In this document: one piece after another, positions 1 through 64,000 of the stretch
Layout: each line of letters opens with the position of its first letter
Numbering within the stretch: position 1 is the stretch's first letter
Source: an uncultured virus (IMG/VR IMGVR_UViG_3300025669_002088)
Taxonomy: Duplodnaviria > Heunggongvirae > Uroviricota > Caudoviricetes
Direction: 5' to 3' (one strand)
DNA length: 64,000 nucleotides
Virus record (IMG/VR): IMGVR_UViG_3300025669_002088
Location: 1-64,000 of that record
Translations under genes and position numbers: made by a program
The notes under the pieces: generated by a model
Told to the model about the DNA's origin: nothing
The model's database searches: none
What the model saw: only the letters and a program-made list of their open reading frames with translations

Positions 1-95
1 TGGTCTCTCAGGACTTTGAACTGTAGTTCGGAAGCTACAGCCCACTCCTTGGGGTTGCCTCCGCCGACATGCACAATGGCCTCATCTATCCTCAT
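1..95 (-). CDS. 5' part of a class I SAM-dependent methyltransferase (runs off the window); identical to the start of 45347..45973
   Basis: Bases 1..127 are the exact reverse complement of 45315..45441. The ATG at 95 corresponds to 45347. Confidence 0.8.
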   Translation of the reverse strand, partial: MRIDEAIVHVGGGNPKEWAVASELQFKVLRD

Positions 96-194
96 TTGTT
101 CATCCTTTGTGACTTAGATGTCGCACCCCAAATCCTTCCCGAAGGGGCGAGGCAGTCACTGTAGGGGTTTGGATCCCATTGAGGTTTGATCATC

Positions 195-1010
195 CTAAAC
201 CTCAATGGGATCCAGATGCGGGTTTTTCAGAAGACTGCTCCCCAATACCGCTGTCAGATCAGAGTCCCGGTGCAGCACTCTCGGTTGGAGAACCTTCTCC
301 CGCCCCATCAGTTTGAGAATCGCTGCCTTATCCCCTGTTACGTTCGGGAGTGGCTCCGGTATAGTCCGGGCGAGCCAGCGAGCGTGGACGGCACCCACGA
401 ACTGACTCTGGGTCAGGTCCAGAATGTGGGATGAGATCGCCCCGTCCCAGGTCTGACCTGGCGCAAGAGTTGGAATCTCCACCAACATCACCTGACTGCG
501 GGCACACACAAAGTCCAGGAGAGCGAGGCAGTCTTCAGTGGAGATGTGTTCTATAGCATGGGAGGATACGAAGATGTCGAATGTTCCCATATCGGACATC
601 TCCCAAAGAGGCTTGTCCGCAGCGATGTTCAGGACCCCTCGTCCGATGGCCTCTGGGCTCGTCTGTTGAACGGCGTAGGGGACCATTTCGTACCCGGTCC
701 ACCCTGCAATGGGGAAGACCCTCATACACTCTGCTGCCAGCCACCCATCATAGGAGCCGAACTCAACGACCCGTGCCTGAGAAAGGTCCATCCCCCAGTC
801 CTTTAGTTGTTGGAAGGACCGGAGGAACCACTGCACGTCAGCGCAGTGCTGCTGTTTGAGTTTGGGGTACAGTGTGTCCCAGATCTCACGGTGCTCAGCA
901 TAGGTGAACTCAGGGTAATGTGCCCGCCAGAGATCCCATATTCGGGACGATGTCAGGAAGTCCTGTGCTCCCTTGATCTTATCGACGATGTTCCGATTTT
1001 CTCCTACCAT
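195..1010 (-). CDS. class I SAM-dependent methyltransferase
   Basis: VVEFGSYDG SAM motif, GYE, and FDIFVSSHAIEHI. Confidence 0.75.
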   Translation of the reverse strand: MVGENRNIVDKIKGAQDFLTSSRIWDLWRAHYPEFTYAEHREIWDTLYPKLKQQHCADVQWFLRSFQQLKDWGMDLSQARVVEFGSYDGWLAAECMRVFPIAGWTGYEMVPYAVQQTSPEAIGRGVLNIAADKPLWEMSDMGTFDIFVSSHAIEHISTEDCLALLDFVCARSQVMLVEIPTLAPGQTWDGAISSHILDLTQSQFVGAVHARWLARTIPEPLPNVTGDKAAILKLMGREKVLQPRVLHRDSDLTAVLGSSLLKNPHLDPIEV

Positions 1011-2047
1011 GGTATCAACTCGTCCGGGGTTTCCTCTGCGGGCACCCCGTCTAGAATTTGGGTGAGTCGTTCAGTAAGCAACCCGACCCGTGCCGAACAG
1101 GTGTGGTTTCGTTGGATAAGCCGAGCAGCATTACGAGTGATCCTTCTCCGTTCAGTGTTGTTCTTCAGATAGTATCTTAGCTTGTCCAGGTAATTTAGGT
1201 GGTCAATGACCACCATCGTTTCTCCGTCCACGAACCCGTTGATTGCTGCGTCCTTGGGCAGAGGGGCCATAACGAGGCATCCGCAGGCCATTGACTCATA
1301 GAACTTCTGAACGGGGACATTGATGATGCTCCCACAAAAAAGGATCGTTTTAGACTGTCTCAGACAATCAGCATACCAGTTTTGGTGCTTGTCGAAAACA
1401 GGGATATCGCTGGTCTTCTCTCGGGGCGTTGTGGAAATCAATCTAAAAATGATGTCCTTAGCCTCACGAGACCGGAGATGATTTGTTACAAGGATTCGAA
1501 TGGGATAGAAACGTCCTATGGCTCCGGTAAAAAACACGTCAAAGGGACGCTCTTCCTCCAAGGTTGTGTGGAAAAACCATTCAGGCACACAGAAGGGTAC
1601 CCGGAGGAAAGGGAGATCCGAAGCCGGTTGGAGGATCCGTTTGTAAGGATCCGTCATCCAGGCTGTCATCACGTCCCACCCTTTACCCTTGGTGGGAAAA
1701 GGATTCTGGGGAAAAGGATGCTCATCTATGTTTCTCACCCAGTGCAGCCACTGAGCGAGGAAGGCACTGGAGAGAGTGGGGACCATTTTCACAGCTTGGG
1801 TCATGGCAGGTTCCGCCCAGTCCACGATCATCTCTGAAACAGGCCGAAGGTGTGACAAAGCATGAGGGTCGCTTTGGACACGGAAAACATTCAGGGTTGC
1901 GGGACCTTCATTAAAAGCGACATCAGCGGACTGTCCCTCATCGACTTGTGTCAGATGAGGAGAGCGACCCATTGCTTCGAACAGATGTCGAGAGTGGGAT
2001 CGGTCACTGATGGTTGACACTGGGATGCGTACACGCAGTTTGGTCAT
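1004..2047 (-). CDS. glycosyltransferase (GT-B, CgeB/Glyco_trans_1_2-like C-terminus)
   Basis: DVFFTG..YPIR, KFYESMACG, YYLKNNTERRRITRNA...HT motifs. Confidence 0.75.
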   Translation of the reverse strand: MTKLRVRIPVSTISDRSHSRHLFEAMGRSPHLTQVDEGQSADVAFNEGPATLNVFRVQSDPHALSHLRPVSEMIVDWAEPAMTQAVKMVPTLSSAFLAQWLHWVRNIDEHPFPQNPFPTKGKGWDVMTAWMTDPYKRILQPASDLPFLRVPFCVPEWFFHTTLEEERPFDVFFTGAIGRFYPIRILVTNHLRSREAKDIIFRLISTTPREKTSDIPVFDKHQNWYADCLRQSKTILFCGSIINVPVQKFYESMACGCLVMAPLPKDAAINGFVDGETMVVIDHLNYLDKLRYYLKNNTERRRITRNAARLIQRNHTCSARVGLLTERLTQILDGVPAEETPDELIPW

Positions 2048-2048
2048 C

Positions 2049-3083
2049 TTAGCGTTTCCATGCCAGCAGCGTTCGCATCAATCCACTACCACGTTCTGCG
2101 ACCACAGAACCTTCTCCAGCGGCCCCCGATTTGCGGCACCAATCGAAGACAGCTTCAGGTTTCACGAATGAGGAGTTTCCTCCTACGGGATCTTCGGGAG
2201 CAGGACAGTCGAGGAACACAGTGGGAGCCTTTGCCACCAACCGCCGGAAGATCTCATGTCCCTGTTCATCCCGCCCATCCACTTGGTGGTGATTGAGCAG
2301 GGATAGGCAGACGATGAAGTCAGTTCGTTTCTGATGTTCGGTCACGTCCGGGATGTTGCCACATTTGTGGAAGCTGGCCCGAGGTGCCTTGTCCTCGTCA
2401 CACCAGGCCCCGATGACCTTCATCCACGCCAGCGCATTGCCCGTGGCGACACACTTGGCGTCGAGATCGATCCCGACCATACTGTGACCCCGCCGGGCGA
2501 GGCCGCATGTCAGTACGCCCGAGTTACACGCCACATCCATACCGTAGGTTGCGTTTGGGAGATGTTTCGCCAGGTAGTCCCCCAGGACGGCAGCCCGGAA
2601 TTCCGAGTCCCTCCGCCATCCCCTCCAGAGAGACAAGTCGGGATGCTCCACCCATTGGTATAGGCTCAGACCCCCGTTCTGGGCAAACAGAGCTTCCTTC
2701 AAACGCCACCACTCCGAGGCTCGGTAAACAACTTCCACGGGTACTTTGGGCAACCCCAGGGCGAGGGCTGTGCAGGATCGGTGCAACCCGTCAGTGATGA
2801 TAATCTGACCATGCGGATTGATCGCCACCTTGATCCGTTGCTTAGGATCGAAACCCTTGGTCTGGATAGACCGCAACAGTTCCTTGACGCCTTCCAGATC
2901 CCGGTCATGACCCGAGGGAGTGTATTCCTCAGGGTCCTTTCCGGCGATGAGTCCTTCTATAACGGAGGACCGGGTGTGTAGGGCCAGTGCCCTGACTCCA
3001 AGGCCACCTTCCTGCCACCAGAGCCAGTGAGGGGGCACTTCGATGTGGTTACCAAAATAGATCTCTGCTTCTTTCGGGTTCAT
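2049..3083 (-). CDS. ParB/Srx-like N-terminal domain fused to a SAM methyltransferase
   Basis: LLRSIQTKGF...IITDGLHR (ParB-like), then MDVACNSG..GIDLD and CLSLLNH. Start taken at the ATG of MNPKE. Confidence 0.65.
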   Translation of the reverse strand: MNPKEAEIYFGNHIEVPPHWLWWQEGGLGVRALALHTRSSVIEGLIAGKDPEEYTPSGHDRDLEGVKELLRSIQTKGFDPKQRIKVAINPHGQIIITDGLHRSCTALALGLPKVPVEVVYRASEWWRLKEALFAQNGGLSLYQWVEHPDLSLWRGWRRDSEFRAAVLGDYLAKHLPNATYGMDVACNSGVLTCGLARRGHSMVGIDLDAKCVATGNALAWMKVIGAWCDEDKAPRASFHKCGNIPDVTEHQKRTDFIVCLSLLNHHQVDGRDEQGHEIFRRLVAKAPTVFLDCPAPEDPVGGNSSFVKPEAVFDWCRKSGAAGEGSVVAERGSGLMRTLLAWKR

Positions 3084-3085
3084 CT

Positions 3086-6000
3086 CTATCCCTTCCAGTT
3101 TCCAAAGCAACCCTGACACGCCGGGTGAGCGTTCGGCTGGTCCCCCGTTACGGACAGCCGCAGTTGAGCATAGTGGTTGTTCTGCCAAGTACCTCCGAGC
3201 CGTATGTTACCGGAGGACTCAGATGGGGGATCTATCCGTCTGCACCCCGAAATCGCTCCCTTGGCGTCCAACCCCAGAGAGACCATCGGTGACATACATT
3301 TGCCTGGGGCACCCTCTGGCCCCAGGATCACCTCAGGCCACACCTCGACCAATTCCGCCCCCGGACAAGTTTTGGCGTGTGCTATTTCCGCTAACGCTTT
3401 GTCAGATCTGGGGGTTAAGACGTCGTTCAAGAAGTCCTTGTCCAATGGGCCATTGTGAGGCAACACATTGATCAGGTGTACGAATTGAACTCTAAGTTCC
3501 TTTGCCAGAGCTAGGAGGGCAGGGATCCTGTGTGCATTGCTATTCGTTACGACATAGGACACTCCCGAGCGGATCGGGGAGGCACTCATTAATCGGATCC
3601 CCTCTAATACCTTGAGCCAGAAATCGGTGCGGGTCGTGGCCTGGTGCTCCTCCGCCGTGGTGGCATTCAAGGACACGGAAAGGTAGCTGATGGGAAGCCC
3701 CTGAAGCTCCGCAGCATTTTTCCAGAGGAGACTGCCGTTGGTGATGAGCCCGACAACAACCTTATGTGACCCGCAGATGCGAATCAACTCCGGCAACTGT
3801 GGATGCAGCAGCGGTTCCCCGAAACCAGCGATACAGCAGCCCCGGATGGTGGGATACCTGTTCAAAGCTGTCGTCAGGGTTGCGGGGGTGATATCCCCTT
3901 GTTGAGGCACGCCTTCGGGAGTTTGTCGTTTGCAGGGGGTTGTACCGAACACACATTTGAAATTGCACTTGTCTGTGAGGTAAAGGGTCATCTCACGGGG
4001 TCCATGGCTGAACTCCCCTACGTAGGAAGCAAGGCGACGGTAGTCCTGATCTGCAGCCCGGAAGTCCATCTCCTTGTCCTCCGGTTGTTCCCCAGTCAGC
4101 CCCACGGTAGCACCCAAAAACTTGGCCTGGCGAATTTCGTTGCCTGGTTCAGCCAACCACTCCTGCATCAACATCTGAGGGTACTTTGACAACCAACCCA
4201 TCCAGGATAACTTCCGATGTTTCTGCATCAGTCGCTTCCAACGGACGAAAGCCATCTCGGGTGTCTGGGATGCGAGATGCGTTCCAAAGATCTCGGCAGT
4301 CCGGGTGTATTCCTCGGTCCACACCCCATTAGTTTCTTTGCGGACTCTACCAGGGGAGTTGTCGGCCACGATCTCGTGGCCGTTTGTACGCAGTAGCTCA
4401 TTCTGGCCCATCTCACAGGAGAGGGCTTCTTTGTACGGGTACTGTTTACAGATAGCGTGATTGTATATTTTGACACCCTGAATGGGTCGGTGAACGTCAT
4501 CGTCCCACAACCACCCAACATACTGAGCAGCTTTCGTTGTCGTGATCTTTTCATAAAGGCGTCTGATAGCAGAGGGATCTAATAGCATATCAGCATCGAT
4601 CTGAACGTAATAGGGTGTCTGACAACGATCCATCATCTGCTGGAAGGCCCGCCACATAGGGGCTACATTACGAATATCCTCCCGAAGAAATAGGGAATCC
4701 TGGTTGTCTAAGTGTTTGTGACAGGTCGGTGTTGATGGTTCTCCGCTAGAGATAACAAATACGGTCACAAAGTTTTGCAGATCCTGTTTGCCATTTGCCA
4801 TTTCTGATTCCTTTGCCGGGTGTGCAGGAGGATTTACCCTAATAGGGTGTACGGGAGGGTTTACCAGGGCAGGAGTGGAAAGCGACAAAGCTGGGGCTGT
4901 GACCGCCGCTGGGACGGGTTCCTGTGGCATCATGGGGAAGCCTAACCCTTGCAGAATGTCAGTAGCCTCCGCCTTGTACTGGAGGGACAACCTGTCAAGC
5001 AGTTCCCTTTGGGCATGAAGCAGTTTAATCCTGTCCGCCGGATGATCAAGAAGATGCTGGGTAAGCCTTCGGATTTCATCACTAGCAATGGCTGGTCGGA
5101 CACAACATAGTTCCTGTGCCCATTTTGGCAGATCCTTGACCCAACGAATAGTATCACACAAAACTACGGGGGTGCCTGCGTAGATGGCCTCCATCACGAG
5201 GTAAGGCCAGGTGTCCGACAGGCTCGTGTGGATCATCACGTCCATAGAGGACACGAGTTTGACGGCTGCTCCACGGGAAAGTACACCGTATGTTTTCCAA
5301 CTCTGAGCGGCAACGAGAAGAGCCTGAACGGCAGCCCCCCGCAGTTCTAATGTTGATGACGTTGACAGGTGTAAGTGTCCACTGGTCTGGGTTGCTCCTG
5401 CAACGCATGCCAAAATATTTTTAGCATTCGAAGGGTAATGTCCGCAAAACCCCACCATCACAGAGCCTGGCTTTTTTGGTGCCCTCCCTAATGACTGAAG
5501 TCGTTGGGAGTCCCATACGGGGACCATTCGGGTAGCTCCTACAGGAAGAACATCTCGGGTTTCAAGCCACAGGAACCGGCCCTGTCCACTGGCTGACATC
5601 CGTAGAGCTTCGCTTAATGTTCCTCCCTCACCCATCAGATCAGAGCCAGCAAAGCCACTGTGCCACAGAATGTGTGCAAGTTTGGGGTAGTAGGCACAGA
5701 GTTTTCGTGCTCCTGTCCACCAGCCATGGAACAAAACGGGTTGACCCGAACGGAGTGCCTCATCCGCTTCTGCACGAGAGACTGCTTTGAACCCGATGCT
5801 CAAAAGACCGTCAGTGAAGGCTTGTTGTCCGGCCCCTCCGGGGACACATGTGAGCGGGACGTTGCCTTGGGGTACGAGGATGGGGGGTGGTCTGGGTGTG
5901 ATCACTTGGGGAGTAGCCGAAATCTTTTTGGGTGCTTCTTTAGGGGGGTTTGGAGCTACCCACGTGCCGTCCAAAACACCTAGCCCCCGGCGAAGGAGTT

Positions 6001-6694
6001 CCTTAGCTTCAGACTCCGCCCATGTTGCTCTGTTTCCTTTACCTGTCACTATAAAGCGACCCCGGACCATTGAGCGTTCTGACTCCAGCACAGGCCGGTC
6101 CCAGATGTTTTCCCCATGCTGAAGGCATACGGGCATCCCTTCGAGCAACGAAGTGATATCCTTGTGCGCTGGTTTCCGGGGGAGCCTGCGGATTCTATAT
6201 GCAGCCTTGGCATCCTTGCCATTCGGGATTGGGGGCCACCCTCGGATTTCCCTCAGGAGCTTCGTGGTGTAGGACATAGAGGTGCCCACCAAGCCATCCT
6301 TGTCCCCCTTCCAGAAGGTTACACAATCGTGGATCATGTCATAGAAGTAACAGTTTCGAGTGCCCGACCATTCATAACCCTCCAAGAAGGCTTGGATAGA
6401 AGCCGCAGCCCTGTTCGGAGGTTGAAGGTCATCATCATCCGCCAGCATCACCAGTTCAGCGTCGGTCCTGGCCACCAAGGCGTTCAGCTTCACCGTGACC
6501 TTGGGATCGGCAACAACCTGATAGGGAACATCTGCTTCAGCGGCCACCTCTTTGCCAGGGTCCTCAGCCTCTCCCGCCACCAAGATCTCAACATCCCAAC
6601 CGTCAGGAATGCCCTGCTGTTGCTGGAGAGAGTCCAGGCACGCTCGGAGAAGCTGCGGCCTGTGATGTGTAGCGACTAGGAAAGCGGCTTTCAT
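3086..6694 (-). CDS. multidomain glycosyltransferase (GT2 + GT-B-like + GT2-like) fused to a radical SAM/SPASM domain
   Basis: ADDDD and IDADM DxD motifs, SDTWPYLVMEA (GT4-like), CNFKC..C, GFGEPLLHP, ITNGSLL, terminal CQGC. Confidence 0.8.
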   Translation of the reverse strand: MKAAFLVATHHRPQLLRACLDSLQQQQGIPDGWDVEILVAGEAEDPGKEVAAEADVPYQVVADPKVTVKLNALVARTDAELVMLADDDDLQPPNRAAASIQAFLEGYEWSGTRNCYFYDMIHDCVTFWKGDKDGLVGTSMSYTTKLLREIRGWPPIPNGKDAKAAYRIRRLPRKPAHKDITSLLEGMPVCLQHGENIWDRPVLESERSMVRGRFIVTGKGNRATWAESEAKELLRRGLGVLDGTWVAPNPPKEAPKKISATPQVITPRPPPILVPQGNVPLTCVPGGAGQQAFTDGLLSIGFKAVSRAEADEALRSGQPVLFHGWWTGARKLCAYYPKLAHILWHSGFAGSDLMGEGGTLSEALRMSASGQGRFLWLETRDVLPVGATRMVPVWDSQRLQSLGRAPKKPGSVMVGFCGHYPSNAKNILACVAGATQTSGHLHLSTSSTLELRGAAVQALLVAAQSWKTYGVLSRGAAVKLVSSMDVMIHTSLSDTWPYLVMEAIYAGTPVVLCDTIRWVKDLPKWAQELCCVRPAIASDEIRRLTQHLLDHPADRIKLLHAQRELLDRLSLQYKAEATDILQGLGFPMMPQEPVPAAVTAPALSLSTPALVNPPVHPIRVNPPAHPAKESEMANGKQDLQNFVTVFVISSGEPSTPTCHKHLDNQDSLFLREDIRNVAPMWRAFQQMMDRCQTPYYVQIDADMLLDPSAIRRLYEKITTTKAAQYVGWLWDDDVHRPIQGVKIYNHAICKQYPYKEALSCEMGQNELLRTNGHEIVADNSPGRVRKETNGVWTEEYTRTAEIFGTHLASQTPEMAFVRWKRLMQKHRKLSWMGWLSKYPQMLMQEWLAEPGNEIRQAKFLGATVGLTGEQPEDKEMDFRAADQDYRRLASYVGEFSHGPREMTLYLTDKCNFKCVFGTTPCKRQTPEGVPQQGDITPATLTTALNRYPTIRGCCIAGFGEPLLHPQLPELIRICGSHKVVVGLITNGSLLWKNAAELQGLPISYLSVSLNATTAEEHQATTRTDFWLKVLEGIRLMSASPIRSGVSYVVTNSNAHRIPALLALAKELRVQFVHLINVLPHNGPLDKDFLNDVLTPRSDKALAEIAHAKTCPGAELVEVWPEVILGPEGAPGKCMSPMVSLGLDAKGAISGCRRIDPPSESSGNIRLGGTWQNNHYAQLRLSVTGDQPNAHPACQGCFGNWKG

Positions 6695-6723
6695 GTCCCT
6701 TACCTTTGGTAGAGGAACTATAG

Positions 6724-7994
6724 TCAACAATGCTGTAGCAATTTCTTGCTTTCATTGTCTTTTATGGTAACGGGGACTATAGGCTCCCGCCCTTCATCAA
6801 ACAAACCATCAGAAGTCCAGAAGAACCCTTTACGATTTATTTGACTTAGCCGCACCCACCATTGGATCTCAAAGAGATCGAGTTTCAAGTTGGAAGCCGC
6901 ATTCAAGTCAGCATCGGTGATAAAACCACATTTGCCGCATCTGAACGTCTTACCTTTCCTGTTACTCTTACGGACCCAGCCACATTGGCTACACCTCTGA
7001 GACCTAAACTCATTCGCTACCTCCCGAAAAAGGAAACCTTCCTCCTCAGAGAGACGAACAAGTTTGTCTTTGATCAAAGTGTAACGCCAGTGTGACATAT
7101 AACGTGAACTCCGTTCACCCCTACGGAGATGCTTGATCTTCTCAAAACGAACTTCTTTCACGTCCTTGAAGTTAAGTTGATTCAAGGACCAATGGATGTA
7201 GTTCTTGCGATGCTCTTGGGTACGACGAAAGCCATTCGATCCCTTTTGCTTACGAGCAAGTTTTGCTTGGATCGTTTGGAGGTTATGCCCATGGGGACAC
7301 GACAGTGTCGTTGCACCATTTGAAAGAGTCAACGCAGTAACTAATCCCTGGTCTGCCCCAACTATCTGACTTCCTGAAACGTTTTTGTTTGGTACTTCGT
7401 AAATTAGATGTAGTGTGTCTTCAGAGATCCTAACACACACTTTCAGGATTCCTTTAGTCTGCCACTTGTTGGAGCATCGAGTTCTTTTGATGGGGACTCT
7501 AATGTGTGGAATACCAAGGGATGAGAGTTGGACAAACAAAAGATGTCTGTCTCTTGGAAACTCACAAAGCGAGAGTCTAGTTCCAGATTGATTCCTGAAG
7601 CATCTGGCTTAACAAGAGGTTGCCGGTCAACCTTTGACTGAAGTCGTTTGTACTTGCCACCTTCTCGCTGAAGGTTGGCCAACACGAAAAGTTGTTTCCG
7701 TCGTTTCTCTGTGGCTGCCTTGAGCATCATAATGGCTTGTTTTCCAGCAGCTTGCTGAAGCCTTGCTGACATCCACGTTGGGAACTGCTTGAGATATTTT
7801 GTGGGTAAATGATTCTTGCCCTTGAAGTCCAGTCTGTTTGAGCTTGGGAAAATGTTCCACGCTGGAAACCCCTTCTCCCATATGTCGTTTATGATGCATT
7901 GGACAAAAAGGCGGTACTCTCCGATAAGTTCGCCTACCAATCTCACCTTACCTGGGTTTGCAAACCGCAAACTATGGGCAGAAGACCGAATCAT
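6724..7994 (-). pseudogene. tnpB: frameshifted TnpB (IS200/605/607-type RNA-guided nuclease)
   Basis: Split into ORFs 7443..7994 and 6724..7539. RuvC GADQG / FEKI / DADLNAA and Zn finger SQRCSQCG..FRCGKCG are present; the segment is AT-rich. Confidence 0.8.
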
Positions 7995-8065
7995 TTAGCC
8001 ACCTTAAGTTCTCAATCCCATGGTTGCAGTTTACTAAAGAAAAACAAAAAACACAAGCCTTCTTA

Positions 8066-8740
8066 TCAAGGTAAGCTATACCACCCAGAGGAGTTCTCAG
8101 CACCTATGAATATGGCGGAGAGTTCCACGGCACGCCTGATGCGGTCAATAGTGTCCTGGATGAGAGCCTTCGCTTTGTCAGACGGTCCTGAAGCGGCCCT
8201 GAGAAGGTACGCCGGATGGTAAATCGGCACGATAGGGATCCCACCAGCCTCATAGATCAGATCCGTTACCTTGAGCAGCGAACCCATCGCACCCCACTGC
8301 TGGGACAATTTACTGGTGGCATGCCTTCCCAACGTGATCAGGACTCTCGGACCGATGGCGGCGATCTGACGTTGGAGGAAGGGGTAGCAAACAGCAACCT
8401 CGTCAGGCTGGGGGTCACGGTTCCCCGGAGGCCGACATTTGAGCACGTTGGCGATGTAACACTCATCCCGTGTCACCCCCGCCCTTGTCAGGAGAACGTC
8501 CAGGATGCCCCCCGCACGGCCCACAAAGGGCACTCCCTGCTCATCCTCGTGTTGACCGGGTGCCTCTCCTACGATCATGATGCGGGCGTTGGGGTCACCG
8601 GCTCCGAAGACGACATTATGTCGATCTTTTTGGAGCCTGCATCGGGGGCAGTTCACCAGGGCTTTCTGGATGTGTTTCAGGGTCTCTTTCGACATCATTT
8701 CTCCTTGGGGCGATTTATCATCCATTTGGGAAGGGTTCAA
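8066..8740 (-). CDS. udg: uracil-DNA glycosylase family 4
   Basis: CPRCRL, VGEAPG, PFVGRAG, NVLKCRPPGNRDP, YHPAYLLR. Confidence 0.92.
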   Translation of the reverse strand: MNPSQMDDKSPQGEMMSKETLKHIQKALVNCPRCRLQKDRHNVVFGAGDPNARIMIVGEAPGQHEDEQGVPFVGRAGGILDVLLTRAGVTRDECYIANVLKCRPPGNRDPQPDEVAVCYPFLQRQIAAIGPRVLITLGRHATSKLSQQWGAMGSLLKVTDLIYEAGGIPIVPIYHPAYLLRAASGPSDKAKALIQDTIDRIRRAVELSAIFIGAENSSGWYSLP

Positions 8741-8842
8741 AGGCGACCTTCATTCGTGCCCTTGCAGTAACAGCGGGGACAGACCAGTCCTTGGTTTTTA
8801 TGGCCATTGTGTTCTCTCCCATTGTGATGGGGCCTCTAAGAT

Positions 8843-9526
8843 TCAGGGGGTGACATCGGGCTGAAACGTCGGTGTGACGACGGCGGGTCTCCCTGGGAGC
8901 ATAATTCTGTTGTCCTGAAGGGGGAGGCCCACTACATCCACGAGGGGGCTCTGGGCCAGCAACTCGTTGGCGGAGGATTCGTCCAGATCGAACAGGTACT
9001 CGTCCTCCTCAGCGTAGGCTCGTAACGTGTCGTTCTCCCAACGCACCTCTCGAACCATCTCATAAGGTCCGAGTACCCGACGCCGAGCACGTTCTGCCCA
9101 CTCTGTGTCCACGTAAATCCTATCAGGTGGGGTGCCCGGATCCGCTTGGTGGGTAACGGAGAGAAGGGCAGACCCAAATCGGATTCTGTTCCTGGAGGGG
9201 GGAACCACACCACCGTCCCCTCCCATGGGGCGATTAAGGGTCTGCATGATCGCCCGTGCCTGGATGAACAGCTCGTCTCGGTCGTCCTGGCAGTCAGCGA
9301 TAAGGAAGCAACTTTGACTTTGCCTAAGGTCCATGCACGCTCGGACACACATCCAGGTGCTGGCCCCAAGCTGACGGAAACAATCGTCGGTAGGAACTTG
9401 GGGTTTTGTGGAAAGCAACCCGCCACTACTATGACGAGAGACGTTCATCAGGAAAGCATCCTGCATGAACTCATCCAAGGGACGCAGACCCAGTCTGCTA
9501 TACGCCCTCTCCAATCCACTCCACAT
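8843..9526 (-). CDS. hypothetical protein
   Basis: 227-aa ORF co-oriented within a minus-strand run. Confidence 0.55.
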   Translation of the reverse strand: MWSGLERAYSRLGLRPLDEFMQDAFLMNVSRHSSGGLLSTKPQVPTDDCFRQLGASTWMCVRACMDLRQSQSCFLIADCQDDRDELFIQARAIMQTLNRPMGGDGGVVPPSRNRIRFGSALLSVTHQADPGTPPDRIYVDTEWAERARRRVLGPYEMVREVRWENDTLRAYAEEDEYLFDLDESSANELLAQSPLVDVVGLPLQDNRIMLPGRPAVVTPTFQPDVTP

Positions 9527-9540
9527 CGGTGCTTGTTTGA

Positions 9541-10146
9541 TCAGGGATCACCTCCGGTAGTCAATTCCAAAATAGTACGGAGCCGTGGTTCTCTAAACAG
9601 GGGAAAGCCATAGGCCACGTCATCCAGGAACGACCCCGTCGCCCCAATACGGTGCATCCGGGCAAGGAGGGAGTCCGTATCAAAGGTGGCCCCATAGTAG
9701 GCCCAGTCTTCGGGGATGGTACCCCAGATCCGATTTCGTAACCTTCCCCTGTGCCTGGGTTTCTCAGTTTTCCAGGTCAGGTCGACCACTTTGCCGTTGA
9801 TGGAGGCCCACCCGTGGAGGGTGGGGACGCTGTTCAACCCGATGGCCCACCCCTCGCAGTAAATTAGTTCCCGTGATGTATCGAAAGCCACCAAGAGTTG
9901 GGCGTTGTAATAGCAATGCCCCAATCTGAAGTGTTTCTCGGGGCACAGGGTAAGAGCTTGCAGGACTGTGGTCCTTTCCTGCGGGGTCAAAGGACCAGAG
10001 GAAAAGGGTGAACCCCTGTCCAGGACATAATCCTCGCCACCTTGGTAGTTGTAGCCCTCCGGGAAGACGAGTCCGAGCCTCTTCTTGAAACGGACGGTCT
10101 CCCTCAGATACTGGAGCAGTGTTTCCTTGACGGTCCCCACGGACAC
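9541..10146 (-). CDS. hypothetical phage protein (CYYNA..YCEG..HGW..VVDLTW family)
   Basis: GGAGG RBS before GTG; transglutaminase-like Cys/His/Asp spacing. Confidence 0.65.
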   Translation of the reverse strand: MSVGTVKETLLQYLRETVRFKKRLGLVFPEGYNYQGGEDYVLDRGSPFSSGPLTPQERTTVLQALTLCPEKHFRLGHCYYNAQLLVAFDTSRELIYCEGWAIGLNSVPTLHGWASINGKVVDLTWKTEKPRHRGRLRNRIWGTIPEDWAYYGATFDTDSLLARMHRIGATGSFLDDVAYGFPLFREPRLRTILELTTGGDP

Positions 10147-10160
10147 CTCCTGTCACTGTT

Positions 10161-10418
10161 CTACTCGGATGGGATAGAAAAGCGCACCGGCTCAGGAGGA
10201 TTGTCGTCCTCGGTCAGTTCCCAAAACCTGTAGGGGGCCTGGGAGTCATCATCCGTGTGGCTCACCCACCAAGTGTCAGGGTGTCCCTCTACTGGTTTCA
10301 AGACGACCCCGTGTGTTGCCCGGCGTTTGGCGAGACTGGCTTTGACAGCCACAATATCACAGGTGAGGTCGGGATTTGTCAGTACAGGTAAATCTGGCCT
10401 GATTGATGTGACGTTCAT
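10161..10418 (-). CDS. hypothetical protein
   Basis: TAATG overlap with the upstream gene. Confidence 0.55.
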   Translation of the reverse strand: MNVTSIRPDLPVLTNPDLTCDIVAVKASLAKRRATHGVVLKPVEGHPDTWWVSHTDDDSQAPYRFWELTEDDNPPEPVRFSIPSE

Positions 10419-11263
10419 TAGAAGAGCCACAGAACTTGGCCAGGTAGCGCCCCATGATAACCATCTCTGAAGCGGACATTTGCGGGTACTGGTTCCGGGG
10501 TCACCTGTCCGACCTTGATTGTGTAGGAACACGATCCCGTACAGGTGACGGCAAAATAGTTAGGAACGTGCGCCTGTCGTATCTCTACCAGCTCGTTATA
10601 GAGCACCTCGGGTGTCTGATGTCCCCCATACGGTAGTTCTTCCCAAGCAAAGAGCACCTTTCCTTTGTGGCGCACCTGCCCCAGGAAGACGGCTTGCTTG
10701 TGGGCCTGCAACCCTTTATAGATGCCACCCACGACGAGATCCTTGACCCGTAGCTTCCCACCACGGGGGAGCCGCCGTTGCGCCTCTACTTTCTCCAGAT
10801 CCTTGTAGAGGAGAGAGTTCATCGGGGCCAGTCGCATCGAAGATCCGAGCTTCACCCACCTGAACGGTCCCTCCAGGATCCCGTCCGGGGGAATCCCCTG
10901 GGTGAAGATGATGTAGAGGATCACATCCTCCCGCAGATCCACAAGGTGGTTTTCGGGGGTCATTACCTTCCAGGCACGTCCACCTTCCGCCCGGAGGTCA
11001 AGCCCCACGAGCTTCAGGTAGGGGATCGGGTCATTGTCCCGCAGGTCGAAGGTGGCGTCGTCGGCCCTGTCCACCACACCACCGACGTTACCCAACGTCC
11101 AGTAACGAGCGGTGGTGTCCTTTTTGGACTTGGCGTCAACGACCATGACGGGGGTGGCATGCACCATCCCCACGTACATCTGCTGCTCGATAGGTTCCCT
11201 GGCGAAGACTTTGAGCTTCTCCGGGATGCCCCCGCTGTTGCCTCTCTTGGCGTAGATGTTCAT
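10418..11263 (-). CDS. hypothetical protein
   Basis: Long ORF with GAGGAGGGG RBS. Confidence 0.7.
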   Translation of the reverse strand: MNIYAKRGNSGGIPEKLKVFAREPIEQQMYVGMVHATPVMVVDAKSKKDTTARYWTLGNVGGVVDRADDATFDLRDNDPIPYLKLVGLDLRAEGGRAWKVMTPENHLVDLREDVILYIIFTQGIPPDGILEGPFRWVKLGSSMRLAPMNSLLYKDLEKVEAQRRLPRGGKLRVKDLVVGGIYKGLQAHKQAVFLGQVRHKGKVLFAWEELPYGGHQTPEVLYNELVEIRQAHVPNYFAVTCTGSCSYTIKVGQVTPEPVPANVRFRDGYHGALPGQVLWLF

Positions 11264-11273
11264 ATCCCCCTCC

Positions 11274-12146
11274 TCAGCACCAGTAGGCATAGAGCAGCGG
11301 CCTCAACTGATCGAGGAAAGCCGCAGGGTCGATCACACAGTCCAACCACAAGACCAGGGCCACCACGGTCATTGGCAGGGGTGGGCGGAAGTCCCGCTTC
11401 AGGTGCCGTAGGAGGGCTCCTGTGGCCATAGGTCCGTATAGGTCGTCCCCTCGTACCCTTGGACCCCTCCGGACCCCTGTAAGGTAGGAGTAGGTCGAGT
11501 CACAGAGCTTCACCGGCCCCAACTCGTCCACGATGTTCCCCAATTCATCCGGCGAGGGCACGGGGGCGGTGGGATCCAACCTGAAACTCCGTGCTGGTTT
11601 GCGGAACCGGATGCGGAAGCCGTTGTAGGGATAGATGCCGGATTGCCTGAGGCGACGCACCCTCGTCTGTTGTCCGTGCCACTGGGACTCCTCGACCCAA
11701 TCCAGGGTGTTGTCCCTGCGGTGCCACTGGGTGGAGCACTCAGGTGGGACGAACATCAGCACCTGGGGATCGCCACCCTCCGTTTCATGGATGAAACACT
11801 GTTCCGGTGCCACCCCGAACATCCGCTGGGGATCACGCTCCAGCATCTGTTCAATCATCTGGATGTCCCACTGGAAGCTGTGCCCCGAGATCGCACGGGG
11901 ATCCTCCCTGCGGTGAAGCTCGATGATGTCAGCCTTGTTCCGTTGCATCCAGGACATGAAATCCTGAAGGCTCGTGGCACACCGCTCCTCGGCGGTAGCG
12001 GCGAGCTTCTCCCAGTCTAGCCGGGGGTCCAACATCGTTGGATTGAGGGTGTCGGGGGAATCGATCTTCAGGTTGGTGATCCCGTAGCCGACAGTTTTGT
12101 GGACCCGGATACCCATCAGATCTCCCCGATCTTTGCCGCCAGCCAC
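11274..12146 (-). CDS. hypothetical protein
   Basis: 290-aa ORF in the operon; true start may be 12116. Confidence 0.65.
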   Translation of the reverse strand: MAGGKDRGDLMGIRVHKTVGYGITNLKIDSPDTLNPTMLDPRLDWEKLAATAEERCATSLQDFMSWMQRNKADIIELHRREDPRAISGHSFQWDIQMIEQMLERDPQRMFGVAPEQCFIHETEGGDPQVLMFVPPECSTQWHRRDNTLDWVEESQWHGQQTRVRRLRQSGIYPYNGFRIRFRKPARSFRLDPTAPVPSPDELGNIVDELGPVKLCDSTYSYLTGVRRGPRVRGDDLYGPMATGALLRHLKRDFRPPLPMTVVALVLWLDCVIDPAAFLDQLRPLLYAYWC

Positions 12147-12490
12147 CGGGCCATATTCCAGCCCACCTCGGTGGGTTCAAATCGAGCCGTGGGGGAGAAG
12201 TGTTCCGTGTTTTCCGAGAAGTGAGGGTCGATCTTCCCCTGTCGGAGCAACTGTGCCAGGGTCACGTTCAGGAACAGGAGCACCTTGCGGCCCTCGTAGT
12301 TGGTGCAGTCCAGGTACTCGATCTCGATGATCAACGCCCCTGGGTGGTCTTCATCCCAACGCAGGACTTTGTAGCGGGACGGGTCAGGGTTGGGGAGAGG
12401 AGGCGCAGGGGTTGAGGGTTGGGGGCAACAGCCGCCACGGGGTTTGTCAAAGGAACTCATGCTGTTACTGAACCCAATGTGAAGACCCAT
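12116..12490 (-). CDS. conserved phage hypothetical protein
   Basis: PNPDP..YLDCTNYEGRKVL..IDPHF..SPTARFEPTEVGW pattern. Confidence 0.65.
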   Translation of the reverse strand: MGLHIGFSNSMSSFDKPRGGCCPQPSTPAPPLPNPDPSRYKVLRWDEDHPGALIIEIEYLDCTNYEGRKVLLFLNVTLAQLLRQGKIDPHFSENTEHFSPTARFEPTEVGWNMARWLAAKIGEI

Positions 12491-12663
12491 CTAAAACCTC
12501 TCGATGAAGACGTGTGTGACGGTGATCCGCCGCACCAATCCTCTTTGAGCGTCCCTGACCTTTCCCGTTTCAGAGAAGCGTATCACCTCATCTACTCGAA
12601 GCCTGCCTTTGATGATCAAAACACGCTGCGTGGAGTGGGTTCCGACCTTGGCTATTATCCATT

Positions 12664-13377
12664 TCAAGGGGCTTCACCGATGGCCTCCTGCTGGAGCTTG
12701 TCCAGGTTGAGTACCAGCCCGCAGCGGTTGCATCTCATGTCGCAGAGGTTGCGGGTCACGGTCTCGGGGCTGTCCCACACGGTCCCGATAGGGTGGCACG
12801 AGGATGCTTCCCCGGCGACCACGGTGCCGTCCGGATTGATAGAGGGCGTACAGAACTTCCCCAGACCCCAGAGGTATGCCAGCGCCTGCCCCACGTTCCC
12901 GAAAGATCGGGCACAGCTTCGAAGGTTGAAGCAGTAAGGGGTGAGCCGGTTGCACAGGAGCTTATTGGTCAAAGCCCGCCCGAAGGGGGCAACCTGTCGG
13001 ATCTGGTTTTCGTATTTGACCTTGGGGTGGGGGAACACCTTGATCGTGTCGGGGTAGAATCGGGGATCGTTGGTGACCTGGACACCCCACACCTGGGGAA
13101 GCACCTGCTCCCGTAGTTCCTCATTGGCCAAGAAGAGTCCGTTGGACATCAGAAGCACCTTCAGCCCCATCGTGTTGGCGACACTCAGGAAGGTCAACAG
13201 ATTGGGGTTCTCCGTGGGCTCCCCGCCGCTCAGGAACACCACGGGGGCGTCCAGACTGCGAAGGAAGTTCAGGGCCATTAGGTACGTGTTGAAGGCCATG
13301 TGCGCCCCGTTGTGGCTGGCCTCAATCAGGCAGTGGGTGCAGCCCATCGTGCAGCAGTTGGTGATTCGGATCAGCAA
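12664..13377 (-). CDS. radical SAM protein
   Basis: CxxxCxxC (CTMGCTHC), LSGGEPT, MSNG, Cys-rich C-terminus; AGGAGG RBS. Confidence 0.85.
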   Translation of the reverse strand: MLIRITNCCTMGCTHCLIEASHNGAHMAFNTYLMALNFLRSLDAPVVFLSGGEPTENPNLLTFLSVANTMGLKVLLMSNGLFLANEELREQVLPQVWGVQVTNDPRFYPDTIKVFPHPKVKYENQIRQVAPFGRALTNKLLCNRLTPYCFNLRSCARSFGNVGQALAYLWGLGKFCTPSINPDGTVVAGEASSCHPIGTVWDSPETVTRNLCDMRCNRCGLVLNLDKLQQEAIGEAP

Positions 13378-13415
13378 AGTTACCTCCTAAAGAGGGGTTT
13401 CCGTTGTGTTGCACA

Positions 13416-13646
13416 TCACGCTTCCCTTAACCGTTCACCCGCTTCATACAGGATAATGCCTCGTCGGTCGTCCCACTCTATGTCCAACGCCATCGTTAAC
13501 AGGATGTCAGCTAGTAGCGTGTTTGGGACAGCCCCCAAGAACGGTGGGTCTATCGTTTTGTCCAGCCATCCTCGTATGCGTTTCTCTTGCAAAGGTTCTA
13601 ACGGAAACCGCCCCAAAAGTACCAGCATTTCTTTGACCGTTGCCAT
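13416..13646 (-). CDS. hypothetical protein
   Basis: Coupled small ORF. Confidence 0.5.
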   Translation of the reverse strand: MATVKEMLVLLGRFPLEPLQEKRIRGWLDKTIDPPFLGAVPNTLLADILLTMALDIEWDDRRGIILYEAGERLREA

Positions 13647-13966
13647 TAGCAGCTTCCTTTTGGCTGTATGGCCCCGGCCCTCACGGAAACGTCCTGGCCG
13701 TCCAGCGAAAGGGTCACGGCCCCACCCTCACAGAGGCGGCAAAGGAGTTTGTTGGCGTCTTTGACGTAGATGGGGATGCCTGTAATCGCCCGGAACACCA
13801 CGAACCCTTTCCGAGTCTGGCGGTCCTCCTGGTGGTATCTCTCCTGAACCAATCTGGACTCATCGAGGGGTTCCCATTTGGGATGGCCATAGCCAGGAGC
13901 GAACTGACTGACGGAACGAGGGATGAAGTCCCCGATGGAAATCGTATGTTTAGGGAAGCCCGTCAT
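13646..13966 (-). CDS. hypothetical protein
   Basis: ATGA-coupled ORF. Confidence 0.5.
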   Translation of the reverse strand: MTGFPKHTISIGDFIPRSVSQFAPGYGHPKWEPLDESRLVQERYHQEDRQTRKGFVVFRAITGIPIYVKDANKLLCRLCEGGAVTLSLDGQDVSVRAGAIQPKGSC

Positions 13967-14328
13967 GTGTTTATAGTCCTGTGATAACGGATCTCACAAG
14001 CAGCCACAGCGTCCGCACCCGTATTGTAGCCTTCGAACTCTCTAACCGTATTGAGCCCGCAAGTCCAGTGCTTCCCTACGTTGCAGATCATCCCCACGTG
14101 CCTGTGTCCTTCCAGCACAATGTATGCTTCCTGAGTGTCCTCCTGCCAAGCTCCCGTTTCCGAAGTACCCTCGAAGGACACGGGACGAAGATGGTAACGA
14201 TCAGGCAACTTGGGACGAGACCCCGAAAGCACAGAGCGTGTCAACGCTTTTACTTTGCGCTGGTAGCGGACAACCTCGAACAGGCCAAGGATCAGGAAGG
14301 CAATGCCAACAACGACATAGGCATTCAT
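13963..14328 (-). CDS. hypothetical membrane-anchored protein
   Basis: N-terminal hydrophobic helix; coupled to the upstream gene. Confidence 0.55.
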   Translation of the reverse strand: MNAYVVVGIAFLILGLFEVVRYQRKVKALTRSVLSGSRPKLPDRYHLRPVSFEGTSETGAWQEDTQEAYIVLEGHRHVGMICNVGKHWTCGLNTVREFEGYNTGADAVAACEIRYHRTINT

Positions 14329-14555
14329 CACTCTACCTCCCAACCGGGCTGGACCCACATGACCTCGTTGCGTTCCTTCACGATGACTTTGCAGATTTCG
14401 TCATCGGCGGACATCTTGATCCCGTCACGGGAACAGCCGACCACTTCCTTCGTGGCGGTGTCCTTGTAAACGGTCGGGACGTCGGACAGGACGAACAGTA
14501 GAGCGACAAAGGCGAACGCCGCCAGGATACCAAGGGTACGAAGGGGATGTTTCAT
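14328..14555 (-). CDS. small membrane protein
   Basis: GGAGG RBS; first gene after the promoter motif at 14578..14605. Confidence 0.6.
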   Translation of the reverse strand: MKHPLRTLGILAAFAFVALLFVLSDVPTVYKDTATKEVVGCSRDGIKMSADDEICKVIVKERNEVMWVQPGWEVE

Positions 14556-14577
14556 TTTGTTATGCCTCCTACCCTGT

Positions 14578-16320
14578 CTACTCAGGGGTCGGCTCAGATG
14601 ATCCCTCATCATCACCCCACAGATCTTGGAACGTTTGTTGGTCCCAAACCCTGTCGTTATCCTTCTTGCGTAAAATGTAAATTGGATCCGGGAGTGGAAC
14701 ATACTCTTCCCGAGGGCGGTAGAGGGGTAACAAAGGCTTCTTCCCCCTCTCATAGTCGTCCCAGGACAAAACCTGGATCCGGGGACACCTCGGATTAGGA
14801 GAAACCGGAAGAGCGTCGTTGGTTTCCTTCAGATACCGTGCATCTGAATCATTCATGGGATACAGGCTGTAGGTTACGAAATAGGGTGGACGAGAACGCA
14901 CACCACGGATCAAACCGTCCTCTAACTTGGCACGAGCCTTCCCAATCTTATTCTGAAGTGACCCGGTCTGTGCCGTGATGTCCACCCAGGCCAGTAAAGT
15001 CCCGTCCTCCCTGTACAACCTTCCGTCTTTACCCCCATCAGCACCAAGGGAGTCTGATCCCTCCGCCTCCAATAAAGCCACCCACACTTGTTCCAGTTTT
15101 TTATGTCCCTTCAACCCTTTGAGCACCTTGCTGTTGAAGGCTGGATTGGTGCTCAATTTATGCGCTCCGGCGTAGGTGCGAGGTGACCCGGTCAATTCGA
15201 TTTTGTCTAACGCAGGTGACTCAGGAAAAGCCTTCGTCAGACGCTCCAATGCAAACTCCGGGAAGTGGATGTTCACATCGGAGACCCAGAACCGGCGGTT
15301 TGTTCTCATCGCAGCCACCGCCGTTGTTCCTGTTCCTCCAAAGGGATCGATAACCAGATCGCCTTCTTTGGTGGTGGCTTTAATGAGGGCCTCCACCAGA
15401 GCTTCCGGTTTCTGTGTACTATTGGCCCATTTGCCTTTCACTTTTTCTTTGGGTGTGAGGAAAAGGTTATCCCAAAAATGGGATGCATTTTTAAGGATGC
15501 CCCCGTCGCCCACGTAAACCTTCTTCCAGGGACGCCGGTAGATCCCTCCGTCCTTTGCCTTACTGTCCGTGTAGTCCAACAGCCCTTGATCCTCGTACTC
15601 TTGCATCGTTTTCCGGGTGATGCCCCTGATGCATTTGTACCCCGTCCATTCATAGGTATAGGCGGGATGTCCTCCGATCAGGTCCGAGCGTGTGTACTCT
15701 CCAATTGCGTCCGTGTAGGTTTGCCTTCGGCACTTTAGGGGGATCTGATGGCTCTCCCAATAGGGTTTGGCTCCCCCCTTCCAGATCACTGTCAACGTGT
15801 CCACGCAACGTCCCTGCCACTGGGTGTTGGGGCGTTCCTTAGAGGTTCTTCTCCAGTAGATGGGCTCTGCTGGGGTGTTGAAAATATAACGGCAGAGGGT
15901 GTGTATGGTAGTCCCGAACTTGTCATCCGCATGGAAGATCAAAGCGTGACCGGGTCTCAGTGCCCGGTGGGACTTCCAGATGATATAGGCCACATTGATC
16001 AGAAAGGCCCATTCTGAATTGGGCCTTAGTACCTTCTCCATCTCAAGGAAGTCCAGTAGGCCCGTACACTTTTGAAGGGCCTTTTCTGCTCTCACTGTTT
16101 CCTCCGAGGCCATTTTGGACAAGGCGCTAAAAGCCTTGTTCTGAGCTTCGTCCGCTCCCTCTAACCCATAAACAGGGTTAAGGGTGTACGGTGGATCCAG
16201 GTAGATGCACCCCGCTACATTCTCGGGCGTTAACAGAGGGGACAGAACGTCCCCAACATGACCGAAACCGAGCCAATTGCCATCATCGTAAAGCATTTTG
16301 AGCACCTCCTTTTCAGACAC
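14578..16320 (-). CDS. N6-adenine/N4-cytosine DNA methyltransferase (beta class) with an extra C-terminal domain
   Basis: IYLDPPY precedes TQKPEAL..DPFGGTGTT; C-terminal GADGGKDG segment. Confidence 0.88.
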   Translation of the reverse strand: MSEKEVLKMLYDDGNWLGFGHVGDVLSPLLTPENVAGCIYLDPPYTLNPVYGLEGADEAQNKAFSALSKMASEETVRAEKALQKCTGLLDFLEMEKVLRPNSEWAFLINVAYIIWKSHRALRPGHALIFHADDKFGTTIHTLCRYIFNTPAEPIYWRRTSKERPNTQWQGRCVDTLTVIWKGGAKPYWESHQIPLKCRRQTYTDAIGEYTRSDLIGGHPAYTYEWTGYKCIRGITRKTMQEYEDQGLLDYTDSKAKDGGIYRRPWKKVYVGDGGILKNASHFWDNLFLTPKEKVKGKWANSTQKPEALVEALIKATTKEGDLVIDPFGGTGTTAVAAMRTNRRFWVSDVNIHFPEFALERLTKAFPESPALDKIELTGSPRTYAGAHKLSTNPAFNSKVLKGLKGHKKLEQVWVALLEAEGSDSLGADGGKDGRLYREDGTLLAWVDITAQTGSLQNKIGKARAKLEDGLIRGVRSRPPYFVTYSLYPMNDSDARYLKETNDALPVSPNPRCPRIQVLSWDDYERGKKPLLPLYRPREEYVPLPDPIYILRKKDNDRVWDQQTFQDLWGDDEGSSEPTPE

Positions 16321-16437
16321 TTCTACCCCAACGGGTGTGAAAGGAACGGAAAACCAGCGCTTTGGGTGGCTGTGTTAGGAGGCGGGAGGTACCTTCCGAC
16401 CCGGACCCCAGATGCCGTGCTCAAATCCCGTGGTGCT

Positions 16438-16842
16438 TTACGAGCCCGTATGGTCCCACACACCGTCGCCCAGGTATGTGATGTCGTCCCAGATCGTGCC
16501 ATGGGATTTTCCCACGTCGGTACTGAAACTGTAGATCATCACGGTGCCATCGTTCAGTCGGCAATAGGAGTTGGTCTTTCTGCCCACGAAAGTGCTCAGT
16601 TTAGAGCTTTCCGCCAGGGCCGAAAACCAGAAGGATCTCTGATCAGTCCTATTTCGCATGGGGGTAATCTCCTCTTTGTTGAAGACCGCTGCATCGCAGA
16701 GGGGCTCGAAGAAGCCACCCTCGGACAGTGGTTTGCAAGCGTATTGATCTGGATCTGCCGGAGTCCCTCTGTTCCATTCCGCTGCACAATGGAGAACGTG
16801 CTTGCAGTCCTTACAACGGAGTAGGTCCTTTCGGGACGACAT
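16438..16842 (-). CDS. hypothetical Cys-rich protein
   Basis: TGATG coupling; CKDCKH..C. Confidence 0.55.
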   Translation of the reverse strand: MSSRKDLLRCKDCKHVLHCAAEWNRGTPADPDQYACKPLSEGGFFEPLCDAAVFNKEEITPMRNRTDQRSFWFSALAESSKLSTFVGRKTNSYCRLNDGTVMIYSFSTDVGKSHGTIWDDITYLGDGVWDHTGS

Positions 16843-17246
16843 CACTCCTCGACCTGAACGATGATGACCTTCGCCACGTTGCCCATGGGGAAGGTTTCCT
16901 TCAGGGCCTTGTGCGGACCACGAGCCGGGACCAACACCTCGATGTGGTGCTCCGAGAAGGAGATCAGCGTACCACGGGCACCCGTCGCCCCAGGCCCCTT
17001 GGTCCGGGGGACCACCTCGACGGTGTCGCCCCGCCTGTAGGACACGCAGGTGCTGTATATGGACTTCGAGGGCAGGCTGTCTTTGAGGACCTGGATCAGG
17101 GCCGGTCTCAGTATGTCCCCGAGGATGGTGGCGAAGTGTTTCGTCAGCGTCTTCATCCGTTCCTCGGGGTACCCCCCGAAGATGTCCCACACGGCCCTGC
17201 TAACCCCCGTCCTCACGAGGTCTTTCTGGTCTTCCATCGACAACAT
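16842..17246 (-). CDS. hypothetical protein
   Basis: AAGGAG RBS; downstream of rtcB. Confidence 0.6.
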   Translation of the reverse strand: MLSMEDQKDLVRTGVSRAVWDIFGGYPEERMKTLTKHFATILGDILRPALIQVLKDSLPSKSIYSTCVSYRRGDTVEVVPRTKGPGATGARGTLISFSEHHIEVLVPARGPHKALKETFPMGNVAKVIIVQVEE

Positions 17247-17267
17247 AGCGACGCTCCTTCGGGGCTG

Positions 17268-18440
17268 TTACGCCCCTGCCTTGAAGTTGTAGACCGGCTT
17301 CAACCGGGCCTTGATTTCGACCGTGTCCCCGATGCAGTCCTCAACGGTCTGCGAGTCCTTATATGCCATCGGAGCTTCATCCAAGGTTTTCCGGGTCACA
17401 CAGGAGGTCCAAACGTCCTTCATCGTGTCCCTGAATTCCTCCAGGGACAACTCCCGCTTGGCCCTTCCCCGAGCCATCTTCCGTCCGGCCCCGTGGGGTG
17501 CCGAGTTGTTCCAGTCCTCGTTACCTTTGCCTTCGCCCAAAATACACCCATCCCGCATATTCCAGGGTATGATGAGTTCTTCCCCTGCCTTGGCCGAGAT
17601 GGCACCCTTGCGGATGATGTCGTCGTTCCCGATGAAGTTGTGTACCGATGTGACCATTTCCAGGTCTGCCAGTTTCAACCCGAAAAAGCGTACCAGTTCT
17701 GTAGCCATCACCAAACGGTTCAGGGCTGCCAACTGTTGGGCCAGACGCATTTCACGAAGATAGGACCGAGCGTCATCTCCAGTCAGCCAAGCGAGACCAC
17801 CCCAGGAACCCAACTTGGTCTTGGCAACATTTTGATGCTTCTCAGCTACCCGTAGACCGAAATTCCGGGAACCGGAATGGATAATCAGCCAAACATCTGC
17901 ACCGTCCTTTTCCTGATCCAGTTCTAAGAAGTGGTTCCCTGACCCCAAAGAACCAAGAGAATGCCACACCTTACTCCCATCTCCTCGGGCACTCCAGTCC
18001 ACATCATTCACGGTGTCCTGAAAATCAGACCAGGAAGGGCCTCTCCCCAAGTAGTGTTTGAACAAGTATGGGAGGTCTTTGGACACCTCTGTTCGGTTCC
18101 GAAACCCCGAAGGGACATGGGTTCGCAAATGCTTATCGAAAGCTTCGAAATCAGTCTGATCTTTGGTTGTGCCCGTTAACCGAACAGCGTTTACGCCGCA
18201 CCCAATATCGACCCCAACAAGAGAGGGCACAACAGCCAAGTCCTCCTCATCCAGGGGGCAGGTGAATCCGATCACACAACCAAAGCCTGCGTGATGATCG
18301 GGCATGATCCTCACTTTGGCCCCCGCAAAAGCGGGGAGATCCAAGAGTGCGTAGATCTGCTGAGCCTCCAATTGATCTGGGTAGTCCCCGTAAACAACAG
18401 CCGTTGTCCGGCCTCCCTGAATGGTGTGTCCTATACTCAT
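17268..18440 (-). CDS. rtcB: RtcB RNA ligase
   Basis: IMPDHHAG, VGVDIGCG, GSGNHFLE, IHSGSRNFG, HN, RKGA, SAPHGAGR, DEAPMAYK. Confidence 0.95.
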   Translation of the reverse strand: MSIGHTIQGGRTTAVVYGDYPDQLEAQQIYALLDLPAFAGAKVRIMPDHHAGFGCVIGFTCPLDEEDLAVVPSLVGVDIGCGVNAVRLTGTTKDQTDFEAFDKHLRTHVPSGFRNRTEVSKDLPYLFKHYLGRGPSWSDFQDTVNDVDWSARGDGSKVWHSLGSLGSGNHFLELDQEKDGADVWLIIHSGSRNFGLRVAEKHQNVAKTKLGSWGGLAWLTGDDARSYLREMRLAQQLAALNRLVMATELVRFFGLKLADLEMVTSVHNFIGNDDIIRKGAISAKAGEELIIPWNMRDGCILGEGKGNEDWNNSAPHGAGRKMARGRAKRELSLEEFRDTMKDVWTSCVTRKTLDEAPMAYKDSQTVEDCIGDTVEIKARLKPVYNFKAGA

Positions 18441-18461
18441 TAAACCCTCCGTCACAAGGGT

Positions 18462-19274
18462 CTACTCAAGTGGGACCACGGATGATCCCACTTGGTGTTT
18501 TAAACGCCAAGCACGGGCAGTGACACTTTTTTCTGTTCTCCCAAGCCGTTGTGCCGCTACATAAGGGAGTTCGGCCCAAACAACGGCATCTTCTTCCGGG
18601 GTCCACCTTTTGTAGGGTGGCCTTTGTCGCATTTCAGGAGGTCTCTGCCAAAGTAGGACAGTGGCTGATGCCTTCTGTTTGCGCTCTAAGGCCAATGCTC
18701 CTGGATAATAAAAGGCTTGCACCAAGGACTGAGCATCCTCCTTCAAGTACATTATATTGAACATGTTGTCTCTTTTGTTAGGCTGTAATTTTCGGGGCTT
18801 ACCCGTGATGGCTTGACAAAAACTCATGAAGGCGGCAGCGATGTGGGGGCTTTTCGTGCCGAAACTGACAAAAGGAAAACCTTTTCCTGTGATGCCTACG
18901 GATCCATCTGCATCAAGCCACCCCCGAAAATAGTCAGAAGCAGAAAAGGGGGTCTCGGGGGTTTTTACAGAGGTAGACTTTTTACCCGCAGGAAGTCCTA
19001 ATCTCTGCAACTCCTTTCTGAAATGCCAATTGGACACCCTGAGGCTACAGGACTCATAACCCTGTTTGAAGTTTGTGTCCCGGCAACGTGTAGACACACT
19101 AGAGTAAAAAGGGATGAGCTTCTGAAAGGCACACAAAAGAGGCTTATCCGAAATCTGAAGTTCGATTGTTAATTTGCCCTTGTTACCTGGACCTTGCCAC
19201 AGGTGGCCGTCTGCCTGTGTAAAACCGAAAAAGTAGGCCCATTGGGGATCCCTGAGATCAATGTTGTAAGTCAT
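18462..19274 (-). CDS. free-standing double-motif LAGLIDADG endonuclease with C-terminal HTH/Myb-like tail
   Basis: YFFGFTQADG and YFRGWLDADG; tail WTPEED..RLGRT. Confidence 0.85.
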   Translation of the reverse strand: MTYNIDLRDPQWAYFFGFTQADGHLWQGPGNKGKLTIELQISDKPLLCAFQKLIPFYSSVSTRCRDTNFKQGYESCSLRVSNWHFRKELQRLGLPAGKKSTSVKTPETPFSASDYFRGWLDADGSVGITGKGFPFVSFGTKSPHIAAAFMSFCQAITGKPRKLQPNKRDNMFNIMYLKEDAQSLVQAFYYPGALALERKQKASATVLLWQRPPEMRQRPPYKRWTPEEDAVVWAELPYVAAQRLGRTEKSVTARAWRLKHQVGSSVVPLE

Positions 19275-19386
19275 GGTGACAACCTCCTGTCACCATTTCC
19301 TTGTGGATAGCCATTTTATTGAGATGCCTTTAGGACCCGTTCCCTGTTGTAGAACGCTGCAGTGGGGAATGGGACTATGGGGTCCG

Positions 19387-20316
19387 CTAACGGACGCAGC
19401 GTGTGCCGATACCGTCGTTGTCTATGTAAACACCGTTGACGCTGGCCTCTAGGAAATTCACGGACCAGGCATACAGATCACTGCCCGCCATCATAGCCGA
19501 AGACCAGTAGGAGGTGCAGCCCCCCTCCATCTCTTCCGGCCAATAGCAGCCCCCTTCTCCGGGGCCGTCCTTCCAGGAGCAGCCAGCGCACTGGTCTCCG
19601 TCATCGCAAAAGACGTCAAGGCAACCATCCTCCTCAACTTCGCAGCTATCACTTCCAAGTTCTGTGTCCGCACAGCCCCGGATCAAACTCCTAAACTCCG
19701 AGATCGTTGGTAGCCGCCAACCTGCACCCTCACCCGCACAGTGCTCCGACGCCCCAGCCCAGGACAGAGCCACAGAGGCAGAGAGCTTTGTCTCCCAGGT
19801 CAGCCCCGTTGCGGAGTCCATCCAAGTACCGTCATCCTGAATCCCCCGATGGTCGGGCTCGTAACAAATACAGACCTCGTAAAACCCATCAGACCCACAT
19901 TGTTGTAGTCCCGCTAGGGCACCGGGACAGGGGCAGGCTATTGTCTCTCCCTGCGAACAAGGACAAGCGCATGTCGTGTAAAAGAACCCGTCAAGATTGC
20001 ACGTTTGATCGGACATATAGCCGTCACTACACACACAGGATTGAGACACCCCCGGAATACACTGTGGGAAACGGGGCTCCTCAACGCAGAAGAAACCCAC
20101 GCACACGTAGTCGCTGTCGCAGTCCGACGTCTTCGTGCAACTCTCCTTCTGATTGACCTCGGGTTCAGGCTCCTCGCAGACAAGGTCCACACAGATCAGA
20201 CCGCTGTCACAGTCATCCGTCCTCGTGCAGCTCTCTCCTTCGCCACTTGTGCGGCCCACCTCCTCGTCACAAGACGTGAAAGCCAACAGAGCCAACAGCA
20301 CAACCAGATACCTCAT
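19387..20316 (-). CDS. Cys-rich lipoprotein with a DUF1566 (Lcl)-like C-terminal domain
   Basis: Lipobox LAFTSC; repeats ESCTxTxDCDS; DSATGLTWE..W..A..HC..GWRLPTISE..YWSS..RCVR. Confidence 0.8.
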   Translation of the reverse strand: MRYLVVLLALLAFTSCDEEVGRTSGEGESCTRTDDCDSGLICVDLVCEEPEPEVNQKESCTKTSDCDSDYVCVGFFCVEEPRFPQCIPGVSQSCVCSDGYMSDQTCNLDGFFYTTCACPCSQGETIACPCPGALAGLQQCGSDGFYEVCICYEPDHRGIQDDGTWMDSATGLTWETKLSASVALSWAGASEHCAGEGAGWRLPTISEFRSLIRGCADTELGSDSCEVEEDGCLDVFCDDGDQCAGCSWKDGPGEGGCYWPEEMEGGCTSYWSSAMMAGSDLYAWSVNFLEASVNGVYIDNDGIGTRCVR

Positions 20317-20404
20317 CTCTACCCCCCCCTTTGTTTTATAAATCAGCCACAATGAGCACCACGGTGCCCCAGTGCAATCCCTCATATTCTAATGCATCCA
20401 TCTT

Positions 20405-20947
20405 CTAGCGCTCCTTCGAACCATACGAGATCACAGTACAGGGAGGATCCACCTTGCCATCCAGTCGTGTGAATACGTCAACAGACCAGTGGGGGAGTTT
20501 GGAGGGGACAATCAACATCTTCACCCTTCTCTTACTGTCCAGCCAGAAGTAACGGAGGTTCCAGCGTTCTTGGCCGGAAACGTCCACCCAGCGGGTAGAC
20601 GGTCCAAAGGCCTTGACGTGAGGGAAATCCAGCCCTCTCTGGTAGATGACTCGGTTCAGTACCCGACTTCCGGTGCGGAAATCGAAGTGGCCTTCGGGAG
20701 TTCTCCCCCGGTAGATGGGTCGTTCCTTCTCACAAAAGATAGGGCCACCCTTTAACGAACGACCCCAGGCGTCCTTGTCCTGCTCCTTTGCACTCCTGGA
20801 TGTCAACGTTCGGAGCACCCTGGCGTGTGGCGTGGCCAAGCATTCCTGGGCCTTCCTCCTGAAACCGTCGAGGGACACCAACGTGCCCTCCTTGTAGTCT
20901 TCTAGGAGAACCTCCCATACTCTCTTGTTCTTTTTAGCCTGTCCCAT
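20405..20947 (-). CDS. hypothetical protein
   Basis: GGAGG RBS; follows the promoter motif at 20982. Confidence 0.6.
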   Translation of the reverse strand: MGQAKKNKRVWEVLLEDYKEGTLVSLDGFRRKAQECLATPHARVLRTLTSRSAKEQDKDAWGRSLKGGPIFCEKERPIYRGRTPEGHFDFRTGSRVLNRVIYQRGLDFPHVKAFGPSTRWVDVSGQERWNLRYFWLDSKRRVKMLIVPSKLPHWSVDVFTRLDGKVDPPCTVISYGSKER

Positions 20948-20993
20948 CTTGACCTCCAGGATCATTCGTCCCTTACACCTACTACTCTGCGGG

Positions 20994-21218
20994 TCAGGGA
21001 GATGATCCCTCGACCTTGGGCAGGACAGGCGAATACCGGGTGTTATCCAGGCACTCACGGAGGAGGGCGTCCAGGGTGGCATCGTTATCCTCGGTGAACT
21101 CTACGGCAACAGCGTCCCGCAGGAGTCTGAGGCACTCGGTGATGTTGACCACGTGCGGTCCTTGGCGAACCTCCTCCTTGAAGATCTTGCGGAGCATCCA
21201 TCGTTGGAAACGGGTCAT
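20994..21218 (-). CDS. hypothetical protein
   Basis: Small ORF in the operon. Confidence 0.55.
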   Translation of the reverse strand: MTRFQRWMLRKIFKEEVRQGPHVVNITECLRLLRDAVAVEFTEDNDATLDALLRECLDNTRYSPVLPKVEGSSP

Positions 21219-21219
21219 G

Positions 21220-21474
21220 TCAGCCCTCCTCGATGTCGTCGTTGCCCCGTCCGGAAAAGCGCTTGCCCTCGTGTATCACGGTCCCAGACGGATCGACATA
21301 GATGCGCCCGGTCTGACAGAGGTCCCCGTTCACGGAGATGGTCCTCGGTCCCCTGACACATACCTCGTGAGCAACCAGCCACGCCTCTATTGCCGTGGCC
21401 ACCTCCTCGCCCGTAAATTCGATGTTCACACCGGGGCCGAACTCGGTTTCCCCACTCCCCAGTTGCACCTTCAT
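21220..21474 (-). CDS. hypothetical protein
   Basis: ATGA-coupled ORF. Confidence 0.55.
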   Translation of the reverse strand: MKVQLGSGETEFGPGVNIEFTGEEVATAIEAWLVAHEVCVRGPRTISVNGDLCQTGRIYVDPSGTVIHEGKRFSGRGNDDIEEG

Positions 21475-21830
21475 TGGGACACCTTCACCTTGTGGGTGCT
21501 CATCCACCTGGGGCCGTCCTTGTGGTACCCGCCTGTCACGACCTCATAGTAGCGGTCGCCTGCCTTGATGCGCCCACCCTTATGGTCCTTCCGGGCCGTC
21601 CGCACTTTGCTCTGGCGGGAGAAGGTCTCGACCATGAAGCCGAGGTCGCACCGGCAGTTGTCTTGGGTTTCGTCACAAAAGGCACAACGTGCGCCGTCAC
21701 CTTCCCCGTCGAAACAACCACACTCGGGGGCGTCGCCATCGGTGTAGTCATACCATCCGCAATGCGGGCAACGCATCCGGCGGTATCCGTGGTCGTCAGC
21801 CCATTGCTCTCTGTCGGTGTGTGTGCTCAT
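21471..21830 (-). CDS. Zn-finger-like hypothetical protein
   Basis: CPHC, CAFC motifs; AGGAG RBS. Confidence 0.55.
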   Translation of the reverse strand: MSTHTDREQWADDHGYRRMRCPHCGWYDYTDGDAPECGCFDGEGDGARCAFCDETQDNCRCDLGFMVETFSRQSKVRTARKDHKGGRIKAGDRYYEVVTGGYHKDGPRWMSTHKVKVSQ

Positions 21831-21841
21831 CGTGTGTTCTC

Positions 21842-22321
21842 CTATGCCTCGGTCAGGATGTCTATGGTCCGATAGGACCCCTTGTTGTCCCACCCTGCGA
21901 TGGTGCTGATGCTGATGTCGACGTTGCACATGTCGTTGAGGAATTCGAGAGTGCCGTGCGGACCTTCCCCGCTGTAGCCCCATCCGAATCCCGTGTAGAC
22001 CATCAGGACAATCTCCTGTATGTCTGTGTCACGATACGCCGCTTCCGTGCGGTAATCCGAACCATCAGTGTGGAATACCACGGTCTCAGGTATCCCGTAA
22101 CGGGCCTGCATGTAGCGAGCGTTATCCAAGGAGATGTTGGTCACACCGCACTCATCCTTGAGGGACTTGGGAACCTTGCGGTTGGCCCGTCTCCAGGAAC
22201 GGGCAGCAGCCTCGGCTTTCCTTTTGGTCCTCATGGTCACAACACCGTGGGGAGAGCGGAACTTCCACTCGTGGTCCCGTTCCTTCCACACTTCATAGAG
22301 TTCCTTGGTGTGTTTCTTCAC
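21842..22321 (-). CDS. hypothetical protein (DUF6166-like GFGWGYSGEGP motif)
   Basis: Follows the promoter and leader motif; FGWGYSGEGP. Confidence 0.6.
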   Translation of the reverse strand: MKKHTKELYEVWKERDHEWKFRSPHGVVTMRTKRKAEAAARSWRRANRKVPKSLKDECGVTNISLDNARYMQARYGIPETVVFHTDGSDYRTEAAYRDTDIQEIVLMVYTGFGWGYSGEGPHGTLEFLNDMCNVDISISTIAGWDNKGSYRTIDILTEA

Positions 22322-22388
22322 GGTGTCTCCCCTGCGGGGTCATTTGCCCCTCACCCTTACTACTCTGAGGTCGGAGGAGATGATCCCA

Positions 22389-22661
22389 CTACTTTGTTTC
22401 CCAAGGTCCTCGGGGAAGTCGTTCCTTCCACGAATCCTGGACGGCCTCGCTCTCGTACTTCCGGCACCCACAAACGAATGCCTCCTCCCCGCTGGGGGAA
22501 AGCTCGGTGTGGCCGAAACTGTCCTGGAGCCACCCATGATGGATCAAGGACCGCCACGTTGCGATGTAGGTCTTTTGCTTGGCCAGGGAGGTGCTAAGGA
22601 CACGCCTGAGGGCCTGGTACTGACGTTTGGTGGGTTTCAGGTTTTTGCTTGTGATCGTCAT
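22389..22661 (-). CDS. hypothetical protein
   Basis: AAGGAG RBS; follows the promoter motif at 22701. Confidence 0.5.
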   Translation of the reverse strand: MTITSKNLKPTKRQYQALRRVLSTSLAKQKTYIATWRSLIHHGWLQDSFGHTELSPSGEEAFVCGCRKYESEAVQDSWKERLPRGPWETK

Positions 22662-22794
22662 CAAGGTGCTCCTTGCAGGGATCATTTGCCCTCACAAGTA
22701 CTACTCTGGTCCTGACAACGATGATCCCACCTTGATCCCACCTTGTGCCAGGGACACGACGGTAGAGTAGATGATATAAGGCTGGGGGGCATCT

Positions 22795-23313
22795 ATGGGA
22801 AACAAAGAGCAGGAGAAAGAGAAACGGCGTAGGAAGGCAGCACAGCGCCGTGCAACCAAGCGTAAGGAAAGGACAGCCAAGGCCAGACAAACAAAGCCCA
22901 AGGGGCTTGCCGATGTGACCCTGGAGGAGTTTCCAGATGAGCAATTGCTTTTCTGGCTGGCTCAGGGTGTCAACTATCTCGTATCCGACTACGACAATGG
23001 AGTCTGGTCCCCGTTGGTAGAGGGCATCTACGAAGGCAAGGTACCTTCAGCGGAGGAGCTTGCCCGGCTGGTGATGGCTCGGTTCGCTGACGAAAAGGAA
23101 TGGCCCATAGAGGCTAAGGCTGCAGTTGCCTGGTCCGTGAGTGACCGGAACATCGTCTACATCTACTACAAGGAGGTGCTCCGCCGCCTCCGAACAACCT
23201 ATCCCGATGTGGATGACATCGAGGCACTCGCACGGCAACCGCATCAACCCCAGGTCTGGCAAGTGTTCAAATTCCTCCGTGACAAGCTGCTGAAGAAGAG
23301 TGTTGGCCGATGA
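22795..23313 (+). CDS. hypothetical protein with a basic N-terminus
   Basis: First gene of a + strand operon. Confidence 0.65.
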   Translation: MGNKEQEKEKRRRKAAQRRATKRKERTAKARQTKPKGLADVTLEEFPDEQLLFWLAQGVNYLVSDYDNGVWSPLVEGIYEGKVPSAEELARLVMARFADEKEWPIEAKAAVAWSVSDRNIVYIYYKEVLRRLRTTYPDVDDIEALARQPHQPQVWQVFKFLRDKLLKKSVGR

Positions 23314-23603
23314 GTGACGGAACAGGCTCCACCAACCGTTTGGCCCGTAAAATCCGAGCAGGAGGCTGTTGCCCTGTTGGCAGTTACGAGCATCAGGTGC
23401 CCATGGCCCTTCGGGGACGTCGGCAGGAGATTGACATCTGTATTGCTGATATTGTAGCCGCCCTGAACGCAGCCAACATCATCACCGTGGCAAGTTGCTG
23501 TGGGCACGGCGGGGAGAGGCTCGGAGACATCCTGTTGGAGGATGGGCGTGTGCTGTCTATTCAGATGCCCGAAAGGTCTACGGACACAACGGAGATCAGG
23601 TAA
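23310..23603 (+). CDS. conserved hypothetical protein (IDxCIA..LN..T.ASCCGHG)
   Basis: ATGA coupling; TYW3-like SCCGHG motif. Confidence 0.65.
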   Translation: MSDGTGSTNRLARKIRAGGCCPVGSYEHQVPMALRGRRQEIDICIADIVAALNAANIITVASCCGHGGERLGDILLEDGRVLSIQMPERSTDTTEIR

Positions 23604-24196
23604 TGAGCACAGGAATTCGATTCGTAGACGTTCTTTTGCCTAAGCTGAGAGATGACAGCAAGACCCAAACCCGTAGGGTGGTGAAACCGCAACCCGACCA
23701 AGGGGGTGTCATTCGTCAGGGGCAAAACGAAGATGATCAACCTGTGTTTGTTGTGACCGAGTCTGGTTGCGGCGGGGAGTGGCACCACAACATCCAACCC
23801 CGTTATCTTACTGGTGACAGTGTCTACCTTCAGGAGCCCTTTTGGAGTAATGTGACAGGAAGCTCTATTCGGTTCTACCAGCCAAAGGGCAATGGTTGGG
23901 TTCCTGTATCTGGAAAGGGCTTGTCGGCGGCATATGCCCGCACCTGGCTCCGCATCACCAACGTGAGTGTCGAACGGTTGCAGGACATTAGCGAGGACGA
24001 CTGCATTGCGGAAGGGATCGAGATGCAGGACGTGCGCCCCGGCAAATGGTTATTTCACGCTCCGGGTGTTGACGCTGATTTCTACTCAGCCCAAACTGCC
24101 TTCGCAGCCCTTTGGGACAGCCTCGCCAAACCTGATTTCCGTTGGAAGGACAACCCCTGGGTCTGGGTCTACACCTTCAAAAGGAAGACCTCATGA
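23603..24196 (+). CDS. ASCH/PUA-like phage protein
   Basis: KTQTRR, RITNVSVERLQDISEDDCIAEG, W..NPWVWVY. Confidence 0.8.
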   Translation: MSTGIRFVDVLLPKLRDDSKTQTRRVVKPQPDQGGVIRQGQNEDDQPVFVVTESGCGGEWHHNIQPRYLTGDSVYLQEPFWSNVTGSSIRFYQPKGNGWVPVSGKGLSAAYARTWLRITNVSVERLQDISEDDCIAEGIEMQDVRPGKWLFHAPGVDADFYSAQTAFAALWDSLAKPDFRWKDNPWVWVYTFKRKTS

Positions 24197-24918
24197 TCCT
24201 GTTGAAACCCAGCTTCCACATCGAAGAGGGACTGTTCGGTGATGATGCACTGCGTCTCATCGAGCGTGCCGGGCGTATCTGCTACAAGAGCGAGCCGAGG
24301 GGCAACCCGAAGGCCTTCGTGCGGAAGCGCCTCAGGCAAGGTCACGAATCCATCCTGGAGCACGCTGGGTTCACCGTGCGGTTCGTGGTTGATCGGGGGA
24401 TCTCGCACGAGTTGGTTCGACACAGGCTTGCGTCCTTCTCCCAGGAAAGCAGCCGTTACGTGGATTACACAGGAATGAAGTCGGACGGCCACTGCCAGTT
24501 CATCATCCCATCTTGGTTCGGTTCCGAGTACGAGGGTGGCTACTGGTTACATTGGGAACAGGACAACTACCGCCGGGTCTGGCAGACGAAGGAAGGCGAA
24601 GCTTTCTATCAGGACGTCTGGTTGATGCCCGAGGACCCTGTCAGAATGTGGCTGAACGCTATGCTCCAGGCTGAAGGTCACTACCAGGCCCTTCGGGGAG
24701 CACAGTGGACACCACAGCAGGCCCGGAGCGTTCTACCCAACTCCACCAAGACCGAGATCTTTGTCACGGCAAACATCAGGGAATGGCGTCTCATAAGGAA
24801 ACAACGGACAGCCCACGCTGCCCACCCGCAGATGCGGGAGGTGACGATCCCCCTGTTGAAGGAGCTACGAACACGGACCCCTGTCCTGTTTGAGGACATC
24901 GAAGGAGCACCTGAATGA
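24193..24918 (+). CDS. thyX: FAD-dependent thymidylate synthase
   Basis: HESILEH, RHRLASFSQESSRY, ARSVLPN, NIREW, AHPQMRE. Confidence 0.95.
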   Translation: MILLKPSFHIEEGLFGDDALRLIERAGRICYKSEPRGNPKAFVRKRLRQGHESILEHAGFTVRFVVDRGISHELVRHRLASFSQESSRYVDYTGMKSDGHCQFIIPSWFGSEYEGGYWLHWEQDNYRRVWQTKEGEAFYQDVWLMPEDPVRMWLNAMLQAEGHYQALRGAQWTPQQARSVLPNSTKTEIFVTANIREWRLIRKQRTAHAAHPQMREVTIPLLKELRTRTPVLFEDIEGAPE

Positions 24919-25097
24919 CACTGGATGAGGCAATAGAGCACGCTGAGGACACAGCCCGCCAGAAGCACAAGGATGGCCCCGACTGCACCTGTGCGGTGGA
25001 GCACCAGCAATTGGCTGAGTGGCTCAAAGAACTCAAGGCCCTCCGGGAACGGGACGCTACAAAAATCGGCTCCGAGGTGGTCACCGAGACCCCTTAA
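24915..25097 (+). CDS. small conserved phage protein
   Basis: MTLDEAIEHA..C..EHQQLAEWLKELK; ATGA coupling. Confidence 0.7.
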   Translation: MTLDEAIEHAEDTARQKHKDGPDCTCAVEHQQLAEWLKELKALRERDATKIGSEVVTETP

Positions 25098-25102
25098 AGT
25101 AG

Positions 25103-25138
25103 GTCGTGTCCTTTAGAAATGGATGCGTGGATTGAAAT
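25103..25138 (+). repeat. solitary degenerate type I-C CRISPR repeat
   Basis: GTCGTGTCCTTTAGAAATGGATGCGTGGATTGAAAT, 36 bp like the array repeat, sharing the 3' 17-mer GGATGCGTGGATTGAAA. Confidence 0.8.
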
Positions 25139-25714
25139 CTAGCCCAGCATCACCTTGTCCCGCCAGTAGTAGTAGGAGGCCTTCAGAGCGGCCTCGAAAG
25201 CCTCCGGCGACATCCCCGTGGCCGAGCCACCGTCATCCCCGAAGTGGTTGGCCATCAGGGTTTGAGGGATCATCGGCTCCTCATCCTCCGCAGAACAGAA
25301 CTTCCCCAGCACACAGATGACGTTCCACTCGGTCTCGACGTAGGTTTCGTCCTCGGCCAGGACATCCCGATGGTAGAGCACGACGTCCACCGACCGGGGC
25401 GTCACCTTGGCCTCCGAGATGGGCGTGGGGCACTCGTACCCAACGGACATGCGGGGCGTCTCGCCGTCCCTCCGGGCCTTGTAGGACCCCCGGAGCTTGT
25501 CCCCCTCCTGGAGCACACGGATCCCTGCTTTGAAACCATCGGGTGAGACGGGCACCAAGACGACGCCGTCCCGGTAGCCAGGGCGCTGGAGGTCGAAGTT
25601 CTCCTGGACCCGTTTGAGCAGTTCCTCGTCCGTGATCTCCCAGTGGGTGAGTCCGCTGTTGGGATCCCGTTGCCGGTCCACGAAAGGGCTCATTGCGATG
25701 CTTGGTGTCTTCAT
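25139..25714 (-). CDS. DUF3228-like protein
   Basis: PGYRDGV..V, Y.ARR.GE.P, VDVVLYHRDVL, PM.PQTL..N..G..GGS, A..YW. Confidence 0.7.
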   Translation of the reverse strand: MKTPSIAMSPFVDRQRDPNSGLTHWEITDEELLKRVQENFDLQRPGYRDGVVLVPVSPDGFKAGIRVLQEGDKLRGSYKARRDGETPRMSVGYECPTPISEAKVTPRSVDVVLYHRDVLAEDETYVETEWNVICVLGKFCSAEDEEPMIPQTLMANHFGDDGGSATGMSPEAFEAALKASYYYWRDKVMLG

Positions 25715-25772
25715 GTTTCCTCCTGCCTGACAGGACGGACGGGGCTGTCAGGTTGTGACAGTTATACTGCCG

Positions 25773-26198
25773 TCACCTGTCTTCTAGGGGGATGCACGTT
25801 GCACGGGATGCCCCCCGAAGGCGACCATCGGCACCTTTCCACAGGAGCACCCAGGAGGAATGCTCCTTCTCAAGCCAAGGGAGACGTCCATTAACGGCCC
25901 CTCTGGTTCGCACGATGGTCGAGCTTTCGCTGTCCCCTTGTGCTACGAGACCTTCCACATCCCAGATGTAGATGTGTGTGCCTCGTGGGACTCGGAAGAA
26001 ACGGGTTTCCATAAAGATGTCGAAATACCCCGCTACCACCATGTCTTTGCGAGATGGGATCTTATCCGGTTCATACCCCATGTCCTCCATGCATTCAGCC
26101 CATTCCTCGTCTGTGTAGGAAGCAGGGGCTACTGTGATTTCGTTAATGCAGCGGCCATCCACTATTTTGTTTGGGCAGCGAGCACTACAGGGTATCAT
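25773..26198 (-). CDS. hypothetical protein
   Basis: AGGAG RBS; follows the promoter motif at 26251. Confidence 0.55.
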   Translation of the reverse strand: MIPCSARCPNKIVDGRCINEITVAPASYTDEEWAECMEDMGYEPDKIPSRKDMVVAGYFDIFMETRFFRVPRGTHIYIWDVEGLVAQGDSESSTIVRTRGAVNGRLPWLEKEHSSWVLLWKGADGRLRGASRATCIPLEDR

Positions 26199-26865
26199 TT
26201 TGTCTCCTGGCCCTTCGGGTATCCATTAGCGTCCTCATGTACACCATTAACTACTCGGACGGTCCCCCAGATGATCCCACTAGTCGCCTTGGTGCGACTT
26301 CCCCGTCGTCTGAACTCCTGGTAGCGGGTGACCCCCAGGTGTTCCTTGAGGTACCTCGCCGTGTCTTTCCTTGGGATTGTGAAACTGAGGGTTAACGACA
26401 AGTCTCCGTCGTCCTCAAAGAAGGGGTACTTGACAGTACCCCTCAAACTTACTAAAGTCTAATTGTTCCTGCTTGAAACAGGAGGCTGTTATGGCAGGAA
26501 GGCTTATGCTGATTGGGTAGGAGGTTCTGGTGTGCCCAGATGTTCTGGGGGTGAACACATTGGTACTAACGATCACCCACGAGGCGTAAAACGAGTGCTG
26601 AGAGAGCGATTCCGTCTTCGACGGACCAGTTCCTTGGGATTCGGACGGAAGGAGCAACCGTCATCCGAGCCCTTACCGTTGGGCCGGAAGTTTACTACCG
26701 AGGTACTTGGGTCACCAAGATTCGGCACAGCTTCAAACTTGATGCCTGTTACATTCTAGCAGGTTTTAAGGAACGGTAGGGTTTGTCCGTGAGGATTTCC
26801 ACCCGATCTACCCCGTCAGCGAAGTGCAACACCTGGATCCGGTCGATAGAAATGGTCTGACTCAT
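26195..26865 (-). pseudogene. hypothetical gene interrupted by a 350-bp mini-TnpB element
   Basis: Removing 26427..26776 restores the frame MSQTISIDR...TDKP-Y-PFFEDDG. The start overlaps the upstream stop (TAATG). Confidence 0.75.
26427..26776 (+). mobile_element. non-autonomous mini IS607-like element (promoter + putative omegaRNA), copy 1
   Basis: Shares the ~50-bp left end and ~285-bp right end of element 34222..35732; TTGACA-N17-TAAAGT; ends AAGGAACGG. Confidence 0.88.
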
Positions 26866-27881
26866 TACGCCTCCATCGCAGCCGTCAGGTATTCGATGAG
26901 CTTGTCCCGCCCCCAGGCGTGGATCAGGGCATCGTCATTCCCGACCTCGTAGGTGACCTTGTCACGTTTCCCGAGCTTCCCGAAGACCGCCGTCTGCCGT
27001 TTCAGGGGGAAGCGGGTACCCTTCCTCATGTGAATGGAATAGACCCGCTTACGGGGGCCGAGGAGATATCCGGTTTTGCCGTGGGTGAAGGTGAACCAAG
27101 GCTCCGTTTTGTTCGAATCCTTCCAGTAGCAGTTCTGCGTTTCTTCCGGCTCGCTGAAGGCGTAGCCTTTACCCCGCAACTCATCGAAGACGCCCTTCCA
27201 GAACTCCAGGTTCTTGCGCCGCCGAGGGTCTTCGGGGATGGGGATGTCCTTGGTCTCAGTGTGGCTGACGAGAGGACTCCAGGCGACGTTCTCACCGAGG
27301 CCGCTGACATAGAACCCGACCCGCACGCTGAGACACTCGGGCACATGAGGCGGCAGGCGGGTGCCTGGGGAGAAGGGGCACGCCCTCTCCAGGTCACGCC
27401 AGCGGTCCCGGAACTTGTCCACCAGCTCTTGGTCCGTGGTCTCGGGGATCTTCGTCTCGGACACATCCTGCAGGAAGTTGACCCCGTTATGGCCCGCCGT
27501 CCGCTCCTCCTCGGGGAGGGCCTCCCACCCCACAGTAGTCCCGTGCGGGAAGCCCTGCTCGTCGCAGACGGCGTCCCAGGCGAAGGTCTTCGCCCAGTGC
27601 TTCGCAGCCGTGCTGTAACGGTCGTTCCGGTCAGCGATGTGGACGTTGAGGATCGTGTTCGCCCAGTCAAGCCCCTCCTGAGGGAACTCGGACAGGGGGA
27701 GCTTCGGGGTAAGGGACGCTGTGAGCAAATGGACAACCCCCGCATCTGCGATGGTCAGCACCGGACGCCCGCACTCCTCGCAGAAAAACCACTGGGAGGA
27801 TCGATCTGGGCCGATGTGGGCACCCCCGGATCGGTAGTTGAAGTGCCCGCAGGGACACAGGGGGAGGCTTGATTCCAGCAT
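26865..27881 (-). CDS. hypothetical protein with an N-terminal Zn ribbon
   Basis: CPCG..CEECG; GGAGG RBS. Confidence 0.65.
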   Translation of the reverse strand: MLESSLPLCPCGHFNYRSGGAHIGPDRSSQWFFCEECGRPVLTIADAGVVHLLTASLTPKLPLSEFPQEGLDWANTILNVHIADRNDRYSTAAKHWAKTFAWDAVCDEQGFPHGTTVGWEALPEEERTAGHNGVNFLQDVSETKIPETTDQELVDKFRDRWRDLERACPFSPGTRLPPHVPECLSVRVGFYVSGLGENVAWSPLVSHTETKDIPIPEDPRRRKNLEFWKGVFDELRGKGYAFSEPEETQNCYWKDSNKTEPWFTFTHGKTGYLLGPRKRVYSIHMRKGTRFPLKRQTAVFGKLGKRDKVTYEVGNDDALIHAWGRDKLIEYLTAAMEA

Positions 27882-27884
27882 GGG

Positions 27885-28109
27885 TTATCCTCCAAAGTGG
27901 TGGGCGACCGAGAGCACAACGCCGATGGCGGCGAGGATGAACCCGCTTACCACGATCAGCATTGCGGTGAGGTGCTTGCCGAAGCCCTTCAGCACGTCGG
28001 CGCTGCTCATGTCCCGGTCGATGCGGAAGTTCTTCTTGAAGTTCAGGACAGCGAAAACGAAACCGATAAACACGATGCTGAGGCCAGCAATGATCAGCGC
28101 AGTTCCCAT
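27885..28109 (-). CDS. small two-TM membrane protein
   Basis: Two hydrophobic helices; GGAGG RBS. Confidence 0.6.
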   Translation of the reverse strand: MGTALIIAGLSIVFIGFVFAVLNFKKNFRIDRDMSSADVLKGFGKHLTAMLIVVSGFILAAIGVVLSVAHHFGG

Positions 28110-28119
28110 GACGTTCCTC

Positions 28120-28404
28120 CTAGAAGCGGACGGTGCAGCCCTTGGCCACCGCTCCGCAGCAAACGGTGAAATTGACCTTCTCGCCCGCAACGTTCATACC
28201 CGCCATCTTAAAGGCGGCGTCGTCCGACCCGGAGCAGCCTCCGAACCAGTGCGGGGAGAGCTGGTGTGTGCTGAGTACAGTCACGTCAGACATCCCCGAG
28301 GAGGTCGCCGCCTTGACGGCGTCATCCTCGCCCACCATGTAGCCGCAGCCACCCACAGCCAGCCCGAACGCCAGCAGACACAGGATCACCAAGATCTTCC
28401 TCAT
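28120..28404 (-). CDS. putative lipoprotein
   Basis: Signal peptide ending in GGC; C-terminal VCCG..KGCTVRF. Confidence 0.7.
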   Translation of the reverse strand: MRKILVILCLLAFGLAVGGCGYMVGEDDAVKAATSSGMSDVTVLSTHQLSPHWFGGCSGSDDAAFKMAGMNVAGEKVNFTVCCGAVAKGCTVRF

Positions 28405-28415
28405 CTCGTCCTCCT

Positions 28416-28727
28416 CTATGAGTGGAGACCAGCATCGCAGGGCTTTCCTGGTGCTGCTCCACAAATGTGACAGTAACAGCCCTCTTCCGAGGGCGGCTTC
28501 GTGTGATCGACCTCGCTATTGCAAGGCTGCTTGAACCGATTGACTCCGCAGTAGAGGCAGTACGTGTTCGTTTCCGGGTGGCTGATGGCCTCTAGCCTAT
28601 ACTCCAGGTGCTTCACCATCCGATGCAGGATGGCCTCGTTCCGGTAGCTCCTAATGTAAAGGAACAGGAACACGAAGAAACCCACCTCGAAAGCTATCAT
28701 CACGATGCGGTGTACGGTGTCGTTCAT
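28416..28727 (-). CDS. membrane protein with a Cys-rich tail
   Basis: One TM helix; CLYC, CHIC. Confidence 0.55.
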   Translation of the reverse strand: MNDTVHRIVMIAFEVGFFVFLFLYIRSYRNEAILHRMVKHLEYRLEAISHPETNTYCLYCGVNRFKQPCNSEVDHTKPPSEEGCYCHICGAAPGKPCDAGLHS

Positions 28728-29422
28728 CCCGTCCCCTTCATTTCCAGTGTGTCCCACTCCGGGGGCATTTCCGGGTCGTCCACACACCAGACAGTGTCAA
28801 AATCCACACTTTCAGGGGTGCCAGGACCGTGGTCAGTCGGGATTTGCCATCCCAACAGCAAACCGTACCCTGTCCGTTCTGGGTAACCCTCAGGCCAAGG
28901 ACTGAAGAAGTGGGGGCCTGTGGTCTCTGTCATTTGCCAAATGGAACCATCGGACAGGCGCACCTTGCAGACAACCCCGACGTTGACGTGCCTCAGCACA
29001 TCCAAGCTGGCACAGGGATATTCCTGGCACAGCGTTTCATAGTCCACAGGGGTGATCTGACACTCTATGAGAGTCCCATCGGCACACTCAGACTCAGGCC
29101 AGCCTATCTCCCCCTCAGCGTAAGCGTCTTGATCGACCTCCCCCCCGTACCACGGAGGGGTGATGTCTGCGGGGTCGATCTCCATGTTGTGATTCCTACT
29201 CACACAACAGGGCTTACCCTTGAGCTGCTGGAAGAGATTGTTCCACCTTTCGATGTTTTCCTGCCGCTGGGTGGCCCAAACAGGGGCTTTGTCGGCGTCA
29301 GCCTTAGCGTCAGCCTTGGCCTTAGCGTCAGCTTCGGCCTGTTCCCTTTGCAGCAGCGCAATCTGCTCTTCACAGGTCTTGATCAGGGACTGACACTCTC
29401 CGATGGTCTGGGGAGCCCTCAC
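28724..29422 (-). CDS. hypothetical protein with a short ADAK tandem repeat
   Basis: GTGA/ATGA coupling; GCGTCAGCCTT repeats near 29295..29335. Confidence 0.6.
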   Translation of the reverse strand: MRAPQTIGECQSLIKTCEEQIALLQREQAEADAKAKADAKADADKAPVWATQRQENIERWNNLFQQLKGKPCCVSRNHNMEIDPADITPPWYGGEVDQDAYAEGEIGWPESECADGTLIECQITPVDYETLCQEYPCASLDVLRHVNVGVVCKVRLSDGSIWQMTETTGPHFFSPWPEGYPERTGYGLLLGWQIPTDHGPGTPESVDFDTVWCVDDPEMPPEWDTLEMKGTG

Positions 29423-29742
29423 TTGACGCTTCCCAGGGCGGCGTCAATACACTCCAACCCGAGGGCGAGGGTGTTGACCAGCCGGGTACCGAGGCGTGCG
29501 CTGACAGTCTCCAGGCGCATTAGGGCGTGCCTCATTTCCAGAGGCGGGTCGTAGGACACAAACGTGCTCCAAGCCTGCAACGCCCGAGCCACCTCGGTGG
29601 CCTTGTCCGGGTCCACGTCGACCCAACCCCGCTCGGAGGCTTCCTTGGTCTCCTTGAGACCCATCTGTGTGGCCCCCCTGAGCGCCTTGATGAAGGGGAG
29701 CTTGGCATCGAACTTGAAATGGATACGGGTCTGGGTATTCAT
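29419..29742 (-). CDS. protein with a ribosomal bL12 (L7/L12) C-terminal-like domain
   Basis: KLPFIKALRGATQMGLKETKEASE resembles KIxVIKxVRxxTGLGLKEAKxxVE. Confidence 0.7.
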   Translation of the reverse strand: MNTQTRIHFKFDAKLPFIKALRGATQMGLKETKEASERGWVDVDPDKATEVARALQAWSTFVSYDPPLEMRHALMRLETVSARLGTRLVNTLALGLECIDAALGSVK

Positions 29743-29784
29743 CGGGTACTCCTTCCCTTCGGGTCATTTGTCCCGTTACAAGGT

Positions 29785-30261
29785 CTACTCCGTGGCCGAG
29801 TCAGATGATCCCGTTTCGACTTTGACCATATAGCCATCCCGGATCTCCCACTGTGGATCCACGCAGAGACCCGCCACATGATCCTCTAAACAAAAATGAC
29901 ACAGGGGGGTTCGTCCGCAAAGATCACAGGACTCAAGAACACAACTGGGAGCCAGCAATTGGGAGCATTGGCAACACCGCTGCGGGGCACCTCTGTCAAT
30001 GACGTCAGCAAGCTCTCGGATCGAACAACCGCCCCAATGGCGACGTACCCACTTCCCCCAACCTGTCCGTTTGCTGGCTTTCTTATACAACTGACAGACA
30101 TAAAAGCTGATCACCTGAGGCTGTTCTAGAGTGTCCCTGTACAAGGTAGCGAGAACATCGAACGCTTCCTCGCTGTCTGCTGCCCAGACGTAGCCAAGTA
30201 CCCGAGGGTGTGCCTCTGCTGTTTGGTAAAAACCAGTCCAGAAGTTTGGTTTTTCAGGCAT
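29785..30261 (-). CDS. hypothetical Zn-binding protein
   Basis: Several CxxC pairs; follows the promoter motif at 30304. Confidence 0.55.
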   Translation of the reverse strand: MPEKPNFWTGFYQTAEAHPRVLGYVWAADSEEAFDVLATLYRDTLEQPQVISFYVCQLYKKASKRTGWGKWVRRHWGGCSIRELADVIDRGAPQRCCQCSQLLAPSCVLESCDLCGRTPLCHFCLEDHVAGLCVDPQWEIRDGYMVKVETGSSDSATE

Positions 30262-30385
30262 GCTCGTGCTCCCACCCTGCAAAACGGTAACTCTCCACTC
30301 TGTCTACTCTGAAGCGTCCCCAGATGATCCCGGTGAAAGGCCTATAAAGGACGGAAGCTGTAAACCAGTCCGGGGAGGCTTAACA

Positions 30386-31618
30386 ATGGCCAAAAACAAA
30401 CCACAAAGACACTCGTTAGTGGGGCAACGTTTTGGTAAACTCTTGGCCCTGGAGAGGATTCCCGAAGGGCAAACCAAATATCGCTGTCTATGTGACTGCG
30501 GGAAAGAAGTTACCGTTGCCAGAGGCAGCCTTCAGCAAGGCGTAACACGTAGTTGCGGCTGTCTTCGTTCCCCCGATCTCATAGGACAAAAATTCCATCG
30601 GTTAACAGTCCTGGCCCTAACCCGAAAAATGAAACAGGGTCGGAAGTTGCCCCACTACATCTGTCGATGCGACTGCGGAAACGAGCACATCGTAGACAGA
30701 ACCGACCTCACCAAAGGGCGAGTAAAAAGCTGTGGCTGCCTACGGGGGTCTCATTATGGTACTGCCCGACCCATATGCAAGGGAGATCATTTCGGACGGT
30801 TGACAGTAGTTGCACAGGCTGGGAAGGGGGAGCATCTTTGCAACTGCTCTTGCGGAGGAACAAAAATCGTCCCCTATGTCCGTTTGAGAGCAGGTTCCGT
30901 GCAAAGCTGTGGGTGCCTACGAGGTTCGCCCCTGCCTTGGGGACAGGCGGCGCAGAATGCTGTTTTTCTGAGGAATCGAAAAAACGCACAGCTAAGAGGG
31001 TTGTCCTTTACCTTGATCCGAAACGACACACTGCCTCTTTTCAAACAAAACTGCTACTACTGTGGTGCGCCCCCGACAATGATTTACAAACACCCCAGAG
31101 GAAACTGCATCTACAATGGATTGGATCGGGTGGACAACACCGAGGGTTACACACCCTCAAACGTGGTGCCCTGCTGCTGGAAGTGCAATAGAGCCAAGAG
31201 AGAGGCAACTAGAGAAGACTTTCTGAACTGGGTGATGTTACTACATGACCCAATACCACCCATCTCTGCCTCAGGTCTGGCCCGTGTAGTGGTCACCCCC
31301 AAAGACAAACAAATTTACCGGAAATATCAAGGAGACGCTACTCGACGAGGCATCTCCTTTAGTCTTGATCTCACTCCTTTTGCAGCCCTGATTCAGTCCA
31401 ACTGTGGGTACTGTGGAACACCCCCTGCATCTCGGTACAGAAAACATGTTTACACAGGGATAGACCGAGTCGACAATGTTTTGGGCTATGCCGCAGATAA
31501 CTGTGTGCCTGCCTGCATCAGGTGCAATCGGGCAAAGAACACCGATGAATTAGCTGACTTCCTGGCTTGGGCAAAACGGATCCAGACCTTTCAAACCACC
31601 GCAATTTCCACCAAATAG
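30386..31618 (+). CDS. free-standing HNH-like endonuclease (3 N-terminal G.RFG.L..C.CDCG..SCGC repeats + 2 nuclease-like domains)
   Basis: Repeats plus two C.YCG..G.DRVDN..GY...N.VP.C..CNRAK units; GGAGG RBS. Confidence 0.8.
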   Translation: MAKNKPQRHSLVGQRFGKLLALERIPEGQTKYRCLCDCGKEVTVARGSLQQGVTRSCGCLRSPDLIGQKFHRLTVLALTRKMKQGRKLPHYICRCDCGNEHIVDRTDLTKGRVKSCGCLRGSHYGTARPICKGDHFGRLTVVAQAGKGEHLCNCSCGGTKIVPYVRLRAGSVQSCGCLRGSPLPWGQAAQNAVFLRNRKNAQLRGLSFTLIRNDTLPLFKQNCYYCGAPPTMIYKHPRGNCIYNGLDRVDNTEGYTPSNVVPCCWKCNRAKREATREDFLNWVMLLHDPIPPISASGLARVVVTPKDKQIYRKYQGDATRRGISFSLDLTPFAALIQSNCGYCGTPPASRYRKHVYTGIDRVDNVLGYAADNCVPACIRCNRAKNTDELADFLAWAKRIQTFQTTAISTK

Positions 31619-33138
31619 CGGAACACCTGAGCATCCTGGTTGAAGGTAACCAACTCGTCATGCACAAAGCCCCCCTGACTTTGTTTCCCGCAGGCAAAGA
31701 TGAAGTCCTTAGTCGGCCACCCTGCCGGGCGATGCCTGTCCCAGCAAGCCGAGCCCCGTATGTCCGCTAACCCGAGGGCAACTTCCTGAAGGTACATGAA
31801 AGCATTGCGAGAGGCGTTGCCTGACCCGTAGTAGGCTCCTCTAGCGCTGGTGTAGTTCATCGACTTAAGTGCCCCATTCGTACCATCCGTAGGCGAACCC
31901 CCGACGAGCTTGTGTCCTGTGGCGTTCCAAGCGGGGGCGTGGTAAATGCCTCGTCCGAAGGCTGCTCCCGCCTTGTGGACACCCCGAGGAAGATTCTCAG
32001 GCATCAGGAGTCCCTGCTTGCTGATACCCAACAAGTTTTCGGTGCGTGTGCCATGCCACGCCATGATCCGTCCTGTTGCCCCCGGCTTTTTGGCGGTTTG
32101 AGTGGCATAGGTACTAAAGCGGCTGTCTGTACCGTTGCGTGTGAACTTGAACACCCTGGCAACCCGCAACACCGAACGGCCTCCTCGCCACCAGTTTTGA
32201 TTCCGCTGTGACTGTGCCGTGTTGAAGATCTCCACGACTTTGCGGAAGTCCTGGGTGCTTGGTTCACAAATTTCAATGGAGCAGCCGAGGCCATCGTACC
32301 ATATCTGTTCTTTGCCCGCTGTGCTGGACGTGTGTGCTGCAGCTTGAAACACCTCCTTGGTCAGGTGGGCATCCCGAAGAAGCTGGAGGAATTTGCGCTG
32401 TTCCTGCAACCGAGCATAGCTGGAGAGCACCACTAGATGCAGGTTGTCCTGCCCCCGCTGATCACGTCTGATCTCTCTCGGAACATTGGACATGAAACGG
32501 TTGGTCAGGTCAATGACCCCATCTCGGGGCACACCCTTTACGAGGGGCAGCGTCTGTTCCCGGTTTCGGGAACTCTCCCGCCCGAACTCCTGTTCTAAGG
32601 TGGTCTCGATCTCATCGAGGATGGAGCCTCCGATGTCTAATTGCCTATCTGATAAATTACCGATGGGGTTGTCCGCCGTTGCCCCGGCCTGAGCGGAAAG
32701 ACCAGCCCGAACTACCCGACTCGTCTCGTTGTAGATGACGCTCAGAAGTTGCCCGACTTCGGGGTTAAGGGAAGAAGTTACGGGGGCGGGTGTTAAAGCG
32801 ACGGGCACAGCCGTCCCATTGGCAGCGGCTTTATTCATCTCCTCTTGATCAGAACGAGTTTCCAGCCGGGTGTACCCTTTACGTTCCTTCCCCTGCACCT
32901 TTTTGGAAAGCAGCGACTGTGCCTGCCCCAAGCTGATGCCCCGTTTGCTGCCCTTGTCAGATCCGGCTTTGCCAGTCGGACCCCATCGACACTCGAAGTT
33001 CGCCATCCCCCCTCCGAGATCCTCCACCCACCCCTTCCAGAATTTGTTACTGCCGAGGGTCACACAGCCGGTCTTAGCCCCCGTCAAATCTGTGAAATTC
33101 AGGGTCACACTCTCAACAATTGTCCCGGCCATCGTCAA
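31591..33138 (-). CDS. WGR-domain PARP-like ADP-ribosyltransferase
   Basis: N-terminal SNKFW..RWGP..K.RKGY (WGR); catalytic WHGTR, FGRGIYHA, S.NY, DELVTFN..Q...RYLVE (H-Y-E). Confidence 0.88.
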   Translation of the reverse strand: MTMAGTIVESVTLNFTDLTGAKTGCVTLGSNKFWKGWVEDLGGGMANFECRWGPTGKAGSDKGSKRGISLGQAQSLLSKKVQGKERKGYTRLETRSDQEEMNKAAANGTAVPVALTPAPVTSSLNPEVGQLLSVIYNETSRVVRAGLSAQAGATADNPIGNLSDRQLDIGGSILDEIETTLEQEFGRESSRNREQTLPLVKGVPRDGVIDLTNRFMSNVPREIRRDQRGQDNLHLVVLSSYARLQEQRKFLQLLRDAHLTKEVFQAAAHTSSTAGKEQIWYDGLGCSIEICEPSTQDFRKVVEIFNTAQSQRNQNWWRGGRSVLRVARVFKFTRNGTDSRFSTYATQTAKKPGATGRIMAWHGTRTENLLGISKQGLLMPENLPRGVHKAGAAFGRGIYHAPAWNATGHKLVGGSPTDGTNGALKSMNYTSARGAYYGSGNASRNAFMYLQEVALGLADIRGSACWDRHRPAGWPTKDFIFACGKQSQGGFVHDELVTFNQDAQVFRYLVEIAVV

Positions 33139-33204
33139 TCCTCCTGGTGGGCGTCAGTGCCCCTCACCTTAACTACTCTGCAGGTTGCCCAGATGATCCC
33201 TGGA

Positions 33205-33459
33205 TTAATCCAGGAGCAGATCCGCCAGGGTGCGGAGCCAACCGTGAACTGTGTCGAACCCAAAGGCGTGCCCCTCACCCCAGGCGACGTCAAACGCTCT
33301 GTCTGCCTTGGGGTGTCCCGTCAGTCCGACATCCCTCAGGGCGTCCTGCTTGAACAAGGTCTTGAGCCGAAAAGACTCATCCTGGTAAGCACGGAAGATG
33401 CTGGGGCTGCGTCGGAGTGTCAGAAAAGGCTTGTGGTTGATGTACTTGTCGAAATCCAT
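33205..33459 (-). CDS. conserved phage hypothetical protein
   Basis: FKQDAL..HPKA..AF..AW..GH; AAGGAG RBS. Confidence 0.65.
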   Translation of the reverse strand: MDFDKYINHKPFLTLRRSPSIFRAYQDESFRLKTLFKQDALRDVGLTGHPKADRAFDVAWGEGHAFGFDTVHGWLRTLADLLLD

Positions 33460-33500
33460 TGGGTGCTCCTTTTTCGGGGTCATTTGCCCCTCACCCTTGT

Positions 33501-33701
33501 CTACTCTGTGGGTCGGGGAGATGATCCCTGAAAGTCAGAAGGCACAACCCCTCTTTCAAGGAGGTGCCGTTCAAGAGTGGCATAGTCCACATGAGGAAGG
33601 GGACGGCGGAACGCATCACGAATACGCCTTCCCTCAGGTGTCCTGATAGGGATGTTTTGAAGGTTTGGCCCCTTTTTCCGGTCCCCTGTTTTTCCCATCA
33701 C
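33501..33701 (-). CDS. small protein resembling a DNA polymerase I motif-A fragment
   Basis: PNLQNIPIRTPEGRRIRDAF..DYATLE resembles PolA PNLQNIP.R...G..IR.AF..DYSQIE. Confidence 0.55.
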   Translation of the reverse strand: MMGKTGDRKKGPNLQNIPIRTPEGRRIRDAFRRPLPHVDYATLERHLLERGVVPSDFQGSSPRPTE

Positions 33702-34221
33702 CTAGTCCTTTTCGTTTTCCGGAAGAGCGTGAGCCGTGGCCCTACAAATGTCCCGCAGGATCCCTCGGAGCACTTTGGCTTTGTTGTCTGCTTGTAAGGC
33801 CCTGTTCAGGGCCTTTTCCTGTCGATCCTTTTCCTGTACCCTGTCTGCTGTGGCCTTTGCCCGAATTGCCCGCTTTTCCGCTGACCTTATAGCTTCCACC
33901 ACTATTGTTAGCGCCACATCGAGTGGTTCAGAGGGAAAGGGAACAGCGCACTGGACATGCTCATAGTCCCAACCCTCGTACTCGTAACTTCCACGAGTAG
34001 TGAGCAACTCCAGAGCAGCCTCAGCGTCCCCTTCTGACGCCTTCTGCGCCAGTTCAAAATGTTTCCTTCTGGTCTCCCAAATCTTGAGGGACTGCCTGTC
34101 ATTTTGCAGTGCTCTTAGGTAGGGGTTGTGCTGGGCGTCCACAGCGAATTCCAGAGAACGTGTTTGGAGGTCGGAACGGGTCTCCTCGGAAAGGCTCGAA
34201 GGCTCTGGCCCTGGGTCGGGG

Positions 34222-35732
34222 TCCTTGACAGTACCCAATTTAGTTGCTAAAATCTAACTATTCCTGCTTGAAACAAGAAGCAGAGGTCAGTAAATGAAGT
34301 GTCGCATCTTCCGACTTCACAAGGACACCAACCGATCTAAGATCGATAAGTTGGAAGCCCTGCACAAAGCATATGTCAAGTACGTCCGTATCTGCGTACA
34401 GACGATGCTCAACCAGCAAACCCTCAACCTCCCGAAAGCCGCCAAACAAACGTTCTTCCCACGGGCTACTGATCTTACGTCTCAAATCGAAAAGATCGCA
34501 CGAGACCATGCAATTCAAATCGTAAGTGCTTGGGCCAAAGCTACTTACGCTCGTAAATTAAAGCCGACTATCACCAATCTCAAGCATGACGGTACCCTCA
34601 CCGATCAGGACGCCAAAGCACTCTGTGTCATCGGGTTGAAGTCCATCAGCAAGCCATGGGAGTTCATCACCCAAGACCATCTCGATGCTTATCACACCCT
34701 GTTGGACACCTACGGAGGCAACAAGCCTATCGTAAGGGACAACCTACCCATGAGGTTGTCAGAAATGACGGCTCGATTGGAAGACACAACTAAAGCTCCT
34801 TTGGGGGGTTTTTGGCTGAGGGTGTCCTCGTTGGAAGCTCGGAAATCCGTCTGGTTGCCTCTTGTTGGGAATCCTTACATCCAGCAGGCTGATCAGGTTA
34901 ACAAGGGGATATCAGCCCGTAAAACCAAGAAGGGGTTCTGGCGCTTTGAGGCAGTTAGCAAGGCTGAGTGGACCATTCCTGAAGCACAGGAAGATTGGCC
35001 TAAGTTGGGTGTGGATGTGGGCTTGAACGTGCTTGCAGCTACTTCAGATGGCGTGACCTATGGTGAACACGTCAAACCTAAGTTCGACAAGCTCTACGCT
35101 CGTGTCAGAAATCTCCGAGCAAACCGCCAACGACAGGACCTGAAGGACAACAGCCCAAAGTTGGATCACCTTGAAAGCAAGCTGAGTGGGTTGATCAAGA
35201 CAGAAACGGGTCGTGTAGTAAACACCCTTATCGTCCGCCATCCTGAGACAGTGTTCGTGGTCGAGGATCTCGACCTTCGAGGTTGCCGAGGCCAAAAGCG
35301 GTTTGCTTACAGGGCGTTACAGACCAACTTGGAGAGAAAAGCCCCAACAGAGAAGGTGAACCCGGCTTATACGTCGCAGGAGTGCCCCTCCTGCGGTTAC
35401 ATTCATCGAGGCAACCGAAGTTCAATAAGGTTCCATTGCCGCTCGTGCGGTAGGAAGGCTCACGCTGATTGGGTGGGAAGTTCTGGTGTGCTCAGACGTT
35501 CTGAAGACGAACACATCAAAGCTGGCGATCATCCAAGAGGTGTAAAACGAGTGCTAAGAGAGCGATTCCGTGTTAAACGGACCAGTTCCTTGGGATTCGG
35601 GCGGAAGGAGCAACCGTCATTCGAGCCCTTACCGTTGGGCCAGAGGCTTACTACCGTTGGATCAGAGTCATTTGGCAGCGGCACAGCTTCAAACTTGATG
35701 CCTGTTACATTCCAGCAGGTTTTAAGGAACGG
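34222..35732 (+). mobile_element. IS607-like TnpB-only element
   Basis: Inserted at GGGG|T with GG at both junctions; ends shared with two mini copies; no tnpA. Confidence 0.85.
34225..34253 (+). promoter_or_regulatory. sigma70-type promoter of the TnpB element
   Basis: TTGACA-N17-TAAAAT, conserved in both mini copies (26430..26458, 44970..44998). Confidence 0.8.
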
Positions 35733-35802
35733 TACCAGTGTCCATCAGCGAACCGCCTGTTCACCACCTGGATCATTGCAGCCTGAGCCATCTCGTCCGT
35801 AG
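34294..35802 (+). CDS. tnpB: TnpB RNA-guided endonuclease
   Basis: RuvC GVDVG / VEDL / HADW intact; PAYTSQECPSCG..FHCRSCG Zn finger. Confidence 0.92.
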   Translation: MKCRIFRLHKDTNRSKIDKLEALHKAYVKYVRICVQTMLNQQTLNLPKAAKQTFFPRATDLTSQIEKIARDHAIQIVSAWAKATYARKLKPTITNLKHDGTLTDQDAKALCVIGLKSISKPWEFITQDHLDAYHTLLDTYGGNKPIVRDNLPMRLSEMTARLEDTTKAPLGGFWLRVSSLEARKSVWLPLVGNPYIQQADQVNKGISARKTKKGFWRFEAVSKAEWTIPEAQEDWPKLGVDVGLNVLAATSDGVTYGEHVKPKFDKLYARVRNLRANRQRQDLKDNSPKLDHLESKLSGLIKTETGRVVNTLIVRHPETVFVVEDLDLRGCRGQKRFAYRALQTNLERKAPTEKVNPAYTSQECPSCGYIHRGNRSSIRFHCRSCGRKAHADWVGSSGVLRRSEDEHIKAGDHPRGVKRVLRERFRVKRTSSLGFGRKEQPSFEPLPLGQRLTTVGSESFGSGTASNLMPVTFQQVLRNGTSVHQRTACSPPGSLQPEPSRP

Positions 35803-35892
35803 TGGCATCATAGTACAGGTCCCCGTGCTTTTCCCTGAAAACCAGTAGACGTCCGGTTACGGTCGATTTGTCGGTCATTGAGAACCTCCGTC

Positions 35893-36055
35893 GTGTGTAC
35901 CGACCAGCTTATTAAACTACCACTCAGTCGGTGGAATTGAACCACACCTTGGCTTTATCAGAGCCACGCTCGAACACGAGCTACGACCTTGTAGTAGGAC
36001 TGGCTACCTACATCTTCGGTTTATCAGACCGCTGTTCTAGCCGGTCGGTACACAC
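35893..36055 (-). ncRNA. structured RNA with two tRNA-Ile(GAU)-like arms inside a 17-bp closing stem
   Basis: GTGTGTACCGACCGGCT/AGCTGGTCGGTACACAC stem; two CTGATAA loops; begins 3 nt after the promoter -10. Confidence 0.65.
35924..35990 (-). tRNA. degenerate tRNA-Ile(GAU)-like cloverleaf (inner unit)
   Basis: TA-GCTC..GAGC D arm, TGGCT-CTGATAA-AGCCA, GTGG-TTCAATT-CCAC; only a 5-bp acceptor stem and no CCA. Confidence 0.5.
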
Positions 36056-36124
36056 TGTCTACTCAGAGAGGTTCCGAGATGATCCCTTTTGCTCGGTACG
36101 GTAGAGAAACACAGGAGGAAGACC

Positions 36125-36442
36125 ATGCCGGATATTCACATTCTCACAGCAACAGACCACACGCCGGAACAGGTTCAGGCGTTCCGGGACGAGGTCGCCA
36201 AAGCCTCGCAGGATCCTGACTACATCGTGGTCACCAACTTCGACGTCACCCTACAGACTGTAGAACAGCAGGAGGGGATGGTCCCCCTGGTTACTGCGGA
36301 GGGAGCCGACGCTGACGAGTTGGAGGCCCTGATGAAGGATTTGGACAGGGCGAGGAAGGATCCCTCCTACATCGTCGTGACCCATCTGGACGTCTATGTT
36401 GTCCACCTTCCGGTCCTGCCGCCAGTACCCACCACGGACTAA
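36125..36442 (+). CDS. small acidic protein with an internal duplication
   Basis: DPDYIVVTNFDV / DPSYIVVTHLDV; AGGAGG RBS. Confidence 0.65.
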   Translation: MPDIHILTATDHTPEQVQAFRDEVAKASQDPDYIVVTNFDVTLQTVEQQEGMVPLVTAEGADADELEALMKDLDRARKDPSYIVVTHLDVYVVHLPVLPPVPTTD

Positions 36443-36525
36443 CTCGACACATCTGACGAGATCCCAGTCCCCCAATTGATCATCGCCGGTCTTCCCCGAG
36501 TAGCTGTGTGTATAGGGGGGGACAG

Positions 36526-38886
36526 ATGCCCAACTGGAACCGAATAGCCCACAGCGCCAGCAAAGTAACCGGCAAGGTCCAAACGATGGTGGAACATCTG
36601 TTGGGGGTTGAAGCGCTGACTCTCCGTTTCCTGGGCACCCACTTCCCACCCCAGCACGTCAGAGAGGTTTCTTTCGCCAGCCGGGGGCATGACATCGGCA
36701 AATACAGTCCCCTGTTCCCTGATGTACTGAACGGGGTAGCCCGAGGGGTGCTGGATCATTCCTCACCTGGAGCCTGGGTTGCTTACGACCGAGGATCCCT
36801 CCTCGCTTCCCTGTTGATCGCCGGACACCATAGGGGTCTGCCGGATTTCTCACGCGTCTATTTGGGGTGTGTCCTACGCCCCTCTGCACAGCCGATGGGT
36901 AGCGGGACTCATCCTAACCCCGGTGTCTTCCATGTCTATCCGGGGCCAGCGAAAGACTTGTTGGTTCCCCTACGTGAGGATGGCATCGAGCTTCCTGAAA
37001 TCAATATAAATGATGATGAGACCTTCTTTTCTTTTTCTGAACTGGTGAAAGGCTGGCAGTTGTCCATTGCCAAGGGCTTGGATGTCCGAATGGCCTTTTC
37101 TGCGCTCGTTGACGCCGACTTCCTGGACACCGCCGAGCACTTCAAACCAGGGCGCACCTGTCCCAACCCCCCGTTGGACGCCGGTCTCGCCCTTGACGTT
37201 TTGAACAAATACATCGACGGCCTCAGTGCCAAGAGCAAACGCAGCGATGGTGCTTCCCCTGTGGTGCAACAGGAACGGGACCGTCTACGACAGGACTGCC
37301 TCAGAGCCGCCCAGGGGCCTCCAGGACGCATTTTGACCTGTACAGCCCCCACCGGTGTAGGCAAAACTCTAGCGCTGGTCTCGTTCGCCCTGGCGCACTG
37401 TCAGGCCCACCAACTTAAACGGGTGATCATCGCTGTACCCTACAAAAGCATCATTCAACAGACGGCGAAAACCCTGAAGGAGCTTTTCAAGGACCGGGCC
37501 TTCGGTCCCCACTTTGTGTTGGAGCATCACACGGACGCCACGCAGTGGGTCGAAGAGGAGGATCTCCAACAGGATGGTAGATCAAATGAGATTGACCGAC
37601 GAGGGCTCACTGAAAACTGGGATGCACCAATCATCCTCACCACGAACGTTCAACTATTGGAGTCCTTGTTTTCCAATCGGCCAGGGAGATGCCGGAAACT
37701 CCACAACATCCAGGACTGCGTGATCATTTTTGATGAGGGCCAGTCTTTGCCCAGCCACCTTATGCTCCCCACAATAGCAATGCTCGACCGACTCAGCCGT
37801 CAGTATCAGGTCACGGTGGTGTCTGCCACGGCCACCCAGCCTGCCTTCCAGAGCATCCTGCCTCAGGTAGAAACACTCGTGGGGGAACCGCTCCAGCCCT
37901 ACGAGGAGATTGCCTCCGCCCCCGTAGCCTCGGCCAAGGCGATGGTCCGCAACAAGTTTCACTGGCCGCACAACGACGACGAGAGGTGGACCTGGGCGCA
38001 GTTGGCTGACCGGGTGTGTTCGGAAAGGATGTCAAACCTCGTGCTTCTCAACAGGAAGGACCATGCGGAAGCGGCCTGGAGGGAAATACAGACACGGTGG
38101 GGGGCGGATCGAGCTATCTATTTGACTTCCAACCTGTGTCCAGCCCACCGGAAGGGGCTACTCAAAGAGGTGGTTCGTCGGTTGAAGACCGTTGGGGACT
38201 ACTTCGTTCTGGCAGCTACTCCTTGTGTGAACTCAGGGACGGACTTCGACTTCAACAGGGGCTTCCCGGCCATGGGACCGTTGGATGGGACGGCACAAAC
38301 CGCTGGGCGGGTAAACCGGGAGGGCTTGCGGGTACTAGGGGACATCTTCGTTTTCCGCCCGGACGTTGAATACAAGGACATGTTCCCGCATGACGAGTGG
38401 TTCCAGGCTGCTGCCCGGATCACGGAGCGGTTCCTCCGGCGCTACGGACAACGTCTCGACCCGACGAACCCGGAAATCTTGACCCAGTACTATGAGGCCC
38501 TCTATCGGGAAGCAGGGCTAGATCACCCGGCCACCAAAAAGATCATCGAGGCGTACCAGGAGGGTTCCTTCGAGAAGGTCAGTCGACGCTACCGGGTCAT
38601 TCCCGACAAAGGGGTCCAGGTCGTCGTTCCCTACCTGGAAGGAGGGTGTGGGGAGCAGTACAGGAAACTCAACAAGGAGCGGCCCACCCGGAAAAGCTTC
38701 CGGATGTGGATGAACCGAGCGGCCCTGCTATCGGTCTCTGTTCTGTCACTGAAGAAGGATCACCCCCTCTGGCTCAGCCTTGACCCCGTCACGCTGAAAA
38801 GGAAGGACGGCTCCATCACCGAAACGGGCTGGTACATCTGCACTGACCCAAGAGCCTACCACCCGGAACTTGGGCTGGTGCAATGA
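36526..38886 (+). CDS. cas3: Cas3 HD nuclease-helicase (type I-C)
   Basis: AHS..EHL, HDIGK, AGHH.GL, DADFLDT, APTGVGKT, ENWD, DEGQ, SAT, Q.AGR.NR. Confidence 0.93.
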   Translation: MPNWNRIAHSASKVTGKVQTMVEHLLGVEALTLRFLGTHFPPQHVREVSFASRGHDIGKYSPLFPDVLNGVARGVLDHSSPGAWVAYDRGSLLASLLIAGHHRGLPDFSRVYLGCVLRPSAQPMGSGTHPNPGVFHVYPGPAKDLLVPLREDGIELPEININDDETFFSFSELVKGWQLSIAKGLDVRMAFSALVDADFLDTAEHFKPGRTCPNPPLDAGLALDVLNKYIDGLSAKSKRSDGASPVVQQERDRLRQDCLRAAQGPPGRILTCTAPTGVGKTLALVSFALAHCQAHQLKRVIIAVPYKSIIQQTAKTLKELFKDRAFGPHFVLEHHTDATQWVEEEDLQQDGRSNEIDRRGLTENWDAPIILTTNVQLLESLFSNRPGRCRKLHNIQDCVIIFDEGQSLPSHLMLPTIAMLDRLSRQYQVTVVSATATQPAFQSILPQVETLVGEPLQPYEEIASAPVASAKAMVRNKFHWPHNDDERWTWAQLADRVCSERMSNLVLLNRKDHAEAAWREIQTRWGADRAIYLTSNLCPAHRKGLLKEVVRRLKTVGDYFVLAATPCVNSGTDFDFNRGFPAMGPLDGTAQTAGRVNREGLRVLGDIFVFRPDVEYKDMFPHDEWFQAAARITERFLRRYGQRLDPTNPEILTQYYEALYREAGLDHPATKKIIEAYQEGSFEKVSRRYRVIPDKGVQVVVPYLEGGCGEQYRKLNKERPTRKSFRMWMNRAALLSVSVLSLKKDHPLWLSLDPVTLKRKDGSITETGWYICTDPRAYHPELGLVQ

Positions 38887-38980
38887 AAAAGTCTGCGGAC
38901 AGGGGTTCCTTTTGCGACTTCATTGAGTAGTAAGAAGTGCCGCCGAAGAAACTCGGCTGGATAAACAGACGGAGGGACAG

Positions 38981-39652
38981 ATGAAAAAAGGTATGCTGCA
39001 CGGGTTGGAAGTGTGGGGGGACAATGCCTGCTTCTCCCGCCCAGAGGTGACGGAGCGGACCACCTACCCCATCCCAACCCACTCAGCCTGTCGGGGGATC
39101 TTCGACGCTATCTACTGGAAAAGGTCCGCCAACTTCTACTGGCAGATCGTCGGGGTAGAGGTTGTGAACCCGATCCGGTACATGGGGATCATGCGGAACG
39201 AGATGAAAGACAAGGTCACCCGCCGCACTCTTCAGGTTGATCTTACAACCCAGAAGCACCGGACCCAAAAGCACACCAGGACTCTCCTGGACCCCCGGTA
39301 CCGCATCTTCGCACGGGCGGTCTGCCGGAATCCTGATGGGAACACCAACGCCATCGACGCCCAATTCCGTCGTCGGGCGGAGAGGGGCCAATGTTTCCAC
39401 CAGCCCTTCTTAGGTTGCAAGGAGTTTATGGCCAACTTCCAGCTTGTCCCGGTGGATGAGCATGATCCATCACAGGGACTCGCAGACCTTCAGGTGGACG
39501 TGGGGGTGATGGTCTACGACACCTTCAATCTGCTGGTGCCCGATGGAGATCCTTCGGTCAGCGTGTTCCACGCACAGATCAAGGATGGGGCCGTGGCCTA
39601 CCCGGAGTTCACTGATAGTGCCGCCGTGTTCCGGCCAGGGGGTGCAGCATGA
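38981..39652 (+). CDS. cas5: Cas5c/Cas5d
   Basis: VWGDNACFSRPE..ER.TY..PT.SA.RGIF.AIYWK; GQCFHQPFLGCKEF. Confidence 0.93.
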   Translation: MKKGMLHGLEVWGDNACFSRPEVTERTTYPIPTHSACRGIFDAIYWKRSANFYWQIVGVEVVNPIRYMGIMRNEMKDKVTRRTLQVDLTTQKHRTQKHTRTLLDPRYRIFARAVCRNPDGNTNAIDAQFRRRAERGQCFHQPFLGCKEFMANFQLVPVDEHDPSQGLADLQVDVGVMVYDTFNLLVPDGDPSVSVFHAQIKDGAVAYPEFTDSAAVFRPGGAA

Positions 39653-41481
39653 GTGGTATCGGACAGAGCCTCCTCAACTATGCCGCACACTATATGCCCC
39701 AGCAGGCTCCGGTGGGGTACGAGTACCTGACCGTCGTGGAAACCGTAGTGTGCCTGACCCCGGACGGGAAGTACCAGGACTGTCACCTCAGGGACACCAA
39801 GACGGCCTCCCCGATCCTGACACCTCGGGTGCCCTCCAATTTGCTCAGGGCCACGCCCCCCAAGACTCACTTCTTCATCGGGTATGTCCCCCAGGTGTTC
39901 CCTCTCCTCGTGGCCGAACCGCACGACAACACCAAGAACGAGGTGAAGAGGGGCCTCTTCCTGGAGCAGATCAGAACGGTCATCAAGGAGGTTCCCTGCA
40001 CTCGGAAGTACCTGACCCCCATCCAGACCTTCCTGGAGGACGACGAGCAGGTCGCCCTTGTGGTTCAGGCTCTGACGAAGATGGAGGCAGACCTCAAGCG
40101 GGCTGTGATCTTCCAGACCGAGGGGAAGAAACTCGGCATCCCGTTCCAGGACAAGAAGGAATGGCGGGAGTGGTGGGCGACCTACCTTTCAGGAGCGGAC
40201 AAAAAGAAGAAGACCAGCGATAAGACGTTCCGCTGCGTCGTCACCGGGGACGAGATCACGAACCCCTGCCGCATCCATCCTGACGGCATTGCCTTCGGCA
40301 CAACGAAGACGAAGCTGGTTGCCGCCAAGCAGACCTCCAGTCACCACTATGGCCAGGAGTCTGGCCTCGTTGCTCCGATGTCAGACCAGACGGCGAGCAC
40401 AATGACCCAGGCTCTGGTTCATGCCGCCCAAAACGCCGGGACGGCCTTTGGGGATCTTCGAATCCTTGTGTGGGCTTGTTCCAGGGGAGAAACCCTTACG
40501 GGGAAGGCTGGACTGCTGGCGGGCCAAGGGCCGGTTCTTGAAGGGGGCGAGTGGACCCAGATCCTGTCCGACGTTATGTCCGACCTCTTGAACTCGGGAT
40601 TGACGGATGGGGAACTCCGGGGTGCCACCCGGAAGGTGAAGGAATACCTGGACACGGGCACCGGACCGGGAGGTGTCCTAGACATGGACTGCACCTTGGG
40701 CATCGTTTCTAGCAACGGTCCCCGGTTGGCTGTCCGGCACTGGGAGACTGGACCCCTGTCCGTCCTGTTCAAGAACATCTATCGATGGTATCAGGATATG
40801 ACCATCAGCAACAACCGCAATGACACGGGGATCGCCCGCCTTTCTGCACTCTGGCAGATCCTTTCCGCTGTCAACGGCCCAAGGGGCAAAGCTTCCGAAC
40901 TGGAGCGTGAGATGCTCGTTCAGGTAGCCCTGCGGGGCCAGTCGGTCCCAATGAGCATTGTCAAAAAGGCCCTGGTGCAGTTCCGGTCACAGTTGCACCT
41001 GTCCATCAAACCGTCAACCAACATGGGGATCGCTCCGGCATTGCCGGGAATCCTCAAAACCTTCATCAACAGGAGAGGGAACACCATGTGTGAAGCAGGA
41101 TTGAACAAGGACCACCCGAGTGTGGCGTACCAGTGTGGGCGGTTGTTGTCCGTCCTGTCCGAACTCCAGAGCCTCGCCATCGGTGGGAGGAACCCCCCGA
41201 TGGCCCTGGCTGCTCAGTTCTCGTCCGCAACGATGCAGAACCCGGCCCGTGCGCTGGCCCGGTTACTGCTCCGTTCCGAGAAGCACGTCAACAAGCTCGT
41301 CCGACAGGGAAAGGGATGGGCGGATCACAAACGGCAGGAGATCGTCGACCGCCTGCCCACAGACCTTCCGACCCGCCTCGGCATCGAGGATCAAGCTTTG
41401 TTTGCCATGGGGTTGCTCCACCAGCGCTCGTCCTGGAAGAAGCAGGACAAGCCCGCAGGGACACCCCCGATTAAGGCATAG
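39649..41481 (+). CDS. cas8c: Cas8c/Csd1
   Basis: Position in the operon; CVVTG..RIHP, N..RLAVR.W, AYQCGRL..L..LQ..A, QALF.MG..HQR. Confidence 0.88.
   Translation: MSGIGQSLLNYAAHYMPQQAPVGYEYLTVVETVVCLTPDGKYQDCHLRDTKTASPILTPRVPSNLLRATPPKTHFFIGYVPQVFPLLVAEPHDNTKNEVKRGLFLEQIRTVIKEVPCTRKYLTPIQTFLEDDEQVALVVQALTKMEADLKRAVIFQTEGKKLGIPFQDKKEWREWWATYLSGADKKKKTSDKTFRCVVTGDEITNPCRIHPDGIAFGTTKTKLVAAKQTSSHHYGQESGLVAPMSDQTASTMTQALVHAAQNAGTAFGDLRILVWACSRGETLTGKAGLLAGQGPVLEGGEWTQILSDVMSDLLNSGLTDGELRGATRKVKEYLDTGTGPGGVLDMDCTLGIVSSNGPRLAVRHWETGPLSVLFKNIYRWYQDMTISNNRNDTGIARLSALWQILSAVNGPRGKASELEREMLVQVALRGQSVPMSIVKKALVQFRSQLHLSIKPSTNMGIAPALPGILKTFINRRGNTMCEAGLNKDHPSVAYQCGRLLSVLSELQSLAIGGRNPPMALAAQFSSATMQNPARALARLLLRSEKHVNKLVRQGKGWADHKRQEIVDRLPTDLPTRLGIEDQALFAMGLLHQRSSWKKQDKPAGTPPIKA
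41086..41481 (+). CDS. cas11: Cas11c from an internal start within cas8c
   Basis: In-frame ATG preceded by AGGAGAGGG, just before L.KDHPSVAYQCGRL. Confidence 0.7.
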   Translation: MCEAGLNKDHPSVAYQCGRLLSVLSELQSLAIGGRNPPMALAAQFSSATMQNPARALARLLLRSEKHVNKLVRQGKGWADHKRQEIVDRLPTDLPTRLGIEDQALFAMGLLHQRSSWKKQDKPAGTPPIKA

Positions 41482-41541
41482 TCTCTAATGGCCTAAGGTG
41501 GGCCTTAGAGTTGGATTAGGCATAAAGTGAGGAGAAGTATC

Positions 41542-42552
41542 ATGAAGGATCTTTTGATGTGGCTGAAGAGTGGGACGGCGGCAATCGGATACAGGTTCGA
41601 GATCTTGTTCCTGTTCGATTGTCTGATGGGGAATCCCAACGGTGACCCCGACTTCGGCAACCTGCCCCGGACCATCCCGGACACGGGACACGGGTTCGTC
41701 ACCGACGTCGCCATCAAGCGGCGTCTCCGCAACTACGTGAGTCTCCGCAAGGCAGGCAAGACCCCGTACCAGATTTTGCTGATGATGAACACCTGTACCA
41801 ACAGGCTCATCGCCAAGGCCCACGAGGACTCCCACGGGACCGTCCCGGCGAAGGCTACCAAGCAGGAGGAGCGGGCGGCGGGTGACCGGATGTGCCAGGA
41901 CTATTGGGATGTCCGCACCTTCGGCGGTGTTCTCAACACAGGTGCCAAGGCGGGCCAGATTCGTGGACCCGTCCAGGTGGTGAGTGCCCGGTCCCTCGAT
42001 CCGGTATCCATCCAGGAGATCACCATCACCCGCATGACCGACACCAAGGGCTCCCCTGATCCCAAGAAGGTCAAGACCCCCAAGGATCAGGGTTTCTCCT
42101 CCGCCCAGTGGCAGGAGTATGAGGACGGGGCCGAGGCGGCGGCTCTCCGCACGATGGGAACCAAGGCGATCATCCCCTACGGTCTCTTCGCTGCCAACAT
42201 CACGGTGAGCGCTTTCGTGGCGGAACAGACGGGCTTCTCGGCGGAGGATCTGGCCCTGATGATCGAGGGTCTGGAAAACATGTACGACCATGATCGGACC
42301 TCCAGCAAGGGTTTGATGACCTGTCGGGGCATCTACATCTTCAAGCACGTCGGGACGGCGGACGACCCCGAAGAGCGGGCACAGCAGGCCAAGCTCGGGT
42401 GCGCCCCGGCCCATAAGCTGCTGGACAACGGACGCATCGTGACTGTGGTCAAAAAGGACGGGGTAGAGGCCCCGATGTCCTTCGACGACTACACTGTCAC
42501 CGTGGACGAGTCCAAGCTCCCGGAAGGTGTCGAGTTCCGGGCCATCCAGTAA
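41542..42552 (+). CDS. cas7: Cas7c/Csd2
   Basis: GNPNGDPD..N.PR, VTDV.IKR..RNYV, DVRTFG.V, RGPVQ, TGFS..DL, DHDR. Confidence 0.95.
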   Translation: MKDLLMWLKSGTAAIGYRFEILFLFDCLMGNPNGDPDFGNLPRTIPDTGHGFVTDVAIKRRLRNYVSLRKAGKTPYQILLMMNTCTNRLIAKAHEDSHGTVPAKATKQEERAAGDRMCQDYWDVRTFGGVLNTGAKAGQIRGPVQVVSARSLDPVSIQEITITRMTDTKGSPDPKKVKTPKDQGFSSAQWQEYEDGAEAAALRTMGTKAIIPYGLFAANITVSAFVAEQTGFSAEDLALMIEGLENMYDHDRTSSKGLMTCRGIYIFKHVGTADDPEERAQQAKLGCAPAHKLLDNGRIVTVVKKDGVEAPMSFDDYTVTVDESKLPEGVEFRAIQ

Positions 42553-42748
42553 GGCCCTTTGCGAGCGGTTCCGTGGCGACGAAAACCCCGGAGTCGCTCG
42601 CAACCCAGAAAACCCCGTGATCTGGGGTCGTTATACCGCAGCCGTTCTTTGATAACCGAACCAAACGGCTTGAAAAGTGACGGTTGGGAAGGACCGCTCG
42701 CAAAGGGGGCGGGAAAGCTGCGTCCCACAACGGTTTGCGAGGGGCACT
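42553..42748 (+). promoter_or_regulatory. CRISPR leader
   Basis: Non-coding gap between cas7 and the first repeat, with recurring GCGAGCG/CGCTCGCA elements. Confidence 0.65.
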
Positions 42749-43933
42749 GTCGCATCCTCTAACAAAGGATGCGTGGATTGAAACAGAGGTTCCGCCGGAG
42801 ACCTATAACGTCAGGCTGGTCGTCGCATCCTCTAACAAAGGATGCGTGGATTGAAACGTTACTGCCCGCATGACACCCCGGATGAGATCACCAGTCGCAT
42901 CCTCTAACAAAGGATGCGTGGATTGAAACACTGTGGACCTGGCGGGGAAGAAGCCGACCTATGGTGGTGTCGCATCCTCTAACAAAGGATGCGTGGATTG
43001 AAACTTTCAAACAGCGACCCAGTCGAGTGCGACTTGGTGGGTGTCGCATCCTCTAACAAAGGATGCGTGGATTGAAACAAGTGCCTCGCCGTCAAGGATC
43101 CAGAGGGGAAGCTGAAGTCGCATCCTCTAACAAAGGATGCGTGGATTGAAACAGGCCCACAGAACGGCTCCCACGGCCTGGGGACGCCGTGTCGCATCCT
43201 CTAACAAAGGATGCGTGGATTGAAACGCTCAGAGGACTGCTCGACGGGACAAGACGGTCTTCCTCGTCGCATCCTCTAACAAAGGATGCGTGGATTGAAA
43301 CTCGAAGTTGGGCGAAATCCAGGAATGACGGTCACAAGTCGCATCCTCTAACAAAGGATGCGTGGATTGAAACAATCCGATGACACTTCCCTTTCCTGTC
43401 CGCCCTTGGAGCGTCGCATCCTCTAACAAAGGGTGCGTGGATTGAAACGAGATCCCCCTTGCGACTCCCGCCCTGAAGGCGCTGGCGAAGTCGCATCCTC
43501 TAACAAAGGGTGCGTGGATTGAAACGTAAGCGAACTCCACCCCTGGTCCGTGGGTGACCGGTCGCATCCTCTAACAAAGGGTGCGTGGATTGAAACGCAG
43601 TGAGCCAGCGCCCCACGAGCCATGCCTGCCTTACTGTCGCATCCTCTGAAAAAAGGATGCGTGGATTGAAACTAAATCCGATTTACGGGGAACTGGCTGG
43701 TCGGCTCACGTCGCATCCTCTAACAAGGGGTGCGTGGATTGAAACGCTGATTCGGACTGATCCCTGAGAAGGCGCAACCCTGCCGTCGTACCATCTAACA
43801 AGGGGATGCGTGGATTGAAACGAAACCGCAGCGAGGCAGAAGGGGTCACTCCCTCACGGGTGTGTGGATTGAAACATTAGGGTAGTAAGTGTAGACAACC
43901 TCGTCGTTCCCATGAGGGGGCGTGGATTGAAAC
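42749..43933 (+). CRISPR. type I-C CRISPR array, 17 repeats / 16 spacers
   Basis: Repeat GTCGCATCCTCTAACAAAGGATGCGTGGATTGAAAC (36 bp); spacers ~35-41 bp; distal repeats degenerate, the last two 31 bp. Confidence 0.97.
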
Positions 43934-44016
43934 ATCGGTGATCCAGTTATACTCCCGATCCAGGCACGCCCCTTCCCCTAGAACGGAGTAGACAAGGGGC
44001 CTGAAAGGAGGTTCAA

Positions 44017-44916
44017 ATGATGACGCTTTGGATGAAACTGGCGGTCTTAGCCGTCCTGGGGACAACGACCCCGGAGCAGACCACCCACCCTGCATATACC
44101 CCGTACTCTTACGACCAGACCCTCACTGCAGTGGCGGAGACCATCACAGCGGAAGAGGCTGAGTTGATCCTCACCGTTGACGTGGAGGAGGAGATCAACT
44201 ACTGGATGATCAAGGAGCACTTCGGGTTCGATGACACCGTAATAGAGGACATCCTACATGTGGCCTTGCACACGGCAGAGGAGCCGATGCTCATCGCCCA
44301 CATTGTTTCCACGGAAAGCGGTGGGGACCGTGACGTCATCAACTACTGTAAGGTGTGGGGTGAGCCCTTCTACAACGAGAGCAAAGAACGCTGGGAGAAG
44401 AAGTGCGTCAAGCTCGGCTCCTGCTACACGAACTGCCGGAAAAAGCGGCATGTTTGGAGGAACCACCTCGACGTCGGTCTGTATCAGCTTCGGGACGTGG
44501 TCGAGCGGGTCGGTGGCCCTGAGGACTCCAAGCGGTTCTGCGGGTGGTCCTGGTTGCGAGACTTTGAACGGGACACGGGTCGGGATGTGTCCTCTGAGTG
44601 CGCCCTGGAGCGTTTCTGTGCCCGTGACGCAATGATCCACGCCGTACACACCCTCCGGGAGGAACAGCTTGCAGCGGCCCACAGGGGCGTTGGTAAGGCC
44701 AACTGCCGGGGTCTCCCTGACGAATGGAAGTGGATGGGCCTGTGGAACGGTTGCAAGAGCGCCAGGAACCATGCAGACCACACTGCTCCCCTGGTTGAGA
44801 TGCGGGACTTCCACGTCCGTCTGACGATGTTGCGGTACCGTATTGATGAGATTGCCGAGAAATGGCCGCTCTTGGGCTACCTCATTGTGCCCCTGAAAGG
44901 ACAAAAGGTAGTTTGA
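44017..44916 (+). CDS. secreted lysozyme-like / lytic transglycosylase-fold protein
   Basis: Signal peptide; IVSTESGG and DVGLYQL motifs; AAGGAGG RBS. Confidence 0.6.
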   Translation: MMTLWMKLAVLAVLGTTTPEQTTHPAYTPYSYDQTLTAVAETITAEEAELILTVDVEEEINYWMIKEHFGFDDTVIEDILHVALHTAEEPMLIAHIVSTESGGDRDVINYCKVWGEPFYNESKERWEKKCVKLGSCYTNCRKKRHVWRNHLDVGLYQLRDVVERVGGPEDSKRFCGWSWLRDFERDTGRDVSSECALERFCARDAMIHAVHTLREEQLAAAHRGVGKANCRGLPDEWKWMGLWNGCKSARNHADHTAPLVEMRDFHVRLTMLRYRIDEIAEKWPLLGYLIVPLKGQKVV

Positions 44917-44966
44917 AGCAGGGCAGACGCAATATAAAGAGTCGAGTCGTATCCTTTGACAAAGGG

Positions 44967-45316
44967 TACTTGACAGTGCCCTTCATACCTGCTAAAGTCT
45001 AACTGTTCCTGCTTGAAACAGGGAGCTGTTGCGGCAGGAAAGCTCATGCTGATTGGGTAGGAGGTTCTGGTGTGCCCAGATGTTCTGGGGACGAACGCAT
45101 CAAAACTAACGATCATCCGAGAGGCATAAAACGAGTGCTAAGAGAGCGATTCCGTGTTAAACGGACCAGTTCCTTGGGATTCGGACGGAAGGAGCAACCG
45201 TCATTCGAGCCCTTACCGTTGGGCCGGAAGTTTACTACCGAGGTACTTGGGACACCAAGATTCGGCACAGCTTCAAACTTGATGCCTGTTACATTTTAGC
45301 AGGTTTTAAGGAACGG
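44967..45316 (+). mobile_element. non-autonomous mini IS607-like element, copy 2
   Basis: 350 bp, same architecture and length as 26427..26776. Confidence 0.88.
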
Positions 45317-45346
45317 TGCGACATCTAAGTCACAAAGGATGAACAA

Positions 45347-45973
45347 ATGAGGATAGATGAGGCCATTGTGCATGTCGGCGGAGGCAACCCCAAGGAGTGG
45401 GCTGTAGCTTCCGAACTACAGTTCAAAGTCCTGAGAGACCACGGACTGACACCTTCGTCTTCGGTTTTGGAGGTGGGTGCCGGATGCCTCGGCCTTGCCC
45501 GTTTGCTGGTTCCCTACCTGAATGAGGGGGGGTACACCGGAATCGAGCCGAACGAGGACGTAACGGGCGCTGTGGCCCCCCTGGACCCGGATCGGGACAC
45601 CATCCTGCTGACCTGTTCCGATTTCGACTCATCAGAGGCAGAGCGGACCTTTGATATCGTGTTTGCACACTCCGTACTGACGCACATTGGGGCACCCCAG
45701 TTACCTGAGTTCCTCCACAACATCCGGCCTCATTTGCGGGAAGGTAGCCTCATCCTGGCATCCTTACGCCTTGGGGAGAAGGACACCGCTACCGATACTT
45801 GGACGTATCCCAGGGCAGTCGAGTTCAGCCTTGAAACGCTGGAAGCGACGTCTAAGCAGGAGGGCTACACCGTTGAACTGCGGAGTGCTATCCGTGACAA
45901 GTGCGAAGCAGCGCTGCCTCGGATGTTCCACGACTGGGTCCTCTTCCGTCCGGTGGCACCCGCATCGGAGTAG
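45347..45973 (+). CDS. class I SAM-dependent methyltransferase
   Basis: VLEVGAGC, YTGIEP, FDIVFAHSVLTH. Confidence 0.85.
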   Translation: MRIDEAIVHVGGGNPKEWAVASELQFKVLRDHGLTPSSSVLEVGAGCLGLARLLVPYLNEGGYTGIEPNEDVTGAVAPLDPDRDTILLTCSDFDSSEAERTFDIVFAHSVLTHIGAPQLPEFLHNIRPHLREGSLILASLRLGEKDTATDTWTYPRAVEFSLETLEATSKQEGYTVELRSAIRDKCEAALPRMFHDWVLFRPVAPASE

Positions 45974-45992
45974 GAGAGCAAAGGGGGGATCC

Positions 45993-46805
45993 ATGTCACA
46001 GCTTCTGGGTGGACTCATCGGAAACGGTTACGTGGGGGGTGCTGTCCACGCTTTCCTACGAAGCAAAGGCTATATCGTCCGGGTACACGACACCAACCCG
46101 GACAGATCTACCTACGCCATGGGGACGGTCAAAGAGTGTCCTTTGATCTTCGTCTGTGTCCCAACCCCGACTGGGGAACAAGGTCAGGATCTGAAACACG
46201 TCTACGAAGCCTTCCGCCACCTCCAGGGGACGAGCAGCATCGTGGTGCTGAAGAGCACTGTGTTGCCGGGGACGTGTTTCAAGCTGGCCTCCCAGTTTGA
46301 TCTTCCGAACCTCGTGTTCAGCCCTGAGTTCCTGACCGCCCGGACTGCGGACCAGGACTTTGCGTCACCGACCAGCATAATCCTCGGCACTGAAGGCCCA
46401 CAGCCGCCCACTGTGGGCCTTTTCCAGGAACTGTGGCCGGACGTACCGATCCTCCAGATGACGTGGGAGGAGGCCGAACTGGTGAAGTACGCCCGTAACA
46501 CGTTCTACACTACCAAGGTGGCGTGGTGGAACGAGATGTATGCCCTGTGCCAGAAACTCGGCGTGACGTTTGACAGGGTGAAGCAGGGCGCTCTGGCGGG
46601 AGGTTGGATCAACCCTATGCACTGTGACGTGCCTGGACCGGACGGGAAGCTCGGTTTCGGGGGTGCCTGCCTACCCAAAGACTCAGAAGCCCTGGTGGAG
46701 TTCGCCTTCGCCAACGGTGTCCAACTGTCCATCCTAGAACAGGCACTGAAAAGCAACAAAAGGCACCGGCTAGGGGATATCAGTAATCCCACCCAGCAAA
46801 CCTGA
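45993..46805 (+). CDS. UDP-glucose/GDP-mannose dehydrogenase family (short form)
   Basis: IGNGYVG, FVCVPTP, LKSTVLPG, PEFL, EAELVKY..N, GFGGACLPKD. Confidence 0.9.
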   Translation: MSQLLGGLIGNGYVGGAVHAFLRSKGYIVRVHDTNPDRSTYAMGTVKECPLIFVCVPTPTGEQGQDLKHVYEAFRHLQGTSSIVVLKSTVLPGTCFKLASQFDLPNLVFSPEFLTARTADQDFASPTSIILGTEGPQPPTVGLFQELWPDVPILQMTWEEAELVKYARNTFYTTKVAWWNEMYALCQKLGVTFDRVKQGALAGGWINPMHCDVPGPDGKLGFGGACLPKDSEALVEFAFANGVQLSILEQALKSNKRHRLGDISNPTQQT

Positions 46806-47180
46806 AGGATGATCGAACGGGTCAACCTGTGACATTGCGATGGCAGCGGCGACGCCGTTGACGTATTCCTGGAGCCACCGTAGGGCCTCCTCTATGCCTC
46901 TCATATCATTGATGTCCTGAAGGGCACGGATGGGCTGGTGCCCCCGCTGGTCAACCCACCGGAAGCGCACCTCATTGCGTCCTGTGCCCACCTTGTCCTT
47001 GTGATGCATCTTGGCCGTGACCACGGTGAAGATGACCTCGAAGTTCCAGACCCAGAAGGCCACCCACACCACCCCAGCACTTTCGGTCACATGTATGTCA
47101 ACACCGGGGAAGGCTTTCTCACAGGCCGTTCGGAGGGCTGTAGGAGTGACGGGCCTGGGAGTAGGAGGGGTCTTCGCCAT
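46770..47180 (-). CDS. hypothetical protein
   Basis: 136-aa ORF convergent with the dehydrogenase. Confidence 0.55.
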   Translation of the reverse strand: MAKTPPTPRPVTPTALRTACEKAFPGVDIHVTESAGVVWVAFWVWNFEVIFTVVTAKMHHKDKVGTGRNEVRFRWVDQRGHQPIRALQDINDMRGIEEALRWLQEYVNGVAAAIAMSQVDPFDHPSGLLGGITDIP

Positions 47181-47227
47181 GCCTTACCCTACCCGACCCG
47201 GATTGCTCCGAGTCGGGTGGTCGGTCG

Positions 47228-48100
47228 TTACACGGCCTGGGACAGGTCCACCGTGATCTCGGTCGGGCTGACCGTGACCTTGTAGTACTTCCCGCAGGGG
47301 AAGGGGTTGGCCTTGTCGCCGCTGGAGAACAGTACACAGCCTTTTTCCGAGGAGATGTTGCACGCCTTGGCCCCGATGCCGGGATCCGTCAGGGTGACAA
47401 TGACATTGCTGTCGGTCTCCACCTGGACGAACACCGGCTGGCCTGCCCGGATGCTGGTCCCGCTCATGTGGCAGAGGGCCTCGAAGATCCCCCGCCCCAG
47501 GTGCATCCGGGGTTCCTGGCGGGTCTCGGTCCGCACGGAGGCGACGTAGTCGTCTGCCTTGAGCTTGGAGGCCGCTCCGGCGATGACCACGTTCTTCGTG
47601 TACGCTGCCTGGGCGTTGGCGTGGGCAAGGGTACCGGGTGCGCTGGCGGCGCTGGTCGTGGTCAGGGAAGGGGGAGGGGCGTCCGCCATCGTCTCCATCC
47701 GTCCCTGGTCCCAGCGGGGGACAAAGATCTCGAACTCGTGGGCGTCGCAGGCATCGGTGTTCGGTCCGTACACGAACACCTCGACACCCGGCTCGGTCCG
47801 GTCCGGATACAGGCCCACCGTGAAGCGGCTGCGCTGCACCGGGGAGCAGGGACCGTTGCCGTTCCCGTACTGCGGGAGGGTGTCCCCGTAGAACAGGTCA
47901 CGCAGGTAGGAACCGAGGATGGTGGTCCTGAAAGCGAAGTCCGAACGATGGACCCGCAGGACTGCGGTGACCTCACCGCTGGAGTAGCAACGACCTGCTT
48001 CCGCCCAGAGGGCAAGAAGGTCCTCCACTGCGGTCTTCCAGTCGGGGGAGTTGGCGATGGCGTCGGCGTTGCGGGTGTCTTCGATCTCGATTGCACTCAT
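47228..48100 (-). CDS. hypothetical protein with a CRISPR repeat in its 5' UTR
   Basis: GAGGAGG RBS; strong GC3 bias. Confidence 0.75.
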   Translation of the reverse strand: MSAIEIEDTRNADAIANSPDWKTAVEDLLALWAEAGRCYSSGEVTAVLRVHRSDFAFRTTILGSYLRDLFYGDTLPQYGNGNGPCSPVQRSRFTVGLYPDRTEPGVEVFVYGPNTDACDAHEFEIFVPRWDQGRMETMADAPPPSLTTTSAASAPGTLAHANAQAAYTKNVVIAGAASKLKADDYVASVRTETRQEPRMHLGRGIFEALCHMSGTSIRAGQPVFVQVETDSNVIVTLTDPGIGAKACNISSEKGCVLFSSGDKANPFPCGKYYKVTVSPTEITVDLSQAV

Positions 48101-48118
48101 TTGGTGCCTCCTCATTTG

Positions 48119-48150
48119 GTTTCAATCCATGCACCCTCAGCGAGTGCAAC
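48119..48150 (-). repeat. solitary 32-bp type I-C repeat
   Basis: GTTGCACTCGCTGAGGGTGCATGGATTGAAAC; hairpin TGCACTC/GGGTGCA. Confidence 0.85.
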
Positions 48151-48231
48151 TGCTACCTTGTCTACTCCAACGGTCCTGGAGATGATCCTTTCTTTTGGCT
48201 CCGTGTCCTCATTGCGTCCTCAAAGCGTTCA

Positions 48232-48807
48232 CTAAATCAGGGACCAGTCAGCGATGCAGCAGGGGACCGCCCGTGTGCCAACTTCGTACTGGAGGGCATC
48301 CGGTGCCCACTCCATCGGCCCCAGGGACGTGGCCAACATTTCCTTAAGGGATCGTGCGTCCGCATAGGTCAACCCCTTGAAGGTGTCAGGCTGTACCAAG
48401 CGGGAACGAAGCTGCCCCATGTCCGAGTTATCATCCAGGATAGCGATCTTCAGCGTTTCCGGTTCCGGGTGATAGGTGCGGAGGAACCACTGGATCTCCA
48501 TCCCACGCCCGGCAGTCCTGTGAAGTTCAGCATCATCTAGATGGATGACAGGAGTCCGTCCGATGATGGGTGCTGTGAGACCCTTGTCACCCAGCATATC
48601 GACCAGTTCGTTCATGTGCCACAGGTGCCTCCAGGTAGAGGAGATCACCACAGCAGCGTCCACAGGGGCCAACACTCGCTGGAGCCTGCGGCATAGGACC
48701 GGGTCGAGATGGTCCCGTCCGAGGTTCAACCGTTTCGCTTTCTTGAACCAGGAGGTGCGGTTTAACACTCCATCGATGTCCAGGAAACATAGGGTGTCGG
48801 GGTTCAT
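48232..48807 (-). CDS. HAD-family phosphatase (Swiss-army-knife RNA-repair type)
   Basis: FLDIDGVLN, VVISSTWR, RG.EI..FL, AILDD. Confidence 0.85.
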   Translation of the reverse strand: MNPDTLCFLDIDGVLNRTSWFKKAKRLNLGRDHLDPVLCRRLQRVLAPVDAAVVISSTWRHLWHMNELVDMLGDKGLTAPIIGRTPVIHLDDAELHRTAGRGMEIQWFLRTYHPEPETLKIAILDDNSDMGQLRSRLVQPDTFKGLTYADARSLKEMLATSLGPMEWAPDALQYEVGTRAVPCCIADWSLI

Positions 48808-49091
48808 CCTGTCTTCTTCACGGAGGCCCCCCAGCCGGGACGGGCCAAAACTGAGCGGATTTCCCGTTGCCTGGTCTTCGGGTGCATCCGGTGCCGGAAC
48901 TGGTGCCATGCTGTTGCCGGGATACCCTGCACGTTCTCGTACACGGTTCCCATGTACTGCCAGATTTCACCACACTCGGGGTGCTCGCAGGCAATGGGAT
49001 CCGCTTGGCCCAGGTTGATGTCCGCTGTCGCCAACTGGTCCCAGGCGTAGTCCCACTCGGGGGTGCCCTGATCGATGAAGTGAATGCTCAT
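48804..49091 (-). CDS. hypothetical protein
   Basis: ATGA-coupled; WQYMGT..HQFRHR.HP. Confidence 0.6.
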   Translation of the reverse strand: MSIHFIDQGTPEWDYAWDQLATADINLGQADPIACEHPECGEIWQYMGTVYENVQGIPATAWHQFRHRMHPKTRQREIRSVLARPGWGASVKKTG

Positions 49092-49312
49092 GTCGGTTCC
49101 TTCGAGACCTTCAGGAAGCTGTCAGGAACCTCGACGGGGTCAGCCGTGAATCGGATGTCTCCCTTTACGAGAGGCGTCCCCTCCTGCACCGAGCGAATCT
49201 CTTCCGGGGTGAGCTTGAACCGAGCTTCCCCCTGCCAGTCCAACTCGTAAGAACCCCATTTGTCCCCGAACTTTCGCTGCACATACCAGTTGTAGGCGGT
49301 TGCCATCGTCAA
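49088..49312 (-). CDS. hypothetical protein
   Basis: Coupled small ORF; AAGGAG RBS. Confidence 0.55.
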   Translation of the reverse strand: MTMATAYNWYVQRKFGDKWGSYELDWQGEARFKLTPEEIRSVQEGTPLVKGDIRFTADPVEVPDSFLKVSKEPT

Positions 49313-49764
49313 CTCTCCTTATGCGTTCCTGTTATTGGATTGGTGTCCGCCTGCAGGGCGTAAAGTGCCCACTCTCCCCCAGGGGAGGTGACGTAGCCCT
49401 CACCATCACAACGGTCACAGTCAACTTCGTCCCCCTCACAGGAACATTCCCGTTCACTTTCGTTCACGGTGCCATCTCGTACAAGGTAGAAGGTGTCCTC
49501 ACCGACCTTGTACTTGGATGGCCACACCGTGCGCTGGAAATGACCACTGTTGGGGGCAAAGGCATACAGGGGGGCTGACAGTCCGAAGAACTCCCGGCGG
49601 CTGTGATGATCGTCATCCCCGACGACCCATGGGATGTAGTCTGTGTCCGGATCCTCCCAGACTACGACACCGAGGTTCCCGAGAGCTTCAGGGGGTGGCT
49701 CAAAGGAATAACCCCCTCCGTCAAGGTCGTAACCGATGTTGCAGTAGCGGATTTGTTCCTCCAT
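49309..49764 (-). CDS. hypothetical acidic protein with a Zn-finger-like motif
   Basis: GAGGAGG RBS after the promoter motif at 49784. Confidence 0.6.
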   Translation of the reverse strand: MEEQIRYCNIGYDLDGGGYSFEPPPEALGNLGVVVWEDPDTDYIPWVVGDDDHHSRREFFGLSAPLYAFAPNSGHFQRTVWPSKYKVGEDTFYLVRDGTVNESERECSCEGDEVDCDRCDGEGYVTSPGGEWALYALQADTNPITGTHKES

Positions 49765-49893
49765 TACGCCCTCCTCACTTCAGCTACTCTGGACGCCCGC
49801 CAGATGATCCCTGTAACATTGCGGGATCATCTCGCCGGGTGGCGGAGTAGTCAGTGTGAACGGGGGCAAATGACCCCACTACAGGAGGGCACG

Positions 49894-50271
49894 ATGGATA
49901 AACCGCAAGTGAATCAGATCGTGGAGAAAGCGAAGGAAGCGATGAGCGAACTGGCGGCAGCCCTTGGGATACAGATCATCTATCGGGGCGGACGGTACGG
50001 TGAGGACACGCTTACCGTGAAGTTCGAGTTCCAGGAGATGACGGCCCACGCTGATGGTGCCTCCGATGCCGTTCCCGCTGCCTTCGCCCGCACGGCTCAG
50101 ATGTTGGGTGTCCCCACCGACAGTTTCGGCAAAACCTTCAAACAGGGGCAACGCACCTACACGGTGGTGGGCCTGAGCACCCGACGCCCCAAGTTCCCCG
50201 TGTCCGCCACCCGTGACGATGGCAAACAGTTCAAGTTCCCGATGCATGTGTTGAACCGGGTGGCAGTATGA
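49894..50271 (+). CDS. hypothetical phage protein
   Basis: AGGAGG RBS after the promoter motif at 49823; RRPKFPV motif. Confidence 0.7.
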   Translation: MDKPQVNQIVEKAKEAMSELAAALGIQIIYRGGRYGEDTLTVKFEFQEMTAHADGASDAVPAAFARTAQMLGVPTDSFGKTFKQGQRTYTVVGLSTRRPKFPVSATRDDGKQFKFPMHVLNRVAV

Positions 50272-50939
50272 AGGCCCGTGACCCCAGGCTCCCAGCGGCT
50301 GGTGTCTTCCTCACCAGGGATTTCAAGGGGGCCAACGTCCTGGTTCAGGTGCTGGAGGACCACTTCATTTATGACGGGTCGTCTTATGGCTCCCTCTCCA
50401 AGGTCGCCTCCGTCATTACAGGGAAGGCATCGATCAACGGCTACGCCTTCTTCGGGCTGACGGACACGCAACAGCGAGAACCCAAGCGGAAAACCGCAGC
50501 GGACAGGCCGGTGCTGGACTACCCCAAAGGTTTGGACTTCAACGTGAAGGACCGAGTACATCTGACAACACTATATGGCAAAGTCCACGGGATCGTCAGT
50601 TGGTACACCACGGGGCGGGGTTACAACATCCTGACGTGCAAAGGCGATCGCAACAGCGATGTCGACAACCTCGAACTGGTCAAGGGTGATCGTTCCGAGC
50701 ACGAGATCCTGGAGAACATCACCGAGTGCTACGATGGCCTGTCCGGGGAACGCCTCACCTGTGATGGTGAAGCGTCCGCTGCTCACATACGCACCCAAAA
50801 GTGCAGCCTCAACCGGATGCTGATCTACCTGTTTGGAGAACTCGGGCGGAAGGTCACCGAAGACGAGGCATACGAGTGGGCATCGGTCCACTCCAAGGTG
50901 AACGCAGCGGTAGACGCAGCGATGGACGCACCCCGGTGA
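50268..50939 (+). CDS. DUF2924-like N-terminal domain protein
   Basis: LTRDFKG...V.VL..F.YDG..Y.SLS.VA..ITG...NG..FFGL. Confidence 0.7.
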   Translation: MKARDPRLPAAGVFLTRDFKGANVLVQVLEDHFIYDGSSYGSLSKVASVITGKASINGYAFFGLTDTQQREPKRKTAADRPVLDYPKGLDFNVKDRVHLTTLYGKVHGIVSWYTTGRGYNILTCKGDRNSDVDNLELVKGDRSEHEILENITECYDGLSGERLTCDGEASAAHIRTQKCSLNRMLIYLFGELGRKVTEDEAYEWASVHSKVNAAVDAAMDAPR

Positions 50940-51124
50940 TGAAAACCGTCTCCCTGAACTTCAACGTGCCTGAGGGCATCGAGACCACGTCCGAGAACCT
51001 CGCTGCGATGAGGCAGCTTCTCCTTTCCGCTTTGGCGGAAACCCGTGACAATCAGGTGGAGGATTTCCCACAGCTTCGGAAACAACACCCGGAGTTGATA
51101 GACGCCCTCCTGACGGAGTGTTGA
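50939..51124 (+). CDS. hypothetical protein
   Basis: TGATG-coupled. Confidence 0.5.
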   Translation: MKTVSLNFNVPEGIETTSENLAAMRQLLLSALAETRDNQVEDFPQLRKQHPELIDALLTEC

Positions 51125-51297
51125 CGTGAGGGCCGTTTTCATCTCCTTCGAGACTCCCGGTGACGTGGACATCCTCCCGGACGACCCAGCCAAGATGAAA
51201 CAGCTTCTCCTGGAGGGCCTCATCGACTACAACGTTGGGGTGGCTTTGACTCAGGATGAGCTGCGGTGTGTAAACCTTTTGCTGACGGAGAATTAAC

Positions 51298-51678
51298 ATG
51301 GGTATGTCTACAGACGGCCACATCTGTTTCGGGATATTGTTCCCCGAGGACCATCCCTTCCCCTGGGAAAATGACGAGGAAGAGGAGTGGTGGGAGGAGC
51401 ACGGTCCGGGCGGGCCTCTGCCCGTGGAGTTCGTTAACGTGTGCAGTGCTGAGTACCCCCACTACGTCATTGCCGTTCCTTCCACACCTTCCACAAGTCT
51501 GATTGCGAACCGGGGATACCCCCAGGCATTCGACCCCTCAGCCTTGACGGTGACCCAGGAAGAAACCGAGGTGCTCATCCGTTTTTGCCAGGACCATTGC
51601 CTCAGCGAGATGGACCTGGTGTTTGACAAGCCGGTCGACCTGACCCCGAAATGGTATCTCGGCAGCTACTTGGGCTGA
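51298..51678 (+). CDS. hypothetical acidic protein
   Basis: GGAG RBS. Confidence 0.6.
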   Translation: MGMSTDGHICFGILFPEDHPFPWENDEEEEWWEEHGPGGPLPVEFVNVCSAEYPHYVIAVPSTPSTSLIANRGYPQAFDPSALTVTQEETEVLIRFCQDHCLSEMDLVFDKPVDLTPKWYLGSYLG

Positions 51679-51795
51679 TCGATGCTTCCTTGGATCCAAA
51701 CGGGGTAGTCCAAAGTGGACAGCCCGGTATTTCAAACTCCAGGAACAGATCGAAACGTTGGAGTGGGAAGTCCTCCACAAAGAAAAGGAGCCGTC

Positions 51796-52020
51796 ATGTT
51801 CGCAATCCTGATCAAAGGCAAATGGTGGAAGGTGCCCCCACGGGAGGGACACGCCACGCCCGTCACGCTGATGGATGTTCCCTGGTCAATCTCCCTGGCG
51901 CACGGTGCCGACATCATCTATGACATGGATACGGGGACGTGCCTCAAAGGATGGCCCCACCCCGACCTCGGGTGCATCCCCGTCATGCAGGGCTTCACAC
52001 CGGAGACAGGTCCTCGTTAG
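51796..52020 (+). CDS. hypothetical protein
   Basis: AAGGAG RBS. Confidence 0.5.
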   Translation: MFAILIKGKWWKVPPREGHATPVTLMDVPWSISLAHGADIIYDMDTGTCLKGWPHPDLGCIPVMQGFTPETGPR

Positions 52021-52087
52021 CCCACCCGAGTCTCTTCTCGTTAGGCTGGCTATAAGGCCACCTCATTGTAGAAATGGAGGTGGCCTT

Positions 52088-52408
52088 ATGAGCCTACGCA
52101 AAGAGATCCTGAAACTCGCCAAAGCGAACCCCGATGGCATCCGTGCCCATCTCGTTCCTATCCTGAAGGAAGCCGTCGCAGACAAGATCTGGAAGATGAT
52201 CGGGGATCTGAAGAAGACCCCTGACGGTTCCATGACCCTGCGGGTTGGGATGCGAAGCGGCGGGAACGCCTCCACGCTCTGGCGCAAATTCCAGATGGCC
52301 AACCAGCAGCGCAAGCTCCAGGTGACCTTCGATGACACGGCACTGATCCTGACGCTCAACAGCGGCAGGGGTCCGGCACCGACGATGGATGAAGAGCCTC
52401 AGTTCTAG
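52088..52408 (+). CDS. hypothetical protein
   Basis: GGAGGT RBS. Confidence 0.6.
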   Translation: MSLRKEILKLAKANPDGIRAHLVPILKEAVADKIWKMIGDLKKTPDGSMTLRVGMRSGGNASTLWRKFQMANQQRKLQVTFDDTALILTLNSGRGPAPTMDEEPQF

Positions 52409-52698
52409 GCACTGTCCTCTTCGTCGTCGTTGTCCGTCTCCGTTTCCCACAGATTTCCCACAGGGAAGCTGAAAGTATCATGGTCATAGTCCGAGCACAT
52501 GGCGAGGCGCATCAGGCAGTGGACGTGAACCTCGCCATCCTCGAAGGTGATGTGATCGACCTCGGGACGGTAAACCGCTCCCTTCCTGAATTCCCGGTCG
52601 TTGTCCCACCGTGCCCAGAAACGCTTTTCGGCCAGGACCTGAAGCGATGCCGATGCCTCCAGCATCGCTTCGACCTGGGCCTTCGTGTACCCGCTCAC
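52405..52698 (-). CDS. hypothetical protein, paralog of 52695..53192
   Basis: YT..Q..AM.E....L..LA...FW and YD..TF.FP...LW shared. Confidence 0.6.
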   Translation of the reverse strand: MSGYTKAQVEAMLEASASLQVLAEKRFWARWDNDREFRKGAVYRPEVDHITFEDGEVHVHCLMRLAMCSDYDHDTFSFPVGNLWETETDNDDEEDSA

Positions 52699-53192
52699 GG
52701 GGTGCTCCCGTCGAGCACGTCGGGGTGCTTCTTGGCAAGCTCCTGAAGCTGTTTGCGTTCGGCCTTCTCCCGTTCCTTCCGGCGACGTTCCTCCGCCGCT
52801 TCCAGTTCCTTTTTGCGACGCTCCTCGGCCTCCTTCTGCCGCCGAGCCATGTCCACCAAGACTTCCATCTGGTCCTGCCAGAGGTAGGACAGGGGGAACT
52901 CGAAGGTGTGGTTGTCGTAACCGCAGCAGCCACACCCGCAAGCCCTGGCCTCGCAGTAAATGAAGACCGTGTCCGCATAGAAGTTGATGTTGTTGATGGA
53001 GGGAGTATGGAGGAACTCTCTCCCTTCGTAGTCCTCCTCATCCTTCGCCGCATCATCCTCATCCCATTCGAGGCAGCGGAACCTGGGGTCGGCGTGATAC
53101 CGATCCCAGAAATAGTCCTGGGCCAGTTTGTTGAGCTTGTCCTGCCCTTCGACCATTGCCCGGATCTGTTCCTCGGTGTACTCAGCGTTCAT
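52695..53192 (-). CDS. hypothetical protein with a coiled-coil tail
   Basis: First gene after the promoter motif at 53244. Confidence 0.65.
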   Translation of the reverse strand: MNAEYTEEQIRAMVEGQDKLNKLAQDYFWDRYHADPRFRCLEWDEDDAAKDEEDYEGREFLHTPSINNINFYADTVFIYCEARACGCGCCGYDNHTFEFPLSYLWQDQMEVLVDMARRQKEAEERRKKELEAAEERRRKEREKAERKQLQELAKKHPDVLDGSTP

Positions 53193-53355
53193 GATGCCAC
53201 CGCCTTTAGGTTCCCCAGGGGATCCCCGTTGTCAACACACCATCTACTCTGTCCGGCCCAGCGATGATCCACCAATCGATCATCGCTGACTTTGGGAGAG
53301 ACGGTGAAAGGACAATACGGAGTAGAAGGAACGTGATTAGCGGCGGCTGGTAGGT

Positions 53356-53811
53356 CTATTTGCCGGGTGGTGTCTCGCCCGTGAGTAAGAAGTAGATCAG
53401 CGCCGCCAGTATCGTAAGCACTGCCGTGCCACCCCCCCCGATCAAACCATAACGCATGGCCGTCTTCTTCAGGGTACCCGTTGCTTCCTTCAGAGTCGCA
53501 ATGTCGGTCACTGCTGTGTCCGTCTTGATGCGAAGGTCCAACAGACCGATGTCCTCGATCCGTTGGTTAAATGAGGTCTCGGCCTTCTGGTATGCATCGG
53601 TGACGGCCTTCTGGACGGCACCAGGGATGTCGTCCACGGTCTTCTGTAGTCTCGTGACCTTATCGCAGAGAGACTTGTAGTCTCGGCTGGTGGTCCTGTC
53701 AGTCTCTATCTTCTCAACCGACTCCTTCAGGTGTTCTAGAGCTTGGGTCACTTGTCCTTGCCATTTCCAGAAGGTACGATCCGCATCAATGGGGGGTGTG
53801 CCAGTCATCAT
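53356..53811 (-). CDS. coiled-coil protein with a C-terminal TM helix
   Basis: Heptad pattern; GGGGTAVLTILAALIYFLL. Confidence 0.6.
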   Translation of the reverse strand: MMTGTPPIDADRTFWKWQGQVTQALEHLKESVEKIETDRTTSRDYKSLCDKVTRLQKTVDDIPGAVQKAVTDAYQKAETSFNQRIEDIGLLDLRIKTDTAVTDIATLKEATGTLKKTAMRYGLIGGGGTAVLTILAALIYFLLTGETPPGK

Positions 53812-54336
53812 CTACTCCACGGGTATTAGCTTGAGTTTGACGCAGTCAACAGCGACAGAAGCAGAAGCAGCGCAACGACCAGATCGGTGTAGGAGACAGA
53901 ACCGTGGCTCTTTGGAACCCTTTTCCTCCTCTCGTAGCACAAAGTTTTGCTCGGGGGGTGCGAGAAGAACCCAACCAGAACAAGGGCCATCCTCAGGTTT
54001 ACAGAGCACCTCGTGGGGAGTGTTGGCACGGACAATGAGGCTGTCCCCAGGTCGGGACAACACAGTGGTCCCCTCCTCGGTTTTACAGATGAATTTCCCA
54101 CCCCTCAGAAGTCCAATGGTTTCGATTACGTCCTTGTGTACGTGCTTGGGGAAGGTGGTAGGCTCTACCCCCTTGTAGTCCCACAACAGAAGCATGACGT
54201 GTCCGTTGCAGAAAGCCGCTGAGATAGTCATCCCATGGAGGTTGAAGGACAATTCGTCCTCGGGCAACGCCGTATCCAATGCATCGGATAGCGTTCGCAA
54301 CTCCTGGAACAGCACCTCTCGTTCTAACTCGGCCAT
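53812..54336 (-). CDS. cupin-domain protein
   Basis: FPKHVH..E...LL.G; PGDSLIV..NTPHEV. Confidence 0.7.
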   Translation of the reverse strand: MAELEREVLFQELRTLSDALDTALPEDELSFNLHGMTISAAFCNGHVMLLLWDYKGVEPTTFPKHVHKDVIETIGLLRGGKFICKTEEGTTVLSRPGDSLIVRANTPHEVLCKPEDGPCSGWVLLAPPEQNFVLREEEKGSKEPRFCLLHRSGRCAASASVAVDCVKLKLIPVE

Positions 54337-54500
54337 GCCACACCCCAGTGCCTCCAGCAGTCTAAGCGTCGAGCGGCGTTTGAACCTCTACTGGAGGGGC
54401 ACTATTGAAGGGAAAACGGGGCCGGGTGTCCTTTTGGGATCATCTCCTCCGACCCCAGAGTAGTAGAGGTGAGGGGCAAATGACCCTGAAGGAGAACGAG

Positions 54501-55265
54501 ATGAAAACCAACGCCAACAGCAAACTGCTCGCCGTCATGCTCGAAAAGGCTCACGCTGGTTTCACCGGATTGCAGATCACAAAAAAGGGAACGGTCCGGG
54601 GCGGTCTCGTGTACGGAGATGAAAGGGTTTGGGTTACACTCATTACGGGGTTCCACTATGATCGCCTCGTGCAGCGCAGTCTGAATGTCCTCCCGGACGT
54701 GTGGGCCACGGACATGATCACCAAGGCCGCAGCCGAGGGCCACACAATCACGGTAGCGGACGTTGAGCAGGCACGGGGCGAGTTGATTGCCTCCTTCGAG
54801 AGGAGCCTCGCCGGGAACAACACCTCGGACAGCACCGCAACCAACAGTCACGTATTCGAACCGCTGGTGGTTGACGGGGAGACCGTCCGGGGGAGCAAGG
54901 TCTATCATTGCGTAAAGGGAACACGGGACAGGAATGGAGCCTACCGGATGTGCCACTGCCGGAACTGTACGGGAGAACCCCGTGCCGCCTTGCCGGGAAC
55001 CATTTATCTCCACGCTCTCAAGACACATTCCAAGGTGCTGGAACCTGCCCCAAATGGTCCAATCCCGGAGCCCAACAGCAAACCCAAAACCATCGCCAAG
55101 AACACCCTGCGGTCAATGCTCCCGGTCAGCCGCTACGTCAGCTATGTCCTGGAGCCGGGTACAGGCTTCATTCTCGCTGCAGGCGGGGTGGCGAAAATCA
55201 TGGCAGCGGAAAATGGCTTCATTGCAACCGACGAGGTTGTCCAGATCGTACAGCAGGTGATCTGA
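54501..55265 (+). CDS. hypothetical protein, paralog of 57319..58146
   Basis: KKG.VRGG..YGD, TGFHY..LV.RS, PRA..PGTIY, EPAPNG, LPV..YV.Y.L. Confidence 0.75.
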   Translation: MKTNANSKLLAVMLEKAHAGFTGLQITKKGTVRGGLVYGDERVWVTLITGFHYDRLVQRSLNVLPDVWATDMITKAAAEGHTITVADVEQARGELIASFERSLAGNNTSDSTATNSHVFEPLVVDGETVRGSKVYHCVKGTRDRNGAYRMCHCRNCTGEPRAALPGTIYLHALKTHSKVLEPAPNGPIPEPNSKPKTIAKNTLRSMLPVSRYVSYVLEPGTGFILAAGGVAKIMAAENGFIATDEVVQIVQQVI

Positions 55266-55450
55266 TGAAGGGCACTGACAAACACCAGTGTAAATGGTGC
55301 AAGCAAAGGAAAGCGGTCTCCTCTGTCCGAGGGCGAAACTTCCGGTGGCGGCAGGATCACCCTCTCTGTTTCCAGTGTTACCGTTCACTACAAGAACGTC
55401 TGAAGCAACAATTGATCGTAGCCCAAACCCAGGAACAGGTGGCTGTCTGA
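55265..55450 (+). CDS. small Zn-finger protein
   Basis: CKWC..LCFQC; TGATG coupling. Confidence 0.55.
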   Translation: MKGTDKHQCKWCKQRKAVSSVRGRNFRWRQDHPLCFQCYRSLQERLKQQLIVAQTQEQVAV

Positions 55451-56085
55451 TGGTTACATTCATCCAGATCGTCCTGAGCTGGTTTGTGGTCGGGGGGTTT
55501 GTCCAGATGCTGTTGTTCCTCGCAGGACTGGCTGGGAGTTACACCCGAGGACCCGAGTACGCCACCTGGGTGAACGAGCACCCCCACAGGCCCAAGGACA
55601 GACCGATGACCCCGAAGACCCTCTTCCTTCTCCTGGGGATGTGGCCGGTCTTCCTGTTCATCTTCCTCAGGGCATGTCAGGCACACCAGACCCCTGACGA
55701 GTGGGTGCTGCGGACAGCAGAGCGACAGGACCAACGACAACGAGACCAGATCGAAGCTGCTGTGGTCCGTATCCATTGGTGGAGTAATTTCACTACCAGG
55801 ATAGCCACCGAGGGCAACCCCTTGATCTACGTTCGGACGGTGTTTTACAAAGACGGTTCCGGGGCCACCACCCACATGGTTCTCGGAGGCCCTGACAGCG
55901 TGTACCTGCCCGTGAGGCTGTCAGACCAGGACCGACCGCTAGTTGCACCAATGAAACCTGTGCGGACGTTAGACGCAGCCAAGCGGCTGTGTGACGAGGA
56001 CATCAAATGGTTGACAGCATGCCTTCCTGGGAACGAGGTTTCGAGGAGTGTCCTGTCCCGTCAAAGCAAGGAGATCCCCATATGA
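55450..56085 (+). CDS. membrane protein
   Basis: Two TM segments; coupled. Confidence 0.6.
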   Translation: MVTFIQIVLSWFVVGGFVQMLLFLAGLAGSYTRGPEYATWVNEHPHRPKDRPMTPKTLFLLLGMWPVFLFIFLRACQAHQTPDEWVLRTAERQDQRQRDQIEAAVVRIHWWSNFTTRIATEGNPLIYVRTVFYKDGSGATTHMVLGGPDSVYLPVRLSDQDRPLVAPMKPVRTLDAAKRLCDEDIKWLTACLPGNEVSRSVLSRQSKEIPI

Positions 56086-56654
56086 CCGCTTCCAACAGAT
56101 GCCCCCTGTGTGGCAACCCTCAGATCGGCTGTAACCTGGACTGTTCCCACTGTCGTGTGGTGGCCCGGAAGAACTACCGGGGCCGTCCAACGAAGATCAA
56201 CCTCTACCTGGATGACGTCCGGGGTTGTCCCTTTCCCGGCGACACGGAAGGTCCCTGGTACGAATCAAGACACATGAAGATCATCCCAGACGAACCAGGT
56301 GAGGGTATCGATTGGTTCGTCGTCCGCACCTACGCACGGTGCATCGAGATGCTCCAGCAGGAGGCCATCGGGACCCTGTCCCTGGACCACGACATCGCTG
56401 ACTACAGTCCCGAGAAGGGGCGTGAGGTGACGGGATATGATGTCCTGTGCTGGCTGGAAGAGCAACTCGATCGAGACATCAATTTCCCGATCCCGAACGA
56501 TATCAGGGTCCACTCCGCCAACCCGGTAGGACGGAAGCGCATGGCCTCTGTGATCGAGCGGCTGGCCCGGAAACGGGATCTGCTGGCACGGATGAACAGA
56601 CGACAGGAAGACACCCCCTCACCAAGTCGGTGGGGAAATGGGCTGAACAAGTGA
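56082..56654 (+). CDS. cyclic-phosphate-processing receiver-like domain protein
   Basis: LYLDDVR..P, LSLDHD, TGYDVL.WLE, VHSANPVG...M. Confidence 0.8.
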   Translation: MTASNRCPLCGNPQIGCNLDCSHCRVVARKNYRGRPTKINLYLDDVRGCPFPGDTEGPWYESRHMKIIPDEPGEGIDWFVVRTYARCIEMLQQEAIGTLSLDHDIADYSPEKGREVTGYDVLCWLEEQLDRDINFPIPNDIRVHSANPVGRKRMASVIERLARKRDLLARMNRRQEDTPSPSRWGNGLNK

Positions 56655-56739
56655 GCAAACGATAGGTACCGGGATCATCTGACCGACCTACAGAGTAGTC
56701 TAGGTGAGGGCAAAGGACCCCCGCAAGGAGACACGCAAA

Positions 56740-57312
56740 ATGAGGCTGCATTACTACCGGGGGAACATCGTCCACGCACAGGTGGACGCCATCGTGAACG
56801 CTGCCAACCCCAGGATGCTTGGCGGTGGGGGGGTCGACGGGGCCATTCACCGAGCGGCGGGTCCGGGGCTGAGGGCTGCGTGCAGGGAGTTCCCCGAGTT
56901 GGAACAGGGTGTCCGCATTCGGGTCGGACAGGTTCGGACGACCGAGGGCTTCGACCTGGACGCCGATTTCGTCATCCACACGGCGGGGCCGATCTTCGCT
57001 GGGTACGGCATACGAAGCCTCCGACCGGGCGAGCGGGTCGAACCCCGGCCCCTCAATGAACTCATGCACTGCATCGTCAACTGCCTGAAGGAAGCGGCCC
57101 GGATCGGAGCCAACAGGGTCGCCTTCCCCGCCATCTCAGCAGGGGTCTACGGGGGCAGCGTGTCGGCCTTTGCCCACGCCCTCCACGAGGCCATGAAACA
57201 GGAAGCCCGCCTCCCCATCGAGGAGGTCCAGGTCGTCCTGTTCCAGGACAACGAGTTCCAGGAGTTTAGCGACTGGCAGGAAACAGCGGACGACGCTCCG
57301 CCCATCCCCTGA
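56740..57312 (+). CDS. macrodomain ADP-ribose hydrolase (MacroD/YmdB-like)
   Basis: VDAIVNAAN..LGGGGVDGAIHRAAG, VIHT.GP, AFPAISAGVYG. Confidence 0.93.
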   Translation: MRLHYYRGNIVHAQVDAIVNAANPRMLGGGGVDGAIHRAAGPGLRAACREFPELEQGVRIRVGQVRTTEGFDLDADFVIHTAGPIFAGYGIRSLRPGERVEPRPLNELMHCIVNCLKEAARIGANRVAFPAISAGVYGGSVSAFAHALHEAMKQEARLPIEEVQVVLFQDNEFQEFSDWQETADDAPPIP

Positions 57313-57318
57313 GCAGGG

Positions 57319-58146
57319 TCACGGGGCGATCTTGAACAGGGACCGGATAGCTTCAGGATCGATGGGAACGCCCGCTTCCTTTGCGTGTGCCGACGCTTCC
57401 TTCCCCACCTTGCATGTGACCAGCTTCTCCCGATCCAGGCTGTAACGGACGTACAGGCCCACAGGGAGGCGTTTGCGGATAATCTCCTTGGCCACGGTCT
57501 TGGCACTCTGCTTCGGAGACCATTTACCGTTCGGTGCAGGCTCCCGGACGATTTCCCCGAGCTTCACCCCATCAATATAGATGGTACCCGGAGTAGGTGC
57601 CCTGGGGTTCCCCTCCTCCCCTTCTCCGACGTAGACCTTGGCCCCCAAGATGACGTTGCCGTCCACCTTGAGCGTCTCGAAGACGGGCTTGGACACGGGA
57701 GGACCACCCAGCGTAGTACCCTCGTCCATCTCCTTCCCCGGAAGAGTCAAAGGTTCCACCCCCGAGTCCAGCATCCTGTCAGCCTTGAGACCCCCCATTA
57801 CCTCCCTGAAGTTGTCCTGAATTTCCTGAACAGCTTCGGAAACGTCCCGGATTGTAGCCTCCAGGTGCCCTGTGGCGTGAACCTCACCGAGAAGATCAGT
57901 AAGAAAATGGCCCCTCCACTCCGCTGTGAGCTTGGCGTTGCTCCGCTCTACCAGCGCCTGATAATGGAATCCCGTCCACATGAGAACTTGGACGAAGTCG
58001 TCACCGTAGATCTGTCCGCCCCGGACGACCCCCTTCTTCCGTAGGGTGAGGGACACCAACGTTCCCTGACCAAGGGAACCGATGTCAGTCAAAGTCTGGG
58101 CCATTTCCGTATCCGTTGCAATCACTTGTGTCGTCATTTGCTGCAC
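57319..58146 (-). CDS. hypothetical protein, paralog of 54501..55265
   Basis: Shared motifs as listed for 54501..55265; GGAGG RBS. Confidence 0.75.
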   Translation of the reverse strand: MQQMTTQVIATDTEMAQTLTDIGSLGQGTLVSLTLRKKGVVRGGQIYGDDFVQVLMWTGFHYQALVERSNAKLTAEWRGHFLTDLLGEVHATGHLEATIRDVSEAVQEIQDNFREVMGGLKADRMLDSGVEPLTLPGKEMDEGTTLGGPPVSKPVFETLKVDGNVILGAKVYVGEGEEGNPRAPTPGTIYIDGVKLGEIVREPAPNGKWSPKQSAKTVAKEIIRKRLPVGLYVRYSLDREKLVTCKVGKEASAHAKEAGVPIDPEAIRSLFKIAP

Positions 58147-58227
58147 CTCCTGTCTGTACTACTCCATCGGGAAACGAAGGGATCATCTGAGAGGCCCACT
58201 GAGTAGACTTGGTAGGAGGGTCTGACT

Positions 58228-58560
58228 ATGGCGGAAAAGGACGACACCAAAGAACTGAAGATGTGGTACGCTTTTGGGTTTCGGTCTCCCACGCAGTCAC
58301 ACCACCTCTATGAGGGGCGTATCGAGGCCGAGACCATAGAGGACGCCTTCGACTTCGTGTTCCGCCACGCTGACAACAGGAACAGGTTCAAACGCTATGT
58401 CGGTTTTTGGGTGCAGGAAAACATGATGAGCCGCACAGGGGATCTGCGTGTCGGATGGATCACCCCCTCAAGATACATGTCCCCCTCCTACCAGTGGAGA
58501 TTACGAAAACCCGAAGACGTCCCGTTGAGGACGGAGGTGACAGCAAATGAAAACCCCTGA
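58228..58560 (+). CDS. hypothetical protein, first gene of the helicase operon
   Basis: Promoter motif at 58179 plus AGGAGG RBS. Confidence 0.65.
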   Translation: MAEKDDTKELKMWYAFGFRSPTQSHHLYEGRIEAETIEDAFDFVFRHADNRNRFKRYVGFWVQENMMSRTGDLRVGWITPSRYMSPSYQWRLRKPEDVPLRTEVTANENP

Positions 58561-60526
58561 AACTCGTACCTTGCGCCCCTATCAGCAGGACTGTTTCCGG
58601 CACTTGTTCCGGCACGTCACCAACGGGAGACGAGAGGTAGTGCTGAGTGGTCCCACCGGAAGCGGCAAATCCCTCATGGTGACCTATCTGGCCGAACGGT
58701 TGCTCAACACGGAGATGTTTCGGTTAGCCGTTGTTCTCGCCCCACAGTGTCAGATTTCGGATGCCTTCATCTATGAGGGAGACCTGAAGATCCGCCCCAG
58801 CGAGGAAGTACCCCAGGGAAGAGTGTCTGTTGGGGGGCCACTCACGGTAGCGGCCCTTCAGTGGTTCCAAGTTCGGGATGGTAAGCGCCGGGAGTACCTC
58901 AAAGATCACGTCAGAAGTGTCCGCCCGGTTAACCGGGTGCTGGTCACGACACATATGGCGGCGGCAGTCTGGTTTGCCCCTGACCTTCTCCCCAAGGACA
59001 TGACCGGGCGTCTCCTGATCGTGGACGAGGCACACCACACAGCCCCCGAGAACGGTGTGGGTACCTTCGTCAAGGAGTGGCAGACCCGAGGGGGCACAGT
59101 CATTCACGTGACTGCCACGCCCTTCCGCACGGACGGTGATACCCTTATTGATGACAACGCCCCCCGCTGGGACCGCACGCTGGCATCCCACATGGAGGGA
59201 GGCCAGTACGCACCGGGGCAGCTTTCTTTCCGCACACATCCTCTGGGCATAAAGGCGAACACGACGAATCAGCTTGCTGGCGAGTCCATGACCAGTACTG
59301 CCCCACTCCAAACCTGTATCGACATCGTGGACTTGTGGGTCAAGGACAAGCGCCCCAAGGCTGTCATCATCGTCCCCGCTAACAGTGCCGATGCGTGGTC
59401 TAAACGGCTGGAGGACGAGTTCACCAGGCAGGGAGCGAGGGTACACAACGCCATCAAGGGGGGGCAACGAGCCACCGACGCCCTCAAGCACCTCCTCCGA
59501 AAGGAACGTCGGGTCCGAGCCTACGAGGACTCCACCGTAGACGTGATCCTTGCCTGTGCCCGGTTCAATGAGGGAACCGACTGGCCCCTGTGCAGCCATG
59601 TCTACAACATCGGCCTGACCAGTTCCTTCGTCCGCATCCTTCAACGCCTGGGGCGGGCGTTGCGCTTCAAGGGAGCCATCGATGGCTACCCCGAGGAGCA
59701 CAAGAACACGGCCACCTTCACCTTCCTGGTACCCTGTGTGACCGAGAACTTGTTTGCCCAGTTCGAACAGCAGCACCAGGATCATGCCTTCCTGACGGCG
59801 TGCTTCATGGCGGATTTTAGTGTCGGCCAGGACTACATCCTGGGGGACATCCAGCGACGTTTGGAGGACATCGGGCACAAGCGTCAGGGCAAAAAGCATC
59901 GCCCGGCGGAGGAAACCTGGGAGGATGTCACCCAGTTCATCGGGGCTGATGTTCAACAGTGCCGGGAGGCCATGGGTCTCATGGTCAAGGCCGTTATCCT
60001 TCTCCGTGAGAGTGGGGTCAAGAAACCGACCAACAAAGAGGTGGCCCACTACCTGAGGACAGCGATGCGGTTGTCCAAGGAGCAGATGGAACAGGCTGAA
60101 CGAGCACTGGCGTACAGCATCCTCAAAAAACAAACCCGAGCCTTCTCCTACTTTCACAAGACCCTGTGGAGGAAGGCCCAGGGCGGGGATTTGTCTGACT
60201 ACCGCATCATCCGAGAGGAGTTGAGGCCGGTCTTCGACGCAGTGATCCAAGAGTTCGAAGGGGCGACGGCGGACATTGGTCAGGCGGACAGGGTCGTTGA
60301 CTTCCTGTCCCGTTTCGAGGGCAGGACAGCGAAGCAGGTCGCTGAACGTCTGAAAGCTGCGATACCTCCGCCACAGTTCACCTTGGCTCAGATAGATGAC
60401 GCCTTGATGTCCTACTTTGAGGAGCACAAAGTTGAACCCCCTATTGATAACACCGACGCTTCCCCTCACTTCAAGCTCCCCCCGATCACAATCAACTGGA
60501 AGCAGGTCTACGGGCAGATGCCATGA
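58547..60526 (+). CDS. superfamily 2 (DEAH, ResIII-like) helicase
   Basis: LRPYQ, GPTGSGKS, DEAHH, TATPFRTD, EGTDWP, Q.LGRALR. Confidence 0.9.
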   Translation: MKTPETRTLRPYQQDCFRHLFRHVTNGRREVVLSGPTGSGKSLMVTYLAERLLNTEMFRLAVVLAPQCQISDAFIYEGDLKIRPSEEVPQGRVSVGGPLTVAALQWFQVRDGKRREYLKDHVRSVRPVNRVLVTTHMAAAVWFAPDLLPKDMTGRLLIVDEAHHTAPENGVGTFVKEWQTRGGTVIHVTATPFRTDGDTLIDDNAPRWDRTLASHMEGGQYAPGQLSFRTHPLGIKANTTNQLAGESMTSTAPLQTCIDIVDLWVKDKRPKAVIIVPANSADAWSKRLEDEFTRQGARVHNAIKGGQRATDALKHLLRKERRVRAYEDSTVDVILACARFNEGTDWPLCSHVYNIGLTSSFVRILQRLGRALRFKGAIDGYPEEHKNTATFTFLVPCVTENLFAQFEQQHQDHAFLTACFMADFSVGQDYILGDIQRRLEDIGHKRQGKKHRPAEETWEDVTQFIGADVQQCREAMGLMVKAVILLRESGVKKPTNKEVAHYLRTAMRLSKEQMEQAERALAYSILKKQTRAFSYFHKTLWRKAQGGDLSDYRIIREELRPVFDAVIQEFEGATADIGQADRVVDFLSRFEGRTAKQVAERLKAAIPPPQFTLAQIDDALMSYFEEHKVEPPIDNTDASPHFKLPPITINWKQVYGQMP

Positions 60527-61230
60527 ACAAGTTCCGCAAAAGACTGGCCGAAATGGGGCTGGTGGAACCCGTATCCGAATGGTTCCTGGACTACGTGGCC
60601 CGTATGACACGGTACATGGAGGAAAATGACGGGAGGACACCCCCTCAGACGTATGCCTGCGAAGATGGGTACAAGCTAGGGTCGAAAACCAACTCCATCC
60701 GAACTAGCTACCGCCGAGGAACTGGTCATAAGCTTACGTCCGAGATGATTCGGATGCTCGATGACATTGGCTTCCCGTGGAACGGGAACGGGTGGTTCAA
60801 AGGTGTCCTTCGCCGTCTGATTGAGTACAAGGCGGAACACGGTCACTGCGCCCCCCCTGGCACGCATGTCCACCATGACGGATACAAGCTGGGGAAACGA
60901 GTACAAGTGATCCGTTCCGGAAGGAGGGGCATAGGTAGTCTCAAGGTCACCTCCGAGATGGTCGAGCAGCTTGACGCTATAGGGTTTGTCTGGGACGCCT
61001 GCAACACTGGCAAATGGTGGCCAGAGTTCTACGCCCACATCAAAGCGGTGCTGGAAAAGTACCCCGTGGGCCACATCCCGAAGGACTACGTGTGCCCCGA
61101 TGGGTACAAGTTGGGAGAAAAGGCGAGCCATGTTCGATGCGGGAGACGAGGCAAAGGTTTCCTCCAAGTGATCCCCGAGATGATCGCCAAACTTGATGCC
61201 CTCGGTTTCCTCTGGGTGGTTCCGAGATGA
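60523..61230 (+). CDS. helicase-associated (HA) repeat protein, 3 repeats
   Basis: W...L..YK.EHGHC..P...DGYKLG......R...LD.IGF.W units. Confidence 0.85.
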   Translation: MNKFRKRLAEMGLVEPVSEWFLDYVARMTRYMEENDGRTPPQTYACEDGYKLGSKTNSIRTSYRRGTGHKLTSEMIRMLDDIGFPWNGNGWFKGVLRRLIEYKAEHGHCAPPGTHVHHDGYKLGKRVQVIRSGRRGIGSLKVTSEMVEQLDAIGFVWDACNTGKWWPEFYAHIKAVLEKYPVGHIPKDYVCPDGYKLGEKASHVRCGRRGKGFLQVIPEMIAKLDALGFLWVVPR

Positions 61231-62153
61231 ACAAGTTCCGGCAACGCCTCAGTGTGTTGGGTTATGTGCCTTCCTGGCCAGCTTGGTTTGACCTCTTCCT
61301 GGAGAAACTGAAGGAATACAAAAAGGAGCGTGGGCACTGTCAGGTGCCTAAATCCTACAAGTGTCCCGAGGACGGGTACCATCTGGGGGAACGGGTAATG
61401 GTTGTTCGGTCAGCTAAGAGAGGCAAAGGGAACGTCACACTGACCGACGAGATGACCAAGGAACTCGACGCCATCGGTTTCGTATGGGATCCGAGGGAGT
61501 GGTTCCCTGAGTTCCTGGAGAAACTGAAGGAATACAAAAAGGAGCGTGGGCACTGTCAGGTGCCTAAATCCTACAAGTGTCCCGAGGACGGGTACAAGCT
61601 CGGGGGCAGAGTAGATAATGTCCGACAAGCTAAGAGAGACAAAGGGAGACTCAAAATAGCCCCCGAAATGATCAAGGAACTCGACGCCATTGGGATCGTG
61701 TGGGATCCGAGGGAGTGGTTCCCTGAGTTCCTGGTGAGGCTGAGGGAATACAAAAGGGAGCATGGCCACTGTCAGGTGCCGACGTCCTACAAGTGGCCCG
61801 AGGACGGATACCATCTGGGGGAACGGGTAAGGGGTGTTCGGTCAGCTAAGAGAGGCAAAGGGACGGTCATCCTGACCGACGAGATGACCAAGGAACTCGA
61901 TGCCATCGGGTTCGTGTGGGATCCGAAGGAGTGGTTCCCTGAGTTCCTGGTGAGGCTGAAGGAATACAAAAAGGAGCACGGGGACTATCAGGTGCCCACA
62001 TCCTACAAGTGTCCCGAGGACGGGTACAAGCTCGGGACACGGGTAAAGGGTGTCCGACAAGCTAAGAGAGGCATAGGCAGGATCAAAGTGACTCCCGAGA
62101 TGATCAAGGAACTCGACGCCATCGGTTTCGTGTGGGAGGTCATCCGTGCGTAG
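61227..62153 (+). CDS. HA repeat protein, 4 repeats (216-bp tandem units)
   Basis: GGTTCCCTGAGTTCCTGG recurs at 61501, 61717, 61933. Confidence 0.88.
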   Translation: MNKFRQRLSVLGYVPSWPAWFDLFLEKLKEYKKERGHCQVPKSYKCPEDGYHLGERVMVVRSAKRGKGNVTLTDEMTKELDAIGFVWDPREWFPEFLEKLKEYKKERGHCQVPKSYKCPEDGYKLGGRVDNVRQAKRDKGRLKIAPEMIKELDAIGIVWDPREWFPEFLVRLREYKREHGHCQVPTSYKWPEDGYHLGERVRGVRSAKRGKGTVILTDEMTKELDAIGFVWDPKEWFPEFLVRLKEYKKEHGDYQVPTSYKCPEDGYKLGTRVKGVRQAKRGIGRIKVTPEMIKELDAIGFVWEVIRA

Positions 62154-63150
62154 GAGGAGCAACAAATTCAGACTGCGGCTCGTTGAGCTTGGGCGGATGA
62201 AACCTTGGCCAGCGTGGTTCGATGAGTTCCACTCCCACCTTCAGACGTACAAGGCGGAGCACGGGGATTGTGAAGTGCCCCACAACTACAAGTGTGAAGA
62301 CGGGTACCGCTTAGGGAACAAGGTGGGGCGAATCCGTTCCGCAAGGAAGCGCCCATCAAACCGTGTGTTGACGGAGGAGATGAGTACTGCCCTCGATGCC
62401 ATCGGTTTTGACTGGCTGGCTCCAAAAGATCGCTGGTTCCAAAAGTTCCGGGTTCGTCTGGTGGAATATATGACCGCTCACGACGGCCAAAACCCACCCG
62501 TTCCTTATGAGTGCCCCGATGGATACACCCTGGGTAAAACTGCCGCCGCTGTTCGGGCAGCGAAACGGGCAAGGGCACTGAATAAGAAGGCGTTCCGGCA
62601 ACTCACGGATGAGATAATTGCTGACCTGGACGCACTTGGATTTGAATGGGAACCCTCGGAATGGTTCCCCGACTTTGTGCAGCGTTTGCGTGAATACAAG
62701 GCGGAACATGGGAACTGTTCGATCCCTGTCAAATTTGAATGTGCGGATGGACACAAGTTAGGCCTGAGGGTCCAACGCATCCGAACGAGCATCCGCCGGT
62801 TGGAGGAGGGCAGCGATGAGTCGATGCCCCTCCAGGTCACCCCAGAGATGGTCTTAAAACTGGATGCCCTCGGGTTCGAGCGGGACCGGAACCTGACGGG
62901 CAAATGGTTCCCCAAGTACCTCAGTCACCTGACGAAGTTCTACCGGGAGCACGGCGACAGCATGGTGCCCAGGGGATATTGCTGTCGGGATGGGTACAAG
63001 TTAGGGGCCATGACGAACAGCGTTAGAGAGGGCCGTAGGGACGCAACAGGTCGGAGGAAAATCACCCTGCCCATGGTTGCTGATCTAGCTGCCCTCGACT
63101 TTATGTGGGATGTTCGAATAACGGGATCATCTCGGCCACCTACAGAGTAG
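62146..63150 (+). CDS. HA repeat protein, 4 repeats
   Basis: Same repeat consensus. Confidence 0.85.
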   Translation: MRRRSNKFRLRLVELGRMKPWPAWFDEFHSHLQTYKAEHGDCEVPHNYKCEDGYRLGNKVGRIRSARKRPSNRVLTEEMSTALDAIGFDWLAPKDRWFQKFRVRLVEYMTAHDGQNPPVPYECPDGYTLGKTAAAVRAAKRARALNKKAFRQLTDEIIADLDALGFEWEPSEWFPDFVQRLREYKAEHGNCSIPVKFECADGHKLGLRVQRIRTSIRRLEEGSDESMPLQVTPEMVLKLDALGFERDRNLTGKWFPKYLSHLTKFYREHGDSMVPRGYCCRDGYKLGAMTNSVREGRRDATGRRKITLPMVADLAALDFMWDVRITGSSRPPTE

Positions 63151-63169
63151 TCTTGGTAGGAGGTCGTCC

Positions 63170-63970
63170 GTGGGCAAAAGGAACAACAAATTCCGTGAAC
63201 GTCTCGCCAAGCTTGGGCTGATGAAACCTTGGCCAGCGTGGTTCGATGTGTTCCTGGCACATCTGAAGGCGTACAAGGAAGAACACGGGGACTGTAAGGT
63301 GCCGCAGCTTTACAAGTGTACTGACGGGTACACATTGGGGAACAGGGTCGGGGACATTCGCAGGTTTCGACAAGGGAAAAGTGTTCGGACAGTGACTCCC
63401 TCAATGGTGCCTGTACTGGATCAACTCGGTTTCCTTTGGGAGATCCCCTGTTGGTTCGACGAGTTCCTCCGGCGTCTGAAGGACTATAAAGCCGAGTACG
63501 GCCATTGTCAGGTGCCCACCCAGTACAGATGTCAGGACGGGTATAGACTTGGCCCAAAAGTGAATGCTGTTCGGACAGGCAAAAGGCACAAAGTGGGCGT
63601 CCAAATCACCCCGAGCAGGGCGGAGAAACTTGAGCAACTAGGTTTCCTGTGGGATGTCCCGACAGAGTGGTTCCCGGAGTTCCTGGAACATTTGAAGGCG
63701 TACAAGGCCGTGCATGGCCGTTGTCAGGTGCGTGGCACCTATGTATGCGATGATGGCTACAAACTAGGCCATCACACAGCGGGGGTACGAAATCACCGGG
63801 TCTTGACCCCCACTATGCGGAGCCAACTCGGTGCTCTCGGCTTTGTCTGGGACGCCACCACGAAAGGGCAGTGGTGGCCGGAGTTCCTTTGTCACCTCAG
63901 AGAGTACATGGACGCACACGGGGGACAGACACCCCCCCAAAAATACGTCTGCCCCGGCGGATGGCCGTAA
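63170..63970 (+). CDS. HA repeat protein, 3 repeats plus a truncated fourth
   Basis: Same consensus; own promoter motif (63123..63150) and AGGAGG RBS. Confidence 0.83.
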   Translation: MGKRNNKFRERLAKLGLMKPWPAWFDVFLAHLKAYKEEHGDCKVPQLYKCTDGYTLGNRVGDIRRFRQGKSVRTVTPSMVPVLDQLGFLWEIPCWFDEFLRRLKDYKAEYGHCQVPTQYRCQDGYRLGPKVNAVRTGKRHKVGVQITPSRAEKLEQLGFLWDVPTEWFPEFLEHLKAYKAVHGRCQVRGTYVCDDGYKLGHHTAGVRNHRVLTPTMRSQLGALGFVWDATTKGQWWPEFLCHLREYMDAHGGQTPPQKYVCPGGWP

Positions 63971-64000
63971 ACTGACACCCACTCAGATCAACCAGATTGA

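Follow-up and report, generated by a model that had tools for sequence, protein, structure and literature searches.

Does the beginning of this phage sequence hold a genuine inverted duplication made by a mobile element, together with a target for the guide of that element, or does it reflect the way in which the sequence was assembled? The stretch of DNA that we analysed, below called the window, comprises the first 64,000 bases of one 125,741-base contig (record G000), window base 1 being contig base 1. Positions 1..127 are the exact reverse complement of 45315..45441, with letter-for-letter agreement, and the match ends at the right end of a small mobile element (mini copy 2), the common part being the last three letters of the element, GGT (45315..45317). 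The minus strand at 132..121 reads as an empty GGGG/T site, and the left flank of mini copy 2, ending at 44966, is without relation to the site in 1..132. The match, the empty site and the unrelated flank had been described correctly in the first-pass annotation, which left three alternatives: an element-mediated duplication or rearrangement, a self-targeting guide, or an assembly join through the repeat.

The suggestion to size the repeat by extending it to the left leads nowhere, as the contig begins at window base 1 and no sequence lies beyond. At the opposite contig end 125615..125741 is identical to 119119..119245, again over exactly 127 bases, and no exact repeat in the contig is longer than these two end overlaps (the next in length has 114 bases). 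The second overlap sits in the upstream part common to three IscB elements (G000:C1, 85415..86873, 117942..119400 and 124503..125741), the contig ending inside the third. In a de Bruijn graph each edge carries the k-mer of its starting node, and a final k of 127 is usual for this kind of assembly pipeline. The same exact length at both contig ends is thus the signature of a k = 127 de Bruijn graph; the match itself is far beyond chance, its length being an assembler constant and not the size of a biological repeat.

Artificial 127-base overlaps at the termini of SPAdes contigs are described in the relevant part of PMC5923482, and the likeness extends to exactly 127 identical bases placed at the first and the last contig base. 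In the case reported in that part a closed phage contig overlaps with itself end to end, whereas in the present contig either end overlaps with a fork in the interior, placed at the mini IS607 element's right end in the one case and in the shared upstream part of the IscB elements in the other. We consider it very probable that the 127-base "inverted duplication" is a shared k-mer node of a k = 127 graph of the SPAdes type at the contig start, with one true copy. The overlap at 1..127 (minus strand) would then be the same single genomic copy as 45315..45441, that is, the upstream region and first codons of a 208-aa methyltransferase gene, printed twice.

Other records allow the order of the genome to be reconstructed. 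A 22-base pattern taken just right of the join retrieved one viral_contigs record, L005 (record G001, 54.6 kb). Read in reverse, L005/L038 corresponds to window 6125..1 followed by 45315..51338, both at 100%; the two parts share the 127 bases once, and there is no element between them. The pattern just left of mini copy 2 also retrieved one record, L006 (record G002, 188 kb), which matches 42821..45317 at 100% and then passes into another sequence on the right. As far as the CRISPR array, G001 runs parallel to the window with an unchanging offset, and within this array G001 and G002 overlap by 125 identical bases; together, these two relations give the true gene order, the full order being tiled from G001 and G002 only. 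The reconstructed order is 45315 onwards in reverse, an empty target site (site X), window 128..44966, mini copy 2 and the flank found in L006. By this reconstruction, the record joins two parts of a phage of ~0.5 Mb in the wrong order at 45317/45318. The CheckV completeness values of 24% (G000) and 36% (G002) fit a genome of ~0.52 Mb.

In the true genome, site X, an empty IS607-type target GGGG/T (125..132, minus strand), occupies the 99-base gap between two methyltransferase genes: the 271-aa one (195..1010, minus strand) lies 99 bases upstream of the 208-aa one. The latter, encoding a SAM methyltransferase (45347..45973), forms together with a UDP-glucose/GDP-mannose dehydrogenase-family gene a single-copy segment at 45347..46805 (plus strand) with 195..1010 as its true upstream neighbour, and has one locus in viral_contigs. 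The minus-strand run of methyltransferase, glycosyltransferase and radical-SAM genes (195..1010, 1004..2047, 2049..3188 and 3086..6730) truly continues into 45347 and beyond. A long palindrome at 170..214, which lies 40 bases away from site X, overlaps the 271-aa methyltransferase gene at its end.

The first-pass annotation rightly took 125..132 for a genuine, empty target with a G-rich motif; the contigs of all four sequencing runs compared, as well as the records to which L005 and L028 belong, have the site empty. A filled or inverted site X, sought via its left flank, was found neither in the single viral_contigs match nor in the single metagenome_contigs match (L028, in a 528,282-base contig), both of them empty. 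In viral_contigs, the right flank of site X occurs in a single record, which likewise has the empty site, and none of nine element left ends among 20 matches in that collection adjoins the left flank of site X. The aberrant join, in which the element right end is followed by the right flank of site X (45315..45318, plus strand), was seen in this contig only; a search for it in metagenome_contigs gave 0 matches, both this collection and viral_contigs being liable to omit records very near the window's own.

Several further features of the phage were recorded. A dispersed bipartite motif, consisting of two short conserved words ~12-13 bases apart, precedes many genes (14563, 20967, 22345, 29770, 30289, 33158, 33486, 36044 and 48147; inverted copies at 49819..63157) and probably serves as a phage promoter recognised by an alternative sigma factor. 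The window also encodes an RtcB ligase (17268..18455, minus strand), a WGR-PARP protein (31591..33138, minus strand) and a helicase followed by many ORFs with helicase-associated (HA) repeats (58547..63970, plus strand). In G000:C1 98000..105900 there is a cluster of related ORFs resembling split DNA methyltransferase genes, the motif having been identified by eye.

We then turned to sequencing-run contigs. Of 24 runs listed (23 from salt lake metagenomes and one marine), four were compared over 43950..48500 as Logan contigs. In all four the contig reaching 45315 carries the left flank of site X, and in runs X1 and X11 one 22,647-base contig passes through the site. The depth left of the element and over the methyltransferase gene is 54.8 and 56.3 in X1, and 16.6 and 16.8 in X11; contig depth being no copy number, the continuity is the stronger evidence. 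In L006 and in 4/4 runs, the sequence to the right of mini copy 2 is another one than in the window: the mixed loose ends behind 45317 were reproduced letter for letter in each run by flank sets including the L006 flank, while two trial sets without it failed to do so. Among the pieces listed in the four runs, none bridges 45317/45318. In X1 and X11 a joint from 45317 to 44990 fits a contig running between two element copies. Logan contigs drop variants; for instance, the window letter at 45252 is almost absent there, yet present in L006.

A true duplication was thus tested on two counts, with no doubled depth in X1 and X11 and no second locus of the 208-aa gene in viral_contigs. The first-pass annotation had reasoned that single-copy depth and the lack of reads holding both ends of copy 2 in these flanks would reveal a misassembly or a strain chimera, and, as far as contigs show, the depth is that of a single copy and no record has both ends in these flanks. 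Its proposal of an element-mediated duplication finds no support, the region being single-copy in every other record, and its third option, an assembly join through the repeat, gains support from the 127-base end overlaps, the single copy elsewhere and the different true flank.

Run X10, a possible source with depth near 8, is the only one of the four with a fork at 45315, as read from a contig start: its methyltransferase contig starts exactly at this base, which is the fork base of the window's graph. X10 has no fork on the left flank of site X or at the left end of copy 2, hence only one new junction is hinted at. The loose end on the site X flank is 255+ long, and the left-end contig is unbroken over 43950..45059. 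The X10 depth is 6.8 on the left and 8.6 on the right but falls to 2-4 further on, so that this comparison is noisy.

To understand how such a junction could arise, the nature of the element has to be considered. Mini copy 2 (44967..45316, plus strand) is a gene-less IS607 derivative of ~350 bases, composed of a left end with a promoter and the last ~288 bases of a tnpB element, which carry the omegaRNA scaffold and the right end; 45090..45317 folds with z = -4.46. The sigma-70-like promoter with an extended -10 (44970..44998, plus strand; 10/12 consensus positions, one site found against 0.3 expected) could drive the omegaRNA. Mini copy 1 (26427..26776, plus strand) belongs to the same family and is 91% identical to copy 2. 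A tnpB-only copy at 34222..35732 (plus strand, ORF from 34294), with the RuvC D/E/D motifs and the zinc finger present, is the likely partner in trans of the mini omegaRNAs. In this tnpB gene (34294..35802) the stop codon within the right end is gone, and the frame is 29 codons longer than that of the 473-aa copy.

In same-family copies of G002, which share the right end, a gene for the IS607 serine transposase TnpA overlaps the start of the TnpB gene. The TnpA proteins score 199.5 and 196.2 bits against NF033518 (cut-off 110), and the TnpB proteins beside them are 80-92% identical to the window TnpB. The right ends finish with GG and then T in 11/11 cases, one being the window's own join, and 11/11 distinct left junctions read GGG/T, GGGT occurring at 0.6% of positions. 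No target duplication beyond the core is seen at the junctions and there are no long terminal inverted repeats, copy 2 having only a ~10-base inverted motif at 44987 / 45295. Judged by these ends and genes, the element is assigned to the IS607 family with GGGT as its predicted target.

The curated IS607 TnpB model NF038280 was not listed for the window-family TnpB, and the general TnpB model NF040570 gave 88.5-91.8 bits against a cut-off of 100; falling below the curated IS607 TnpB model, these proteins represent a divergent TnpB clade. The RuvC D/E/D motifs and the zinc finger are intact in 4/4 TnpB proteins compared. We rejected membership in IS200/IS605, since the Y1 (HUH) TnpA PF01797 was found in 0/3 records (24, 9 and 36% complete), with the control positive in 6/14 genomes. 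An apparent hairpin spanning the left junction, its flank letters co-varying, was also considered and is not borne out by the tnpB-bearing copies.

The tnpA-bearing copies (L029, ~1035..1308, and L030) have a left end unlike that of the tnpB-only and mini copies, the common part being a short motif, and, upstream of tnpA, a small ORF that is conserved. G002 also has a third IS607 tnpA-tnpB pair (L031) and a truncated mini copy (L035, G002:C1 97454..97625) that has the left end without the right end and stops ~170 bases in. A second TnpB family has two copies, at window 6720..8081 and G000:C1 75962..77324, the window copy being split or shortened (271 aa vs 423 aa). The phage holds at least four families of RNA-guided elements.

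The features of H. pylori IS607 (PMC6188088) and CboIStron (10.1101/2023.11.20.567912), as given in the portions of these sources used here, are largely shared: tnpA directly upstream of tnpB in autonomous copies, GG common to the ends and to a (G)GG-rich target, no long terminal inverted repeats, a right end CGG, and a guide that is the right flank and matches the empty site. The same portion of the CboIStron study gives 5'-TGGG as the CboTnpB motif; here the junctions have the G-rich GGGT, and both together suggest a G-rich TAM. The differences from what these portions describe are that copy 2 is gene-less and that the target motif extends to GGGT at every junction seen; compared with CboIStron, no group I intron is evident in the 350 bases of copy 2. 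With a shared core of three letters, the crossover cannot be placed.

We can now ask why the graph forked at 45315. The source sample would have held an extra junction, in which the right flank of site X follows copy 2 at its right end, causing the fork; the assembler would have taken this junction over the majority one, re-entered used sequence and left the 127-base stub. Three shared bases are too few for a de Bruijn join, hence some read presumably held this junction. The likely donor is copy 2 itself, with which the most similar of the other copies has just 65 terminal bases in common. A mis-join via another near-identical copy was rejected on the same grounds: the closest of nine copies shares 65 exact terminal bases, fewer than 127, ~215 kb of the phage being outside this comparison. 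A contig matching copy 2 has 1.1-1.7 times the depth of the flanks, not twice, which speaks weakly against an identical copy in those ~215 kb.

The position of the join on an element end and a GGGT target points to a real minority product of transposition. The extra junction may be a real minority molecule made by an IS607 TnpA acting in trans, and we give moderate preference to a minority new insertion of copy 2 at site X. This is supported by the GGGT motif at the join, the start of the X10 contig at 45315 and the IS607 TnpA genes on same-family copies. The reciprocal junction, the left flank of site X followed by the element left end, was seen neither in X10 nor at any of the nine element left ends (0/9), and its absence weighs against both insertion and inversion, unless very few molecules represent the variant in the sample. 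Also, a minority path normally loses to the majority path, so that the route taken by the assembler counts against this reading.

The absence of a left-end junction at site X leads to the first alternative, a one-ended TnpA reaction in which the right end of copy 2 recombined with the inverted site X 45 kb away, so that in a minority of genomes the block 128..45317 is inverted or a non-reciprocal product is formed, the 127-base artefact remaining as it is. From 128 onward the window reads exactly as the inversion isomer, and the join uses copy-2-specific sequence, the next closest copy sharing only 65 bases, below k. In the part of PMC6188088 concerned, it is argued that the IS607 ends must be transferred to the GG target in succession, which may leave room for one-ended products, but the sequenced IS607 events in that part are simple insertions. 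Moreover, the reciprocal junction that this reaction predicts, the left flank of site X followed by the true right flank of copy 2, is unseen, the X-flank contig of X10 is unbroken, and both collection matches for the left flank of site X have the empty site. On this balance we regard the one-ended reaction as unlikely.

Slightly less probable still is a library chimera, that is, one fragment formed by a template switch at the shared GGT in a low-depth sample; the 127-base artefact would be the same. Three other records and 3/4 runs lack the join, it has 0 metagenome_contigs matches, no reciprocal junction is seen, and the depth of the forked run is near 8, all of which agrees with a chimera. 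Such a molecule, however, needs its breakpoint on an element end, of which ~0.5 Mb offers a few tens, and its landing point on GGGT (0.6%); both together would be far less likely than transposition is expected to be in a phage that has IS607 TnpA genes and many element copies. Finally, a real and fixed element-made inverted duplication of the methyltransferase region, placing a TAM and a target for self-targeting beside the guide, would account for an exact reverse-complement match that ends at the element end beside a G-rich motif but has next to no probability, as the match is exactly k long and has a counterpart of that length at the opposite end of the contig, L005 and L028 come from records with a single copy, the depth is alike on both sides, and the right flank of copy 2 differs in L006 and 4/4 runs.

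The idea of a self-targeting guide also falls, as its only perfect match is the artefactual one and the true right flank of copy 2, hence the guide, is different. With this flank there is no self-target in the consensus genome, as far as G000 and the loci retrieved by then represent it; against these we scanned 11 flanks as GGGT plus 16 bases, allowing at most 4 mismatches. The true copy 2 flank had five matches, all in the CRISPR locus of the phage, and nine other flanks had none. All five matches carry a mismatch next to the G-rich motif. The closest one is a degenerate repeat with GGGT (43858..43877, plus strand), with 2/16 mismatches, one next to the motif and one at position 16; the array repeats at 43413, 43490, 43561 and 43710 have 3-4 mismatches each, two of them motif-proximal. 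In the section of PMC10097598 that deals with mismatches, cutting by ISDra2 TnpB is abolished by double mismatches in positions 1-12, and by this rule the phage array is probably spared.

For the insertion that we favour at site X, the guide would find its match in sibling genomes with the empty X allele, and this would be ordinary TnpB homing; in the homing described in the corresponding part of 10.1101/2023.11.20.567912 the guide matches the empty site. In the insertion variant itself, the element would separate the G-rich motif from the target, and the guide would not match its own molecule.

The matches of the true guide in the CRISPR locus are explained by the position of copy 2 inside a CRISPR repeat. 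The phage has a type I-C locus (36508..43933, plus strand) comprising cas3, cas5, cas8c, cas7, an array and degenerate repeats; with no ORF between cas7 and the array, there is no cas1, cas2 or cas4 there. The leader-side spacers differ among G000, G001 and G002, and a search for self-targets with 17 spacer-like stretches gave a best non-self match of 18/19 bases and otherwise at most 14. Copy 2 interrupts a solitary type I-C-like repeat 1 kb past the array, behind a 299-aa ORF. The 5' 21 bases of the repeat are at 44946..44966 (plus strand) and the 3' 15 bases are in the L006 flank, the true right flank, which is absent from the window and found on the L006 minus strand right of position 5650. 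Joined to the 15 bases with which the true flank begins, 44946..44966 gives a 36-base unit that differs at 5-6 of 36 positions from the 13 array repeats, and the true guide thus begins with the 3' half of the repeat.

Solitary or degenerate CRISPR-like repeats off the array were also noted at 25103..25138 (plus strand), 48119..48150 (minus strand), 43845..43933 (plus strand), L033 and L034, two of these lying in G002. Some are situated just upstream of genes, and they are possible processing sites, regulatory RNAs or anti-CRISPR RNAs. The solitary repeat units and RNA anti-CRISPRs of phages, in the part of PMC10651486 that covers them, are alike in being single CRISPR-like repeats away from an array, whereas the phage studied here has its own type I-C cas genes and array, and the copy 2 unit is broken by the insertion. 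Stand-alone mobilised omegaRNA loci, as presented in the pertinent part of PMC10691335, resemble the mini copies in that gene-less copies, present in the genome that also encodes the effector, can supply guides in trans; the difference is that here one copy interrupts a solitary CRISPR repeat near a type I-C locus.

The insertion of copy 2 into the repeat looks fixed in the population: the site is filled in L006, in the runs the left flank runs into the element, and no empty allele occurs among the joints and loose ends listed. An uninterrupted version of the repeat was sought in relatives via the upstream 299-aa ORF, which has one viral_contigs locus, the filled one. GGGT sites lying in repeats number 6 of 1550 in G000, which corresponds to a chance of roughly 2% over ~11 insertions, a figure worked out afterwards. 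On the plain reading, the repeat simply offered a GGGT target. No published insertion of a TnpB element into a CRISPR repeat of a huge phage came up in a limited look at parts of the literature, too thin a basis for calling the case unpublished.

There is a slight chance that the insertion has been kept because a repeat-derived guide on the phage TnpB would bind or cut G-rich type I-C repeats and so act as an RNA-guided weapon of transposon origin against CRISPR arrays. If so, its targets would be trailer repeats of the phage itself, or the arrays that the host or rival phages carry. Against this reading, every near-match has one or two motif-adjacent mismatches. In an exact 17-base search of genome_contigs for host arrays matching the true guide there were 29 single matches, fewer than a rough chance estimate of ~70, and 0/29 were consensus array repeats; further repeat-like words were present in 2/29 loci (L054 and L061) and a second exact copy in 0/29.

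For contigs of this kind, an exact 127-base repeat touching base 1 of a record is to be taken as an assembler overlap, and the sequence beside a repeat, in this case the apparent guide, can be the wrong flank. The repeat-derived guide can be tested by a standard TAM and cleavage assay. Cas12 systems are proposed, in the part of PMC10691335 on their origin, to have arisen by transposon insertion near arrays, and the interrupted repeat, if indeed a source of such a weapon, would be a living snapshot of the omegaRNA-repeat fusion proposed for that origin. The join at 45317/45318 itself probably records a gene-less IS607 copy moved in trans within a wild jumbo-phage population.

Follow-up and report, generated by a model that had tools for sequence, protein, structure and literature searches.

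A fixed-spacing bipartite motif in a huge-phage genome as a probable promoter class for a phage-encoded sigma factor

The bipartite motif GGGATCATCT-N12-GAGTAG recurs ahead of genes in the window, the 64,000-nucleotide stretch of an uncultured virus analysed here, which is part of a 528-kb huge phage. Judged from the DNA letters, the motif is very probably a promoter, and the best reading, to which a probability of about 0.75 is assigned, is a promoter class dependent on a phage sigma factor of the phiEco32 gp36 kind. The promoter assignment is supported by the orientation of the sites, their fixed spacing, a conserved putative start, a site before a tRNA and gene fronts shared with relatives. 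A phage sigma as the reader is supported by four ECF-like sigma genes that lie elsewhere in the same genome, outside the window.

Fifteen exact copies of the motif are present in the window against 0.00 expected, and 25 matches at up to three mismatches against 0.61 expected. A weight matrix returned exactly 21 sites in the window and 27 in the 125,741-bp record, while shuffled sequence gave none at the same threshold. With a spacer of 12, 25 sites were found at up to two mismatches, compared to 0–4 for any other spacer from 8 to 17. The earlier note on this DNA had counted about 21 copies with an invariant 12-bp spacer, and the 21 matrix sites, 15 of them exact, agree with it. The back-to-back divergent pair that it described is real, and the genes that it named behind the sites (rtcB, the WGR-PARP, the macrodomain, cas3, the helicase operon and the tRNA) are correctly placed. 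The sites, in window coordinates, are as follows.

12592..12619, minus: weak variant; next gene 12116-12490, 101 nt downstream
14578..14605, minus: exact motif; small gene 14328-14555, 22 nt downstream; the methylase gene upstream ends with the motif's TAG as its stop codon
18462..18489, minus: motif; rtcB, 17268-18440, 21 nt downstream; its TAG is also the upstream stop codon
20982..21009, minus: exact motif with leader hairpin; precedes 20405-20947
22360..22387, minus: exact motif with leader hairpin; precedes 21842-22321
22701..22728, minus: motif with leader hairpin; precedes 22389-22661
26251..26278, minus: exact motif; precedes 25773-26198
29785..29812, minus: exact motif with leader hairpin; precedes 29419-29742
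30304..30331, minus: exact motif; precedes 29785-30261
33173..33200, minus: exact motif; WGR-PARP gene, 31591-33132, 40 nt downstream
33501..33528, minus: exact motif with leader hairpin; precedes 33205-33459
36059..36086, minus: exact motif; tRNA-Ile, 35921-35992, 66 nt downstream
36476..36503, plus: weak variant; cas3 of a type I-C cas3-cas5-cas8c-cas7 block, 22 nt downstream
48162..48189, minus: motif; precedes 47228-48100; the leader holds one CRISPR-repeat-like sequence
49784..49811, minus: exact motif, left-hand member of the divergent pair; gene 49309-49764, 19 nt downstream
49823..49850, plus: exact motif with leader hairpin, right-hand member of the divergent pair; precedes 49894-50271
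53244..53271, minus: motif variant; gene 52695-53192, 51 nt downstream
54436..54463, plus: exact motif with leader hairpin; precedes the gene ending at 55265
56671..56698, plus: exact motif with leader hairpin; macrodomain gene, 56740-57312, 41 nt downstream
58179..58206, plus: exact motif; precedes 58228-58560 and the helicase operon, 21 nt downstream
63123..63150, plus: exact motif; helicase-associated-domain gene 63170-63970; its TAG is also the upstream stop codon

GATCAT-N14-GAGTAG forms the invariant core, together with a C that stands two positions 5′ of GAGTAG. The spacer letters vary among sites, and the motif differs from its own reverse complement, i.e. dyad symmetry is absent. A GT is found 6–7 nt 3′ of the motif at all 21 window sites and a small leader hairpin at 8 of them; the invariant core, the GT and the hairpins are additions to the earlier description. 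Under a strict test for a ribosome site followed by an ORF, 18 of the 21 sites point into a gene as had been described, the failures being the tRNA site, 53244 and 12592.

In the ~462 kb of the phage genome examined, 91 sites were found. All 32 motif loci of one 528,282-bp contig are 100% matches to records G000 (12), G002 (18) and G004 (2), and G007 and G000 overlap by 6,525 bp at 100%, which places these records in one genome. A ribosome site and ORF lie within 80 nt of 74 of the 91 sites, against 23 of 91 on the opposite strand and 17% at random, so that the sites are not randomly oriented. GT occupies +6/+7 at 83 of 91 sites (12% background), and one site lies 16 nt upstream of tRNA-Lys. 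The proposal that the motif is genome-wide holds for these 91 sites but not for a ~97-kb block whose genes are long and for the most part of structural type; none was found there. Separate sigma70-type sites occur in the same genome, many of them upstream of TnpB elements. A second motif, CGGT-N8-(T/A)ATA, is intergenic at 9/9 sites in this phage and is not enriched in the relatives' regions. Counts of a -10-plus-GT pattern were too noisy to be informative.

The housekeeping sigma70 consensus is TTGACA-N17-TATAAT, that of sigma28 (FliA) TAAA-N15-GCCGAT and that of sigma54 GG-N10-GC. The position table of the motif disagrees with the first, as had been claimed, and on inspection matches neither of the other two layouts. 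The motif has bipartite -35 and -10 parts, a tight spacing of ~16 nt and a CGT/GTA-type -10; in layout it matches ECF-type sigma promoters. In the proposed mechanism, GGGATCAT would serve as the -35 element and (C)nGAGTAG as the -10 element, with transcription starting at or beside the G of the GT, 6–7 nt downstream of the motif. The reader would be a phage-encoded ECF-like sigma together with the core RNA polymerase presumably supplied by the host. About 90 transcription units comprising accessory, nucleic-acid-metabolism, tRNA and CRISPR genes would be turned on. Their turn-on would presumably follow expression of the sigma gene, probably from a host sigma70-type promoter.

No sigma or polymerase gene is present within the window's own record, and the ECF-like sigma genes elsewhere in the genome are divergent. 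sigX (299 aa) has a predicted sigma2 fold at 110-198 and a sigma4 fold at 223-299. The top matches in its fold search are nearly all sigma factors, at Z 7–8 (middling for a helical protein), and it has 488 homologues. sigY and sigX match TIGR02937 weakly. A short sigY paralogue, located 2.5 kb downstream of a same-strand motif site, matches TIGR02937 at E 3e-5 and has no Foldseek match at E 0.001; as it has one close homologue only, it was dropped as the sole candidate and conserved families were considered instead. That sigZ is a sigma factor is no more than a lead. When the probability of the phage-sigma reading is split among these genes, sigX comes near to an even chance of being the reader, sigY or its short paralogue would be a rather unlikely one, and sigZ or another sigma has a slim chance.

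None of sigX, sigY and sigZ has the motif directly upstream, unlike typical ECF autoregulation. On inspection, the clearest conserved sigma70-type promoter precedes sigY and not sigX, here and in many relatives. Before sigX such a promoter is clear in LR745208.1 and G029, and in this phage there is a weak candidate only. RNA polymerase beta (PF00562) was matched in none of five records (G000, G002, G004 and G007, which cover all but ~68 kb of this phage's genome, and the complete relative LR745208.1), which disfavours the phage RNA polymerase that had been proposed as a reader; the phage sigma proposed alongside it is favoured by the phage's own sigma genes.

In relatives the spacing is preserved, and frequently the gene position too, while the motif letters change. 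Seventeen phage motifs align as 4-mer-N16-(A/C/G)GTA or CGAT/CGCT/CGTG/CGTT with differing letters, and at least 14 promoter versions with one geometry occur among the relatives; 7 of the 28 regions examined yielded no motif. The core motif is absent from 49/49 other sigX-bearing records. A promoter position common to homologous genes was seen in 9/23 versus 13/192 (p 8e-5), and homologues of the gene ending at 55265 follow the phages' own motif in three relatives. Of the deposited relatives, the closest (48% identity in polymerase and helicase) encodes homologues of sigX, sigY, sigZ and a double-sigma4 protein. It carries a repeated bipartite promoter, CGATTTC.CTAAAA...CCGATAG, with the same GT..GAGG context downstream, and the window motif has 0 matches in it (up to two mismatches, spacer 12).

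In a set of 9–14 related phages, with hand-picked motif seeds and several tests run, sigX appears to co-vary weakly with the motif, domain by domain. Its sigma2 tracks the -10 element with rho 0.44 and its sigma4 the -35 element with rho 0.42, the cross terms being 0.19 and 0.11 (n = 14). With a marker gene removed, the values are 0.57 (p 0.02) and 0.44 (p 0.012) at n = 9; a plain marker gene correlates with the -35 element as well (rho 0.56). Between G027 and G037, sigX region 2 is 92% and region 4 59% identical, and the -35 elements are quite different. The motif of G041 was considered as sigma32-like, a phage copying a known host sigma; its site list is that of a sigma70-like leaderless promoter, and it was therefore left out of the co-variation. 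A scheme in which sigY reads the motif and sigX a second class was rejected after advance predictions gave a mixed outcome: G081 matched (three sites, score not above shuffles), G072 matched partly, G073 at the -35 only, and G076 had no motif (the test covered these four and not G086, G074, G079, G078 or G087). It is tentatively suggested, at rather less than even odds, that a widespread clade of 400–600-kb phages has a private accessory-gene promoter whose -35 and -10 elements are rewritten in step with the DNA-reading domains of sigX, giving many orthogonal sigma-promoter pairs. Such pairs would possibly act in a cascade that runs from host sigma70 through sigY to sigX, and competition between related phages possibly drives the rewriting.

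It is unlikely that the motif is a promoter suited to an alternative sigma of the host (ECF or group 3), each lineage having adapted to a different host sigma. The genes behind the motif resemble early accessory genes, which would need a reader present at infection, and SigB/F and SigH promoters have a similar layout. In LR745208.1, 52 sites are sigma28-like and could be read by a host sigma, and no sigma region 2 was matched with Pfam. However, the motifs grade into one another at a single spacing and do not fall into a few known classes, G042, G073 and G045 link them to the sigma28-like version, and the phage encodes its own sigma genes. No bacterial genome or metagenome contig searched has the motif as a multi-copy promoter. 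Among 185,579 bacterial genomes there were 21 single matches, 20 of them within long open frames, and a looser pattern gave 1–2 copies per genome, in exact scans that may miss degenerate host promoters and a collection that may not include the host. With no bacterial regulon found, the host alternative sigma put forward in the earlier note is disfavoured. A helicase search among viral contigs gave no match, and the CRISPR spacers matched only the phage's own array among the loci compared, so that a host is not indicated.

It is highly improbable that host sigma70 is redirected by a phage activator bound to the upstream half, in the manner of T4 MotA/AsiA, or that the site is an operator overlapping a promoter. 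The weak variants at 12592 and 36476 start with TTGATC, near the sigma70 -35, and a conserved phage double-sigma4 protein adjoins a NusG-like gene in 9/9 near-complete relatives. But GAGTAG does not fit a TAnnnT -10 element, the genome has true sigma70-type promoters apart from these sites, and both motif halves change together between lineages; the lack of dyad symmetry and an orientation tied to genes fit neither an operator nor a recombination site. A recombination, packaging or replication signal is scarcely credible: small-gene cassettes are flanked by sites that could aid cassette exchange, but the strictness with which the sites face ribosome sites and tRNAs, the variable spacer sequence, the conserved downstream GT and the lack of sites in the long-gene block argue against it.

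The literature searched, which did not extend to subscription papers and bioRxiv supplements, has no description of the motif or the sigma family, and among the matches listed for the 10-mer all are unrelated by title. What is new for this uncultured huge-phage clade is a readable transcription code, with ~90 near-consensus promoters in one genome, together with several sigma families not yet characterised and 14 or more promoter versions of one geometry. Should sigX be the reader, this clade would provide a natural series on the rewiring of sigma specificity and also orthogonal sigma-promoter pairs, which can be tested with reporters without phage culture.

Phage sigmas that redirect the host polymerase are already known, and the basic mechanism is not new. 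Gp28 of Bacillus phage SPO1 and gp55 of T4 commandeer the host core in a timed cascade; their sigma families and promoter sequences differ from those of this phage. According to PMC12276001, phiEco32 gp36 is distantly homologous to sigma factors, has sigma2-like and sigma4-like domains and uses the host core RNA polymerase. Early genes of that phage use host sigma70, and the gp36 promoters, with an AATGTA -10 consensus, are middle/late; its 77-kb genome has one sigma. As far as that account goes, sigX would resemble gp36 in its sigma2 and sigma4 folds and differ in an extra N-terminal domain, and here there are ~90 sites in 528 kb, at least four sigma-like genes and a motif rewritten across the clade. 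The Streptomyces ECF (group 4) sigma ShbA has the promoter CGTAAC-N16-CGATGA (PMC12019637). The phage motif is likewise short and bipartite, with its parts ~16 nt apart and a -10 core of CGT/GTA type; compared with bacterial ECF systems, no autoregulation was found for it, and its regulon is far larger and more uniform.

The bipartite motif (an upstream -35-like half, N12 and the -10-like GAGTAG) is real. In the window, 15 exact matches were found against 0.00 expected, and 25 against 0.61 when up to 3 mismatches were allowed. The earlier note had counted about 21 copies with a fixed 12-bp spacer; scanning with a weight matrix gave exactly 21 sites (0 in shuffles), and 12 bp was the sole enriched spacing. 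The extended pattern built on 53 distinct exact sites from viral contigs is GGGATCATCT-S-N9-C-N-GAGTAG-W-N4-GT. GATCAT-N14-GAGTAG, its invariant core, is present at 27 places in the 125,741-bp record (reversed control, 0), and the motif is devoid of dyad symmetry. At window positions 14578, 18462, 29785, 33501 and 63150, the open frame upstream uses the TAG of GAGTAG as its stop codon.

The window makes up the first half of that 125,741-bp viral record (G000), whose completeness rating is 24%. Another record, G007, extends it via an exact 6,525-bp overlap. A single 528,282-bp contig bears 32 of the 90 motif-bearing metagenome loci, and all 32 match at 100% to G000 (12), G002 (18) or G004 (2). 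For Cas7, RtcB and ThyX of the window, and for the G002 sigma, the longest contig listed also has this length. Because of these matches and the exact G007 overlap, the four records (about 462 kb) are pieces of a single huge phage. They carry 91 sites in total: 53 in G002, 27 in G000, 8 in G004 and 3 in G007, the last excluding 2 in common with G000. The motif, described earlier as genome-wide, is spread over four records but spares the long-gene block of G007 (6.5 to 104 kb); a further 20 kb or so of the genome, outside these records (stretches L400 and L401), had 0 sites.

Other features of the genome were recorded. An exact 127-bp inverted repeat lies at window 1-127 and 45315-45441, and the 528-kb contig carries the window's initial 45 kb the other way round, through either a genuine inversion or an artefact of assembly. 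A tmRNA and 37 tRNA genes form two clusters (G002 294-50637 and G004 41070-43683), to which the window adds tRNA-Ile. Multiple TnpB-type and IscB-type (RRXRR-HNH) mobile genes are present (window 6724-7994 and 34294-35802; stretches L001-L004); the TnpB elements have sigma70-type promoters, and remnants of elements are dispersed across the genome. At window 58547-63970 and L001:1716-2791, a helicase is followed by six consecutive genes in which helicase-associated (HA) domains recur; two of these genes have their own motif site in front.

The motif had been said to point into a ribosome site and gene. At 74/91 sites, a ribosome site and an open frame with its start codon follow on the same strand at no more than 80 nt, compared with 23/91 on the opposite strand and 17% at random positions. 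Start offsets fall into two clusters, near 20 nt and near 40 nt. GT is present at +6 or +7 at 83/91 sites (21/21 within the window; background 12%), and tRNA-Lys begins 16 nt past one site. Orientation, offsets, GT, the tRNA-Lys site and the lack of dyad symmetry fit a -35/-10 promoter, with transcription probably starting around the G of GT. The near-40-nt group mostly has a small conserved leader hairpin, seen at 22/91 sites overall. Its usual form is GGGG-C-AAAT-G-A-CCCC, in which one A is bulged, and it lies directly past the presumed start (window 33480-33495 and 21 other leaders). It gave no Rfam match within the window and may be a 5' element with a protein-binding or stabilising role. 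A second motif, CGGT-N8-(T/A)ATA, is intergenic at 9/9 sites (window 30331, 43936 and 53302; G002, G004, G007), also precedes sigZ (see below) in several relatives, and is a candidate second promoter class.

At window 36526-43935, a type I-C cas3-cas5-cas8c-cas7 block precedes an array with about 14 clear repeats and further degenerate ones; cas1/cas2 had no match among the window's genes. Among the loci compared, the sole match of the CRISPR spacers was the phage's own array. Two lone repeat-like sequences lie outside the array, at window 48119-48156 (-) and about 25100-25138 (+). One falls in the leader that separates a motif site from a 290-aa gene; there Cas5 might conceivably cut, or the repeat might act as a decoy RNA.

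Reading by a host alternative sigma is disfavoured. When 185,579 prokaryote genomes were searched with a 17-base pattern, 21 single hits came back, fewer than the figure of roughly 70 that simple arithmetic predicts for uniform base composition. Twenty of these lie within open frames of at least 116 codons, and one, at a contig end of a cyanobacterial bin, is promoter-like; a looser pattern gave 1-2 copies per genome across the 21 genomes. The other metagenome contigs hold 59 sites: 17 belong to this phage, 23 are near a phage-clade protein and 19 have no such protein nearby. Most of the 19 sit inside long frames and two are promoter-like, one of them on an otherwise phage contig. A phage RNA polymerase, also proposed earlier, is less likely as the reader; its beta subunit was matched in 0/5 records (G000, G002, G004, G007 and the complete related phage LR745208.1; controls 14/14). 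The motif very probably marks a genuine promoter class, most likely one dependent on a phage sigma. The search for such a factor yielded no sigma gene in the window's own record and four ECF-like genes elsewhere in the genome, under names coined for this analysis.

ECF-like sigma genes and the double-sigma4 gene.
G002 123460-124359: sigX, 299 aa
G004 28283-29371: sigY, 362 aa
G002 171478-172128: short sigY paralogue
G004 26945-28039: sigZ
L400:10001-10501 and L110:1183-2384: double-sigma4 gene (two sigma4-like domains)

The sigX model (pLDDT 85) aligns to the sigma2 and sigma4 domains of SigD, SigH, RpoE and SigK at a middling Z of 7-8, yet nearly every top match is a sigma factor; its N-terminal domain had no structural match. 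There are 488 sigX homologues. Of 42 related records, which are mostly fragments, 32 contain sigY and 20 contain sigZ. The double-sigma4 protein is conserved in 9/9 near-complete relatives, and a NusG-like gene adjoins its gene in relatives, LR745208.1 among them.

Three other phage fragments, whose proteins are about 45-50% identical, share the motif (24, 20 and 18 sites), but it is absent from 49/49 other sigX-bearing records. De novo motif search of 28 regions gave 21 above shuffle scores and 7 without a motif. Anchored on hand-chosen seeds, 17 motifs align as 4-mer-N16-4-mer; G041 (sigma70-like), G025, G040, G046 and the 7 regions without a motif were left out.

Examples of motif versions in this phage and relatives.
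This phage: GGG-ATCA...G-AGTA-G
G022: CTTA...G-CGTA-G
G023: GTAA...AGTA-G
G036: GGG-CTTA...G-AGTA-G
G027: TCAA...C-CGTA
LR745208.1: CT-AAAA...C-CGAT-AG

In eight relatives, 9/23 genes fronted by the relative's own motif had a homologue behind this phage's motif, compared with 13/192 other genes (p 8e-5). These results indicate that promoter position is inherited and the letters rewritten. The 619-kb relative G041 (442001-522000, L273-L276) has a set of leaderless sigma70-like promoters, in which coding begins 6-7 nt past the -10 and the spacers have TATCAC in common.

Region 2 of sigX is conserved (mean identity 63%) and region 4 variable (24%), in parallel with the -10 and -35 elements. In rank correlations, in which n is small and phages share both traits by kinship, sigX gave 0.44 for region 2 with -10 (p 0.007) and 0.42 for region 4 with -35 (p 0.001), with cross terms of 0.19 and 0.11; sigY gave 0.18 (p 0.10) and 0.34 (cross terms 0.34 and 0.36), a marker gene 0.30 and 0.56, and with marker control (9 phages) sigX gave 0.57 and 0.44 and sigY -0.09 and 0.49. 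A sigX branch with altered region 2.4 (support 96/94) holds the phages whose -10 deviates from xGTA. Against sigX, relatives G027 and G037 have similar sigX yet unlike -35 elements, the sigma70-type promoter is better conserved before sigY, and sigY-based predictions were partly right. On balance, sigX ranks first among the candidate readers.

The host sigma70 holoenzyme would transcribe the phage sigma, as suggested by sigma70-type sites before sigY and, in some relatives, before sigX. From the fold and established sigma biology, the phage sigma would bind host core; its sigma4 domain would recognise GGGATCAT, and its sigma2 domain would open the promoter at GAGTAG. About 90 units would then be transcribed, among them rtcB, PARP, the macrodomain, cas3-cas7, the helicase and tRNA genes.

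The literature search found no description of the motif or the sigma family. The comparison also drew on SPO1, T4 gp55 and the consensus sequences of sigma28, sigma54 and sigma70. Jumbo phages that lack RNAP and employ sigma factors of their own have been described (PMC7824862), as have sigma genes in huge phages (PMC7162821). ECF promoters (PMC12019637) are similar in layout to the motif but differ in autoregulation, which was not found here. Coliphage phiEco32 gp36 (PMC12276001) works in like manner to the phage-sigma system proposed here.

What the first reader, a model, noticed from the sequence alone, without database searches (positions are those of the whole stretch)
47228..48189. Promoter - solitary CRISPR repeat - RBS - unknown gene: candidate Cas-controlled mRNA or RNA anti-CRISPR
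On the minus strand, the promoter motif (48162..48189) is followed after 11 nt by an intact 32-bp I-C repeat, then CAAAT-GAGGAGG-CACCAA-ATG of a 290-aa unknown gene. The repeat makes up most of the 5' UTR and is the canonical-length type, unlike the main array. Cas5d processing would leave the 5' handle just before the RBS, so Cascade assembly on the 'spacer' would cover the RBS and start codon. Inference: a Cas-sensing translational switch (e.g. feedback control of an anti-CRISPR or toxin) or a Racr-like decoy against the host I-C system.
Basis: partly seen in the sequence, partly recalled or inferred. Interest (0 to 1): 0.85.

Follow-up and report, generated by a model that had tools for sequence, protein, structure and literature searches.

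The report
Lone CRISPR repeat leading phage mRNA
A huge salt-lake phage that carries its own CRISPR cutting machinery also has one stray CRISPR repeat built into the start of an ordinary gene's message, most likely as bait or a handle for CRISPR proteins, a known phage trick in an unusual setting.

Summary
On the minus strand, one of 19 copies of a phage promoter consensus (48188..48162) is followed after 11 nt by a solitary 32-nt type I-C repeat (48150..48119). Next come CAAAT, GAGGAGG, CACCAA and the ATG (48100) of a 290-aa gene.

The repeat has the canonical 2-7-5-7-11 layout and the same 11-nt handle as the phage's own array, whose repeats are 36 nt. The window belongs to a 528-kb phage with cas3-cas5c-cas8c-cas7 and no cas1 in the 125 kb held.

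I file it as a viral solitary repeat unit (SRU, Racr candidate), a known kind. This scan has noted the same promoter-repeat-RBS layout before on other DNA.

New points:
- Homologous genes in other huge phages carry unrelated hairpins at this leader position.
- A second lineage (L020) carries a different I-C repeat there.
- A second solitary repeat of the phage's own 36-nt type lies at 25103-25138.
- The repeat's arms can pair with the start-codon region instead of with each other.

My odds:
- decoy or competitor for I-C Cas proteins: 0.4
- cis-acting leader dependent on the phage's own Cas5c: 0.3
- plain 5' hairpin: 0.15

Nothing functional is shown.

The parts
48162..48188 (-). Phage promoter consensus GGATCATC-N14-AGTAG (the hexamer AGTAGA ends at 48161)
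   Evidence: 19 exact matches in the window against 0.01 expected. In the 125-kb record most copies precede an RBS and an ORF. No sigma-70-type site is found here.
48119..48150 (-). Solitary type I-C repeat (SRU1). GU 48150-48149; 5' arm UGCACUC 48148-48142; loop GCUGA 48141-48137; 3' arm GGGUGCA 48136-48130; handle UGGAUUGAAAC 48129-48119. Inferred Cas5c cut between 48130 and 48129.
   Evidence: The layout equals the canonical I-C repeat described in PMC8524198. It is 5-6 of 32 positions away from common bacterial I-C repeats.
48107..48113 (-). Ribosome-binding site GAGGAGG, 5 nt after the repeat and 6 nt before the ATG
48093..48107 (-). Small hairpin GCAC-CAAAUGA-GUGC with the start codon in its loop. 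Its arms can instead pair with the arms of the repeat.
   Evidence: The same loop motif follows other promoters of this phage.
47228..48100 (-). Gene for a 290-aa conserved huge-phage protein (P0001), function unknown
   Evidence: No Pfam or PHROG family. AF2 model pLDDT 88.9. Only weak winged-helix (residues 17-114) and MraZ-like (residues 172-290) matches, Z up to 4.5.
36508..42552 (+). Phage-borne type I-C effector operon: cas3 (HD + helicase) 36508-38886, cas5c 38981-39652, cas8c 39649-41481, cas7 41527-42552
   Evidence: Pfam, NCBIfam, PDB Cas5 match 8g9t at E 8e-31. No Cas1 in the 125-kb record.
42749..43933 (+). CRISPR array of 17 repeats: 36-nt main repeat with 14 spacers of 35-41 nt, then two odd 31-nt repeats (43845-43875, 43903-43933) behind short spacers of 23 and 27 nt
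25103..25138 (+). Second solitary repeat (SRU2), a diverged copy of the phage's own 36-nt repeat. It starts 5 nt after the stop of a 60-aa ORF behind thyX and fills a convergent intergenic gap.
   Evidence: It has 7 of 36 differences from the main repeat, 6 of them in the first 18 nt. Both stem changes give G-U pairs on this strand. Fold energy -8.1 kcal/mol.

Best explanation
The element is a viral solitary repeat unit of the Racr kind, built into an mRNA leader.

**Proposed mechanism.** The consensus phage promoter starts transcription a few bases before the repeat, so the first ~32 nt of the message for the 290-aa protein are a canonical type I-C repeat. Any I-C Cas5c in the infected cell would bind the hairpin and the UGG after it, and would cut after A48130. 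That could be the host's Cas5c if it has one, and very probably the phage's own. Cas5c would then stay on the 11-nt handle, and Cas7 subunits would load onto the following RNA. The RNA thus competes with genuine crRNAs for Cas5c and Cas7, acting as a decoy or competitor. As a side effect the RBS and AUG are covered.

**Shown:** the promoter consensus, the repeat and its fold, the spacing, the phage's own effector genes, and the comparative pattern.

**Inferred:** the transcription start, cleavage, Cas loading, and any effect on immunity or translation.
For: 1. Canonical I-C repeat layout with an intact UGG and handle. Passages of PMC8524198 say Cas5c reads the cut site and downstream bases and tolerates loop and 5' overhang changes.
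2. The repeat lies 11 nt after a promoter motif present 19 times against 0.01 expected. [quoted passage not shown] It also shows an I-C Racr co-transcribed with acrIC5 that inhibits I-C immunity.
3. The repeat is of the common bacterial 32-nt form, not the phage's own 36-nt form.
4. The same repeat-RBS-ORF layout recurs in other viral contigs. Among 96 distinct hits of a truncated scan, 23 had a proper hairpin next to the handle and 19 of those were solitary. Of 10 downstream ORFs tested, one is an Acb2/Tad1 anti-defence domain (E 5.6e-19), one an HTH and one a LexA-type winged helix. None of the 5 such records searched has an I-C Cas7.
5. The handle is intact in both independent leader repeats (window and L020), although their stems share nothing.
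6. Neighbouring genes look like counter-defence: PARP-like, Macro, HAD_SAK_2 and cREC_REC.
Against: - The phage's own Cascade uses the same handle, so a decoy would also drain the phage's own system.
- A decoy needs only a strong promoter, and the window alone holds 19. Yet I-C repeats sit in the leader of the same gene family in two lineages, 5-6 nt before the RBS.
- My control scan does not show that repeats favour RBS-adjacent sites. With CCTCCT in place of AGGAGG, 10 of 47 distinct hits had a hairpin, against 23 of 96.
- The contig is not in the held supplements of the Racr paper.
- No RNA data exist.
Confidence: 0.4

Rival explanations
1. Cis-acting leader dependent on the phage's own Cas proteins. 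The phage's Cas5c cuts the leader and sets a 5'-OH end carrying the handle. Translation of the 290-aa protein is then tied to Cas level. It could be switched on, because cutting removes repeat arms that can otherwise pair with the start region. Or it could be damped, because Cas7 coats the RBS and AUG. SRU2 would be the matching 3'-end processing site of another operon.
For: - The phage encodes Cas5c, Cas7, Cas8c and Cas3. A related promoter-like site (GATGATCCC-N15-GGTAGA) precedes the cas operon.
- RBS and AUG lie at positions 6-12 and 19-21 after the handle.
- Alternative fold: GUUGCACUCG (48150-48141) pairs with UGAGUGCAAU (48099-48090), and GGUGC pairs with GCACC. This gives -23.7 kcal/mol against a shuffle mean of -16.9, and 2 of 200 shuffles fold as well.
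- Codon 2 is the only AGT among 22 Ser codons. Only 32 of 2000 synonymous recodings drawn with the gene's own codon usage reach the native duplex energy.
- I-C repeats occur in this gene's leader in two lineages with the same spacing.
- SRU2 is of the phage's own repeat type, and its 3' arm plus handle are conserved while the 5' half has drifted into G-U pairs.
- None of 5 related huge-phage records without the leader repeat holds a hairpin-bearing I-C repeat.
Against: - No precedent turned up in my literature searches.
- The repeat is not of the phage's own 36-nt type.
- With 99 nt of context the minimum-energy fold keeps the repeat hairpin.
- The rare AGT codon is equally needed for the phage's usual start-codon-in-loop hairpin.
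- L020 shows no such cross-pairing, and whether its phage has cas genes could not be checked.
- Repeat-RBS leaders also exist in phage records where no Cas7 was found.
Confidence: 0.3
2. Plain 5'-terminal hairpin. The leader of this gene family needs a stable stem-loop near the 5' end, for mRNA stability or as a site for some other factor. A CRISPR repeat simply replaced the older hairpin by recombination, and Cas proteins play no part.
For: - About 15 of 26 homolog leaders for which my script found a promoter-like hexamer show a hairpin of 5 bp or more starting within ~20 nt of it. This is my reading of the printed folds (L011 read).
- The closest relative, L017, has the same promoter and the same CAAATGAGGAG block, but a different 31-nt hairpin segment where the repeat sits.
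- L050 has the same promoter as L020 and no repeat.
Against: - The 11-nt single-stranded handle, which a mere hairpin does not need, is perfect in both leader repeats.
- In SRU2 the cut site and handle are the conserved part.
- Only 1 of 19 consensus promoters in this window has such a leader.
Confidence: 0.15
3. Guide-like unit or scar. One possibility is that the repeat turns the first ~35 nt of the mRNA into a crRNA that directs the phage's Cascade-Cas3 against co-infecting relatives lacking the repeat (exclusion or homing). The other is a neutral remnant of recombination with an array.
For: - The phage has a nuclease-competent-looking Cas3 with an HD domain above its cut-off.
- The locus itself is protected because AAC replaces a PAM.
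- In relatives, TCC or CCC precedes the homologous CAAAYGAGGAG block.
Against: - There is no second repeat to define a 3' end.
- No target was found for the would-be spacer in the 125-kb record or in any fetched locus apart from the locus itself.
- The nearest relative matches only the first 11 nt.
- A scar would not be expected twice in the same leader.
Confidence: 0.1

Closest known systems
Viral solitary repeat units / RNA anti-CRISPRs (Racr), especially RacrIC1 (Camara-Wilpert et al. 2023, PMC10651486; abstract, passages and section 9 read)
   Same: A single CRISPR-repeat look-alike in a viral genome, directly downstream of a promoter, type I-C, transcribed together with a protein gene. 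Expected to bind Cas proteins and compete with crRNAs.
   Different: - RacrIC1 lies 11 nt after acrIC5, whereas this repeat lies before the gene and 5 nt from its RBS.
- Per that paper, SRUs are typically not associated with cas genes. This phage has a full I-C effector operon and array 4-6 kb away.
- The downstream gene is a 290-aa conserved huge-phage protein, not a small Acr.
- No activity has been tested.
Viral crRNA-like regulators (Cracr) and cellular CreR/CreA (bioRxiv 10.1101/2024.10.29.618823; abstract and passages read)
   Same: Repeat-derived RNAs that load Cas effectors for regulation rather than immunity. I-C examples exist, some as two-spacer arrays.
   Different: - Those RNAs have a spacer flanked by repeats that matches a cas or toxin promoter next to a PAM.
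- Here there is one repeat only. No PAM-flanked partial target was found in the 125 kb.
- The two odd terminal array units with 23- and 27-nt spacers resemble that class more than the solitary repeat does.
CRISPR-Cas systems of huge phages lacking adaptation genes (review PMC11656645, passages read; the primary study is recalled, not read)
   Same: A genome over 200 kb with an effector module plus array and no cas1 in the part held.
   Different: The passages I read do not mention dispersed solitary repeats at mRNA ends.
Engineered Cas6/Csy4 cleavage sites in 5' UTRs used to insulate gene expression (recalled, not read here)
   Same: A repeat hairpin between promoter and RBS; cutting would give a defined 5'-OH mRNA end.
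   Different: - That system is synthetic, and Cas6-type enzymes stay on the upstream hairpin.
- Cas5c stays on the downstream handle, so here the protein would remain on the mRNA next to the RBS.

Membership tests
Type I-C CRISPR repeat | 32 nt: 2-nt 5' overhang, 7-bp stem, 5-nt loop, 11-nt 3' overhang (PMC8524198) | tested here: met
   The fold of 48150..48119 is ..(((((((.....)))))))........... at -10.3 kcal/mol. Paper passages.
Type I-C CRISPR repeat | U-G-G directly after the stem and an ...AUUGAAAC tail (the part Cas5c reads and keeps as the 5' handle) | tested here: met
   UGGAUUGAAAC is identical to all 17 array repeats. It is 5-6 of 32 positions from bacterial I-C array repeats.
Type I-C CRISPR repeat | Member of an array (further repeats at spacer distance) | tested here: not met
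   It is the only copy within 4 kb, and nothing repeat-like lies 30-45 nt downstream.
Viral solitary repeat unit / Racr candidate | Single repeat look-alike in an intergenic region of a virus, with no partial repeats beside it | tested here: met
   Virus record of 125,741 bp, the same phage as a 528,282-bp contig. The repeat lies in an intergenic gap of 131 nt.
Viral solitary repeat unit / Racr candidate | Promoter within 250 bp upstream | tested here: met
   The phage consensus promoter ends 11 nt upstream. Promoter activity itself is inferred.
Viral solitary repeat unit / Racr candidate | Host carries a CRISPR-Cas system of the matching subtype | not testable with these tools
   The host is unknown (salt-lake metagenome). 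The only matching system seen is the phage's own.
Viral solitary repeat unit / Racr candidate | Binds Cas proteins and inhibits CRISPR interference | not testable with these tools
   This needs an experiment.
crRNA-like regulator (CreR/CreA/Cracr) | Spacer-like segment flanked by repeat or repeat-like sequence on both sides | tested here: not met
   No second repeat lies downstream of 48119.
crRNA-like regulator (CreR/CreA/Cracr) | At least 9 PAM-proximal matches to a cas or toxin promoter next to a PAM | tested here: not met
   The scan of the 125-kb record for sites matching at least 10 of the first 12 bases returned, for each segment, itself plus 2 to 12 or more partial sites. None of the sites listed is preceded by TTC. 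Host targets are not testable.

The most novel reading that the evidence does not exclude
The huge phage uses its own Cas5c, and perhaps Cascade, as a post-transcriptional tool. Dispersed solitary repeats would mark mRNA boundaries: SRU1 at the 5' end of the 290-aa gene's message, and SRU2 at the 3' end of the thyX-orf60 message. Cutting at SRU1 would remove a 5' arm that can otherwise sequester the start codon, and would leave a Cas5c-capped 5'-OH mRNA. Translation of a conserved DNA-binding-like protein would then be gated by the level of free Cas proteins. That would be a natural counterpart of engineered Cas6 UTR insulators and a new, non-immune job for a type I system.
Probability: 0.2. 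Interest if true: 0.8.

Novelty: new member of a known kind. Interest (0 to 1): 0.45.

Why it matters
Solitary repeats in phages are so far understood as small RNA decoys against host CRISPR.

This case places one inside the translation-initiation region of a conserved gene, in a phage that makes its own matching Cas proteins. Comparative evidence shows the repeat took the place of an older leader hairpin, and that this happened or persisted in two lineages.

If the decoy reading is right, it adds a clean I-C example from huge phages. It also raises the question of how a phage spares its own Cascade.

If the cis reading is right, it would show Cas5c acting as an mRNA-processing or translation-control factor. 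That can be tested directly with a small reporter set.

Tried and rejected
- **Host assignment by repeat identity.** The best repeat differs at 5 of 32 positions, so no host call is possible.
- **Exact repeat elsewhere.** In viral contigs it occurs only in this same phage. L020's repeat pattern gave 0 hits.
- **Remainder of the L020 and 528-kb contigs.** They could not be read because the records are not held.
- **Expression.** No RNA holder is listed among 24 runs. Contigs of 4 DNA runs laid on 47200-48900 show no variant.
- **Rfam.** The only hit is a sub-threshold CRISPR-DR10 match inside the array.
- **Promoter and terminator scans.** No sigma-70 promoter or intrinsic terminator lies in 46700-48400.
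- **Protein function.** No Pfam, PHROG, PDB-sequence or Atlas lead. Foldseek against PDB and BFVD found nothing at E <= 0.001. VIA-align gave only Z <= 4.5.
- **Relation to the 299-aa gene after the array.** None.
- **Spacer targets.** No match with E below 0.02 and none longer than 19 nt, in the record or in the fetched loci.
- **Enrichment of repeats next to RBSs.** The control does not support a claim, because the hairpin fractions are alike.
- **Near-handle hits in G005 and at 93252 and 31598 of the record.** These are chance: no proper hairpin, or they lie inside ORFs.
- **Racr paper supplements.** The files held as text do not list this contig. bioRxiv supplements could not be seen.

Full report
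**What the window is.** The window is the first 64 kb of a 125,741-bp virus record. The same phage also occurs as a 528,282-bp metagenome contig (L016), so it is a huge phage. It is held by 24 DNA runs labelled salt lake metagenome.

It carries a type I-C effector operon:
- cas3 with HD and helicase parts, 36508-38886;
- cas5c, 38981-39652;
- cas8c, 39649-41481;
- cas7, 41527-42552 (Pfam, NCBIfam, Cas5 structure match 8g9t at E 8e-31).

An array of 17 repeats follows at 42749-43933. No Cas1 is found in the 125 kb held. That is about a quarter of the genome, so absence is not shown.

**The observation.** All parts are at the stated places on the minus strand.
- The 32-nt repeat at 48150..48119 is unique at up to 3 mismatches, with 0 expected.
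- It shares the 11-nt tail TGGATTGAAAC with all 17 array repeats. That tail occurs 18 times in the record, and the reversed control pattern occurs 0 times.
- It folds as 2-nt overhang, 7-bp stem, 5-nt loop and 11-nt tail.

Passages of PMC8524198 give exactly this layout for canonical I-C repeats. [quoted passage not shown]

The phage's main repeat is different, at 36 nt with an 8-bp stem and a 7-nt loop. A scan of species genomes shows that the solitary repeat belongs to the common bacterial family GTCGCACCC....GGGTGCGTGGATTGAAAC. The best match still differs at 5 of 32 positions.

**The promoter.** GGATCATC-N14-AGTAG occurs 19 times in the window against 0.01 expected, and 48188..48162 is one of the 19. 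Across the 125 kb these sites precede an RBS and an ORF, with leaders of about 14-45 nt. The leader here is 60 nt, the longest, and the only one of the 19 that holds a repeat.

The repeat starts 10 nt after the AGTAGA hexamer, so it should sit at the very 5' end of the transcript. That is an inference, because no RNA data exist. No sigma-70-type promoter or intrinsic terminator is found nearby.

**The gene.** The 290-aa product has 24 relatives at 35-62% identity. The longest contigs recorded for these proteins run from under 1 kb to 530 kb, several of them over 70 kb. I fetched 6 viral and 70 metagenomic loci, one of each being this phage.

It has no Pfam or PHROG family. A confident model (pLDDT 88.9) gives only weak structural matches. 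Residues 17-114 resemble winged-helix DNA-binding domains (Z 3.3-4.5), and residues 172-290 resemble MraZ (Z 4.5). Foldseek finds nothing. I read it as possibly DNA-binding, at low confidence.

In L020 the upstream neighbour is a PARP-like gene. By eye, the same C-terminal peptide ends the upstream ORF in several distant loci.

**Do homologs keep the repeat?** I printed the upstream DNA of 68 loci. Two are this phage, and several of the rest duplicate one another. The I-C handle occurs in only one other locus, L020.

L020 is 42% identical in protein. At 3934-3966 it reads GTTCCCTTCCTTAGAGAAGGGTTGGATTGAAAC. This lies 13 nt after its own promoter-like GGTAGT, 6 nt before GGAGG and 19 nt before the ATG. 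Its stem shares nothing with the window's repeat, but the handle is identical.

Two close relatives tell the history:
- L050 is a close relative of L020 with the same promoter over 23 nt. It lacks the repeat and has a small CCCC-loop-GGGG hairpin instead.
- L017 is the window's closest relative (62% identity, sister in the tree at 99/96). It has the same GGATCATCTCCA...GAGTAGA promoter and the same CAAATGAGGAG block. Where the repeat sits, it has an unrelated 9-bp hairpin with a 10-nt tail.

More generally, my script found a promoter-like hexamer for 26 leaders. In about 15 of them I read a hairpin of 5 bp or more starting within about 20 nt of the hexamer (L011). So this gene's leader commonly begins with a hairpin, and in two lineages that hairpin is an I-C repeat.

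On a 47-row protein tree the two repeat-bearing loci fall in one six-member subclade (support 94/91), each with a repeat-less sister. Two changes are needed. Two gains are more parsimonious than one gain plus about five losses (counting L050, which is not in the tree). A single old origin is not excluded. Either history argues that the association with this leader is not an accident.

**Features that bear on mechanism.**

*Geometry.* After the inferred cut, the mRNA would start with the handle. The RBS would be at positions 6-12 and the AUG at 19-21 of the would-be spacer, inside the stretch that a Cas7 backbone covers. This is inference from the known architecture.

*Alternative fold.* The start codon lies in the loop of a 4-bp hairpin, GCAC-CAAAUGA-GUGC. 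This motif recurs after this phage's promoters with other stems: GGGCAAATGACCC at up to 2 mismatches occurs 10 times against 2.8 expected. Because its stem equals the core of the repeat stem, the arms can swap. In that fold GUUGCACUCG pairs with UGAGUGCAAU (start codon and codons 2-4), and GGUGC pairs with GCACC.
- In an 81-nt context this is the minimum-energy fold: -23.7 kcal/mol, z -2.7, and 2 of 200 shuffles fold as well.
- In a 99-nt context the repeat hairpin wins at -23.8 kcal/mol, so the two folds are about equal.
- Codon 2 is the only AGT of 22 Ser codons. Only 32 of 2000 synonymous recodings drawn with the gene's own usage, and 106 of 2000 drawn uniformly, reach the native duplex energy.
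- The start hairpin itself also needs that codon, so this is weak evidence.
- L020 shows no comparable cross-pairing.

*A second solitary repeat.* A scan of the 125 kb for near-handles preceded by a hairpin returned 22 rows:
- 16 of the 17 array repeats;
- the solitary repeat;
- four hits I judge to be chance, or did not follow;
- one new element at 25103-25138 (+).

The new element is a 36-nt copy of the phage's own repeat type with 7 differences. Six of them lie in the first 18 nt, and both stem changes give G-U pairs on this strand. The 3' arm and the first 10 handle bases are intact. It starts 5 nt after the stop of a 60-aa ORF behind thyX and abuts the stop of a convergent gene.

- Of 96 distinct upstream sequences, 23 had a hairpin ending at the handle, and 19 of those were solitary.
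- Ten of them other than this phage are followed by an ORF of 67 aa or more.
- Pfam names three of the ten above cut-off: an Acb2/Tad1 hairpin domain (L177), an HTH (L135) and a LexA-type DNA-binding domain (L147). Two more match below cut-off and five have no match.
- In 5 of these phage records, which are 22-73% complete, no I-C Cas7 is found.
- A control scan with CCTCCT in place of AGGAGG gave 59 loci. Ten of 47 distinct sequences had a hairpin, the same fraction. I therefore claim recurrence, not enrichment.

This scan's own earlier notes describe the same promoter-repeat-RBS layout in other phages and file it as Racr-like. Those are leads, not evidence.

**Comparison with what is known.** PMC10651486 defines viral solitary repeat units as Racr candidates.
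- It reports 2,103 on viral sequences.
- It shows that an I-C unit lying 11 nt after acrIC5 is co-transcribed with it and inhibits I-C targeting.

The present element meets the sequence-level criteria of that class. It differs in four ways: it lies upstream of and tight against an RBS, it sits in a Cas-encoding huge phage, it is of a different repeat flavour from the phage's own array, and it precedes a large conserved gene.

It does not fit the crRNA-like regulator class. There is no second repeat, and no PAM-flanked partial target in the 125 kb. My literature searches found no paper describing translation control by a solitary repeat in a 5' UTR. The library lacks most subscription journals.

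**Verdict.**
- Most likely (0.4): a Racr-type competitor RNA riding on an mRNA leader.
- Strong rival (0.3): a cis-acting leader processed by the phage's own Cas5c. Its support comes from the phage's own effector, the own-type second solitary repeat, the repeated association with one gene's leader, and the arm-swap fold.
- Plain hairpin: 0.15.
- Guide or scar: 0.1.

All functional steps are inferred.

Noticed in passing
window 25103-25138 (+): Second solitary repeat, a diverged copy (7 of 36 differences) of the phage's own 36-nt repeat. It starts 5 nt after the stop of a 60-aa ORF behind thyX and abuts the stop of a convergent DUF3228 gene. Its stem changes are G-U-preserving, and its 3' arm plus handle are conserved.
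   Followed up: partly
window 43822-43933 (+): The last two array units are odd. They have 31-nt repeats with different stems and tetraloops, behind short spacers of 23 and 27 nt. The 27-nt spacer contains TAGGGTAGTAAG, identical to the -10-like element of two promoters in locus L020. It may be a guide against competitors' promoters, a crRNA-like regulator, or another promoter-plus-repeat module. No target was found.
   Followed up: partly
window, 19 sites (e.g. 14578-14604, 33173-33199, 54437-54463): Phage-specific promoter consensus GGATCATC-N14-AGTAG, 19 copies against 0.01 expected. Some stand back to back (49784/49824, 58163/58202). Related (G)AGTAG(A/T) motifs precede the homologous gene in other huge phages.
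   Followed up: partly
window 22337-22349, 33477-33489, 49864-49876, 54474-54486 and others: Small hairpin GGG(G)-CAAATGA-CCC(C) right after many of these promoters, often with the ATG in the loop serving as the start codon (10 matches against 2.8 expected). Its purpose is unknown.
   Followed up: no
window 36059-36085 (-): A consensus promoter points leftwards into the 3' flank of the TnpB gene (34294-35802, +), with no ORF behind it. It may drive a non-coding RNA.
   Followed up: no
window 31591-33138 (-), 48232-48909 (-), 56007-56654 (+), 56704-57312 (+): Cluster of likely counter-defence or RNA-repair genes around the finding: PARP-like with WGR, HAD_SAK_2, cREC_REC and Macro. In L020, and by eye in several distant loci, the PARP-like gene lies directly upstream of the 290-aa gene's homolog.
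   Followed up: partly
L177:300-550 (+): In another viral contig a canonical solitary I-C repeat is followed by an RBS and a 74-aa Acb2/Tad1-type anti-defence gene. L135 and L147 have the same layout before HTH and LexA-type genes.
   Followed up: partly
window 61296-62137 (+): Tandem repeat of 216 bp, 3.9 copies at 82% identity, inside a 308-aa ORF.
   Followed up: no
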